63,902 nucleotides of DNA, filler included, from Lenisia limosa (GCA_001655205.1; 15 parts of 15 records of this genome joined end to end with filler, not necessarily neighbours in it), one strand, 5' to 3'. Counted from the first letter of the whole stretch, positions 1-63,902 are shown. The notes: generated by a model not told the origin, from the letters alone. Made by a program: numbers and translations.

Positions 1-72
1 AACAAAAACAAAAAAAAACACCCATCATCAAGTCTGATGGCTAACAATTACATCAAATTTCCCGAGTCCCAC

Positions 73-1585
73 CTGGCATGCGTCACCTACGCCGTCACCG
101 TCACTATCATTTTGATCGGAATTAGCAGTGGTGGGACAGTTGTCAATGCAGTCCATTACGCCATCAAAGTCGCTGTCGTTATCGGGTACACCGCATCCAC
201 AAACTCCTAAAGCCGTAATGAGGACTTCATGGAATTAATTAATGAAAATCTGAAGTCGGATATTTCAAGCAACAAACAATAATTATCATCACATGGAGTC
301 TATAAGCTTAACAATGGGGATCAGTCATACCCCTAAAACCCCTAGAATAAAATTTAGGTATCTTTCAATCATACTCTCCCACTTGACTCAGTTTTACTAC
401 CCCCTTTGTTTTATAATTTTCCCATTTTTACTCCCTATCTCCCCTTCTTCCGTAGCCATANNNNNNNNNNNNNNNNNNNNNNNNNNNNNNNNNNNNNNNN
501 NNNNNNNNNNNNNNNNNNNNNNNNNNNNNNNNNNNNNNNNNNNNNNNNNNNNNNNNNNNNNNNNNNNNNNNNNNNACCAAAAAAAGATTTAAATGCAGAA
601 GTATGTTTAATAAGGGTTTTATTTCAGATTTAACAGAAAAAGGTTGCGTGGAAACAAAACAAGAAGAAATAAGGTTCCCTTATTTCGAGAAAAAAAAAAA
701 AAATCAATTCACGGACTATCCAAGTCACCCTGTTTTGATTTATACTTCTACATTCACTTTTAGAACCTCTGGTTGTCTTCCCGACACTCAATTAATACAA
801 CATTAATCTATGATAACTTTGAAGAAAAGAAAATAAATAAATAAATACGAAGGTCGAATGTGATAATCCACCTCTTACAAAACCTTTAAATTTGTATGAG
901 ATAAAAACAACAACAAAAACAAAACATAAAAAACAACATAACAAAAAAAAAAACAAGAGATCAATCCAAACAATATCCTCCTTACGAGTCGGTATCGCTG
1001 TTTCCGCAGTTGCAGGTCCCGGCCTGATGTTGGTCCAAAAGGCCCTGTTTAAGAACGCCGGAAGCCTCGAGGAAGTCCACGTTCATTGAGGCAAACATAC
1101 CTAGGGGGGGGGGGGGNNNNNNNNNNNNNNNNNNNNNNNNNNNNNNNNNNNNNNNNNNNNNNNNNNNNNNNNNNNNNNNNNNNNNNNNNNNNNNNNNNNN
1201 NNNNNNNNNNCTAATATATAATATACAAACAAACAGAACCAACCAATCCATTCGTTGCGGGCTGTACCGGACTTGTCTTTGGGCTCAAGAACCAAAGTCA
1301 TCTGCTGGCCTGCCTTAACCTGAAAAGTCACATTTTGGGGAGTGTTGGGCGGTGATTATGATGGGATTGGTGCATTCTTAAACTGAAAAGTCACATTTCA
1401 TTTGGGGTTGGTTTTTTAAAAGAAACAAAAACAAACAAAAAAAGCGGTTAGACATTTGGATTTTACACCCCCACCACCTTAATGCCAGCAGCGGAGGTTC
1501 TATCGAAAGATGCGGGTAGGGAGTCGGCAAGGGACAGCTCACATGGCCATTGCAGAGTGTCGTTGCGTCCTAAGAAGTCCTTGGT
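73..1585 (-). CDS. Thrombospondin type 3 repeat-containing protein (partial, spliced)
   Basis: GT-AG exons 1585-1478, 1319-1244 and ~1100-988 join in phase. Exon 206-73 encodes [45 protein letters not shown], the TSP3 Ca-binding DxDxDG..D.CDNCP...N.DQ.D.D.DGVGDAC pattern. One exon is probably lost in the N gap at 461-575. Confidence 0.85.
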
Positions 1586-1737
1586 CTGGGGGAAGAGGGT
1601 AAATTGGAATATTTATGACAAAAAAAGGCCAAAAGTAACTCCTTAAAATGAAGGAAATTTCAATGAAGAATATTGTCTTGGGAGAAAAATTTGGAAAATT
1701 TATGAAGCAAAAAAAGCCCAAAATCAACTCTGTAAAA

Positions 1738-1837
1738 NNNNNNNNNNNNNNNNNNNNNNNNNNNNNNNNNNNNNNNNNNNNTTAATTAATTAANNNNNNN
1801 NNNNNNNNNNNNNNNNNNNNNNNNNNNNNNNNNNNNN
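1738..1837. other. Artificial 100-bp scaffold-joining spacer (44 N + TTAATTAATTAA + 44 N); first of 14
   Basis: The identical 12-mer, with stops in all six frames, sits inside N runs at 1782, 3118, 4721, 22468, 23920, 27597, 36094, 40117, 41768, 44639, 56801, 58443, 59894 and 61867. Neighbours across these spacers are not biological. Confidence 0.97.
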
Positions 1838-1839
1838 TC

Positions 1840-2309
1840 ACCACCACCACCACCCGTGGATGAACGCAAAGAGACCCCGGTTGACGTTCTTGAGGGCATC
1901 TTGCCTTCCCATCTGCTGGTGTCGGATTCGGATTCGGTGAGGTGTTTGTGTTGTACTTAGGGCTTCCCTACGGTCCGAAAATCGAGATTTATCGAGGATT
2001 TATCGGGAAAATTCAGTCTTTTTGGGACCGTAGGGAAGCCTTACTGTTGCTGTTTAAAATAATGGGTGCATATTGATGTTGCTGATGTGTTTATGTGTGT
2101 TTGGGGGTTTTGTTTAATAAATTTTCTCGTTTTACTCCCCTATATAATACCCATATTGTTCCCAGTACGCCAATATTCTTCATCGAAATTTCCTCCGTTT
2201 TACTCCCTCTCCAGGACACGGACGTGGACGCACCCCCAGGTGAGCTGCCAGATAACTTCATTTTCCGCCCCTCCAAGCCACCGAAGGTTCAACCTGCTAT
2301 TGTGGGGGG
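1840..2309 (+). CDS. Two exons of an uncharacterised Pro/Asp-rich protein (partial)
   Basis: Exon ending ...LLVSDSDS|gtgagg, then ctccag|DTDVDAPPGELPDNFIFRPSKPPKVQPAIVG|gtatta (2215-2309), joined in phase 0. Confidence 0.6.
1958..2043. mobile_element. Family A MITE, CCCTACGG subfamily
   Basis: TAGGGCTTCCCTACGGTCC...GGACCGTAGGGAAGCCTTA is a 19-bp TIR with 1 mismatch. The same subfamily occurs at 3607, 4942, 18693, 38090 and 43117. Confidence 0.88.
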
Positions 2310-2529
2310 GTATTATATGAAGGGTTCCGTGCAATTAGTTTTACGAAGAAATTTATTGACATATCTAATTAAAGTGTCTCAAATTTTACATCTTCATATT
2401 TTGCAATTAGTTGTTCAATGAATTGCACGGAGACCAAATATATGGTAATATGGATATGGAGGGAGTACAATTGAATGATTCAGAATGGGAGAGGGGTGCG
2501 TGCAATGGTACACTTTAAAGCACGTTATA

Positions 2530-2780
2530 CTTCGAGTTGTCACGCATATCGGAACATTACGGTGACATCATCTTTTTACTACTTTTTACTAGAATTAAAC
2601 TATGGAGAATCATATCTGTCAAGATTTTGGGCATTTTGATGACAATTGTAATTGTTCTCTTATTTCAATAATAATTACCTTTGTTACACTTCTAAATCTA
2701 AATCACGAAAGTTGCGCTTGGTTATGGTTCTTTTTGTTCTTCAACCGAGCCAGGTTTCGGAACTATATCCTGCTTTAACA
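2530..2780 (+). repeat. Family F dispersed repeat (~250 bp), second copy at ~62250-62490
   Basis: Colinear blocks TTGTCACG.ATATC.GAAC..TTAC.GTGAC.TCATCTTTT, AATTGTT.TCTTAT.TCAAT, TC.ACCGAG.CA.GTTT..GGAACTATA.CC.GCTTTAAC occur in both places. Confidence 0.75.
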
Positions 2781-2890
2781 ACTCAGAATGCGAGAGACGG
2801 CATTTTTGGACTGAAAAGCGTGCCACCCCCCAAGTAGGTGATATTCTGCCTCATTTGCTTTTGATATGGCAATATCTTAAAATGCTCTTG

Positions 2891-2967
2891 TATAGTGACC
2901 AGGATAAGTTACCGATTTACTCTGTGATTTCCCAAGGAAAATCGTTCAAGTCTTCCCAGTCACTGTA
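2891..2967. mobile_element. Family B MITE (~75-80 bp, TA|CAGTGAC termini, Tc1/mariner-like)
   Basis: Fold-back TAYAGTGACCAGGATAAGTCTTGACCGATTT...AAAATCGGTCAAGACTTATCC.GTCACTGTA. Copies at 3842, 18472, 21175-21254, 36608-36685, 46954, 50825-50892, 52027 and 56653-56732. Confidence 0.85.
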
Positions 2968-3261
2968 TATGATGTTTATTTTGGTGATTTTTTTTTGTAA
3001 TTATCAAACCCCAACCCCCATCACTATTTAATTTTACATTTTTCACGAATAATTTTCTTTTTTTTTTATGCGANNNNNNNNNNNNNNNNNNNNNNNNNNN
3101 NNNNNNNNNNNNNNNNNTTAATTAATTAANNNNNNNNNNNNNNNNNNNNNNNNNNNNNNNNNNNNNNNNNNNNGAGTGGGAGGGTGGAGGATGATTGAGT
3201 ATATATTACCTGTGGATATGGGGAGTTAGTGTTAGTATTGTTATTCGGGGTTTCAAAATTT

Positions 3262-3411
3262 GTGATGGGATGTGGTGCTACAGAAGAGATTGACCTGGGC
3301 TTTGTTTGTTTTATTGTTCTCAACCCTCGTGTGTTGTCAGCCAACAGAATTGATTTTGGGCTTTTTTTGTTTCATATATTTTCCATTCCTTCGTTTACCC
3401 CCCCCCCCCAG
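3262..3411 (+). repeat. Family C splice-site-anchored repeat, full-length acceptor copy
   Basis: GTGATGGGATGYGGTGCT..GAAG.GAC.TGGGCTTTGTTTGTTTT.TTGTTCTCAACCCT.GTGTGTTGTCAGCCAACAGA.TTGATTTTGGGCTTTTTTGTTTCATA.ATTTTCCA..TTTTAC(C)nAG, ending at AG 3410-3411. Confidence 0.9.
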
Positions 3412-4322
3412 TAACGTTNNNNNNNNNNNNNNNNNNNNNNNNNNNNNNNNNNNNNNNNNNNNNNNNNNNNNNNNNNNNNNNNNNNNNNNNNNNNNNNNNN
3501 NNNNNNNNNNNNNNNNNNNNNNNNNNNCGTGGTAGCTGTGAAGAATGTTATGGTGGGTGGAGGTAATAGAATATCCTCTTTTACATACACTGCGATTAGT
3601 TATGACTAAGGCTTCCATACGTTCGATATTCATCGCTATTCATCTAGGGTTTATCGAGAAATGGTCTTTTTTGGGACCGTAGGGAATCCCTAATATGACA
3701 CAGCTATTGAGCTTTATCTTTATTTAATCGTGTTAGAACATATCATATTATTTAAATGTACGTAATATATGATATGATATACACAAACATATGCATGTGT
3801 TCTCCCGTTATACTGTATACTGGAATGCAGCTATATGCAAATACAGTGACCAATTTGCAATGTGATTTCCCAAGGAAAATCAGTCAAGACTTATACCGCT
3901 CACAAGACATACAAGAATTAATATTGCACTCCACTCCTTTATACATGTATTTTATACCCCCAGTAGATATGCTGAATAAAATGGGGCATCTCTATGGTCC
4001 GAAAAAGATCGTCAAAATATTTGGCTTTGTAATTTTACAATTTTACACCCCCCCCCCAGGTGGTAGCGCGTGTTGGTGGTCTGGTGGAGTGTGTTGCGCA
4101 CCACCGAAATAACATCCGGTCCTGGGACTTCACCACCAAATGGTCGTGCCCCAATGAAACGGAAAAGTTAGGGAGGGGGGGTGATATGATATGTATGTCT
4201 GTATGTGATTGTAAAAGTAATGTATATGTGTGTCTCTCTGCCTAATTTGACGCTCCAGATGGGTGACGTGTCTGGTAGCCGACGCGCAAATGAGCCGCGT
4301 TTTTATCGGCTATGGGCCCCAG
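3412..4322 (+). CDS. WD40-like repeat protein (partial, spliced)
   Basis: Exons 4060-4166 and 4259-4322 join in phase: VVARVGGLVECVAHHRNNIRSWDFTTKWSCPNETEKWVTCLVADAQMSRVFIGYGPQ. WVTCL...R.FIG resembles WD40 strands. Confidence 0.45.
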
Positions 4323-4869
4323 GTACAGGGAGGGGGTATTCTTGAACTTTGTTATTTGACCTTTTCGCTTGAAAAACCAAACGATAGCTACGAGTCATAG
4401 AAAGTTGTTTCCGCTACGTAAACTCTCGAAAATCGAAACCTGTCAGATGTGGTGGTAGTGTGTGGAGGAGGTGCGATACTAGTTTTTTTTAGAGAGAATT
4501 GCACATTTTACTTCTGTATTGAGGTGTGAGGAGGTTCGGCGGTACTAGCTTTAAGAGGGGGAGGGGGAGATAGTAGCTTTATTGATGATTGAGCCATCTT
4601 AAAGGGTATGTTTTTTACTTCTATATTGGGGGAGAGGGGGGTTACTTCAGTATTTAGCAGGTATTAATTGATTTTGNNNNNNNNNNNNNNNNNNNNNNNN
4701 NNNNNNNNNNNNNNNNNNNNTTAATTAATTAANNNNNNNNNNNNNNNNNNNNNNNNNNNNNNNNNNNNNNNNNNNNTCACTATCAAACGACACTCGTTCT
4801 TGAATGTGGTTTCCGATGAATGATGACACCAGTAGTGTCTGAGTGGCTGTAACAACGACAGCTTCGATA

Positions 4870-4935
4870 TTCACAATGCTACACAAGATTAGGGATGTTC
4901 ACAATGCTACACAAGATTAGGGATGTTCACAATGC
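4870..4935. repeat. Tandem repeat, 28 bp x 2.4
   Basis: TTCACAATGCTACACAAGATTAGGGATG starts at 4870, 4898 and 4926. Confidence 0.9.
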
Positions 4936-5099
4936 GTTACGTAGTGCTTCCCTACGGTCCATAAAGACCTATCAAATGTCGATATTTGTCGAGGATTTGT
5001 CGAGAAATCCATTAATTTTTGGAACCGTAGGGAAGCCCTAGATTTAAATGAACAACTTTGTTTCGGAATTCCATTAGGAGGGTATTGTCTTCCCAAGTT

Positions 5100-5700
5100 C
5101 CCTACAGTCAGCTGACAAATCTTCTTTTGAACCGAACCATGATCATCCCCCCCGCCAACTTAGGATGCCATTCTGAGCATTGTGTGCTAAAGTGCGCTTC
5201 GGACATGAGGATCTGTCGCACATTTGACTCCTCAGCTGCCGGCTCAAGATTGGTCTGATTGATCAACGGCCACAAAAGACAAAGACCAATCAATATCGTG
5301 CCATATCCAACAGGAATAACAATATTTATGATTCAAGTAGTTAAAAGGACCTGCTGAGAGGTCGGAGAGGGAAACAACAAAAGCCGTTTACCTTACAGAG
5401 AACATTGTGCCCCCTGAAAACGGCGCTGTAGATACCAATTTCTTCAGAAAACAAAATCAGAAGATCAAGTAGCTCGAGTTCGTCCCTAGAAGCAAAGAGA
5501 TGGGTCATCTTGGCCAGAGAATGATTCCACGTCCGGAGACTCCCGTTGATTTCCCGCCAGAAAACGTTATCCGTAACACAATATGGCTCGTTAGAAGGGT
5601 CGAGCGCCAGAGAGGCGGCCTTGCAGAATAGATTTACTTAGGATTTCGGAGAGGCAACGTCCTTTTCGAGGTGTTCTAATTCAAATTTAACATTACAATG
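5100..5700 (-). pseudogene. Decayed intronless RecQ-like helicase relic (paralogue of the 30.6-31.5 kb relic)
   Basis: Shares GAGGTCGGAG(A)GGGAAACAAC with 31462-31482. It translates to VVSL[fs]RPL...IVIPVGYG, matching VVSLRPLQ...VVAPPGSGKS, and is preceded by about 100 codons of stop-interrupted coding-like sequence. Confidence 0.45.
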
Positions 5701-8159
5701 ATTTATTATAACATTGATACAACTATTAAGGTTGTTTGGGGTCTACTTCTCGCCCAATTTCATCAAGTTCGGGAAGAAATCAGCCGTACCGGGTGTGCCG
5801 CCGGAAAAAAACAACATTGACGCCTTACCAAATCGGGAAAGTGGTGTTTTTATTGACAATATTTTCCGAATTCGGACTGAAAAAGCTATTTGTTTATCGC
5901 TTTCATTTTTGTAATAAAGTTCAAATTTAGTAGTTCTTATTTAGTGAGTCTATCGTCTTCCTTGTTTTTTCCCAAGTTCCTTTACCCCCATCTTATATCT
6001 ACAATGCCCACCACCGAAGCTCGTACCACTTTGTGAGTGGCTTTGGATGTTAATGTCAGTTTTCTAAAGTGTTATTCAATTTCCGATCACACACTTGCCT
6101 CTTTGGGAAAGCCCCGTCGTTATTACTCGCTCCCTTCCCTCTTCTCACCATAATTCAGTGCTATTTGTTTGGTTGTAGCATAGTTGTGTACCTTGACCTC
6201 CTCAGTTTCCTTTTTTGATTGTTGCCCTTTTCCCTCTAACTCTTTAGCCTCTCTGAGGAGCTCAATTATCGCGATGACATGCACAAGAGCCCCTTCCAGG
6301 CCAGAAGGTAGGGGCGTTCGATTTTGAGTCTTCTGTTTTTAGATTCCTTTTCAGTTCCAAAAGACGTGTAAATAATGGATATTTATTGTAATAATATCGA
6401 AACTTCAGTTGAATTCAGGCCAACAGTATTGTTTTATATAATATTTGGGTCCTCAATTACTTTAGATCTCATTTTGGGACAAGTCGTGAGTTATTTCATT
6501 TCTTGTCAGTTTCGAATCTGATCAACTTAGAAAGAATGCTCATCCCATGACAACCGACCCCAAGTAAGCGGATCCATCTCATTGTCAAATAAAAGATTGT
6601 AGTCTTACAGCTTGTCAATATGATGGTACTGTAGTCATGGTTATTGGCTTTTAACCTAATGTACATGTAACAGTATTGTATCGCAGATTCTTAACATATT
6701 TTCAGGTGTAAATACCCCATATCATTCCGTTCGACCTTAATTTCGTTTTAGGGTACAAACCTCAACATTAGAGGCGATGGCCAAGTCGCATGATATGACT
6801 GCTCGGACTACATGGTGGATGGGGGTATTCAGGGTAATGTCTCCTTTGAAGTCGAAAACGCCACTTTAGGGCGTCATCGTTTAATATTCTAAAAGAATAT
6901 ATTATGGTTCTTTCGATAATTTTGGATCGCCTCTGTGGGGCCAAATATCTACCGACTTAACCACAGATTTTTTGAATTTGTTCGTAAAGCACCCCTTCAC
7001 TATTTTTAATGACTTCTTTAGTCCAAGTGAACAAGCGAAGTTCATGGAGAATGCTCGCAAGTACGAAGGCAATACCATGAACCATTAGAGCTTCTCTAAT
7101 CTGAAAATGAACTATCTCCCATATTTTGATCCAATCCAAGGGGAGTACTTATCGTGACTAACATTTCCATTATATATGAATCAATGAATATGAGAAAAGT
7201 GGAAGGAAAACATAGCTTTCTGTGTACCTCAAATAAAAAGCAGAATGGTACATACATTACTTCTAGAGTTTTATACGTTGCGGTATTGTTCACATACAAC
7301 GTCCTGAACATGGTCAATAAAGAGGTTACCTTTGAAAAATATCCAGAAGACCCTGTGAAATTGTGCCTTGAAATGTATACAATATCACACTATTGTCAGT
7401 GACTTTTTACTAAACAGCTCAATATCATCCCATTAAAAATTATATTCCAGCGCCCAACCCCACTGGTCCAAATTGGGCGATCCACTCAGACGCCAAGTGG
7501 GCGGCTGTTTTATTCTCACGCTGAAAAATCAGAGTTTAAACCAAGGCCACCTGAATAATATCGAAGAATTTCGACGCTTTTTCGAAGTTATACGAGAGAA
7601 CCAGCTCGGATTCCACATCGAGTATTGTTGGGGGCGCACAGAGGAGTTCGTATATCACACCTTTGTCTTCATGGTCACCAAGGCATCTGATAGTGTTAAT
7701 CACAAAACGTAATGAAAACAGCCAACTTATCTCTCATATATTGCTCATCTACCACTTGTAATTATCTACCCTTATCTCTTCACCCCATGCAACTATTCTT
7801 TAACCCTAATTCATATATTATAAGGTTTGACTATTCTAAAATACATTTTAACGGACAATAATGTGAGATTTCAATCGTAGGCTTAGTTCATAATTTGTCA
7901 AGACTCTAGTCAAACCTTACCTGCATATACAGACATCACAGACTTGGGTGTAGCAAGACAAACTAAGAAGAATCTTTAACTACAATATAAATTACAAATT
8001 CAAAAGTAGTCACTCGATGTATAGACTCCACTCCTAAGTTGCATAGAAAAGGAAATCCCGACTTAAAAATGGGGAAATTGAAAACAAGGAAATAGGAGAC
8101 AAACCTTGAGTTGCTTGCAATATGCCTCCAAAGAGTCAGCAAGTTGTATGACAGGACCC

Positions 8160-11100
8160 AAAACTCCAAATTTCATCTGCTCCGGAGAACCTGGAACATT
8201 GAATACATGACGCGACGTAATAATATAAAGGCCTCCTGTGGTCTAAAAAACTGACGTATCGGTAATTTTTGAAGTCATAACGAGAAACTCAGCAATGTCT
8301 GGAAGACCAATTAATATGTACCGTATTTGATACACTTTGATGGGTGTTTGTAATTGTAATTCATTTCTATATTCCATTACAAGATTAAAAAATCTCATAA
8401 TTTTTAAAGGATTTGGATACTGTAGATTTCGGAATCAATAGTGGATTTTAGAAACATATAGGCATAGTATTGATTGTTTAATAATATATGCATTGATTTG
8501 AGATTAGGGAAATAAATATACACTAGGACCATACTTGAGGCGTGTTGGGGAGACGTATGACCGAATCAGATAGAATTTTTACGGATCTTCGAAAATTTCT
8601 CAATATTTAGTTTTTAAAAAGTGTTACGACTCTCAAGAAAGTCTATCAATCAAATAGTTTCCACACTAGCTATACTTTTCCTTACCGATATTGCCGGCCC
8701 AAGACACGTCAGAATCTATGCCGATTCGGGCATAGAGCAGAGATCCATCCAGATACTCCTAATATCATTAAGGGTGTAAATTTCTCTCGTAATACACAGA
8801 AGGTGTATTCGATTTTGTCAATCATATTATTTATTTTCCTATTGGTATCATTTTTATGAAATAATGCTATATTTAATTTCGATCAACATATGATTAATGA
8901 ATTATTGTCGCAAACATGAAGCTCTTTTCGTAGCTGTGGTAGAATTTTCTGCATCTCAACAGCGGTTATACATGCCTGAACTGTTAGGATTATGATACTT
9001 AAATTAATTCCACAAAACTATGTTTTCCACAAAGGCTGATGTAGTATATTATAAAGTATCAATATATTTGGAGAGTTTTCTGCTCTGTTTGTAATGGAGT
9101 GAAGCCCCAACAATTAACCTCTGTTCATACCTTGACTGCATGATCAGGCACGCGATCCAAGGCGTTCCAAAAGGCAACAATGCCATCTCCTAGATACCTG
9201 GGAGGGGGAAAAAGGGTAATTGGGGGTAGAAAAACTGGGGTATTATGAAAACTGGTGAGGGGAAAGCTAAATTGGAATATTTATGAAAAAAAGCAATTTC
9301 AAATCAACTGTTTCGGCTAGCAACACACACGGACTGAAAAAAACAAAACAAAAGGTGGGGAGGGGGCTAAACAATATTTCATGAAATAATTTCAATTTGA
9401 CACTAACCCACTCTCCCATGGTGCCAGAATTGGCCAGAATCAGCGATGTCATGACATCAAGGTACTTAGATAGCACTCGGAACAATGACGACGGAATCAG
9501 TCCTTTATGACAGTGAACAGGAAATATATGTGATTATAGGCGCAACCAATGATTAAAGTGTTGTTGAAATGTTTATAATATGAAAAGCATAGAATGTGTG
9601 TTTCACCCAATTAGTACTTGTTAAATGAGTTTTTATGTGAATCAAACGAAGGTTTGCCGTTTTGTCAAACCTAAAAAGTGACAAATTTTCACCCCTTTTC
9701 TCACTCTCAGACATGGTGGTGAACTCCTGTAAGTCACTTGAAAGCACACTTGATAATCAGTAACAAATAAAATGATGTGTTAATGTTGTATAATAATATC
9801 TGAGATTGTCAAAAGTTTAATTCAAATAAAACCAATGGCAAGATCACACCTTCTAGAATAAACACTCACCATGCACTTTCCTGAAAATGAGCTTATTATA
9901 TATCGATATTCTCTTGTATTTCATAATATTTGGCAAGTATATTACATTATATATAGCTATATCATATAAATATGAGGGTTAACGCACTATATTCATATAT
10001 TCATGTCCCCCCTTACGTAACCTGGACTTTGTTGACGCCAAGCTAAATACAGTAAGAAATATTTTAGTATTATGGCTTCCCTACTTCCCCAGAAAAGACT
10101 GATATTTTCGATAAATCCTTGTAAATATCGATATTTCACCAGTATATTTCGAAACTTATGGATACGACAATTTATAAACCATGAAATGATTTGAACTATT
10201 TGTCAATATTATTTGTATCACACTTTAGTAAACTATTCTCACCATTGAAACATATTCAAAACATGTAATATAGTGACTGTAATATTGACAACTGTTTCAA
10301 AACCCATCGCAAAGGCTTCATTTCGGTAAGAAAAAAAGACTAAATTTGATATATCCTCGAAAACGATCACTGTTTTAAAGGTCTTTTCTAACCGAAGTGA
10401 AGCCCAACACATCGCTTTCACTATATTTCATACCTTGGCGTTTTCTGGCGAATTAACAATCATATGAACAACGGAACGCGGGATGTACTTCGAAAATGAC
10501 TCCTATTAAGTGAAACAACTGATCTTGAGGGAACACTACGGCGCATTGACTTGGTATTCTGATGAAAAAGCTGGGAGTCCCATTATTTACACTAAAATCC
10601 CCCAGATAATGATATCTGAAAGTTCTGGATTTTCCATGGGTACCTGTTGACGGGTAGTACAAAACAACTGTTTTATATTCCAAGTAAATATCATTTCTGA
10701 CTGAGGCTCATAGCAGTATTGAGTGAAACATTCAAGGAAAAATTATAATGAAAGCTGCATATCAAAACGTTAATTGATTGTCCCAAGTCAAAATTGCTTG
10801 GAATTTCAATTAAGACTACCCACAAGGTTTTTTCTCATCGAAAGGAAGGCATCGTTCAGTTCGTGTATCTCTTTAATGTAAGAGACCTCACAGCACTTTT
10901 GTGTCCTAAATCATGAATTGTCCTCCAAGCACTCCAACGGATTGTCCCTCTAAGCACTCTCGTAAGTCATGACTTGTCCTGCATTCACTCTCAACTACTA
11001 TTTAAACACATTTTTGGCACCTCTTTAGTTTTGAGATTACTCACAAACTAGATCCCAACAAAACAGGCTTACTTTAACTTTCGATCAACTTCCGCGAAAT

Positions 11101-14100
11101 TCAACCTTCTGACTTCTTCCACCCTAGTTTGTCACAATTTAACATTTCACTACACTCCTATTGCAAGTTGAAATTGTGCTCGCTTTAATTCAAGTATTTG
11201 TATCAAGAAAATATACATCACAAGATAGACCCACCAAATTATTCACAAATGTAAGCTAGTAATATACCAATACCAATATATACTAGAATATAATATTATT
11301 TCAAATAATACTACTAATAATATTTAGTTTCAAGAAATCATTAACTGAAAAACATTATCTATTTGTTACATTCACCGACGTCCACCCCCACTGTTTACTC
11401 AGGTACTTAATGGGGACTGTCAGCTTCATTGTCAGAACCACGGCAATAGCTCCGAGTACTACAACTAAAAATAGCCCAACAAGGAAGATTTTCAGCCTGT
11501 GGTGTGAAATTTTAGAGTTTTCAATAAAACTCTTCAAAACGGTAGTCCAGCTATTTTGTCTTATTGCCTTTTAGAAAACAATATTTTCAAAAGCAAAAAC
11601 CTATCAGACCTGAACGAGTACAGTTCCGCTTCTAGATTAGAGAGTTGGGAATCAAACTAAAAGGTCACCATAAATAGTGTTTCATGGTTTTTTATTATAT
11701 GATATAATCAATTTTGATTATCCTCTCAAATTGAAACTGTATTAAAAAGTAAGTCACTTTATGTTGAAATTCAAATAGAAAACAAGTATCAAGATATTTT
11801 AATATTGTCCTCATAAATGTGAACTCTTCTTTAATTTGGAATAGTGGAATTGGTAACATATACAGTTGTACAGAACCACTCATAAATTAAGCATATTATA
11901 TATACTATATGGTTAATCATCATGAGGTATAATAGTTATCCATGAACTATTGCCAGATATGGAGATTTATTAACGTTGTACATGGGCAATAATCAGTAAT
12001 ATCTTTTAACTAAACGTTTTATTTGTTCAATTAGATGCACTTCCAAGTAATCATGCCCATTTACTCAGGCCAAACTAACATTTGCTCGGAATTCATCCAT
12101 TTGGCTGATGAACAATACGCTCAACTCCACTTGGTTGAAATTCAGTGTGTAGAACTAAAAAAGTAATGTGACGTGAAAACAAAACAATAAAGAATTACAT
12201 TTTATAAATTATTGTTTGCTGCATGAGACGTTGGAAATGTCTACATATTGAAAGTGTATCACCATACATAGTGTGTACATGTAATTACACATGCTATATG
12301 ATATGTATACTGTTGTATCATAGTAGTATTACATAAGGAAATTGTTGAAAGATAGAGTGGGGGTTTTTCATATCATGGTAGGTTTGCGAACATTTATAAT
12401 ATTCTTCACCATAAAATAATGTTCAACTCAACGAAACTATAATACCAAAGCAATTATGTGTATAATTAAAGCTTTCTACGGTTCTAAAAAAATACAATAT
12501 GATATATTGATAAATATTCTATAAATACTGATAATATATCCGACCGAAAGGAAGCAACTTGAAATATATAACAATGAAAAAAACAAGGTTGTATCTGGGC
12601 AAATCCGTCCACACCATCACGCTTATAAAAGATATTGGATTATAGTAGAATATTAATTCAGCAACTTGATATTCTAATATATAAAGGCCAGAAATAACGA
12701 ACAGAGATCATTGTTTCCGAGTTGATAGTTGTGACATTGTTCATTCGCAGAGTAGCAGTGTCGTTTGTTTGTATGTGTTCAAAAAGCTGAATGGTGATGG
12801 GGAGTAGTTGAGAAGGGACGAAGTGAGAGGTAAATCTAATGTGGTAGTATTTTGGTATATTATCCTGAATATATAGCTAAGATTTGTATTTTTGTGTTCA
12901 TAATAGCGGCTTACTCGAACAAACGCATCGCTAACTGAAGAGCTTGATGTTTCATTGTATAATTTCAACTATAAAAATCAGGATTATTAGAAGACACACA
13001 GTAGCCAAGAGGAATATGAGGTCAACTTTGTGAAAGTATTATAAACTGTTTTAAATCAATTTTTATGTCATTGAGTCAAATATCGGGTAACAATTGGTGT
13101 TGTTTGAAATGATGCAACAACTGATAAGGTAATTTGTTATCGACAAGACAATCAAAAAATCTGTTGAGCCTGGAAAAATTGACCACAACCAACCAAATCT
13201 GAATCAAAATGATGGGGATTGCTGGTGTAAATCAGAATCATATCGTGATCATATGCCTGGATGAGGGTTGAAGAGTGTTTTCGTACCTACATGAATGAGA
13301 AGACAGTCACTTCCAGCCGTTTTAAGACAACTTCACATTATACAATAGTTGTATAAATGAGAACTTTTTTGGACCAATGTACACCTTGATATGATATACG
13401 TGTTCTTAATCAATTGATTCTTTGCTTTTGTAGTTATTAAGCTTCCTTGGTCATAGTACCAACTCGAATGTTTTTTGACAACACATGCCAATGATAAGAT
13501 AAGTTTCACATCAATTATCCTGACTCTTCACAATTTAAACCTCCACTCACATCTATGTCATTTAAAATCCGCTCAATGTTGACGTGAATATGGTAAACGT
13601 ATTTAATTGCTCCAATTCCTACTACGGTCAAAAAAATCTTTCAATTTTTGTTGTGAATTGATTCAAATAAATGAACCACAAGATTTAAGAAATTATCTTC
13701 TTCTATTAATGGCTTTCTTCAGGGTGTTTAAAGATTCAATCTTGAAAATCCACCCCCCAACTTTGCAAAAAGCATTATTATATTGATATTATTCAAGAAA
13801 ATGATAAATATACTTTGAATATTAGCTCCTGTTTTCTTTACTACCCAACCTGAGCGATTATCTGGGGTTGTAGACCATTTTCCAACTGAAGATCCTGACC
13901 AATACGTGTCACCTTCCTAAAGGGGCAGATTATATGTGTCACCTTCCTAAAGGGGCAGATTATATGTGTCACCTTCCTAAAGGGGCAGATTATACGTGTC
14001 ACCTTCCTAAAGGGGCAGATTATACGTGGCACATTTAGATGATAAAACTCTATTGACAGTTACCTTGAAAAGGGAACACACTGGAATACTGTATAATATC

Positions 14101-17100
14101 GTAAAAAGTAGAGGTGATCCAATCTTCTGCTACTGTATATGCCTCCCCAAACATGTATGTATCTAGTTGTGTTATTAAGATGATGAATTTGTAAAATTGC
14201 AAGGATAACACTGATATACAAATCAAGTCCACTCGCAAGTTGACAAATTCCAGTTTGAGGCCGTTTAAAAGGGAAATATTTTAGCGTACATGAATGCTCA
14301 GAAAAGCTGTCCATGTTTCTTCATGAGGGTTCTTTGTTTTATTTAAAAACTGGGGTTGTCTGGGAAACCATTTCTAATCGAATGAGATCGGGATAATATG
14401 ACCAATTATTAAGTCGAATTTAGTATCTATCAAAAATGGGAACAAACCTGATAAAAAAGAATCTAATCAAATAAGATCATTTACATACCAAGGTTCCGCT
14501 GTAATCGTCCATGTATCTCTGAATCCTGAAATTAATAAGAGACTAAATTGAAGGATATTCCTCAATTGACTAACCCGTAATAATTAAGGATTGTATTTGA
14601 TCTTTTTTAAAACAGCTGTGCATTCGCCACAATACACTCACAATTTGGTATTTATTTCACCGTAATTGATTGGAGCTGAGTTAGGCACTCCTAAACAATA
14701 AAGAAATTCAATTTAAGTGGTAAAAACATAAATTCAAGTAGACCATTGTTTCCCTTTTTCTCTATAAGCGACTAAATTCTAGATAAATATCGTTATTTTA
14801 CATATATATAATATGTCTTTTGGAACCGAAAGTGAATCTCAAAGTTAACTCCATCTCAAGGAGTGTCATATCATACTTTTGTTGATAATATAGAAATAAT
14901 GTACTATTGGATTCGTTATAGCACTTACCATTCCAGTCAACAGTTTGTCCGATTATGTTTCTACTTGCTCTTTCAAGCTAAATAGTAAGACCTCCATAAA
15001 CACACATTTGTTTTCTATACAGTACCCATGCACATCTATTCTGCTGTAAATAATGATATCACATAATTGATTTGACAATGTCTTTGGGGTGTTTAAATAG
15101 TATTCGATGTATTAAGCTTGTTTTAAAATTGGTTGCAATTTCGAAATGAATGACATCTGGAATATGGTTTATACGAAACATGCTACATTAGGCTTCTACC
15201 AAGCCTTCTTGTTTTAAGGATAAAGATGATTGAAATATATGCATATAATAGTTTTTATCTAAAATACAGGTAGCCACCTACTATTCCCTTATCGCACCAA
15301 CTGCAAGTTGGCAGTTTATCGCCTAGGGGGCTGAACAGAAGTAACTGCTCCTCAGAGCCAACTAAATTCATCACTATTGGAGTTTTTCTGGGGAAGCTGA
15401 TATCACATTACGAAAACGTCGAGTGGGTATTTCAGACTAAAACATTGACAAAGTTCTCTCCCTCAAGGTTGGACAAATTTACTTGTTTTAAAGCTGGAGC
15501 CTGCTTAATTTTTCTTAGCAATTTTATACAATTATTGTTCTGGGGTGGACAAATGTATAATTTTGAGTTTAATTGTTTATATGAGATTATTAGCTGAATT
15601 CCTTTATAGGGAATAGTAATGTCTCTGTTTTCCACCACTTTGTAAAATCATCTAAATTAATGGAATGTAGTTTTTTATTGGTGATTTTGACTTGAAAACT
15701 ATGCGATTTGACCAATATTTCAGGAAAATTTAATACCTAGAAAAAAACAAAATATTGATGTTTTCCAATAAAGGAGTTGACTCAGAAAAGTGATTTCTTG
15801 CAATCTTACATGGAAAAGCGGGAAATACATGTTGTATTCGCAATTTAAGCTGACCCCCGCTTTAATTTGAATAAAACATACTCAAATATGGCACTCAATT
15901 CAAATAGGAAAATACTTCAATGTTGAAAATTGAAATTCTTATCACTTTTTGAGCTACCACGTTATTTAAAATCAAAATAGCCACCTACTCACATATGTAC
16001 AAAATGTGTCCATAACCGACTTCATAGAGCGCAACTTGCTCAACCAAGTATGGTGAGGCATACCTATTTAATGAACTTCCTTTCAAAAATGAAATACTGT
16101 TTCATATTTCATATACTATTTTGCAAATGTCCTAAAATTCCAAGATTCTCCACAGATGTACATACCTCCACAAGATCATTCTGAGTGTGTCCCAGTCTCC
16201 AGCTTCAATGGTATGGTAAACCGAAAGATCTCCCAAGGCAAAGAGAAGGAGTTGAGCTTCCTGTAGGTATTGAAATGGTTCTTTTCTAATAGAAAATGAT
16301 TAAAAAGATGCTATTTACTCAATCAAATCTAGAATGATGTTTAAGACACATTAATCAAATACAAGATACATGACAGCTGATTTCTTACACTTTACAGATA
16401 AAAGTTGTTTAATTGATACATTATCCTACATTTTGAGATTTCATATTGGTTCATTTTTACAAACTTGACATTTTGTGATTACGTATTACATATCATATCG
16501 ACATTGGTTATTTGACAAACCTCAAAGTTGCCGATAATCGCGTTGGACGAATCATTTACAAGGCCTTTATGTAACTAATACAGGTGAGATTATCCATAAA
16601 GCAGAAAAAACTTGGGCCGAGTTACCATCTCATAGTTACACAATGTACTTGAAAAGTCAGTAGTCATATGCATATGTATTTTATATTCATTTGAAGCCTA
16701 TTTAAAAGATTCCATTGTGATCCCCCAAACATCCTGAACAGTTTCCTCAATAATTTTGTCACATGCGTTGTAGGTGGAACTGAACTGGGTAAACACAAGA
16801 CAGATCCAGAGGAATTCAAATATGATGTTATTAACATGATCCAGAGGAATGCAAATATGATGTGATTAACATGATCCAGAGGAATTCAAATATGATGTGA
16901 TTAACATGGTCCAGAGGAATTCAAATAATTGACATGATCATGAGTTAGGTGGTTAGCAGTCTATTTGAAATATTTCGGTCAACATATTTTAACCAAAGAA
17001 AACGGTTTAAAAATGGAAAATAAAAACTTGATTCATGGCTTGAATGATTGCTATATGACCTTTCTTATTATTGAGGAAGCAATAACATGAAATCAATACA

Positions 17101-18672
17101 ATCCACTTACCTAACACCATGATTGTTGCTCATAACTCCAACAAATATAATGAGGATAGATAGGGTGAAAACCAAGCTACCTAAGCTAAATGGCAATAAG
17201 AGGCACAGTAGCCGCTGTCGAAAAAATCTCATACCATTAGCACTCATGAGTATTTGGAGAGTAACTATTTTTATGCTAATTATGCTACATGCAAAACAAC
17301 CGACAAATTAACATTTCACATCATCCGAAAGAGATTTCCCTGGTTGAATACGTCAAATGATCTCAAAAGATTGCCGTCAATATTTCAATTTGTCAACAAA
17401 CCTTGACAGCAAGACACAACGAATGGTGAATAGTGGGTCTAAAACATGTCACACAGTCATACAAATTGTCGTTTTCTTCATCAATATGAGTAACAGATGG
17501 GCTCGTCTGAAAATGGGTTTTTAAAGTCAAGTTAACAATAAAACGTGATAAAAGTGGTATTTTAGAATTTGAAAAAAACAACATTTTTGCAACTACTGAC
17601 GTTTTCCAAAAATTTCACCCAATTTTTAGACAAGCAGGAATAAGGCCTTACATGGTGAGGTGGCACGTTGGACAGGTGGAATTTCGGGTGGCGGTTCCTC
17701 AGATTCCTGAGTGCGTTCTTGGGGAGGCTAGAAGGCGTCAATGTAGGGTTAGTAATAAAGCAGGCATATTTGCTCTTTTTCGTCATGTTTGTTAATGTAA
17801 ACATTCTTGACAAATGACATACTACATGACTATACATGAGGATAGTTTGGAGTTTGAATAGCCACAACAAGACAACATTGCATAAGCAAACATGGAATAA
17901 TAGATTCTGAAACTAGTGAATGCTTCTGAAGATATCCAAACATATGATTCTATATTTAACATTTTGTAAATGCAAATAACAATTGACGTTAAACACATCC
18001 TAGAAAGGGCTCCAGTATAATATTTATTGAGGATTTATCGAATGAGTCCAGTTTCCTTGTTCCAATATATCTACCATATAGTAGGTACGCTGTAGTGACG
18101 GTGTGCGGAAGTGACTGGCCTGGACTATATATTTTGTTGGTCTCAACCCTCGAGTGTTGTCAGCCAACAGAGCTGAATATGTTTTTTTTTGTTTCATAAA
18201 TTTTACCATTTTACTCTGTCATCTGTTACCCCAATTACTTCGAGAAAGAACTTTGGTAGTTCCCACGCGTATCCCCGTGAAACCAAAGGTGGCAGCATGG
18301 GGTGGTTATGACATGGCTTTTGAGACGACAGATACTCTCCACTGTGATGTTAAATAAAACAATGAGAATAATACTGAGGTAATTATCTGGATTGTTTACA
18401 CCATCTGGTATAATTGGTGGAAATACGAAATAGTGAAGATATCTAAATGAAGTCGTAATGAATATGTGAAATACAATGACCAGGATCAGTCTTGACCTAT
18501 TTACTCTGTGATTTCCCAAGGAAAATCGGTCAACGGTCAAATTTTGTGATTTGAAGAAGACACGATTATTTCAAGTGTAGAACCCCCATCAACCCACAAA
18601 CTTGAACTCCGGGGTAACTGGAGTCTCAAAGGACGAAAAGAACGTAGACACCGGCGAGCTAGCTTCGGACAT
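8160..18672 (-). CDS. Receptor-type class III adenylate/guanylate cyclase (TM, extracellular region, TM, HAMP, catalytic domain), many exons
   Basis: Exons give TM+HAMP (IFLVGLFLVVVLGAIAVVLTMKLTVPIKYLSKQ ~11537-11390; SYIKEIHELNDAFLSMRKNL ~10900-10820) and the catalytic motifs SSDLQEFTTMSE (~9750), LSKYLDVMTSLILANSGTMGE|YLGDGIVAFWNA..DHAVK|ACITAVEMQ, YARIGIDSDVSWAGNIG (8758-8686) and SPTRLKYG (~8545). The 5' extent and the 3' end (possible decay below 8560) are less certain. Confidence 0.75.
13902..14030. repeat. Tandem repeat, 30 bp x ~4.3, spanning a splice acceptor
   Basis: ATACGTGTCACCTTCCTAAAGGGGCAGATT has period 30 and near-identical copies. Confidence 0.95.
16803..16927. repeat. Tandem repeat, 35 bp x ~3.6 (intronic)
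   Basis: GATCCAGAGGAATTCAAATATGATGTGATTAACAT starts at 16803, 16838, 16873 and 16908. Confidence 0.93.
18095..18238 (+). repeat. Family C copy, antisense to the host gene, abutting a donor
   Basis: Full C sequence on +. It lies immediately after a minus-strand donor GTAATTGGGG at 18238. Confidence 0.75.
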
Positions 18673-19582
18673 GATTCTGCAATGTTGTCACCTGGGCTTT
18701 CCTGCGGTCCGAAAGACCGTCAACATTTTGATATTTTTAGAGGATCTTTTGGGAGATACGATCTTTTTTGGTACCGTAGGGAAACACTATTGTGACAGTA
18801 TGAAGTCACTTACTTACGGTTCGACAAGACAATTCGATATGTATAGAAAATTTCAATCTTATGGGATTAGACAACATTTAGATATTATAAAATTTGGGAT
18901 TGCAGATAATTTTAAGTACAAGCTGTCTAAAACAAACAAGGAATACTTGTCACCCAAGTTATGGACTATAACTGATAACTGTCTAATTTATGCGACACCA
19001 ACACCCACTGTTGTCGAAGGAGGCAGTTAACTCTGCTTCAGGCACAGTGACAATCGTTTCTTTTACACTCTTCTTCCTTTTTAAAACAAATCAAAACAAA
19101 TTTTACAGACATAGAAGATAACTGTTAGAGGTAATGGGAAAGTCGAAGTTGTGAATGGTGTGATGGTGAGATTTACTTTCAGTTATGGGGCGCGGGGGGG
19201 GGGGGNNNNNNNNNNNNNNNNNNNNNNNNNNNNNNNNNNNNNNNNNNNNNNNNNNNNNNNNNNNNNNNNNNNNNNNNNNNNNNNNNNNNNNNNNNNNNNN
19301 NNNNNNNNNNNNTGAAGAAAAAGTGAAAGCTGATAGAACTTCCTTATTAGGACAACTGTCAAATTGAAAGAATATTCTAGAATCTTAATTTTTCCCATTC
19401 ATTGACCACATCTTTGTACCTGTTTTTGTAAAAAAAATTCTGACAATTTCCAGTTTAGGTAGAAAGTATAGAAGATAACAAAGTAGAATCTGAAGAGTTT
19501 AGGAAGTAGTTGCTTGTCAAGAAAAGATATCCTCCCTTCTCGACATTCTTATGTGAATTAGGCAACTCAGCTTAATATTAAG

Positions 19583-22300
19583 ATGCGTTGTCACCTGGTG
19601 TTCCTTCTTTATACAGTTGGAATTACATTAGCGACATTTTCGACCATCCCCTCTGAGGACGCATTCAAATTCTACTTATCCCCAACTGGCACTGATCTAG
19701 GTTGGCTAATTGTTGGATTTAAGAGGTTCTAAACGGATTTTAGACCCTTCCCCTACCAGCTGTCAAGATCGCTACCACCCCTGTGCCACTCTCGCCCAAG
19801 CCTTTGTTGCTTGTCAGCTCAATAATGTAAGCAAGGCAGGATTTGAGAAAGTATTTCTTGGTCCGGCCTTACCCCCCCTTCCACGTCGTCCATCCCTTCT
19901 GATCTCGACAGGTGACAACCGAACAGAGTTGTGTTATCAATGCTGAAATCGGCGTTTACTTCCAACAAGGTCCAATTGTTCCGCCCAATTGCCACATCCT
20001 CATACAGGCTCCCCTCGAAGGTTTTGCTGTTTTCGATGGTGAGTAGGTTCTATCCGCTTCCTTGCCACTATCCACTTGTTTGGGTGCTGAATATCCCACT
20101 GCTGGGTGCTGGATGCGCTAAAAACGTGCTGGAATAGAATTGTGGGGTTTTGAAACCGGTTTTGTGGCTTGTTCAATCATACCCATAATTTTTGGCATTT
20201 TTATAATTCGTTATTTGTAAAAATCTCGTTTATAGTGCACAAATTACTGTAAAATTGATTGGAAGAAGGAAAATATCGCTTTTCCTTATACTTCTTTTAT
20301 CTGTGGTTTCATGGATCTTTCTAGTTTTCAGAAATTAAATGCCTTTCCTTTTTTTTTTATCATAAGTCTGTTAGTGACTTCATATGGGACAAGCGAGGAA
20401 TGTTGATATGTTTCAAATAATATCATCATAAGGGCATTGGAATTTGTAGCCAATTATCACAATACAAAATAGAGCACAATATCATTGCGTGGACAATGAG
20501 ATCGTATGTGTGAAATTGAACCAAAAAGTGAATACCCCCCAGTTATTGGATGCGGTGCAGAAACGACTGGTCTAGGATTGGTTTGTTTTGTTGTTATCAA
20601 CCCTTGTGTGTTGTGTCAGCCAACAGAGTTGATTTGTTTCATAAATTTTCCAATTTTACTCCCCCCCCCTCCCCAGGCCAGCCACTGACTCTGACGTGGC
20701 TTCTCATTACTGAGCCATCTCCAGCCTACATAGCCCTAAATGGCGTTCACNNNNNNNNNNNNNNNNNNNNNNNNNNNNNNNNNNNNNNNNNNNNNNNNNN
20801 NNNNNNNNNNNNNNNNNNNNNNNNNNNNNNNNNNNNNNNNNNNNNNNNNNNNNNNNNNNNNNNNNNNNNNNNNNNNNNNNNNNNNNNNNNNNNNNNNNNN
20901 NNNNNNNNNNNNNNNNNNGTTCATATCTCACAGACAAGGGTGGGTTGGGGTTAGAACAGGGGGTTTGCTTCGGTAAGAAAAGGTAGAACTCTGTGTGTAC
21001 AGAGTTGTAAAGCAAATGATTGGGTGAATTATTTTCAACTTGGACGGATTCGGCCAGATACAACTATAGTATATATATGATATGATATATAGTATATAAC
21101 GAGGACGTGTGCTTTGGTTGTTTATGGAAAGTACAGTGTAATCCCTAAAATTCCTTGAGGATGTTGAGGTATTATACAGTGACGGGGATGTCTTGACCGA
21201 ATTGCCCTGTGATTTTCCAAGGAAAATCGGTCAAGACTTATTCCGGTTTCTGTTACATCCATGAGCATGTAGATGTCTTCGTCAGAATAATCCCTTGATT
21301 TTTTAATAACTGATAATATCCATCCAAGAATAGCTTTCACCGCTTACGGATCAGATTGAGCGAAATAAGAGCCCCGCCGGCGGGGGTATTATGGTTTCCA
21401 CAGATGCTGAGGTTTCGATAAATGGGNNNNNNNNNNNNNNNNNNNNNNNNNNNNNNNNNNNNNNNNNNNNNNNNNNNNNNNNNNNNNNNNNNNNNNNNNN
21501 NNNNNNNNNNNNNNNNNNTTATCAATAAAAACTCGGAAACTGCCGATATTCTCATCAGAGCACAACGTAAATATACATCGGATTGATACTATGGAAATAT
21601 GGATCTTTTTTCAATCTTTGATCTTAGATTCTTTAGCGAAACACTATTGTTTTGCCAGAATGCCACAATGTTCTTGTTAAAATTGCCGTTGCCAATCAGC
21701 ATTGACTTGTGCTAACGTTTCTAGGGGGGTAATATCTCAGAACCAATTTGAAACGAACTGGCCGATCCTGTTTTACAGGTTTGATGGAGGCAACTGGTTG
21801 TCCTTTTTATACATGTATATCGATGATTTTGGATCAAAGTGAAGACCTAGGTATACCCTCAACAACATGATTATATTTTTCTTTCGTTTCTGCTGACATT
21901 GTCATTCAAATCTGTCATTTCTTCTTACATCTCAGTGACCTTCTAAACGCCCTTGCGGTGTGCAGTGACGTGATTCCAAGGCTTTCACTCATGCCAAAAC
22001 TCCCGAAAATCCCCTTCCCCATTCCTTTATGTAGGCTACCCCGCCCTACGCTGGAGTGATGGCCTGGTCTTTGTTTGTTTGTTTGTTGTTATCAACCCTC
22101 GTGTGTTACCAGTTAGCACCCTTCAAAAATGGATTGAATTTCCCTATCATATTGTATTTTTCTTATTACCTGTCATTCCAAGCTTGAATCTTGATTTCGA
22201 TCACGTGATCATTCCCCAGCGCGGGTTGAAGAGCCCATTTTTACCGGACCCAATCACAGCATTCCACTCACGTCCGAGAATAGCCCTCCGCAGCCGATTG
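19583..22300 (+). CDS. Secreted pectin-lyase-fold / parallel beta-helix-like surface protein (partial)
   Basis: ATG 19583 gives signal-like MRCHLVFLLYTVGITLA. Spliced exons give FYLSPTGTDLDPSPTSCQDRYHPCATLAQA...GVY...FDGQPLTLTW and later N.SPAGGGI. The YxSPxGxD...C...PCxTLxxA and GGxI motifs are typical of beta-helix adhesin-like proteins. Confidence 0.6.
20546..20676 (+). repeat. Family C copy ending at an acceptor
   Basis: TTGGATGCGGTGCAGAAACGACTGG...CCAACAGAGTTGATTTGTTTCATAAATTTTCCAATTTTACTCCCCCCCCCTCCCCAG, followed by an in-phase exon. Confidence 0.9.
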
Positions 22301-22997
22301 GTAGGGGCTTTCATATGTCCTTTTGTTTGGGATTGTTAACTGTCATATTTTAACTTTTGTTTTCGATGATTTGTGAGCTTTTGTTTTGAATGATTGCTAA
22401 CTTTTTAGCTTCAATTTCTTTGANNNNNNNNNNNNNNNNNNNNNNNNNNNNNNNNNNNNNNNNNNNNTTAATTAATTAANNNNNNNNNNNNNNNNNNNNN
22501 NNNNNNNNNNNNNNNNNNNNNNNTAAAATTGAAACAAAAAACAACACACAAGGGTTGATAACAAGAAAACAAGCAACGCACAAAAGCCCGTAACATTTCA
22601 GCACTTTTTAGCTATGAAAGCCTTCTAATATAAAACGGCAACTGTGACGATCCTCAGGCCCAAGTAAGATTTAGTTATTTGGAACAAAGGTGTCAAAGAA
22701 CAAAAGGAGTAAATGTGACGGACTTCAAGAGCAAGAAAGTTGTGTTCAACCACGCCTACTGAACAGTTGCACAAGAAGGGCAAACAAAGCATCCAACTTC
22801 ACATATCAGAAGCGCAGATGGCTAGAAGGATAAGCTCCCAACAAATAAGTAATCGCTGTAGTGGATAAGGGAAGATATTTTAAAACCTCTTTGTGAGGAT
22901 CGGAGATAAAATGCGGGACCTTGCCTGCTTCTGTGTTTTTACCCTCATTTGCTAAAATATAGATTCTAGAATTGGAGAATACCGAGGAGAGACTAAC

Positions 22998-23087
22998 CTT
23001 TTCGCAGTGAATACACGATTTATTCTCTTCTCGATCAGCTTGCTTCATTACTGCCCGTGTTGCCCTTCTCTCCAAGGCGTTTGACAT
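22998..23087 (-). CDS. Probable first exon of a CxxC protein (ArfGAP-like zinc finger start is possible)
   Basis: MSNALERRATRAVMKQADREENKSCIHCEK|gttagt. EN.SCxxC resembles the ArfGAP N..CxxC, but downstream exons could not be matched convincingly. Confidence 0.3.
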
Positions 23088-24097
23088 TGCGTTTCACTTC
23101 TTCCACTCGACAAATCAGACAAATCGTCCAAAGCGATTTGTTAAAAGTCTCTTTCTTACAGCAGTCCCCCAGGAATATTTATCAATATACATTCTGCTTT
23201 TTTTAACCAATTTTTCTATCTTTTTCCATATATTCATATGAAAAGTAATGAACATTAAAGCTACATCAAAACTAAAGCAGTAGAGGAGTGAAATCACAAT
23301 GTCTATGCGTGGGTCCGATTCTTATGCCCGTTCGGCGTCACTGAATACCTCGTAAGGTTAAGTCCACGCCTCCAGTTGTTTATTTATGACAGGTTGACGG
23401 GCGGAAACACCTCTCTCCAGGCTTCCTTTTTCTTCATTGTCGAGCAGGCCTTCTTCAAATTTGGTACGTTAATTCTTGTAAAATTTTAAGAATAAATGGG
23501 GTGATTTTGAGGAAAGGGCTTTTTTGTGAAAATCTCAGATTCATTTTGACAAGGCCTCTTGCTCGAGCTCTTTACAAGAGGCCTAAATTTAAGGATTAGT
23601 TACATACTTCTGAGGACTGAGGCGATAGTTTCTTCACTCCTAATCTCCAAGCCCTTTTCTCTTCCTTATCCTTTGCCTCTTCCTCCCTTTCACAGGGATC
23701 TTAGATAGCTTCTATCCTTATGTTGCTATTATACTTTGATTCCGCTGGATTATGTTTGTTTCCTGTGGCAAACGCTAGGTCTGCGGCTTATTTTCAAGCA
23801 TGAGAAGCAAAGCATTTTCCATGATGTGTCCAACACGCATTTACCATATGCTAGAGAGGCTATATAGCTATATGCNNNNNNNNNNNNNNNNNNNNNNNNN
23901 NNNNNNNNNNNNNNNNNNNTTAATTAATTAANNNNNNNNNNNNNNNNNNNNNNNNNNNNNNNNNNNNNNNNNNNNATTACTTCATTTTCATTCAAATTGG
24001 CTTGAAAAGAATAATAAAAAAACATATTCGTATTCAAGAATAATGATTCGATTGACATCATATTATTTATCCCTGTGGTGACAAACCTTCCAGATAC

Positions 24098-25602
24098 CCA
24101 TTGACATGAGAAGCTCATCCGGAATGATAGCATTGTACTAGATGTGTAAACAGCAATGGATGGATTGGTAACATGTTTGAATAGCTAATAGCAAGATTGC
24201 CAACCATTCCCATGCAGCCCTCATCAAAAACACCGAGGATAGCCTTCTTCTCCTTCAAAGTGGCAGCAATGGTTTGGCCAACCTGGAAATATCATCACTA
24301 ATTAATACTATGTAGATGAAAACAAAGAGTTCTAGTCAATTCGAACCTTGGTGGCAACGGAGGGAGCAAGAGAAATGTCGAAACATCCAACATGACTCAT
24401 GTCATGCTGAATGATGCTAAGCCATTAAAGCTGGATTGTGGAACTAACTCTAGTTTTTATAAAAACCAATAGCATTGCTCAAATTTTAGTCAATAAGTAA
24501 AGTTGGTACAGTACCAAGTTCACTATCCTGAATACCAAGTCCCACAGACCCAGTGTCAATCCAGGTCTTCACACCATCAACGAAGAAGGCATCGGAGAAC
24601 TCCACGCTCCAAAGTGAACTGTATTGCTTGCCAGCCTGTTTTGTAATACTTCAATCAGCAAATCTCAAACCAAAGAAATGATTGTTAGGAAGAAAAAAAA
24701 AACCCAAAGTTGAAATAGCTTTAAGCAAGACATTCTCAGATTATGATTATCCTCAGTGAATCTAAATATGGTCCCCATCACTACCTTAGTAAGGGAGGCA
24801 TTGAGATTTAAAAGTCCTAAAACAATAAAAAAAGAATGGAATTAATAAACACAGAGCAAATGAAAAACAATGCTAAATCTATATATGGTCCCGGTGGTTT
24901 TATGTCCCACAAAGGCCACCATCCCCGCAAACCGACAAGACCGGGCCACTCGCCTTCGAAGTTGGCAATAGTGAGAATGGGACCTTCATGGCTGTAGAGC
25001 CCGGGGAGAATGTGGTATCTGGGGAGAGGCGGATAAGAAGTTTGACAAACATCCGCCTATCCGCCCTCCCTCACAAAGGAAACTATGCCCTCATGGAGAA
25101 TATTTATTGTTTCAATTTTAACAAGAAGACAAAGCTTCAGACAACTTAACAATCCCCCCCACCCTCCTAACGCGTATTGCCCATCCCTCCTAATGCGTAT
25201 TGCCCATCCCTCCTAACGCGTATTGCCCATCCCTCTCACGTGTATTGCCAGACGGCCTCGACAGCTATCACAGCAGCGTCCTTCGGGATAGAGGTGAAAA
25301 CCTCCATTCCCATCTTTTGTGAACAAATGAATCCGTGTCCTTCCTTCTTGTCGTAGTTGTGGGCACGAATGACATTTACTCCAGCATTTTTAAATGCCTA
25401 AAAACAGTTAATGAAGGAATGTCATAAGAATGCAGCAGATATATCCGCGTAGTGCCAGTATATTTTCATATGTAAGGTCATTAATTGTGTTGCTAACCTT
25501 GGTAACTGACTCCTCCACCTTAGATTGGCGTTCCCAACACTTTTTGTTGGCAGATTCCCGAAAATCTCCGGACGCAACGAGGTAAACTGTTTTAATTGTC
25601 AT
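24098..25602 (-). CDS. Bacterial-type fucose-isomerase-like sugar isomerase family protein, intron-containing (3' truncated at spacer)
   Basis: Eight in-phase exons: [35 protein letters not shown]|[53 protein letters not shown]|[29 protein letters not shown]|[10 protein letters not shown]|[29 protein letters not shown]..|HDMSHV..|..[14 protein letters not shown]|[10 protein letters not shown]. Recognised from memory as colinear with the bacterial family annotated 'fucose isomerase'. Confidence 0.8.
25165..25250. repeat. Tandem repeat, 24 bp x ~3.5, spanning a splice donor
   Basis: CCCTCCTAACGCGTATTGCCCATC repeats. The last unit merges with the exon end (TGGCAATACAC|GTGAGA on the minus strand). 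Confidence 0.9.
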
Positions 25603-25801
25603 TTTATCACTCAAAAAGGAAAAAATGTCAAACAGGAAGGGGGAAAATAAAGGAAATTTGCAAGATAACAAATTATCGAAACTTTTCGAAAATCTTTCGG
25701 ATATATAAAGCTCAAATTTTGAAAAAAAAAAATGATTCTGGATAATATCTGTTTCGTTGCAATTGTATTAATTGCGCTTTATTTAATAACACATTTTTAT
25801 A

Positions 25802-27504
25802 ATGAACTACCAACTCAACCCTGAATTCTGTAAGCTATTCCTTGAATTTTGAATTCCACTCACATCATCTAGCTAAGGACGGCCCATACGGGCAAGAGGA
25901 GGGCATCGAAGTCTGGAGAATTGAGAACCTCCTTCCCGAGCGTGTCTCTAAGGAAACTTACGGCACTTTCTTCTCTGGTTTGTGGGAAACAATAAAACTA
26001 TAAACATAAGTAAACAAACATCTTGCCTTTTCCTCGAATTGAATCTCCCTTCCGCCCGAGAGATAAGTGGCTGATTAGTTTTTATTAAGTTCAATGAACA
26101 TTATGCAACATTAATTTTTCCCAGGAGACTCCTACATTGTCCTCCATACCAAGAAGGTTTGAAAGGATGAAGCATTTTGGGTGGAATTGTTGTCTTTATA
26201 GGGCGCAAAAACAAATTGTTTGGACTTTTGGTCTGACCAGCGCTGTAGAAGGGGACTGCTTTCTCCTGGGACGTCTACTTCTGGCTTGGTGGGTAGAACT
26301 GGGATTTTGTCACTTAGTAACTTCGTTTGACAGCAGATTGAAGCAGTTTCTGATGATGTATTTTCAGAGGGAAGTAGATTTCTATCATGTTCTCACCCTT
26401 TCAGGCCGCGACACCACTGTTGACGAGTCTGGAGCTGCTGCTCTCAAGACTGTGGGAGGGGAGGCGTGGGTTGAGCTCTTTTCTGGGCTTGATGATTGCC
26501 ACTCTGAAACTTTTTTGATCATTTATATTGCTTTGTTTAATATCCTAACGTGAATATTATCTTCCGACAGATTCCTTGGTGACAGAACTTGCCTTTCCTT
26601 GAAATAACGCGTTCAGGTTGATCTTGACGACTCTCTCGGTGGCGAGCCCGTTCAGTATCGTGAGGTCCAAGGCTTCGAGTCCAGTGGGGGGGGGGGNNNN
26701 NNNNNNNNNNNNNNNNNNNNNNNNNNNNNNNNNNNNNNNNNNNNNNNNNNNNNNNNNNNNNNNNNNNNNNTGACACCATCTAATTCAGTGTAGAGGGCTT
26801 CCTGTCCATCTTCAAGAGCGGTGTGCAGTACCAGGACGGTGGAGTCGACTCCGCCTTCAACCATGTCGACCGCGACGCCTTCACCAAGCGCCTCCTCCAC
26901 ATCAAGGGTCGCAAGGCTGTTCGCGTTACTTCCGTGGGGGGGGGGGATGTNNNNNNNNNNTTCATCCTCGACTGCGGCAAGAAGATCTACCAGTGGAACG
27001 GCACCAAGGCCAAGTGAGCCTGGCATGACTCTTTCCCCTGTCATCATTAACTCCGTTTCTTCTTCTCATGAACGAACTGTCACCCGTTATCACCCCCCCC
27101 CCCCNNNNNNNNNNNNNNNNNNNNNNNNNNNNNNNNNNNNNNNNNNNNNNNNNNNNNNNNNNNNNNNNNNNNNNNNNNNNNNNNNNNNNNNNNNNNNNNN
27201 NNNNNNNNNNNNNNNNNNNNNNNNNNNNNNNNNNNNNNNNNNNNNNNNNNNNNNNNNNNNNNNNNNNNNNNNNNNNNNNNNNNNNNNNNNNNNNNNNNNN
27301 NNNNNNNNNNNNNNCTGTGCTTGTTATGTCTAGCTTGTCTACCTTTTAGACTTGTATTTTGTCCCAGAATTTGATTATGTCCTTTTTCGGTTGTCTTACC
27401 CTTCAGGAATTCTGGGAGGAGCTTGGCGGTCAAGGCACCATTTCTGACGATGGTGGAGATGATGACGCTGTTTCTGCCGTCACCACTGAGACCAAACTTT
27501 ACCA
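25802..27504 (+). CDS. Gelsolin/villin/severin-family actin-binding protein (3' truncated)
   Basis: Spliced exons give MNYQLNPEFSKDGPYGQEEGIEVWRIENLLPERVSKETYGTFFSGDSYIVLHTKKKGTAFSWDVYFWLGRDTTVDESGAAALKTVDLDDSLGGEPVQYREVQGFES..FLSIFKSGVQYQDGGVDSAFNHV...RLLHIKGRK..FILDCGKKIYQWNG..EFWEELGG, i.e. gelsolin repeats G1-G2. Confidence 0.93.
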
Positions 27505-27900
27505 GTGCGCTGGAATATTCATTTTCACCAATACCATCCATTTTAATTTCCCNNNNNNNNNNNNNNNNNNNNNNNNNNNNNNNNNNNNNNNNNNNNTTAA
27601 TTAATTAANNNNNNNNNNNNNNNNNNNNNNNNNNNNNNNNNNNNNNNNNNNNCCTTCAGTGTTATTAGTATTTATAACATGTATTGTAGGCAAAACCTGC
27701 ACCCAAGACTCGAAAAAGACCTAAGAAGGCTGTAAAAATCTGAAAATTTGTGTAGTTTTTGTTTTGGTAAATGGAAAGGAATAGTCCAATGGGCATTTTT
27801 TCAAGGAAATAGTTCTGTTTACTCAAAGAGACAATAATATGAATATAAAAACGACAGATGTAAAAATGGACCCCTTTTAGGGACTCGAGGACACGATATA

Positions 27901-28834
27901 GTTAAAACCGCGAACATGATTAAAACCGCGAACAAAAAGGAGGCTTTTCTTTAAATTTTTGAGCCACTACGCTCCTTATTTATGCCTCTTTCGCATTTTT
28001 TGCAAATTATCGCCCGAAACACTCCTTTATACAGGGTTTTATTCATAAGAATAGGCAGGGGTATCAACATCCATGCAAAATACCACCTTCATGGTACTTC
28101 AATTTTTCATGCGAAATACAATAAAAACACTGATTATGGGCCTAGAATGTCCCTGCGATAAAGCAAAGACGTTCTTGCACCATGAGATTTGATTTTTTTT
28201 CCACTCTTGAGTAACCTAGAGGCATTTAAGTAGAGAATACGAGACATATTGGGCAAAAAATGAGCGTAAATTTCCCATAAATGGGCGAAAATATGATAGA
28301 AGATGTTAATAAATCAAGCGAATTTGCCTCTTACCTTGTGTGCCGTTCCAAACGGTAAATGGGTTATTGACGCAGTATATACCTTAATCAGACGTCTATT
28401 TTGTCCATTGGCTCCGTTATAGAGACCGAACAAGAAAAATTCTTGAAAAAACCGTTACAAAAGTTGACTTAAATACCTCAAAATCTCTACATTTTCTCCA
28501 AAAATGGACTTCAGATTCGAATTCTCCTTAAAAATCTGCGTTTCTATGGTGGGGCACTTTAATAGGCTCAAAATGCTATTATTCTGAAAGAGGGGGGTTT
28601 CAAAAAATATTTTCGCGTAAAGGAAACTGGGTGACCCCGGCCGGGTCGATTCTGATCAAAAGATCTTTTTTTTCGATTTTTTATCTCCTCATTATTTTTC
28701 TTTTTGCTCAAAATTTCTTTGTTTTGATGTTATTGATAGTCTAGTACTCAAAACTGCCGAATTTCACACTAAAAAGGGTGTTATTGAAGCGATTTTTGTC
28801 GATGTTTGGCTTGTTCGCGGTTTCGCGGTTTTAA
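27901..28834. mobile_element. Degenerate TIR element (~930 bp), pogo-like ends
   Basis: GTTAAAACCGCGAAC occurs twice at 27901-27933 and is inverted as TTGTTCGCGGTTTCGCGGTTTTAA at 28811-28834. No intact ORF inside. Confidence 0.45.
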
Positions 28835-30599
28835 ACACGATGAATATGATTACAAAATATGACATTTTTTAGATTTTTTTGAACCCGCGGGAATAGGATA
28901 TGACATATTTTGACTCATTGTTCCTCGCTTTTTTAGAAAATAGTCATAGAAGAAAATGGCAGCCTTTCAGCTGCACTAATGACACAAAGAAATGTTCATA
29001 AACCCCCGTTTCTCATACAAAATCAACACCAAAAAAAAAATACTTCAATTCATTTTAAACTCCATTCATGATGCTCCCCAAAAGACACGAGGAACCCAGC
29101 AACTTTTAAAATACCCTTGAAAAGCTCCAGTCGATCATCCTCAAAAGAAACACTCTGAATGTTAAGACTAAGAGTAGGAGATTTCAACCAACCAAAATGA
29201 AGATCAATAGAAAAGATGAGTCATTTTTCCATCTGGTGTTCATTTGATCACTAAAAAAATGGCAATATGCTATGTAAACCTCTGTTGGTTTTGAAACTTG
29301 AGGTCAGGAGATTGACCGAAATTCCTCTTTTTTCTTTTGTGATCACCTGTTTCTTTACCTTTTGTTTTCTTCGTTTAAGAGTTTTCAATCGCCTAACCCG
29401 TATCTAAATAACACTTACAACTAATATAAAGCGGGAGTCCAATTAATGGTGATTTTAGGAAATTCTCCTCAAACCCCATCAAAGATCCATGTTTCATTTA
29501 TTTATCCCTGATAAGCATTTTAAGATCAAAGAGCCCAGGCGATACTTTAGCTTTCTGTTTCTGTAAGATGGTCTTAGAATACTTACTTTTATTTAGTAGA
29601 AAAATCTTGTTCAAGGAGTTTTGAAGTGTGATCACACTGAAGACTTACTACCCCCCCTGTCCCCCTTGTCCCGTAAAGGATCATGATATTAACATAAAAT
29701 ATGATAAATACGGTCGTTTTGAAAAAATATGACGAATTTCCAGAAAAATATGACATTTCCAATTTCCCTAGGGCATATGATATAATATGATACATATGTA
29801 TTCCAGTTGCCTTATTAGTGTAGGTTCGAAAGTTACTCTTAAGTAAGTTTTCAAGCTTCCTATGTGTCTAACTGTACTGTTAAGAATAAATTGAGTCAAA
29901 TTTCTAACATCACACTCTCTCTTTAAGCGGGAGTCCAATTAATGGTGATTTTAAGGACAGTTTTAGGCAACAATTTCTTTTTATATCACTACTAAGCTTG
30001 GGTAGAAGAAGGAAATAGTGATAATTAAGAGTAGGAATAGAGGGGGAGTAGTAAAAATTGAACTAGTTTTTGAGATCTCAGTGAAAACTGATCAAAGTGT
30101 CCTGACGTGGTGAAAGCCTCTTGATTAATAAAAGTAAGTATTCTAATACAATCTAACAGAAACAGACAGCTAAAGATGCANNNNNNNNNNNNNNNNNNNN
30201 NNNNNNNNNNNNNNNNNNNNNNNNNNNNNNNNNNNNNNNNNNNNNNNNNNNNNNCGAAAAAATCAAGAAAAACGGTATGATTGAGTGGGGTAGGGGGTCG
30301 AGAGCAAACAAGGCTAAAATGTAAGAAGAAAAAAGGTGCAGAGCTGTCCTTATCCCCCCCCCCTCTTACCTTTTATTTGCTGTTGCTCGGAGAGTTTGAC
30401 TAAAAAGACATAGCAAGCAGCAATGGGCTTTCTTTGTGTCGTCAGAACAATGAAACTTTTGAGCCTGTGTCTTTCCAGTTTCTCCATACATTTGCTCAAT
30501 GAACGAATCTGACAACAAAGTTGGCTTGTGTTCATTTGGTGGATACTCTACCAAACAAAAAAAGTTAGCTACAGCAATTAAAACTAAATGAAACAAAGA

Positions 30600-31503
30600 A
30601 AGGTGGTGCCTTTTGAGGAAGCCAAGCGATCTTATTACATTCTATACCTCTAAAACATAAATGTACAGATAAACCTACAAAGTTATCCTTCAGGACAAAT
30701 TGGTAGAAATGGCCATGACGACCATTTTCAACATACTCAACAAAACCAAATGGCATATATTGGTGCTCCACCAATTTGAAATAATGGTGGAATGTTCTAT
30801 ACAATTAGAGGATCTACACGATTACTAGCGGTATTTCGGTGGTTGTTGACTACAATTCCAAATTTCTTTATGTGGACCTGCATATTGTCGCCTTCCCACT
30901 TTGCAAACACTTTTCACAAGTACTTCGGTACAGTAGGGGAATACCTATTTGCTCAGAAGAGTCACGTAAGATATTTTCGATGCTACAAAATGAGCTGTCT
31001 ACCACATCAAGAAATCCACCATGAAACTTATCAATACTTCACAAACCAAGCCGGGATGAGGTGAGCCTCGTCAACAACGAAGAGAGCTCATGGTACATGT
31101 TGATGACGGAGTGGAGGAGAGGGCCACGGTAGTTGGGGCCGGTCATCACCATATCCTCAGGAGACAGGTAGCATACATCGTAACAAAGGCGAAGCTTGAT
31201 ACAGTTTAAAACACACATATATAGACCCACGTACAAACAAAAGGGAGGGAGTGGTACTGGCGGATATGGTCCTCGAAGAGAAAGCATGGGAAACCTCTTG
31301 AAGTCCACTCCTTCACCTGGAAGAGGCAGATTGCTTCCAGGGGAGCACACACAAAGGACATATGCGGCCACAAGGAAGGAGAGGGACTTTCCTGAGCCTG
31401 GAGGGGCTACAACCACAAGGCTTCTCTTGGCCATCATGGACCTGATCAGCTTGAGTTGAAGAGGTCGGAGGGAAACAACCTTCTCGGGGTAAAGCCTCCC
31501 CAA
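30600..31503 (-). pseudogene. Intronless RecQ-like SF2 helicase relic with frameshifts and stops
   Basis: Q-motif SLRPLQ, Walker A PPGSGKS (31384-31398), YLSPE, DEAH in a shifted frame (VVDEAHLIPAW, 31061-31072) and RST*RNL, in RecQ order. Confidence 0.7.
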
Positions 31504-32342
31504 AACATTTTTCTGGATATCAGAAAGTCTTTGGAGGACAAGGGACTCAAGGGAAAACGAAGGGAGGGGATGGGAAGAAGAGCCGCCATCTCATATCACA
31601 CCACCGAGTATTATGTGAACTAACAATAATCAACTATCTAAATACGCACGAAAAATGGTCTGGGTTAAAAAAGAAACACGGGCCGGATTGACTCAGAGCT
31701 GCTGGGAAGAATTTTCTGGAAAAAGCTTTTTCCAAAGAAATGGAAAGGTAGTAGTGAGGGTGATGAAGGGGGATCATTTCAGCTCTACTTTTTCCGTTCC
31801 AGAGGCGCATTATTAACTTAAACAAGTACCCCAAACGGGGTATATAGTCTGAGAGGTACTCCTGGAGGTAACTTCTGGCTTCTTTGGAAGCTGCCATTTC
31901 TAATACTGAGTTTTTGCTCAAGTTATTCTAATCACCAATTTATCGTCATATTAAAGAAAACGGATGAGTTTGGTCCGGGTCTCAACGCGACGATATTTTT
32001 ATGGCAGATTTCGTGAGACTCGGTGTGTTTCGGGAAGGTTAAAAAAGGCAAAAAGTAACACGGGCCGGACTAACCCAGAGCTAGGGGTTTCAGCCGCCTG
32101 CTGGTTTAGCCCAGGGCTCTGCTCCAAAGATATCACCTAGGTCTTGTTGTTAAGGAGATTAAAGTAGGTAAAATTATGCTCAGTCTCTTACAATGATGCC
32201 CTTACATTCAAGTAAAAAAAAAAAACCTGAACACGACAATAACCTATAACTGAAAATCCAAATTAAGCGGCTTGGTTACTACGAGAGTCTGCGAGTCCAA
32301 TTGCCCTAAAATAGTAAAANNNNNNNNNNAAAAGGTACCCAC

Positions 32343-34171
32343 TTCTCCACATCAACACGCAGTCCCTGTAGTCTGCGCTGCAAATTGATTGACGCTCGGG
32401 AAACTTCATCATCCATCACAGCCAGTTCACCAGAGAGATCTATAACCTGTTCCTCAAGGTCCATGTCCTGCTTTGTAAATATGCCAACATGTCAAACCTG
32501 TTTCATAGCAAGGTCTTCAACAATTTGCTTTGTGAGTGAAAGGTCCAATGCCGTTCTGTCATGGGTTGCCTTCTCCAACTTGAGTTGGGACTCAATGGTA
32601 CTTAACTCCAGTCGGCCAGCCTCCTCCTAATAATATTCAAACAATAGATGCCCCAAACCTTGTTCTGTGAATGTCGCAACTCTTGTTCAAGATGCGATTT
32701 CAAACCCTCTTCACTGGCCTTCAGCACGTCAACTTCATGCATATATGTTTCATTCTGAATATATGACTAACATAATCACCTTGATACCTGTTCTTGAAGA
32801 AGATGTATTTGCTGCCTAAGTACCTCAACTTCAGCCGTAAGCCTAACACTCTCCTGCCGAGCTTGGTCCTTTGTCAACTCCACTTCACTTCCAAGAGAGG
32901 CACATGTTTGCTTCAAGCTTTTATGTAATTATTAAATATAAAAAAAAACACCAACTCCAATACAACCGTGCGATGTTCTTCACCTTTCATATTGAAGGCG
33001 TCATCATTGTTCTTTGTCATCTAAAAGAGAGCAAAAGGGTTCATTGTGACAAAAAAAATACCTGCTGTAACTTCTGTTGCCACTCAGCTTCCACTTCAGC
33101 TGCAATTGTTGCCCTCGCATCAATTCGCGCTGTTAATATCAATGCAAAAACATCCAAAAAAAATAAAAAAAATAAAAATAATATAATCCACACACCATTT
33201 GTAATTAGATCCTCAAGTTTTCCTCTCAGTTCCTCGGTTTCATTTTCAGCTTTTGTTGCTCTTTCATTAAGAGATAATTCGGAGGCCTGAATTTCCTCTA
33301 ATCGGGATTTCAGTCTTGAGATCTCTTGTTCCGAATCTTGTTGCCCTTGAGAGTGAGAACCTTAAGAGAGGCAACGAATCCCCACGTTTGATGGCCTCGG
33401 ATAAAGACTCGTGAGACACAGTAGACAAGACAGTTGCAACAGGTGGGGTTGTAATTGGTGGAGCTGGGGTAACTAAAAGAGTTAGTCACAAACAACTGAA
33501 ATTCTGAAATAACGTTGAGCAAAAATGTCTTCTTTGTACCTGATGGGGTAACTGCAGTGGACTCAATTGGTTTGACATAATTACCAGGAAAAGTTCCTGT
33601 TTTCCCTTCATATTCACCTGTGTCCAATAAAGGGAAACACAGAAGGGCATCCAACCTTTCCACCATCCTGAAGATTTCTTTTCGGTAACGGTAATAACAG
33701 CACCTTTCGGGAAGGCTAAATGTGTGTCCTGCAACTGTCAGAAAACCATAAATAACCAAACCTTGGCTGCTTTAAAAGCATGATTGGCCTTAACCTGCTC
33801 TGCTGTGGGTGAAGAAGCCTATTTATTTAAAAATCAGAGTTGAAAAACCGTCACATAGTCAATAATCTCACCTTATTGACTGCTTCTTCTGTGATCTTGA
33901 CATAATTTCCAGGAAAGAGCCCTTTGTTCCCATCAAACTCTCCATAAAACCACCTTATTTGGTTACTCACGCAATAGCCTACCCGCTCTTCTTTTGCTCA
34001 AGAATATCGATTACGACCCCCTATAAAAAAAAAGATCAACAAGATAAGGCTCTACCTTAGGAAAAGAAATCTGTGTGTCTTTCTTGGCACTGTAAGCGTA
34101 TGACGATACTCCATTGACTTTACCTGAAAAGAAAGAAGTTACAAGATTCAGTTGAGATAAGCCATACCCAT
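32343..34171 (-). CDS. Tandem SH3 plus coiled-coil adaptor (CD2AP/CIN85-like architecture), 3' end uncertain
   Basis: Exons give MGKVNGVSSYAYSAKKDTQISFPKGVVIDILEQKKSGWFYGEFDGNKGLFPGNYVK and VKANHAFKAAKDTHLAFPKGAVITVTEKKSSGWWKGEYEGKTGTFPGNYVKPI (two SH3 domains), followed by E/K/L-rich heptad exons. Confidence 0.85.
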
Positions 34172-34651
34172 TATTGTATCCAAGGTTTCGGGATTCAGTA
34201 AGCAATAGGATACAATATCCAAACAATATCTCAAACTTTTATATACAATACAACTCCCAGCTCAAACTCCGTCTGAACAACTGCAAATGTTTTGCTGCTT
34301 TGCCAAAGTCAGGCCAAAGTTTTGCAGTGCTTGTTTTCTTGTGCAATTTTCTGTTTTTTCAGGGGCCCACCGGGATTTGACCTAGAAAACACTGGGGGGT
34401 CTATATAATATATTCAGAACATTATCAACGTGATTAAGCGGGCAAGAAGCCTTTTATTCAATTCATTGTGTCTCTTTGTATTTGGTGGAGTTGATTCGGT
34501 TTGTCATCTTTTTTTTAGTCGACAGTTTTATAATTTCAAAATTACCCCCCAAAATGGTCATATCCTTTCTTGATTAAGAATTGTCTTTCTTTCATTGTTT
34601 GTTGTCAATCTTTTTGACTTGTGATCCATTATTTCGTAATAAAATAAGAGA

Positions 34652-35560
34652 ATGAAACACCTTGATTGGTCGACAGCAGAAAATCTTACACTGTGTCATG
34701 GAAACCACCGAGCCGAGTACTTAGATCTACTGCGACGATTGGAGACGACCAATGCGCTGGTGCAAGCAGGACTGCTTAAAGACAATTTCGTCAGGCCACA
34801 AAAGGTCACCCTTCCCCCAGTCAATGACACCCACCCGCAATCCCATTTGGTGACTTCAATATGAGAAAGTTGACAATAGAAGATGAGCACCCAATTTTGC
34901 GCCAATTGGGCGTTTGACTGGTTTCAAGCTGACTGACATTTTTCGGATTACTGCTGAATTCAGAAGAGTCGCTCAGATCTTAGATTCTGGTGAAGATCTC
35001 GCTCCAGACCAAGCCATTGCGCTGCAAGCCAAAGCCATGGTTTTGAATGATGAAGCAGTGGATACACTCAGTGATGTTGAAAAAGGATTCTTACAGGGGT
35101 CTGCAGCGACATTGGCTGTTCTTGAGTTACGAGATAGCTCTGTTCTCAAAAAGCTTCCGTTAATATCCAGAGCTTTATTGGAGTCTGAAAACCAACGTGA
35201 TATTCTTGAATCTGTTGTGAAGTCTGTTTCAAACATTGGTCCTTCAACTGATATTATACTAAAGCCCGTAAAATTCTTTGTTTTAGAACGCGGAGAGCAA
35301 GGAGCTATACAACTGTGAAAGGAAGAGAAGAGGAGCAAGGAATCTTGAACTCAGTCCGTTTGCCGCATGGTCCCCGAATAGTCCCCCCCTCCGGTGCAAC
35401 AATTGCCGATATCGAATCAGCCACTAAGAGCGAAGATTGAGAGCTCATAAAAAGTCCACAAATCCTAAAGACTCACCAAAGCCTGTGAAGACAGACGCCA
35501 AGTTCAAGTCTTTACGTGATATCCTGAAGCATGGCCAAGTTAATGAGCCAAATGCCATCT
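34652..35560 (+). pseudogene. Intronless, stop-broken coding relic, probably mobile-element derived
   Basis: Two consecutive ORFs (34652-34864 and 34914-35318) separated by stops and lacking introns, unlike host genes, directly upstream of a YqaJ-like relic. No family was recognised. Confidence 0.35.
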
Positions 35561-35689
35561 GAACTACCATAGAACAATTAATAAAGCTGATGTTTCTATC
35601 TGATACGCAGGTTAGATATGCCTTATTTCATTATTCCATTTTTTCGTTTTTGTGTTCATACTTTAGATCATTTAGTGTGGGCTCATCAC

Positions 35690-35882
35690 AGCACTATTTG
35701 AGGCCAGTGAACAAAAGGAACTGTTTGGAATGTCACCCGACGCACTTGTGTTTTGTCGAAGTCACGGATGGCTCTTCCACTGGAGGTGAAGTGTCCCGCC
35801 ATCAGAGCCATTGCCGATGCCCCTCCACTGGCTGACATTTTACAAATGTTTTGGCACATGTTTGTTGCGAATAAAAGCAAGG
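35690..35882 (+). pseudogene. YqaJ/lambda-exonuclease-like PD-(D/E)xK nuclease relic
   Basis: LFGMSPDALV (GMSPD at 35727), then after a frameshift LPLEVKCP (LEVKCP at 35780)...LQMFWHMFV. This matches the YqaJ G.SPDG...EiKCP...Q...M pattern. Confidence 0.6.
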
Positions 35883-36159
35883 TATGTACAGGCCAATTGA
35901 ATATAGTATATCGATATATACTATAGCTATATGATATGTATATATCATATCGATATATATTTTAATCTCTTATCCTTATTTTAGACAAGCCTTCACTTAA
36001 ACGTATTTTTTGGTAATAAGAAAAAGTAAATACTGTAGCTCATATGACANNNNNNNNNNNNNNNNNNNNNNNNNNNNNNNNNNNNNNNNNNNNTTAATTA
36101 ATTAANNNNNNNNNNNNNNNNNNNNNNNNNNNNNNNNNNNNNNNNNNNNAACAATCCAG

Positions 36160-36294
36160 GTGACAGTGGCGCGAGGCTCGCGTGTGATGTTAGGTAATCA
36201 GAGCGAGTCGCGGCGGCGCAGTATCAAGGCGGTCAAGGCCGCGCAAAATGAGGTTGTTGGTCCGGTGTGGGATTGCACTTTGGCCGACTGCTAA
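36160..36294 (+). CDS. Terminal exon of an unknown gene, convergent on the deaminase
   Basis: ccag|GTG...TAA gives 44 sense codons (VTVARGSRVMLG...WDCTLADC*) of GC-rich coding-like sequence followed by a T-rich 3' region. Confidence 0.5.
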   Translation: MTVARGSRVMLGNQSESRRRSIKAVKAAQNEVVGPVWDCTLADC

Positions 36295-36985
36295 TGGTTA
36301 TGTTTCTTTTTCTTTCTGGATTGATGTTCTTGTTTTTGGTTGTGTTTTTTTCTTAATTGTTTCCTTAGATTTCTTACAACGTGGAGGATGGATTGTATTT
36401 GAAATCATGATTACCGCGATTTGACACGGGAGTCAACCCGTATTTTACATGGAAGAACATTTGGGATTCCCAAATAATAACGGGGAACCCCAAGTCGATG
36501 CGCCGTATGTACGGCGATTTGACCTGATGAAAACTCTCACTTCTAAATCAATGCAACTGCGGGGTTAAAATAGACTACTGGGGCAACCCGGCTCCCACTA
36601 CTCGATATACAGTCACTAGGATAAGTCTTGACCGATTTGCTATATGACTTCCCAAGGAAAATGTCGAGACTTATCCGTCAGTGTAGCTCTCACGTTTTAT
36701 CTGGGGTTTTCAGTGTGACTCTTTCGTGGGATTTGCTTTTAAGGTTCAGCTGGGCCTTTTTTGGTTTATCGAGAGATATTCAGTTTTTTTTCGAACCGAA
36801 GTGAAACCCTGTTCACTGCTGAGCTCGCCGCCAAGGGTGGAAAGTCGTGGAGTTTGTAGATAGTAAACTATTCAAACGTGAGGAAATCGGTAAGATAACT
36901 TTGATGACTCCGTTTATGAAAATAGTTTACCTCAGTCACCACAATCACACAATCATGAGAAGCCTCGATGTCAATAATACCACGG

Positions 36986-39900
36986 TTAATACTCGCGGAC
37001 GGTACAGAAGGTGGTAGTTGGCATCTTGGCGAAGTAGGCGTCTACGGCTGCAAGGTATTCTTGCTTCTTGTCCTAAGTGGTGAGAAGCGGTATACCAGTG
37101 AGATATTAATTATTATATTAATTCACCCAATCATTTGCCTTATAATTCTATACAGCTTTTTTTTTTTTTTTGGTAATTAGCTCTAATATAACCCATTATC
37201 CAGATCCACCCCCCTTACCTTACTTATCTTGCAACAGAGTTGATTTTGGGCCTTTTTTGTTTCATAATTTTCCCAACTTTACTCCCCCCCCCCTTACTTC
37301 AGCGATCCAGGCCGAACGGAATCCGTTACTAACTAGCGTCTTCACGTCAGTCATCGTCATTGGTCTTTGGGGGGGGGGGGGGNNNNNNNNNNNNNNNNNN
37401 NNNNNNNNNNNNNNNNNNNNNNNNNNNNNNNNNNNNNNNNNNNNNNNNNNNNNNNNNNNNNNNNNNNNNNNNNNNNNNNNNNNNNNNAAAAAACCCAAAA
37501 TGAACGAGAATACACACAAGGGTTGAAACAAAACACAGTCGCTTCGACACCGCATCCCATCACTCCAACGTATGAGTATCACAAACCGAATAATCTGAAA
37601 CTGCAAACAAAAAACAGAAAAAAATAAGCAATAACAAACACGGCTACTATCGGATAATCGTTGGTCTGGGGGTTACCCACACAATATATCTGCGAGGAGT
37701 ACATGTCTCATATTATTTTTATAGAAATGAGAAAAAAAAAGAGGTTGTGTCTGGCCGAAGCCATCTACACCATCACGCTTATAAGAGATATTGGATTAGA
37801 GAAAAATTGTAATGCCTCCTGCATACTGACAATATACTGTACCTCCCCCCACACCTTACTCCCATGTATAGTTTTAGGGCTTCACTTTGGTTCGAAAAAA
37901 AGACTGAATTTCTATATCCAAATGTCCACCTCAAGACTTAATGTCCATATCCATGAATGTCCCCCCGCAAACCGTTTGGTGTTGAAGAGCCACTCCGCAA
38001 GCCCGACGAATTGTTCGGTCTCATAACCCCCAAAGAAGGAGGGGTCGTCAGAGTTGACAGTCACACACAGGCCTGAAGGGGGTGACAATTAGGGCTTCCC
38101 ATGGTCCCAAAAAAAGACTGAATTTCCCGACCAATTTCAGATAAACAGCGATATTTTAACGGTTTTTTTCGGACTGTAGGGAACCCTAGTGGATAAAACC
38201 CAAGACCGTCATGTTTATTGGAGATATTGGATTATAGTAGCTGACCGAAGCCATATTTATATCAGAAAGTAGACTACCTTGATCCAGCATTTCGAGGATG
38301 TTGGATTTTGAGGGGTCTGGGAAAACCTAAACAATTATTTCCGTGTTTTGATTCACGTCGGGGCCGAAAAATATAAAAAAAGTTATCGAAAATTAGGGGA
38401 TAGAACTGAAGCTTCATTTTCAATAACCCTTAGCCATTGCATATTATAATAAAGCTTAAGCACGTACTTCATAACGAAAACAGTGATGATGTTTACCTGG
38501 AGTTTGTAGTTGGACCGGGGGCAAACAGTGAAGCACATTTTGCTGCCATCTTCCGCCGCTGTTGTAGTATAATTATAAAGGTAGTATTAATTCACCCAAT
38601 CATTTCTCTAAAAACTGTACACACAGCTTAAGCGTTTTGATTCACCCAAACATTTAACAACTGCACCAGCGTAAGCGTTTTGATTCACCCAATCATTTCC
38701 CTAACAACTGTACCAGCGTAAGCGTTTTGATTCACCCCATTATTTTCCTTATGCGCACCATTATGTTGAATGAATAGAGGATATCAGATCCAATAGTTTG
38801 CATATACTGTGTTGAATGAAAAAGGATAGTATCCATTTTTTTATATATATTTTTTTAATATGTGATATACATGTATGAAAAAACATATATGATATGATAT
38901 ATTATTAAAAAAATAAGTACTAATAGTGTATTATCATAATATAAAACTGTATATATTTTTTATGTGGAACCCAGCGGCCTTAACCTACGAGTAACAAGAC
39001 GGGTAACCAGCGCAGCGTCATCCATAATTCGAATTCCGTGGTCTATGCGATCGCAGTTCAAAATGTCAAGAGAGTCAATGATGTTTTGAGGTGGCCCCTC
39101 CTCTCCCGCATGGCATGTCAACTTGAGACCTTGGGATTGCCCTGGGGTACTGTCAGAAATCTGAAATAGCATTGGGAAGAAGGGAAAAGGGTATCTTCAC
39201 ACTACCATGTTTCGAGATCATTTCTTTTTTATGGATGTATTGTAATCACACTTCAAGAAATGAGGAATTATCGTGAAATTCAGTCTTTTTTCGAACCGAA
39301 GTGGAGCCCTACCTACCATATTTGTAGTGTTCCTTGAAAAGAGCTGGGGGGTAGCCTCTCTCGTTACTATCGAGACCAAGACCTGCCAGAGTTATGGAAT
39401 ATTTATAATACTATCAAAGCCGATTCTGAAAGCGCCATCTCCATTATAATAATTTTGGCTCCATAGAATTAATCTTTTGATGAAATTAATTGACAAAATT
39501 AGAAAATAAGGTGTCTGGGATAGGGTTCTCGTTACAATATGTCCGACTTCAAATTTTGAAATAAATGTTTCAATTAATTGCACTGAGCCCTCATAATAAT
39601 CAACAACACTGTCAAATATACAGTGTAATATACTCCAAGCAACTAAATGGACCTCCACTATATCCATTATCGCTTCATACCAATCAGTTTCCTTGATTCC
39701 AAAGCCGTCTTGTTGTACTCTACAGCTTGGTGCATAGTATTCCAGCCTAAAGGGGAAGTGAGAGGTGTTTCAATTTGAGGGGGATCAAATAAAACCCTTG
39801 AACTTTTCTCAAGGATTTCTCAAGAATTTGAACATTTTTTAGAACTGAATGTAATAAAAATAACAATAATGAACCCAAAAAGCAGGGCAGCAACCCAAAA

Positions 39901-40053
39901 AGCAGGGCAGCTCACCATGAGCCTCCTCCATGCTCTTGAACACAACAGACGGGGCAACTGGACCGTTGTTCGTCCCGACCGGAGCATCTCGAAGAAGTGA
40001 CACAATAAGTCTGCAGGATACTTCCGGAACCGCCTCAAAACCATCGAAGAGTC
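36986..40053 (-). CDS. Adenine/adenosine deaminase family protein (5' truncated)
   Basis: In-phase exons: [10 protein letters not shown]..; [16 protein letters not shown]; [31 protein letters not shown]; [11 protein letters not shown]; [17 protein letters not shown]; [10 protein letters not shown]; [14 protein letters not shown]...TAA at 36986. All amidohydrolase ADA-family motifs are present. Confidence 0.92.
37230..37630. repeat. Two inverted family C copies flanking a 67-nt deaminase exon
   Basis: The + copy at 37230-37297 follows the minus-strand donor GTAAGGGGGG. The - copy at 37365-37630 (partly N) ends at the acceptor. The exon is 37298-37364. Confidence 0.85.
38586..38745. repeat. 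Tandem array of a ~45-50-bp unit derived from family E
   Basis: TTCACCCAATCATTT..C.AACAACTG.ACCAGCGTAAGCGTTTTGA repeats three times, followed by a fourth TTCACCC start. Confidence 0.8.
39457..39590. mobile_element. Family D MITE (~100-135 bp, GGGCTCCGTGCAATTAATT...AATTAATTGCACGGAGCCC)
   Basis: Copies at 2322-2435, 49349-49449, 51160-51272 (reverse), 52293-52423, 58645-58735, 60267-60395 and an end at 45642-45660. Confidence 0.85.
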
Positions 40054-40297
40054 CTAGGGGGGGGGGGGGGGGNNNNNNNNNNNNNNNNNNNNNNNNNNNN
40101 NNNNNNNNNNNNNNNNTTAATTAATTAANNNNNNNNNNNNNNNNNNNNNNNNNNNNNNNNNNNNNNNNNNNNAGCCCAGGCCAGTCGCTTCTATAGCACC
40201 GCATCCATTCACTTAAAATTAGAAATTTGAGAAACAAAAAAAAGCTAAAAATCAATTCTGTAATCAACAGTGTTGATTGTATTATACATGTCCCTAC

Positions 40298-41629
40298 AGT
40301 GAGATAATCGTCAATGATATCAAGCACGCGGGTGAACTGCGAGAAGATCAACACTTGATGGCCATCCGCTCTTAGACGGGGAAGGAGCTTGTCAAGTAGA
40401 ACCATCTGAAAGAAATTAGTTTGAACTTGGCACAGAGAAAAAAAGGGGGGTAGTTCCTGAGAGTAATATATGAAAAAATGTTTATATTACACAATCTAAA
40501 TTTGGTAACCAATTGGTAAATCTGGCTGTTAGATGTGTTCGGTGAAATCTGAATGTTGTCTGAACCTGTAACTATATAAAATACATCTAAACACCCCAGA
40601 ATCCAAAATCGCAACCAACCTTTCCTGATGCTGAGATGAGAAGTTTAAAGACTTCCTGGGGGGTGGCACTGACAGGGAGTACTTCCTCTTCCACTCCCTT
40701 CACCTGGGGTGGTGGGTAAAAAGAAGGAAATTTCTGTGAAGAAATTGGCGTTAAGGTACTGATCACGAACCGAATAATCTGAAACTCCAAAAAAACAAAA
40801 GAAAACACACAAACTGAAAATGGAGAAGTTATGAAACAAGAATACCCAAAATCAATTCTGGGGGAGAGGATTTGAGCAACGTAACCCCCCCCCCAACCAA
40901 GAAAGGATGGTTACAGCACTTTCTGAGTTCCATTACAATGTTGTTGAGACTTGGGGCGGCCACAGACTTTTTTGAGTTGAGGAACACCTAAAAAATCAAT
41001 CGAAAATAGAAAAAAAATACAATGAAAAAAAAACAAAAAAAAGAGGGTTTGCCAAAACAATAAAAACAAAGTAGGACTCCGCTTTCGGTTCTATAAAATG
41101 GTGAATTCTCGTTAAACCGTCGATAAATATTTAAAATGTAGTGAAAGGAGGCACTAATAATAATTATAAATAAATCAGAGCCCTTGATTCTCAAATTTAA
41201 CGACCAACACTGATAAAAATCCCCCCATGCCAAGATTCTTGTTGTAAGGCAAATGATTAGGTGCCCTAATACAATATTATATAATAATTTCAAATATCAC
41301 CACCACCACCACAGCAAACACCCCTGCACCCCCACGCTAAGATTTTTGCGGTAGAGAGCGGAGTAGTATTTCTTTTGCAGACTTGTCAGCTCAACTTCAA
41401 TGACCGTTTCTTCCTTTGCAGCAATACTAGGGGGGGGGGGGNNNNNNNNNNNNNNNNNNNNNNNNNNNNNNNNNNNNNNNNNNNNNNNNNNNNNNNNNNN
41501 NNNNNNNNNNNNNNNNNNNNNNNNAATTTCATAGTTTTACACACACACACACACACACACACCTTTTTTCCACGTCATCCTTCATTCGCCTCAATAAGTA
41601 GGGACGAAGCTCTGTATGCAACTTCTCAA
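40298..41629 (-). CDS. CHD-type SNF2 chromatin-remodelling ATPase (internal fragment)
   Basis: [103 protein letters not shown] across five phased exons. The KEETxIEVELT signature resembles CHD6-9/kismet. Confidence 0.93.
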
Positions 41630-41846
41630 CTGCCGGGAATTAAAGAAGGGGTAAAAAAACAAACAAACAAAAAAAATCAAGTACACCAGGTTGAAAAAGT
41701 GAAAATTACTTCACCCCCCCCCCNNNNNNNNNNNNNNNNNNNNNNNNNNNNNNNNNNNNNNNNNNNNTTAATTAATTAANNNNNNNNNNNNNNNNNNNNN
41801 NNNNNNNNNNNNNNNNNNNNNNNTACATGGGGATGAAACCACGTAC

Positions 41847-44443
41847 TTGGCTGAGGGGGTTTGGCGAGGGTTGTTACGGTCATTGTAGTGGAGTTGGAGC
41901 CGCCATTGTTAATAGCAGTGATTGTAAGGTCATAGCTGGTTCCTGGCTAAGGGAGTTAGGAATGAGGGATGCAGAATGAATCAAACCAGGCAATATGCTT
42001 TATAACCCCCCCCCCCAATTGGTTTGAAAAAANNNNNNNNNNNNNNNNNNNNNNNNNNNNNNNNNNNNNNNNNNNNNNNNNNNNNNNNNNNNNNNNNNNN
42101 NNNNNNNNNNNNNNNAAATCTTCGAAAATTATCGATATTTACCAAGATTTTTCGAACCGAAGGCCTTCATACACCCTCCCTCCCCATATTCTCCTTTTTT
42201 TGAGAATAGAACCCCCCTCCCTCTACCTCAAGATTGACGAACGTCACGTTGCGCGTGGACGCCACAGCCACAGGGTTGCCGTTTACGTCGGCCTGAATCT
42301 CGTGGTAGGGGGCAGTGGCCGGGCCGGGGTTGGCCCATTCTGGATAAGAGATGAGAAATCAAGCAAGGCTTCTGGCCGAATAAAAATATCCATTCGGAAA
42401 AAGGGTGAATCAACTATGATATTATAAATAAGAAAGAAAACAAGGTTGTGTCTGATATATACATGTATATATATATACTCAATATCATATGACATTATTA
42501 ATAAGGAAGACAGCAAGTTTGTATCTGACTATACTCATAATAATCCATATTTCTGGTTTAATAATAATAATCCATACTAAATGCGGAGTTTCCGTTTTAA
42601 ATAAGGTGAAACCGGTGTGACTGTGTGTGTGGGGGGGGGGGGGGNNNNNNNNNNNNNNNNNNNNNNNNNNNNNNNNNNNNNNNNNNNNNNNNNNNNNNNN
42701 NNNNNNNNNNNNNNNNNNNNNNNNCCCAGGATCTCGAAGGGGCTAGACAAGTCATTTCTGCAGCACCGCATAAAAACACACTCCCACCGCAGAGCACACT
42801 CCCCACCAAACAGAACCCAGGAGGCGTCCTTGTTCAAAACTGTCACAGCCGGGGCCGAGGGTACAGTATACCTCATGGTAATAGTCCTGGAGCTTCCAAC
42901 TTTGCACTTCTGGTAGCCGATGCGACAGACCTGAAGTGTTACTATTAGGGCTTCCTTCGATCCGAAAAAGACAGCTAAAATATCTTTATTTATCTTGGAT
43001 TTATCGAGAAATTCAGTCTTTTTTAGTCATAGTAAAAAAGAAAGACATAAATTTCGGCTGCAGGAATACTAGCTTGTTGAATAATAATTTTCTTCAAAAG
43101 ATTTACTGCACAGAGTTAGAGCTTCCCTATGATCCGAAAAAGACCACTCACATATCGATATTTATCGAGGATTTATCAAGAAATTCAGTCTTTTTTGGGA
43201 TCATAGAAGCCCTTGTTACCGTCTTATACAATTGTTGCTATTGTTCCAATTAAAGATACTCTTTGACTAGTATGAATAAGTGTTTGTCCTTTTAGGTCCC
43301 ATAATACTGGACTATCGATAAATTTCGATATTTTACCGATGTTTTACAGACAATACCGAAATCCCAATGAACAACCAAAAAAGCATGAAACAAAAGCGCG
43401 ATGTGATGTTTAAATAAAAGCGGGATGCTTTACAATTTGGAATCAAAGTGTCGTATCCAATATGAATCTCCCGCGGCCTAATGAAAAAATTTCTTATTTA
43501 CCTTGGGCACGAAATTGTAGGCGGTGTTAGGCAGAAGCCCAGTGATGTGGAAGTTGGAGTCTTCCTCTTGGATAGGCGCCACGTTGACGCCAGGTCCGGT
43601 AACCTGCGCAATTAGACCATTTTTGAAAGAAATGACAAATAATTACCAATTAATGAGAAATGTTAACCCATATCCAAATGATCATATGACCGACTTTCAA
43701 GTCGAAATGATGAACGAAGTTAATCCCGAGTGTATCAGAGTATCATTGAGACGTGTCGGTCAATTATCATACGAGTGGATATGAGGTATCATATCGCTGC
43801 ATGGACAATGATAATTCACACGGGTAAAAATGATTCAAAAAGTGATAATCATTGTGCGATGGTTCAACTGCCCTCATGATAAAGAGCGGAATTATACCGA
43901 TCTATTTCGGACCAGAATAAAGCCAACTAGTCCTGCCCTTCCAACCATGATCTGGAATTCCCAGGTGAAGTAACTCGGAAGAGAGGTGGACGGTAAAATG
44001 TAAATATCAGCCTGGGGAGGGGTGAGAAGTACGAAGGCGTGGGCTTTATGATGGTAATAATACTATTATGAAAAATAACCAGCACAGTTAGATGTCAACG
44101 GGGGGGGGGGGGGGGGNNNNNNNNNNNNNNNNNNNNNNNNNNNNNNNNNNNNNNNNNNNNNNNNNNNNNNNNNNNNNNNNNNNNNNNNNNNNNNNNCTCT
44201 GCTTGCTAACAGTTGTTTCATTTGTTGTTTCAGAATTGGGTTTGTTTTAAAAAAAATTCCAAATTTACCCACACCCCGTTGATTTGGGCTTTTTTGTTTC
44301 ATGAAGTTGAGAACAAAATCTTGCAACAATCTTCAAACAATCTCCATCATACCGTGGTATCAGTCAGAAGGTCCTCTTTGTTGATGACGAAGCTTGTTGG
44401 TGTGGAGTGGTTCTCAGTTGTGAACGTATAGTTGACCTTGTGT
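41847..44443 (-). CDS. Fibronectin type III repeat protein (internal fragment)
   Basis: Exons give FHITGLLPNTAYNFV, TVPSAPAVTVL..VLFEWANPG..NVTFVNLEPGTSYDLTITAINNGGS, canonical FN3 W...L.P.T.Y.F.V.A patterns. Confidence 0.82.
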
Positions 44444-44501
44444 CTGGGGTGGTTGAGTGTAGTTGGAAATTTGTAAAACAACAAAAAAGCCTGAAATCAA
44501 C

Positions 44502-44594
44502 TCATCATCATCACCATCACCATCATCATCATCATTAATATCATCATCATCATCATCACCATCACCATCATCACTATCACCATCATCATCACCA
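44502..44594. repeat. (CAT/CAC)n microsatellite, intronic, running into a gap
   Basis: About 30 CAT/CAC units upstream of the first visible FN3 exon. Confidence 0.9.
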
Positions 44595-44894
44595 NNNNNN
44601 NNNNNNNNNNNNNNNNNNNNNNNNNNNNNNNNNNNNNNTTAATTAATTAANNNNNNNNNNNNNNNNNNNNNNNNNNNNNNNNNNNNNNNNNNNNGTAATA
44701 TCATACAATGTGTTTGGGGGGAGGGAGTTCAGAATGATACAGTAGACGGGGGTATATGTTTTAAAAAAACGTGGGGTCAACAAAGTATGTTTTGTGTTTT
44801 TTTCAAAATTCGAGTGTTACCTGGCAGTAGATATGATTTTGGGCTTCTTTTTTTTTTGTTTCATAAAATTTCCAATTTCACCCCCCCCCCCCAG

Positions 44895-47800
44895 AAGAAT
44901 CTGACAGGTTNNNNNNNNNNNNNNNNNNNNNNNNNNNNNNNNNNNNNNNNNNNNNNNNNNNNNNNNNNNNNNNNNNNNNNNNNNNNNNNNNNNNNNNNNN
45001 NNNNNNNNNNNNNNNNNNNNNNNNNNNNNNNNNNNNNNNNNNNNNNNNNNNNNNNNNNNNNNNNNNNNNNNNNNNNNNNNNNNNNNNNNNNNNTTGGGCT
45101 TTTTTTGTTTCGTAAATTCTTCAATTTTACTCCACCTCTCCCCAGGCGTTCTTTATGGCAAGAAGGTCGCTGGGTTGTCACGAGAACTCTTCCCCAGACC
45201 AGGCTACCCACTGGAACTCTCAGGTGCATACTGACATGGTAGGCCGAACACCCGTGCCGTGTGTTGTCACCCAAACAAGTTGATTTGGGCCTTTTTGTTT
45301 CATAAATTTTCCAATATTCCAACCCCCTCCCCACCTAGAAGCAGAAAACAATCAGACAGAAAGCCCACGTGCGCTTGTTCGAAGCCCTTCAGCGTGACGC
45401 TTCTTATCCTCTGACTCACTGGTATGGGCTGTTTTTTTTAACAAGATATATATACATTAGAAATCTAGGGAAACAAATAAAATCATAGGGATACCATAAA
45501 CAAATTGGCTGTCATTGGTGTATTTTTTAGGGCTCGGTGCAAGTAACTGGAAAACAAAATTGCCAAATTTGAAATAAGGCATAGAGCCAGAAACCATTTT
45601 CAGACACTTTAATTTCTCTTTTTTTTCAATTGATTTCTTCAAAATTAATTGCACGGAGCTCTATTTTTTGTTTTGTTTTTGTTGGTTGTGGTTGGGGATT
45701 TGTTTTCGTAAATATGATATGTATATCCATTGGTGCTTTGTTTTCCAATGATTTTTACACCCCCTCTCCCTAGGTATCTATTCAACAATGCCATGCCCAA
45801 TATTGCAGCCCCCCTCTACGACCTCCCCCCAGTCCCCTTTTTTACCGGGGTGATGTTATCACTTATTTCCCCCCGCTGTGTTGCTAGGTTGGGGGGGGGG
45901 GGGGGNNNNNNNNNNNNNNNNNNNNNNNNNNNNNNNNNNNNNNNNNNNNNNNNNNNNNNNNNNNNCCTAATTGAATAAAACTTGGATTCCTACACACACA
46001 CATCCATACATATACACACTCACTTCCAGATATGAGGTGAACTTTCGTAGTGAAGAGGAGCTAAATGCCTTGCAAAACTCCTTCGTTGGCAAGCCCATTC
46101 TCCTTGCTCTTGCAAGAGAGGTGAGGGGGGGCTACTATTAGGGCTTATATTCGGTTCGATAAATACTGGTAAAATATCGATAGATTTCGAGGATTTATCA
46201 AGAAATTCTGTCTTTTTTCAAACCTAAGCGAAGCATTAAACAATTTACTTTGCTTCAAATTTCCAAGTTTTATTTCTATAAATTGTTTTTGAAACAACAA
46301 AAATGTATTTATCGAAAATAAAAAACCATTTCTGAGGCACGCAGAAAGCTGTGTGCACAGAGTTGCAAGGCAAGTGATTGGGTGAATTAATGTTATACTT
46401 CCAATATCTCATGGTGTGGATGGCTTCTGCCAGATACATCCTTATTTTTTTTACCATTGCTATATATTAATTGCACCGAGTCCAAGAACTTCCTTGCTCC
46501 TTCTTTAATAAGCTTAATTTACTATTTTAGGAACCAGTAACCCCTGATATGATCAAAGCCCTTGTACCCGTGATATACAGTGGGAAATTACATTTTATTA
46601 CATTGCTAATTATATGTAGTATTTCTGATTTACCGTGGGTATATTTTATTTTATATACCGGTATTACACAAATTCTAGCCAACATACAAACATATGTAGT
46701 ATTTGTGATCCTGTGGGTTTTTTTATATGATAGCCAACAGAGTTGAGTCCGGTTTTTTTTTTTTTTTTTAAATAAAATTNNNNNNNNNNNNNNNNNNNNN
46801 NNNNNNNNNNNNNNNNNNNNNNNNNNNNNNNNNNNCCCAGGCCCACGGATGACGTTCCCCCTGCTGGTACTTATTGAAATGGCCCTTCTGTATACCGCAA
46901 TTCGTACCATGTCTACTGAGGAAAAATCAGCTCTTTTGGTGGGTGTGGTTATGTACAGTAACCGGGATAAGTCCTGGCACGTTTATTGAGCTTTTTCTTT
47001 TTTCCCACACTGACCGATAGAGCCAGACACGATTATTGAAATATTCTCAAAGTCCTAAATTATGTCGCTAATTCGAATTAATGTCATTAATTCAATTTTT
47101 CGTGACAGTCTTTTTTCAATGTTTTTTCATGATTATTTTCATTAAAATATCTTAAAAAACATTGTTTTTCTTTAATTTCTTCTCAAAAATACGATTATTT
47201 TCAGCACTACTACCGCAGTAGTTGTCTCTAATGCTGACTTTGACACCCAGATAGCGGTGAAACTTACTATATTGCTAAACACTTAGATATGCAAGCAAAC
47301 AAAACACATAAAAATGATATAACGTTTCCGCATTAGCACAACTTGGCTGAGGAGCATCTTCTCAAATCATAAGAAGAGAATAGTATCACGTGAAGTAAAT
47401 CAATTCCTTTGAAACCTATTTTTTTGCTTTCTTCGCCTGTCGATTTTCAGCCTTCTTTGCTTGACGCTTAGCTTTGTCAATCTTGTTTTGGGCAAGTGTT
47501 GCAGCTCCACCTGGGATATTAGTTTGTTTTGATATAGTTAGCCACAATATTTAACAAGTTACCTCTGTGAATTGCAGTTAGATGGCCGAGGATCGCACCG
47601 TTTGACGTGTCACATCCTTATTTACGTAGCGCTGCATCTTTGACAGCAGACTGTTGACAGATAACCTTAGTAATGTTTAAGCGGAAATTTTCTGAATTCT
47701 TTCAAAACAAACATCTCCCAGAGTCAATCAGGTAAAATAAATGGACACTGATGTGAGAGTCTGCAACCTGAAGGGTTACATTGATATTCTAAATATCTAA

Positions 47801-50800
47801 AAAAAAAAANNNNNNNNNNNNNNNNNNNNNNNNNNNNNNNNNNNNNNNNNNNNNNNNNNNNNNNNNNNNNNNNNNNNNNNNNNNNNNNNNNNNNNNNNNN
47901 NNNNNNNNNNNNNNNNNNNNNNNNNNNNNNNNNNNNNNNNNNNNNNNAGTAAGAATTTATTATATCATAATGAGGGGATATTGGGGTGAAGAGCGCTTGT
48001 CACGTGTCACTGCCTTCATACACCGCAAAAAGGCTTCAGCAGAGAAGTAGGCACTGCATCCAGAAGCTTCACCCACATCTCCATAATCTCTAGGAGCTCC
48101 GCTTTGTTGGTTTTGTCTGACTTAATGGTCTACTAAAATGCAATCAGAGACAAAAAAAAATAATGAATAGAACTGAGTCTTGTTTGTTTTTGACTTCAAA
48201 GTCTTATAGGTGTCGCCAAATAGTTTGACTGCTTCATTTTTGTACGGAACCATCTCAGTAGGGAAGGATGACTCGAGAGTTTCAAATGCTACTTCAATTA
48301 GTTCATGTGCGTAATATGTATCTATCCTGTGGTATCCCTATGTATTATTTGCCTGTATCCCTTGATTAAAATTTCTTAATATAATGATTTGCTCACTCCT
48401 TAAAATAGAAATGTCATTGCCTACCAAGGTCATTATTGTCATCTAGTCGGTGCCTCAGCGGTGACTTGAATCTTGATCAGCTCCTCGGCTGCAATAGCAA
48501 CACCATAGGCCTTGATAGAAGCCTTGGACTTGCATCAGGGGATGACAGCTTTGATGAAGCAAAGGTGACTTTTTTCAGGATTCTCACACCAGCATGCCAA
48601 AGACGGGCCATGATCAAAGTGCTTTCGGGCTGTAATCAATTAAAGGAACTTGCCAAAAAAAGAATGCGAGCATAAAGTGAAAAAATTTCGCGCGAGTGTG
48701 GCGCTCAAAAGTTGAAATTTTCGAGTTCAAGTTTGCTGATCTTGCCAAAAATGGAAAATTTTGATAGCTTTTTTTCTTTATTTCTCTTCATAAATCAATA
48801 AAATGTGAATATCTAAGAACTCTAATACAGTTTTGAAGGGTAATAGATGATTTTGGGACCGTAAATAATTAACGGCACTAATTCGAATTAGCGACATAAT
48901 TTAGGACCTTGAGCATCTAGTGTAAAAAAAATGTTTTCTATTTTTGTCGTTTCCTGTTATTCTTGGCCTACTTGGGTTGTTGTACAGGGGAGGGGCATTG
49001 TCCTTGCTTTATTTCCCATCGCGATGTATTATTCGTATGTGCCCATTTTCCACCCCCACCCCTCAATTCACCCGAAACGGCTTTATTTTTTATTTATTCA
49101 ATCCCATGTGTGTCTTCAAATGTTAAACCAACAGAATTGATTTTGGGTGTTCCGGTTCATAAATTCCCCCTCGCCCATTCTTCCCCAGTTCTTCACCCAT
49201 TCAGCCGGCATGTTCGGCGGTTGAACAGTTTATTGATACAGACAAACTTGAGGAATCCGATAAGTTTGTGGGGTAAATCTTTTGGAGCTTTTCGTTCGCT
49301 GACAAACGACATGTAAAATAGCGATATTTATCGTGAATTCAGTCTTACGGCTCCGGGTATTTACTTTTTTGAAGAATTTTTTTGTCAAAAATTGAAATTT
49401 AAGTGTCTGAAATTTTGCAATTATTTTTTCAATTAATTGCACGGAGCCCTCCTTTTTTGATACCGAAAGTAAAACTCAAGAATATGCTGAACGGGTGATT
49501 GTCGTCCATCATGTACATATAGTAACTAAATTTCGGCTTGGCACCATACCAAGTATATCCCTAGCATCTGAGCCGACTCCCCCTATTAATGAGGATTTAT
49601 TGTGAATTCAGTCTTTTTTGGAACCGAAAGTGAAGTTCTATAGCATATTTGTTCCATAGACCTTTCCCCTTTCATCAGCGTTTTTTATTTTTTGTTTGTT
49701 TGGAGTTTCAGATTATTCGGTTCGTGATTAGTTCCTTTATGCCAATATTCTTCATTTAAATATCCTTCGTTTTACTTCCCCCCCCCCCCAGCCTCTNNNN
49801 NNNNNNNNNNNNNNNNNNNNNNNNNNNNNNNNNNNNNNNNNNNNNNNNNNNNNNNNTGCAATTTGGCTACAAACCCTCTCATGACGTTACGTGGGGGCCT
49901 GGTGAAACGTATAAGCAAAGAGTGAGGGGGGGGGGTGTCAAAGTTGTATATAAAATGATATTATTTAAAGCAGGATCTCAACTGGGAAATGCCTCGGATG
50001 GATTTGGCTCGGTGTTGCTATACGGCTCTTTCATTTGTCTTCATTTTTTACAGCATATTCCGTTCGGATGACAACAATTGCATCATTTCTTTCTTGAAAT
50101 TACCTACTGTACAAATTAGACTTCCGGCCTTATATTCAGAGTTAACATCTTGAACATGGGCAAACGTGTGCTATCGGGGTTCTCTCCTTCTTTTTCATAA
50201 TCACCAATACTCAGAAACTCGAATTACACATATTTTACTATCGTATAATAGATATAAAACAAACGGTATAAACAAAGGGTGGGGGGTGCATTGATGGAGA
50301 GGCTTAAGTTGGATATATTTTGAAAAAGGTTCAATAACGTATAAACACCATAAGTGACATAATAAGGAAGAAGAGAGGGAAGCTCTAAACGTTATTCAAA
50401 GTCAAAATACACAATAGATATAATGATATGACATATTAACATTTATGTTGTCAACTTGTTGTTTTGAATTTAAAATTCTTTACAAAAAATAGTAAAAGTG
50501 TGTTCCATTTTTTTTTTGTTTTTTTCAAAAGAATTTTATTTGTTGTAATATTTCAGTCAAAAGCTGCCCAGGAAGCGCCTTTGAAGTTCATTTCCGAGCC
50601 CAAATCCAGACAAGCAACTGTGGGTGGGATAAGGTGTCATATTTAAATGTTGCTTTTTTGAACACATTGAATTTAAATATAGGGATACAAGAACACATTG
50701 CATATAAATAAATATAGTAATGCATTGCTCCTAGTATCACTGGACCCCAGTGATCTTTCATTTTCACAAAAAATGCTTCATTCAATCAAAAGTGGCGTAT

Positions 50801-52020
50801 TATGATTACATGTTATTTTATTTGTACACCAGGATAAGTCTTGACCTATTTGCTCTATGCTTAATCGGTCAAGAATTATCCCGGTTGCTGTACATACAGT
50901 ACATATTGAACATTTCCTATCAGTGTACAGAGTTGTTAGTAAATGATATTATCCAATATCGCTTATAGCGTAATGGTTTTGGCCAGATATTACCTTGTTG
51001 AATATTACTCATCTCAGTATATCTTATGACGTCTTTGCTAATCTTCCCAGGCCCCGGTGTTGGTTGAAGATGAGTCTTTTCAGGTCCCTACTTCTTTTCC
51101 TGAGCCAGGTGGGGGGATTTTATGGTAGTAATTATTAAATTGGTGTTGTGTAACTCATCGAAAAATTAATTTCAATATTTGAAGTGGGACGTAGTGTAAC
51201 GAGAACCCTATTCCAGACACTTAAATTTCTAATTTTGTCAATTAATTTCCTCAAAAAAAAATATTATACGGAGGTAACACAAATGATTGGGTGAATTAAT
51301 AGTATCTATTAGCGTGATGGTTTAGACGACTTCAGATACAACCTTTTATTTATTTTTTTCGCTCAGATATAACCTTTTTTTTTCTCATCTCTACATGTTT
51401 ATTGTATATAGGGCTTCACTTCGGTTCGAAAATGATTGATATAACATCGATAGTTTTCGAGGATTTATCGCGAAATTCAGTCATATTTTGATCCGAAGTG
51501 AAGCCCTAATTATATAATGCTGGCACGACAGATCAAATAGTATATTTCTGACCTGATTCGTCAGAGTGGGCAGTTCCGACAACCCTCTACCGGCATTCCG
51601 ACTACGTGCTCGAGGGCTACAACTTCTGGATAATGGAGGTCCTTAAACGTCGCCTTTCTGATTCGGAAAAGGTCATTAACAAAGACCTGATTAATGTTGC
51701 TGGTGGGGGGGAGTGTCTTTTGTAGAACTTCACCTTCGGTTCCAAAAGACTAATAAAATGAGGATTTATCGAGATTTTAGTTTTTTTTTGACGTCTTCTG
51801 GGTTTTTTTTTTTATGCTACAGTGTGTTTTACTATTTAAATTTTCGCGATGCTGTATTTAAATCCTTTTAGGTTTCTCAAATGTTTAGCCAACAGAGATG
51901 ATTTCTGGGGCTTTTCTACCAATTTTTCATTTACACTCACCTCCCTAACCCCTGTTAGCTTACGTAATCAAAATGATTGAAACACGCCCCGCTTTTGTGA
52001 AAAGTTTGTGGGAAGCTCTT
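44895..52020 (+). CDS. Long multi-exon gene of unknown function (partial)
   Basis: Phase-consistent exons include 45146-45238, 45339-45421, 45774-45887, 46030-46120, 51045-51108, 51563-51702 and 51959-~52020 (..KQKTIRQKAHVRLFEALQRDASYPLTHWYLFNNAMPNIAAPLYDLPP..). It hosts the 1.87-kb TIR element in an intron. Confidence 0.6.
45239..45338 (+). repeat. 100-nt intron composed almost wholly of family C
   Basis: GTAGGCCGAACACCCGTGCCGTGTGTTGTCACCCAAACAAGTTGATTTGGGCCTTTTTGTTTCATAAATTTTCCAATATTCCAACCCCCTCCCCACCTAG between two phase-0 exons. Confidence 0.8.
47046..48913 (-). mobile_element. 1.87-kb DNA transposon with 47-bp TIRs and a decayed spliced ORF
   Basis: 47046-47092 (CTCAAAGTCCTAAATTATGTCGCTAATTCGAATTAATGTCATTAATT) is the inverted match of 48867-48913 with 4 mismatches. 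Internal minus-strand exon-like pieces carry in-frame stops. Confidence 0.8.
49690..49791 (+). repeat. Family C2 acceptor-anchored repeat
   Basis: TTGGAGTTTCAGATTATTCGGTTCGTGAT...GCCAATATTCTTCAT..AAAT.TCCTTCGTTTTACT(C)nAG. Related copies at 40704-40800(-), 2165-2214(+), 1655-1680(-) and 37575-37625(-). Confidence 0.8.
51409..51508. mobile_element. Family A MITE (~85-100 bp, TA|GGGCTTC...GAAGCCC|TA), best-preserved copy
   Basis: TIR TAGGGCTTCACTTCGG...CCGAAGTGAAGCCCTA. Other full or partial copies at 1958-2043, 3607-3692, 4942-5040, 10071, 10312-10407, 12467-12557, 18693-18789, 36766-36810, 37875-37912, 38090-38188, 39268-39311, 42946, 43117-43213, 46139-46238, 49590-49640, 52606-52689, 58499-58592 and 59249. 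Confidence 0.9.
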
Positions 52021-54570
52021 TTGATATATAGTGACCGGAAGAAGTCTTGACCGAGATCTTATATCTGAATGAAGGATACTCAAACTTGATTGATAAAACT
52101 CTTTCTGACTCGTTTTGTCGGTACTAAATATCGTTCACTACCCATCCCACAGTTTAAAAGTGGAATGGAGGTAGCGCACGATATTTAGTTCAAATATTTC
52201 AAAAAAATACAAATAGATCTTCAGTTTTGCTTCCAAAACACTGATAAAATATCGATATTTGTCGAGAAAGTGTAGTGAATTCTGTCTTTTTGTAGGGATC
52301 CGTGTAATTTATTGAAAAGTTAATTTCATAATTTGAAGTGAGATCTATTGAGATAGATAATCACCACACACTTTATTTCAAATTTTATCAAATACTTTCT
52401 CAAAAAATTAATTGCACGGAATCGTGCTTTTTGGATGCTCTATAATTAACAAATACCCTCACACTTATGTAGCGATTCGTGACCAAGTACCTCGTACCCC
52501 AAGTAAACCCATAGCGCCTAAGATGTCAAAAACTCCTCTTCCTAATCTACAGTCACTCATGTCCCCATTCACGTTTGAAGGGGGCAATAAAGATAGTCTT
52601 ATCATTAGGGCTTCTCTTCATTCGAAAAAGACTGATTTCTCGATTGGTCGATATCTTATTGGTAATTTTCGAACCGAAGTGAAGCCCTACTTATCTTTTT
52701 CTATACTCTGTCAATCAGCATCAAGTTTGTGTTATATTGATAGTAAGCTTTGTTTTCTATGTGATTATTTGACTTGAACCATACCACTTAGCCAAATACA
52801 CCGTTGTTAAATTCACACTTATACATTCTAACATAAAATGTGCTCTACTTCATATTACCTGAAGTCCTTAAAAAAAATTCTTTCTTTTTTGATAGCTATT
52901 TGATTATATCACACTGTTCATAAATATGTATTTTAAAAAATCAGAATTCGATTATTTATACGTTCAACATGGGGTAATCGCACTAACGTGAAAGAAACAG
53001 GATGCCATATTATATCACAAACTAACACTGCCTTTGACGATTGGGTTCCATCTTGATGACGTTGGCTGTAGTGGTTCTGGTGTAATTGAGAGATTTAAAG
53101 CAATCATTTACCTTTCTAATCATCAGACTGTCTGGGTAGTGGACTATCAAATTATATCTTTACCAATTCACCAGTTACCTCCCATTAACAGCTAACCTTG
53201 TCACTGATGATAGGTAGAACAACCTCAAATAGATACTTCTTCAACGCATGCTTCAAACAGACAGGTTTTTGAGGAATGAGGACATCTTTTTTCCCAAAAC
53301 CTTGATGAAAGATACCTGTGTGAAGGGATTCAGATGGAAATCACCACAATTTAGTATTCGATAAGTCCAGTGGACATACTTTAGATTATTCAAAGGCAAA
53401 TGACACTATTTGGCGGATCTATAGCGCGTATTGCTTCAACAATAACGTTAAAGGTTAGCTTACAGCCGGATGATTTATGCTGAACGGGTCTTAATGAAAA
53501 ATAGCATTGGTCAATGAATCAGTGCACTGCATGCCGAACTCATGGGAATACCTGAGCGGTGTTATTTTGGATTGCACGTGGAACTGTTTTTAACTGCACA
53601 GCTTATTATCCCATTCCAAGTTCTATTCATTGACGATGAAGTACACCGGGTTCCAAGGGATACTGACAGATAAGCAATGAGAAAAAAACAATAAAGATGT
53701 ATCTGGCCGAAGCCGTNNNNNNNNNNNNNNNNNNNNNNNNNNNNNNNNNNNNNNNNNNNNNNNNNNNNNNNNNNNNNNNNNNNNNNNNNNNNNNNNNNNN
53801 NNNATGATTGAGTCGCTGGAAGAACCGTTTTCTCGAGCCCTTAGTACCCGTCACGGGCACTCAGACTGTGACAGTCCTCGTTGTTTATATGCATCGTGTA
53901 GTCCCCGGCTAAATTGTAAAAAATCACATGTGTCTTTTGTCCCTTCAAAACTGTCAAAAACCAAGCGATTTGTTCTCTCCAAAAAAAATGTATCTGCAGC
54001 GTTTAAATTAATGTCCTGGTTCGAGATTTGGCATTGGTAAATAAAACAATCTTAGTGATACTCAATTTGACTGAGTATACAGCGACTGTTTTTGACATCA
54101 TCCTGTTTTGCCTTTCTTCATATTCGTTCTTTCTTTGACTTTACTTTGTTTTGTTTTCTTAAAAAAGTGATTTTCTTATTTATTGATTTTCTTATTTTTC
54201 ATACTATATATTTGAAAAGTAATATGGGTTTTAACGTCTGAATTTCAGTTGTAGTAGGGCAAATGATTTCTATCATCTAATCTATCACTCAAGTTAAGCG
54301 TAATGGTGTGGATGGATTTGGTCATATCCTACCTTTTTGTATTTGTAATTTTTGAGTTAATTTAATATTAACCAATTTTAGACCGCAAGAGGAATTCCAA
54401 GACCCCCGAAAAGTGAGCTGACTATTTTGAGGAATTCTGAAACGTATCATCTCATTCTTGTTCTTAAAAAAAACCCATTAGCAAATCGTATGAATATCTG
54501 AGTATGAACGGCTTTGTCAGACCCATTTTTCACTTCTCTTTTGTCTGACAAGTTCTAGTACTGTGAACAG

Positions 54571-54870
54571 TGCCTACATACTCCAAAATACCTCAAATGG
54601 TGCAAGGACTGTAAAAAGGTGGGAACAGGGTTTGTTTGGGATTCCTTCCCGATTTGTAAAAGAGGTAAAATGTCAAATATATATCATTACATGTATATCC
54701 ATAGTATATATGTATGTATATATTAATAATAAAAAAAATCCTGTACGTCTACCGTTTGATTAGCAATGTAATAATATACGCTAAATTAACCACTTTTTCA
54801 GGTAAGATACTGTGGGAGGGACTGTCAATTCAAAGCTTGGAAGGAGCATAAGAAAGTTTGTGGTTTGTAG
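54571..54870 (+). CDS. C-terminal MYND-type zinc finger exons
   Basis: CLHTPKYLKWCKDCKK|VRYCGRDCQFKAWKEHKKVCGL* (TAG at 54868-54870) matches the MYND C..C..YC...CQ...W..HK..C consensus. It may be the 3' end of the gene starting at 44.9 kb. Confidence 0.85.
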
Positions 54871-55503
54871 GTTTAAAAGAGTTCTGTTTTGTGTTAGTTG
54901 TATTGGTTGGTTGTTGTGTATTTATTAGTTTGGAGGCAAATGCATATGTGTGTAATACTTGTTTTGTCTGATCCCAGAGGGGGGGGGGTGCAAAACGGGT
55001 GCGATAAGTATTAATACTATATCTCCTTGACGATAATAGCAGAGTTCTTAAGAAAGAGAATTACCAATTAATGAATTTCAAGTCGATCGCACTGGCTAAC
55101 TCACATTCCCATTCTGTCTGTGTTGGAAGTTTTTGGAAGGCTTTGGATAACTGTGTTTTTTCTCTACATCTGTACTTTTTTCGTCTACATCAATTTGGGG
55201 TGAGATGTTTGCATTGATTATTCCTGAAGACAATAGTTGGGTTTCTTACATCATGTTTCTGATATGTCCTCCCGCCCCATCTCAAATTTAATTGTGCAGA
55301 ATCGGTGAATTTATATCGAGTCATTTTTCAATTTAACCGAAAATCAACCTCTCAACAAACGTTAACGCATGAGCCATCTCTCCTAACAAACTGTTGAATA
55401 CCATAAATAATAGCAGAAGAAGACGATTCCTTTGATCCTCCAAAACTAGAACAAGACAAGAAAAACAAACAAAAGAAAACAATGTCAAAAAGACGAGCCG
55501 AGA

Positions 55504-56531
55504 TCAACAGATTGTCAATTCATCGCGATTAGAGATAATTGCGTCACATGTATGCAAGTGATAAAGAGTGGCAGCGGAAACGAAAATATGCCAAATAGCA
55601 TGGCTGCCAAAAAGGTCGAATTTCCCAGGGTACAGCCGTTCGGGGATCCGAGATATGAAGAAGAAAACTCCGATCAGATAGAGAACTGCAAAAATGAGAC
55701 GAAAGTCAATATCGTTACCTCAATATTGGGGTAAAACACCCCTCTCCCTTACATAAAACATGTCCGCATAAGGCAAAAATATCCCAATTTTTGTGTTTCA
55801 TTGGAACAATACCCCCACACCCCCGTATTGCTGATTGAATAGCGAAAAACCCAAGACTATCTCACCAAAATCGTAATTTTAATCTCAAAATCGATAGACA
55901 ACGTAAATTGGTGATGTTAATGATAATACATTGCGAAGCATTGCTTCTTATACCTTCTCCACTTAACATCCCCTCCCAAAAATAAAATAATAATAATAAT
56001 AAAAAAAGTGTTACAAGATTTTTCTACTTAATCCCCCCCTCTGGGCTTTTTTTGTTTCATTCCAATTGTACCCCCCCCCTCACCAAACATGCCGTATATT
56101 CGAAGGTGAAGCCATGAACCAAGGGGAGTGGACTCGTAGAAAATAAAAAAGTGTATTGATGGAAGTACCCCAGATCCTAGAGGGGGGGGGGGGGNNNNNN
56201 NNNNNNNNNNNNNNNNNNNNNNNNNNNNNNNNNNNNNNNNNNNNNNNNNNNNNNNNNNNNNNNNNNNNNNNNNNNNNNNNNNNNNNNNNNNNNNNNNNNN
56301 NNNNNNNNNNNNNNNNNNNCGAGGGCTGATAACAACAAAAAAAAACAAATGGGGGGTGGGGGATTGGGATTTGATGATAAAAAAAATAATAAAAGATCTC
56401 AAAATCAACTCTGCATAGTAAAAATCTTATCTTCCAACAACAAGTAGAAATACAATAATATCTTTCCACAATCTAATACCCCCAACCAGCAAGAAGAATA
56501 AATCCGAATGTCCGGAACGAGTCCAAAGTGA
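55504..56531 (-). CDS. PAQR (adiponectin receptor / haemolysin III family) membrane protein, 3' part
   Basis: FRTFGFILLAGSGVLPSIH..; LYLIGVFFFISRIPERLYPGKFDLFGSHAIWHIFVSAATLYH..TIC*, with the diagnostic RIPER..PGKFD..SH..WH motif. Confidence 0.92.
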
Positions 56532-56857
56532 CTGGTTGGCGACTACGAAATTAGAAACTAATAAAAAAGCCTTATTTTCCGTGAAGCGGTAATGGTTGTT
56601 GGCGAATACGAAATGAAAAATGTACAGGCTCATTTTCAGTTGCAAACGTACGTATATGACCAGAACAAGTCTTGACCGATTTTCCTTAGGAAATCATCTT
56701 GTGAATCGGTCAAGACTTATTCCAGTCACTGTTCATAATCAAGCCCCCCCCCCCCCNNNNNNNNNNNNNNNNNNNNNNNNNNNNNNNNNNNNNNNNNNNN
56801 TTAATTAATTAANNNNNNNNNNNNNNNNNNNNNNNNNNNNNNNNNNNNNNNNNNNNA

Positions 56858-57170
56858 TCTGAAACGAAAAGATGCTTCTCAACTTCCTCGAAATCGATGA
56901 CATGGGACGTCACGTCTTGGAAGGCATTGTAGAGCTGTGCTTGGTAAGAAATTGAAATAGGGGGAATTGAATTTTCAGGGCTACTTTCCTTTCCAAGCTC
57001 AAGTAGTCATCACCGATCAAATGAACAAGAGCTAAAAGCACGCATAATGAAGGTATTTACAAAAGATGATATCATAGAATATGATCCCACTTTTTCTTTT
57101 CCTTCGCTTTTGTTGTTTGGTCGTTTGGTCCTCTTCTTGGCTCTTCTTGGCTTCTTGGTTCTTTCTGTTT
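56858..57170 (-). CDS. Exons of an unknown gene, divergent from the gene at 57512
   Basis: GT-AG bounded coding-like segments: ALVHLIGDDYLSLERK|LYNAFQDVTSHVIDFEEVEKHLFVSD, plus an upstream K/E-rich segment. Confidence 0.4.
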
Positions 57171-57511
57171 AAAAATATATTGGCTCGCAATAAATAACTT
57201 CTTGGTTAACTTAGCTCAAAATAGCCAAATTGAGTCCCCCCCCCCCACTTTTATTTTCATCATTTTTGTGTTTGCCAGGTGGCCAGGTGTTTGCTGTATC
57301 GTTGTGTATATGTGTATATTTGTATATTAATTAAATACTGTATAAATGCTGCAAAATACTGTGATATTTCTCCTCCAACAAAGCCCTCAAGAGCACCATC
57401 TCACTCCACTTTCTGTCATTGTCCTCTCGTCCTCTGTTGGCCCTTAGGGGCAAGAGAGCGGAAGGTGAGCAAAATAAGAAGGCTCCATCGTATTTCTTCT
57501 GAGAGACAACC

Positions 57512-57625
57512 ATGTCTGCCAAGATCATCTCTTCTGTGGAGATTATTCCTCATGGTGATGACGCTCCTTCCCCTCCCGAACCGATTGTCCTTCTCAAGGG
57601 AGACTCCAGAGCTATTGGTCGCAAG
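57512..57625 (+). CDS. First coding exon, possibly an FHA-like N-terminus
   Basis: ATG 57512 gives MSAKIISSVEIIPHGDDAPSPPEPIVLLKGDSRAIGRK|gttggc. The terminal IGR resembles FHA strand 3, which is weak evidence. Confidence 0.4.
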
Positions 57626-58782
57626 GTTGGCGTCTGAAAATAACATCAGTCAAATAAATATCCATTCATAGCCAACAAAATTGTCAGAGGCTTGATAGAA
57701 ATGGTTTTCTTACTTTCAGTTTTATTTGCATTTTCTTGGTTTTTATTAGGGATAACAGTCGTACCAAGGCCGTTCACGCATTTATTAGGGATACTGATGA
57801 TATCTCAATCATTTACCTTTGATAACTCCTTGCATACAGCTTTCTGTGGACATACCCATAAGGATGAGATTCATGAATGAAGACATATTACACTCTCAAC
57901 TCTTGACATATTGGTTTCCAATTACTACAAACATGCTTTTCGGTTTGTTTGTTTCATAAATTTCTACTAGGAGTGATGGGATGCGGCGCTGTAGAAGCGA
58001 CCTGGGCTTTGTTTGTTTTGTTGTTCTCAACCCTTGTNNNNNNNNNNNNNNNNNNNNNNNNNNNNNNNNNNNNNNNNNNNNNNNNNNNNNNNNNNNNNNN
58101 NNNNNNNNNNNNNNNNNNNNNNNNNNNNNNNNGTATATATATATATATCTTTTTGATTTCCGGTGTTGAAGACTGGGAGCCTTTTTGGCTCAAGGATTCA
58201 TCATATGATCTAGTTTAATGATGGCAATATCTCGTTCTGTTGACTCGTTCACTTTTTCATATTTTGTTTTCTGGAACCAGTTGTTTGTCCTGGGTGTTAG
58301 TTTTGATGCCGCTTATGCCACATCACTGGATTCTGTTCACCTTGCTGCATTTTTCACACTTATTAACAAATGATACTGTGCGTTTTTAATTGCATTTCNN
58401 NNNNNNNNNNNNNNNNNNNNNNNNNNNNNNNNNNNNNNNNNNTTAATTAATTAANNNNNNNNNNNNNNNNNNNNNNNNNNNNNNNNNNNNNNNNNNNNTT
58501 CACTTCGGTTCGAAAAAGACCAGCAAAATATCGATAGTTTTCGAGGATTTATCGAGAAATTCGGTCTTTTTTCGAACCGAAGTGAAGCCTTACACTGAAG
58601 GGAGTAAGCCGTATTCTAGTCTAATCTTGGAAACATAAGAATTAGGGCTATTAATTTAAAAATCATTTTCAAAATTGACATATTGCAGTAACGAGAACAA
58701 TTTTGTCAATTAATTTCCTCACAAAATTAGTTCTAATAAGAATAGGGATACAAAACAAATTACCATTGGCCTGACTTCTTAG

Positions 58783-58845
58783 ATGGGGTAGCGGACAACC
58801 TAACAATGTTGATGATGAAGCTTGTTGCGTTATGAACCCGGCAGG
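58783..58845 (+). CDS. Possible C-type lectin-like exon
   Basis: ttag|A TGG GGT AGC GGA CAA CCT AAC... gives WGSGQPNNVDDEACCVM, resembling the W..GQPNN....E.C loop of C-type lectin domains. It is a single short exon. Confidence 0.35.
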
Positions 58846-58961
58846 CTCTTTTATCGACTATCCTTGCAGGTTTGAAGGGTAGAGTTTATTGGTATGTGGG
58901 AAGGAGCGGTAGTACAAGTGGGGGTAGGCGGGNNNNNNNNNNNNNNNNNNNNNNNTGGGTA

Positions 58962-59109
58962 CACTACGGCACATCGACTTGGGATTCTTGTGAAAAAGTT
59001 GGAATTCCCATATTCTACATGGGAACTCCATGAAATTTTATGAAAATTCGAAGAAATTTATGGGATTCCCAAATAATACAAGGGAGACCCAAGTAAATGC
59101 GCTGTAGTG
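58962..59109. mobile_element. Family H MITE with CACTAC termini flanked by TA
   Basis: TA|CACTACGGCACATCGACTTGGG...CCCAAGTAAATGCGCTGTAGTG|TA. A homologous right half lies at ~36445-36511. Confidence 0.75.
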
Positions 59110-60399
59110 TAAGATTATTGTTTGATTGGTTGGGGGTAGTTTTACTTGCTGAATTGCGATGACATTGGATTATAATAGGATCATAGTGGATTGGTTATCA
59201 GGATGCATTTGGCATTTGGGTACTGTCATCACTTTCCTCTTTGCCAACTAAGGCTTCACTTCGGTTCGAAAAATACCGGATGCTCTTCTGATTTGACTGC
59301 TACAATCCCAGTGAATTTTACCCCTCTAGTTCGGCCCGTCTGTACACCTGTATGTTCAAGAAGTTCTAAGCTGTCTTTGAATTATATATTATGTACATGT
59401 ATGTAGCTATCAAGATTATCCCATTTAGAATACTATGAGATCCTACATTCTTATGAAAACGTTGGAGTTCCCAATTTTCGGGGAACCAATGTTTTTATGG
59501 AAAACTGACGAGCATTGAGGAGAACCAAGAGCATATCAAGATTAGCATGCAGTAAAGTCTATTAATGCGACGAAAGCTTTTTTTATAACATGCGACTCTT
59601 TTTGATTCAAAAAAAAGGCAGATGAAATTTATTTATGCATTGCACGGATTCGATAATTGTAAAAAACTGCATAGGCCATCAACAGAACTTAACAAATAAA
59701 CATCATGATAAAAAAACGACCGCTCACAACTGCCATTACGGCTCCAAAAACATATTTAATCGACCTTTTGTAGGGCCTTAACCAACTCCAAGAGTTTCTG
59801 GATGAATAAAGGAAAAGAATGTTTCAAAAGTTTGAACTATTGAAATCAANNNNNNNNNNNNNNNNNNNNNNNNNNNNNNNNNNNNNNNNNNNNTTAATTA
59901 ATTAANNNNNNNNNNNNNNNNNNNNNNNNNNNNNNNNNNNNNNNNNNNNGATAAAGTACCGTCGGTCTGAGCGGCATGCTGACCTGGCTGCGTGGATCGG
60001 AAGGTGGGATAGTGTTTGTTGTGTTCTGTTCCCTGCAACCTTCGTCTTTCTTGGATACTTCCTCAGCGGAACTGAATTTCTGGCGTATTTACATTCCAAC
60101 TGACAAAACACAGTTGGAATCTTAGCTTTTCTACAATTCATCTCTTTTCCTCGCCCCCCCCCCCCCNNNNNNNNNNNNNNNNNNNNNNNNNNNNNNNNNN
60201 NNNNNNNNNNNNNNNNNNNNNNNNNNNNNNNNNNNNNNNNNNNNNNNNNNNNNAACCATGACAACATGCAATTAATTTTTTGAAGAAATTAATTGACAAA
60301 GTTTGAAATTAAAGTGTCTGAAATGGAGTTCTCATGACAATAGGTCTCACTTCAAATTTGCCAATTAATTTTTCAATTAATTGCGCGGAGCCCTAAAAA

Positions 60400-61410
60400 C
60401 ATTATATCTGGACATTTGCTTTTTTTGGGGGTGTGAGGTGTGGGTCTTCCTATGGAAATGCCATTCAAGTTTATTGAATAAGGCCTCGTTCATCTCGCTT
60501 ATTTCCGATTTTTTGTTGCTCTACCTAGAGTTACAAGTCATTTTTCTGCTACAAAACAACTTATTCGCAGAATGACATGGATTGGCTTGCAGACATCCAT
60601 GGCACAGCAGCTGATACTCTGGAAAGTCTGCTGGCTTGAGTGGGATTCCAAGTTTATTCGAGTTTCATACTTCTTCTTCATAAGTAGCTCTCCCACCCAG
60701 ATAGCTTACCTCTTGCATCTCTCTGTGAAGCAGAAATTTGGTTCCTTGTTAACATTATAGCCCATTGGTTTGAGGACCAAGGACTCTACTGCGACACCTA
60801 TTCCAAGTTCAAGGGTGGGTGGTTGGACATAAGAACGTAAAACCAGGGGTTTTTTTTCTGTCTGGAAAACCATCTCCAGGTCTCATTTGGTGTAGAAACG
60901 CACCAAGCATGCCACACAGGTTATGGTGCGCTTCTCCCCTTTGTCACCTCAATGGTGCCACTGGATAGCCCCCGCATGGCCAACTTCTTGGACGTTGTTG
61001 AAGAACTTGTTTCGGAATTTGGCCTGACGTATGGGGCTTCTGGAATGCTGTGTATGTTAGACTACACCATGTGTGTTTCAAAAATTATACAATATCTATA
61101 ATACTCACTGTTTTCAGTTCTTTGTCGGCCAAGGACAAACTCTACACTAAGGGCGAGGACTACTGGAGAGGCAATATCTGGATCAACGTCTCCTATCTCA
61201 CTCTTTCGTGTGTCTGGTTGCCATCATGGCTTGTTTGTGTTTTTCCAATAGAGTTGATTTTTCGGTTTCCCTCAAGCCTAGCTGACCATTTAGTACGTTG
61301 GATAACATCAGACACTCCAATGGGCCTCTTGCTGCTCGGGCAGGCCAATTGTACTCTCGCATACGAACGCGAACTGTTCAGACAATACACTCTGTTTGCT
61401 GCGATCACTT
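60400..61410 (-). pseudogene. Decayed intronless coding relic, possibly a DDE (hAT-like) transposase
   Basis: Long coding-like stretches broken by stops and frameshifts (HSRSPIRQAKF; MDVCKPIHVILR), no introns, abutting a family D element. Family assignment is weak. Confidence 0.3.
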
Positions 61411-62517
61411 GAATGCTTTCAATTCACTTTTTGTATCTAATCTTCTCGTGGACCTTTTCTCTCGTTCTATTTGGACTAAGTTACAATATGACTCTCTAGA
61501 ATTGGGTGTCAACAGGGATGCTCTGGGAAAACTATCATCCAACTACTGGTAAGGCCATTCATTTTAATTTTGCACTTGACTCACGCTTTAGGGAAGGGGC
61601 GAGGGTGTCATCCTTTTGCTGGGTGGTCAGCGCTGGTGGTACCTATTATGGCAGAAGTTTATCATAACTTTTAGATGTGTAATATATTATCTTTCTTGTT
61701 TCTTTCAAAACCAGTTTCTCTCCCAAATAAGGAAACAAAAATACTAATACATTACATTAAATTACACTTAGACTAAGAAAACAGCCCCACTCTCTGGGGG
61801 ATTAGAACTTGACTAGAAACCGNNNNNNNNNNNNNNNNNNNNNNNNNNNNNNNNNNNNNNNNNNNNTTAATTAATTAANNNNNNNNNNNNNNNNNNNNNN
61901 NNNNNNNNNNNNNNNNNNNNNNCCGCATCCCATCACTCCAAAGGGGGGGGGGGGTGAAGAGTTTATTAGGTGTGTCTATTTGTAATAAATGATCTTGAGC
62001 TTTTGTTGCAATAATATACAATTGTTTATGACATATTATTATATTACTATTAATACATTTGTATATCATATCTTTAAGCGCCTCAGCTTATGGAATATAT
62101 GTATATCTATATATCATATATACATATCGGGATTGCCAATCATCTAGCTATATTATATGATATGCATAGGTAGTTAGTATATGATAATTACCAATGCACC
62201 CATTCCCACATTTTATTTTATGAACTATCTATATTGATAAGCAGGTGATAGTTCGAGAAAATTGTCACGGATATCCGAACACAAACTTACAGTGACGTCA
62301 TCTTTTTTATACTTTTAACGAGTTTCACAAAAAATGGACTTATGAAAATCATAATTGTTGTTCTCTTATCTCAATATAATTACTTTTAATACACTGAATC
62401 TTAATCACACAAGCTACGCTCGTTTACGGTACGTTTTGTCCTTCGACCGAGTCAAGTTTTTGGAACTATAACCCGCTTTAACCTGCTTTAAAAAAGCCGA
62501 CACCAAAAGAAGCCCAC

Positions 62518-63145
62518 CAATCTGGAAGGCAAAAACAGTTGACTGGTTGCGGCTGAAGAAGTACTTTTCGCCGGGGACAAGTTTCCACTCGTTCTTTTCA
62601 AGGATCTACACCATCAATCGCACTCACTTTTAATTCGAACTATATTTGAGTCGCAAATATCAATGAATCGAAAATTTAATTTCAAAGTTGGACTTTACAC
62701 TAAATTGCCATTCAAAGTAATTGCTTAGGACAGCACTCTGTTTTGTATCACCACCTCATGGGGAGTGGAAATATTAGACAAGTAGAATGAGGAACTCTAC
62801 CACCCCATGCAATGGCTCACCTGGGTATAGCCGCCGGATTTGAGCATCTTCACGGTTTGCTCTACAGCGATTACCTAGGACACAACCATTGTTCCGATAA
62901 CAACCCTGTTGCCAGCCCATCAGAAAACAATACTACAGAAAACCGATTTGTCAGATAAGATCTAGAGGGGGACAATGAGGGGAAAATCAACTAATTGAGC
63001 AAGTTATCCACTATGCACTGGTGATGATGACCAACCAATGGCGTGGAAAGGCGACTTGGACTTGTCAACATATTTGCAAAACTCGGCGATAGTCTGGAAA
63101 GTCAGCCCCTTTCCCTTCTAAAACACAAAGACATACCTTTGACAT
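62518..63145 (-). CDS. DNPEP: Aspartyl aminopeptidase (peptidase M18), 5' part
   Basis: Exons MSK|KGKGLTFQTIAEFCKYVDKSKSPFHAI|EQTVKMLKSGGYTQ|ILEKNEWKLVPGEKYFFSRNQSTVFAFQIG match the M18 N-terminus (F..F...S.TPFHA...L...GF..L.E...W.L.PG.KYF.TRN.S...AF). Confidence 0.88.
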
Positions 63146-63438
63146 ATTAACAGTGCTAAAGGAAGGCTTGTGGGGCTTCAAATCTGTTCAAATTTTTCGA
63201 CAAAAAGGCCGGTATAAACCCGACACGTTATATCTGTTTTCACAGGGTTGTTTTGTTTGAACAAGCCCTTTCACAATGACAACAAGTGAGGAGAGTCAGA
63301 AGACAAGGAAATACGAGTGGCCTTCCGACCTACTCAGCTTCAAGGTTTGTTGGCGCCAAAATGATCTCACCTATCCATCCTATCGTATTTTTACAAATAT
63401 GTGATATTTATATATTGCAATGAGAAATAAAAAATAGG

Positions 63439-63617
63439 GTTGTATCTGGCTGAAGCTTCACGTTGATAAGAGATATTGGATTGTAGCATAATATTAATTC
63501 ACCCAATCATTTGCATATTATGTCATTTGGGCAAGGGAAGCAGTAAGGTGAAATAATATTATACTATTATCCAATATCTCTTATAGTGATGGTGTGGACG
63601 TCTTCGGCCAGATACAA
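63439..63617. mobile_element. Family E fold-back element (arms ~55-75 bp)
   Basis: GTTGTATCTGGC.GAAGC...ATAAGAGATATTGGATT.TAG..TAATATTA versus its reverse complement at the right end. Solo arms at 12587-12660, 21010-21062, 37120, 37742-37800, 46370-46440, 50950-50990, 51280-51345, 53697, 54295 and 63790-63860. Confidence 0.8.
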
Positions 63618-63902
63618 GCATCACATAATAAGAATTTACTAAACTATTAAGAAGTCATCGAAATTCAAACATCAGAAACCTTATTTTTCATTTCTCAGAA
63701 ATATTCTTTAACCTATTCTGAAACGTTACTTTCTTCGTCAAATTATTTGCGCGGTTGAGCCTAATTATGGATCGTCTATTATGACCATGATGGTGTGGAC
63801 GGCTTTTGGCCAGATACTAATTCAATACTTCATCTCAGTGTGGATGGCTTTGGCCGGAAATCACAATGTTCAATTTCTCTCTACATATTACGACGCCATG
63901 TG

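Follow-up and report, generated by a model that had tools for sequence, protein, structure and literature searches.

A C-tailed repeat that faces exons at splice sites of Lenisia limosa: a candidate retroposon-like element of C/G runs

Unrelated genes of Lenisia limosa (GCA_001655205.1) share a repeat that lies in their introns with its C-rich tail towards the adjoining exon, and this raises the question of whether the repeat makes introns, helps to splice them, or lands beside splice sites that already exist. Here we address the question in one window, i.e. the whole stretch of 63,902 nucleotides that was analysed (15 parts of 15 records of the genome, joined with filler). The repeat, family C, is about 140 bases long, polar and non-palindromic. 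A reading made earlier from the sequence alone had described it as a real repeat lying on separate contigs, and both points hold: a core profile from which the C-run was left out gave 29 matches at E ≤ 1 (11 of them the model's own seeds), a 23-nt motif matched four times in the window versus 0 in 100 shuffles, and the copies are spread over separate scaffolds, joined in the window by N-spacers. Pairwise identity among copies is 60–93% (median 76%, 59 pairs). Two doubtful matches (10–46 and 61208–61261) were dropped before counting, and one copy spotted by eye (61923–61939) was added. No stable fold was found for C (z +0.06 to +1.7), and Rfam gave no match at the gathering threshold, be it to a tRNA, 5S, 7SL or snRNA head, although a divergent head could escape that threshold. 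Scans of the metagenome, prokaryote and viral collections found no related locus, the motif itself having 0 matches in prokaryote genomes, one in viral contigs (L002) and a single one in metagenome contigs (L001). The last lies just past a stop codon on a gene-dense contig, where a short inverted repeat encloses it; we took it as chance because of this setting and its lack of further likeness to C.

In genes fixed by transcripts, all seven C copies aim their 3' end at an exon (chance ~2e-5, from the five readable copies), sense copies lying before acceptors and antisense C after one donor, which is the polarity that the sequence-only reading had proposed. C is present in six of the 23 transcript-fixed introns, in one case reversed at the donor. 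Junctions 37365 and 37297 are fixed by protein P0001 (transcript evidence), 51958 by protein P0121, and 45145, 45338 and 45773 by RNA contig pieces together with arithmetic on record coordinates; support for 1586, 20676, 56177 and 56083 comes solely from an open in-frame exon chain, 3411, 4059 and 44894 are predicted, and 9198 rests on what we take to be a cyclase motif. An acceptor placed earlier at 49188 moves to 49204, the position given by both P0121 and RNA length arithmetic, and four sites listed as C copies (4059, 45773, 1477 and 49922) have no core-model match at E ≤ 1; they are splice ends with a C/G run and, at most, a short TTTTAC-like motif. As to the host genes, the labels TSP3, PAQR (HlyIII), deaminase and SNF2/CHD stood, those of WD40, cyclase and beta-helix were not confirmed (the cyclase exon has no PDB or Pfam match), and the gene at 45–52 kb, formerly unknown, was identified as a MYND-finger protein. 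The family of a gelsolin exon was confirmed by PDB search; it had no homologue in the word-indexed database.

Where both orientations of C lie close together, it is an exon and not an intron that stands between them. Neither C nor a second family, D, had a match in 9.4–17.6 kb, a stretch with four copies of family B and one of family G. The MITEs, said to follow no positional rule, indeed show no polarity (Fisher p 0.26–0.78), but MITE family B departs from that claim in ending ≤45 nt from an exon in six of 11 cases (p ~0.02, with a threshold picked once the distances had been seen). Many introns begin G-rich and end C-rich; GGG occurs at +3..+16 in 16 of the 23 fixed donors, just one of the 16 having C.

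The copies range from full-length to fragmentary. Full-length C lies at 3258–3411 (+; C12 then AG, the final bases D-end-like, the downstream exon predicted) and at 20541–20676 (+; at acceptor 20676, placed by the in-frame exon chain, with C6 and an old-acceptor-like AG ahead of the copy). A third full-length copy, with a decayed tail (18084–18228, +), had been read as antisense to a donor at 18238(−); the copy beside that site is confirmed, but the minus strand of the donor is not, as an open plus-strand exon with acceptor 18258, to which C would be sense, fits equally. A codon test favours the plus-strand exon (5.1 vs −2.7 bits), weakly, for it finds the true frame in 17 of 30 known exons; a protein search with the plus frame 18226–18354 returned six repetitive proteins, seemingly spurious. 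5'-truncated C stands at acceptors at 44785–44894 (+; C12, AG, junction predicted), 45258–45338 (+; RNA-supported, most of a 100-nt intron, 45239–45338), 49079–49204 (+; C-rich tract before it, acceptor 49204 given by P0121 and RNA) and 9198–9352 (−; C-rich tract before it, the core stopping ~70 nt short of the AG at 9198). The 3' part of C is found at 45094–45145 (+; acceptor 45145, RNA-supported), 46729–46840 (+; then an N gap and acceptor 46840), 51873–51958 (+; decayed, at protein-fixed acceptor 51958) and 44444–44503 (−; before predicted acceptor 44444). Antisense copies comprise a 5'-truncated one after the deaminase donor 37297 (37209–37297, +; junction via P0001, with a C-run and TTAC on both sides, a donor-like duplication), a short one after the PAQR donor 56083(−) (56033–56083, +; CCCCCCCTC on both sides) and a 3' part with a weaker fragment before it (44278–44308 within 44234–44308, +) that faces a predicted donor at 44352(−); this last and the copy at 44444–44503 were absent from the earlier list.

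C copies also stack on one another and on family D. In the TSP3 scaffold, 1586–1737 (−) has a D 3' part between two C 3' parts, the second followed by acceptor 1586; 37365–37632 (−) has the 5' parts of D and then C, followed by an N gap, C14 and AAG acceptor 37365 (via P0001); and in 56177–56414 (−) a C-rich tract separates a C 3' part from the C middle part after it, with an N gap, C13 and TAG acceptor 56177 beyond. At 37365, 46840 and 56177 the 3' part of C falls within the N gap. The CHD gene has a stack of C 3' part, D and acceptor 40704 (40704–40861, −) and, in an intron, a C 3' part and, after it, a C 5' part that reaches the scaffold edge (40173–40261, −), while 57926–58037 (+) joins a C 3' part to a C 5' half that runs into a gap. 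A weak C-like end precedes a D 3' part and a predicted acceptor at 2105–2214 (+), and a D copy stands with C12 at acceptor 49791 (49673–49791, +). The remaining pieces are a copy with an internal deletion and decayed 3' end (22053–22134, +; host intron guessed), a C middle part reaching a scaffold edge (22541–22601, −), a weak C 5' part heading to a gap and C14 run (42742–42779, −) and the copy spotted by eye, a C12 run then a C 5' start at a scaffold edge (61923–61954, −).

The two ends of C behave differently. At the 3' side, 18 of 20 readable copies end at model columns 121–134 of 134, while 5' starts in 25 copies run from column 2 to 101, seven at columns 2–6 and seven grouped at columns 87–93; the 5' scatter could instead reflect decay or model sensitivity. 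A fixed 3' end with a simple tail and variable 5' truncation is a retroposon or SINE trait, whereas the terminal inverted repeats and fixed-length target-site duplications of MITEs and DNA transposons are not found in C. CCCC lies within 30 nt before nine of 26 C copies, against 4.9% in the intron background (p 2.6e-6) and against 2/31, 0/8, 0/12 and 0/8 for control families B, F, G and H; in the other 17 of 26 it is missing, and among the nine, it is the tail of a stacked neighbour in two and is counted from an internal match start in one. Both well-placed antisense copies (37209–37297 and 56033–56083) have a donor-like duplicate on their far side. Local fold-back of an upstream copy as the source of the one at 37297 was rejected, the overlapping parts being unlike by eye. 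Since the bases past the C-run vary by locus (CAG, TAG, AAG, TTAC, TCAC), the splice dinucleotide is likely the host's own. A test for locus-specific target-site duplication gave p 0.015 with the 1644 stack included and p 0.18 without it. In all five cases of family D the 3' end faces either an acceptor or a C stack, each of the five being a model seed. DNA contigs of run X1 join C ends to D at four D positions (4, 2, 1 and 3 contigs), two of the four joins having linkers with a C-rich tract and AG, and chimeras recur in the window: the copy at 3411 is D-like at its end, C takes the place of the 3' half of D at 37577, and D at 1644 is flanked on either side by ~30 nt of C end.

We tentatively favour, as somewhat short of probable, the reading that C is a retroposon-like element, non-autonomous and oligo(C)-tailed, whose insertion sites are the C/G runs next to splice sites. 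The earlier proposal of an element targeting splice junctions comes close, but the C/G tract beside the junction is a likelier target than the junction itself; were the tract the target, sense at acceptors and antisense at donors would follow from one DNA-level geometry. A nick in the G-rich strand would provide a G-run primer to pair with the C tail of the RNA, reverse transcription would copy the element to variable length on the intron side, and part of the run would be duplicated, such that an exon-proximal C-run and AG (or GT and G-run) is retained and splicing stays intact. In this manner C would make no introns but would add length to those already present and take the place of the sequence beside their splice sites. 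We assume that a non-LTR partner, itself unseen, supplies the reverse transcriptase and nuclease; 57 scanned of the 164 stop-to-stop frames listed for this window included no reverse transcriptase or endonuclease family, and no C-tailed transcript was seen. The internal T-runs of C speak against transcription by RNA polymerase III.

An alternative that we hold unlikely, while granting it real weight, makes C and D enzyme-less passengers of break repair: long G-runs stall replication or break, the broken G-rich end anneals to a C-run at some other intron end (as DNA or excised intron RNA), copies a variable length and rejoins. Such repair would likewise yield polar copies, anchored at the 3' side and variable in 5' length, and both the C/D chimeras (3411, 37577, 1644) and the lack of a reverse transcriptase in the scanned frames accord with it. 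The seven copies with a common, defined 5' start and differing upstream flanks suggest a fixed-end unit instead, and the precedent, G-quadruplex deletions in a Caenorhabditis elegans helicase mutant, with one junction at the G tract, the other 50–300 bp off and occasional templated inserts, is described as deletions and not as a dispersed repeat family (PMC4654259). It is distinctly unlikely that C inserts at random and is kept by selection where it serves as a pyrimidine tract, in sense copies, or as a G-run enhancer, in antisense ones, or that it is an extended splicing signal. The strict polarity towards exons, the 100-nt intron made up mostly of C and the exon-near tendency of MITE B are all in keeping with this; yet one would then expect many neutral copies in mid-intron or between genes, and 9.4–17.6 kb has none; the C-run of the 5' flank is not predicted by selection, and in mammals the elements near exons are depleted by it (PMC3088655). 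The signal version, which the sequence-only reading had entertained, is further weakened by the 17 of 23 transcript-fixed introns that do without C and by the same sequence standing reversed at donors.

That reading had also offered an introner with decaying terminal inverted repeats, C being the repeat of an element that made the introns, and this we consider very unlikely. C does have its C-run beside AG, antisense C does occur at donors, and the G-rich starts and C-rich finishes of many introns would suit it. Of 29 introns, however, none bears C at each end and none has ends that form an inverted repeat; the 5'-versus-3' inverted scores of C introns (8–17) fall inside the range of the others (10–20), the first 60 nt of seven acceptor-C introns are unrelated (scores 10–17, 21 pairs), and these introns vary in length from 100 to 2266 nt. 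A search for short exonic target-site duplications found none, with direct repeats of 1–3 nt across C-intron junctions (0–5 nt overall), and paired opposite orientations flank an exon, not an intron. Scarcely credible is an assembly artefact in which homopolymer C-runs led to the mis-joining of contigs to a collapsed repeat: C/G runs do adjoin many gaps and scaffold edges and several C 3' ends lie within gaps, but the copies differ by 7–40%, and X1 contigs of 1195 and 2267 nt (X1 being possibly the assembly's own data) span the 49204 and 51958 copies with zero differences.

A retroposon-like C would have partial counterparts elsewhere. Non-LTR elements that target microsatellites (Waldo, Mino, Kibi, Koshi, Dong), with the Micron MITEs, offer a precedent for insertion into simple-sequence tracts, and the likeness may extend to a target-matching tail, 5' truncation and tandem stacking; C would differ in having as its target a mononucleotide C/G run, not among the targets given in the part of that account used here, in the coincidence of this target with splice sites, and in being non-coding with no autonomous partner in the scanned frames (PMC3812793). 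SINEs such as Alu, whose poly-A tail pairs with a T-rich primer, are likewise short, non-coding and polar, with a homopolymer tail and a variable 5' end (PMC3812793), but the tail of C is oligo(C), none of the SINE-type heads was found, and mammalian SINEs are depleted ≤100 bp from exons (PMC3088655), where C is concentrated. The introners of Aureococcus, Micromonas and Symbiodinium and the fungal ILEs are also splice-site-tied repeats in unrelated genes; such an element constitutes the entire intron and frequently has TIRs or TSDs (PMC9860276, PMC12130899), whereas C forms one end of unrelated introns, in either orientation and with no exonic TSD. Internally symmetrical stwintrons of Hypoxylaceae place related sequence in both orientations near intron ends with no short exonic duplication, but both inverted repeats occur in one intron and whole introns are alike (PMC8469720), while C is never at both ends. 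Breaks at G-quadruplexes, with templated inserts by polymerase theta, share with C one junction at a G tract and another that varies, and yield deletions with occasional inserts (PMC4654259), unlike the dispersed family seen here. A literature search (titles and abstract starts) returned no paper on this phenomenon; its novelty may depend on the introner species listed in PMC9860276 and PMC12130899.

A bolder and rather unlikely extension would have C and D as C-tailed retro-copies that home on intron ends and rewrite splice sites, repeatedly replacing splice-adjacent sequence, perhaps templated by excised intron RNA, and acting both as source and as maintainer of the G-rich donors and C-rich acceptors of this lineage; if true, mobile DNA would alter the splicing code of existing introns without making new ones. 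To our knowledge, the elements known at splice sites are introners, which make introns. Mobile elements are otherwise normally purged near splice sites (PMC3088655). Repeats that adjoin splice sites can, mistakenly, pass for introners. If the retroposon-like reading of C is true, simple-repeat targeting would have a wider known range, taking in an oligo(C) tail and target, the breaking of the assembly at intron ends would be accounted for, and the C/G run of a splice site would offer the repeat a safe place to land. Mobile DNA and splicing would then stand in a third relation, in which old introns are lengthened and their ends renewed.

Repeat C, a polar sequence of ~140 bases with a C-run at its 3' end, is real and unusual. 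The first model of it returned 36 matches at E<=10, and a model rebuilt without the C-run, to escape circularity, returned 29 at E<=1 (including 11 seeds), which upholds the existence of the repeat as claimed from sequence alone. A 23-nt C motif occurs four times versus none in 100 shuffles, and copies are 60–93% identical (median 76%, 59 pairs). Comparison of C with Rfam gave no match, and a search of C for a stable fold found none. The window itself comprises 15 small scaffolds plus N-spacers from an intron-rich eukaryote (~36% G+C). A single study contains it both in a DNA run (X1) and in a run of poly-A RNA (X2); thus neither run is independent of the assembly. Two X1 bins with C 3' parts have summed depths of 9,396 and 10,372, which are not copy numbers but lie far above the ~20–35 of single contigs, and C is therefore a high-copy repeat; that it is an assembly artefact is hardly credible. 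Throughout the window, N gaps and the edges of scaffolds often border long C or G runs, in most cases where there appears to be a splice site.

Splice sites were fixed independently through exons matched at 100% by two proteins derived from transcripts, the deaminase P0001 and the MYND-finger protein P0121. A script resolved eight introns from P0001 and seven from P0121, and another eight were placed manually, using P0121 together with the record coordinates of a single RNA contig, whose unlisted stretches (83, 142 and 290 nt) equal sums of predicted exon lengths, giving 23 introns fixed at both ends. The MYND-finger gene is a single gene at 44895–54870 (+) with at least 16 introns; its RNA contig reaches upstream of the P0121 start, so that P0121 is probably incomplete. 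Among junctions that the sequence-only reading had paired with C, those at 37365, 37297, 45145, 45338, 45773 and 51958 are confirmed by the transcript-derived proteins or RNA contig, while the acceptor placed at 49188 maps to 49204. The donor proposed at 18238 (-) competes with an acceptor at 18258 (+) whose open exon is an equally good fit. Sites at 1586, 20676, 56177, 56083, 40704, 44352 and 44444 are based on in-frame exon chains, and CHD exon spacing is consistent with PDB chains.

C is carried by six of the 23 fixed introns, plus the intron ending at 45145, and all seven copies point their 3' end towards the adjacent exon; five are readable, 18–43 nt from the junction, and two enter a gap. 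Random placement and orientation would give this with a chance of 0.11–0.12 per copy (~2e-5 for five, at a threshold chosen post hoc). For 10 copies in 31 introns, an uncorrected test of polarity gave p 0.006, and the same test on control repeat families gave 0.41 (B), 0.78 (F), 0.26 (G) and 0.65 (H). The suggestion that MITEs follow no positional rule holds for polarity in family B, but this MITE is mildly enriched near exons (6/11 within 45 nt, p ~0.02). C was not detectable at 4059, 45773, 1477 or 49922, where copies had been proposed, nor found across 9.4–17.6 kb. Sense and antisense copies that come together do so on either side of an exon (37364–37298, 56176–56084). A second repeat family, D (~105 nt), unrelated to C except in its last bases, obeys the same rule of acceptor-side polarity, with copies at 49673–49791 (+), 40704–40810 (-), 2158–2214 (+), 1644–1680 (-) and 37577–37632 (-); its X1 bin has a summed depth of 31,510, and it is present in X2 RNA contigs too.

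In a 134-column profile of the C core, 3' ends fall at columns 121–134 in 18 of 20 readable copies, and 5' starts range from column 2 to 101, seven being at the defined start. A C-run precedes 9/26 C copies, against a background of 4.9% and 2/59 control copies. Beyond the antisense copies at 37297 and 56083 the donor-side run recurs; a formal test of locus-specific duplication was not significant (p 0.18) after removal of one stack. The bases following the C-run vary between loci, so the splice dinucleotide likely belongs to the host. Copies are also stacked, as C-D-C (1586–1737), C-D (40704–40861) or C-C (40173–40261, 56177–56414, 57926–58037), and at other loci X1 contigs show a C end fused to D, with four different D positions involved. 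Donors are G-rich in 16 and acceptors C-rich in 12 of the 23 fixed introns, mostly without C; these runs may be older than the elements or have been left behind by them. At the DNA level an acceptor is a reversed donor (C-run, few bases, exon); thus a single C/G-run targeting rule accounts for both orientations. By eye, a TSP3 exon at 195–225 (-) matches the opening 35 nt of C in ~11 bases plus flanking motifs, probably by chance.

With this anatomy and geometry established by observation, we tentatively favour insertion by target-primed reverse transcription, in which a nick in a G-run would prime copying of a C-tailed RNA; the nick and the priming step are inferred, as are the RNA intermediate and a partner enzyme. 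No reverse transcriptase family was found among the 57 of 164 frames scanned in the window. The main rival, templated repair of breaks at G-runs, is possible if rather unlikely: the C/D chimeras fit it, but the defined 5' start of C fits less well. It is less probable again that C is kept by selection or serves as a signal. An introner, as the sequence-only reading had entertained, is very improbable: C was absent from at least one end of each of the 29 introns, the two ends of C introns show no more inverted similarity (8–17) than those of other introns (10–20), and junction repeats are 1–3 nt. Away from C, these introns end in unrelated sequence, and they measure from 100 to 2266 nt.

C acts most like simple-repeat-targeting non-LTR elements (PMC3812793, PMC4640811) and differs from introners as described (PMC9860276, PMC12130899, PMC8469720); it was also compared with mammalian elements, which selection depletes near exons (PMC3088655), and with templated inserts at G-quadruplex breaks (PMC4654259). 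Its membership among non-LTR elements is unproven: neither an RNA-gene head nor a partner was found, and target-site duplications gave no significant signal once one stack was set aside. No description of such an element was found in the literature searched, of which coverage was incomplete.

Two scaffolds at 23976–36049, with a gelsolin-family gene and an SH3 coiled-coil gene, lack families B, C, D, F, G and H; their introns are mostly short, with donors still G-run, and they may represent another compartment of the genome or a second organism assembled along with it. There, a broken frame at 30700–31000 (+), beside a weak DEAD-helicase match (31042–31590, -), had no match in a Pfam search; its motif recalls Harbinger transposases. 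A tandem array of a 30-nt unit (~5 copies) lies at 13872–14051. Palindromic family B has 32 matches (e.g. 46139–46238, 51410–51508, 38090–38185), with ends that recall hAT elements. Families G and H (copies at 46372–46444, 50921–50996, 51281–51345, 54256–54335 and 37741–37819) lie in the gene's sense in 6/7 and 5/5 intronic copies, respectively; neither is end-anchored. The deaminase gene, at 36989–40054 (-), has at least nine introns. Among the best 120 matches of one of its exons, the named ones are bacterial or carry no organism, its own transcript protein aside. If the deaminase is of bacterial origin, all of its introns would have been gained.
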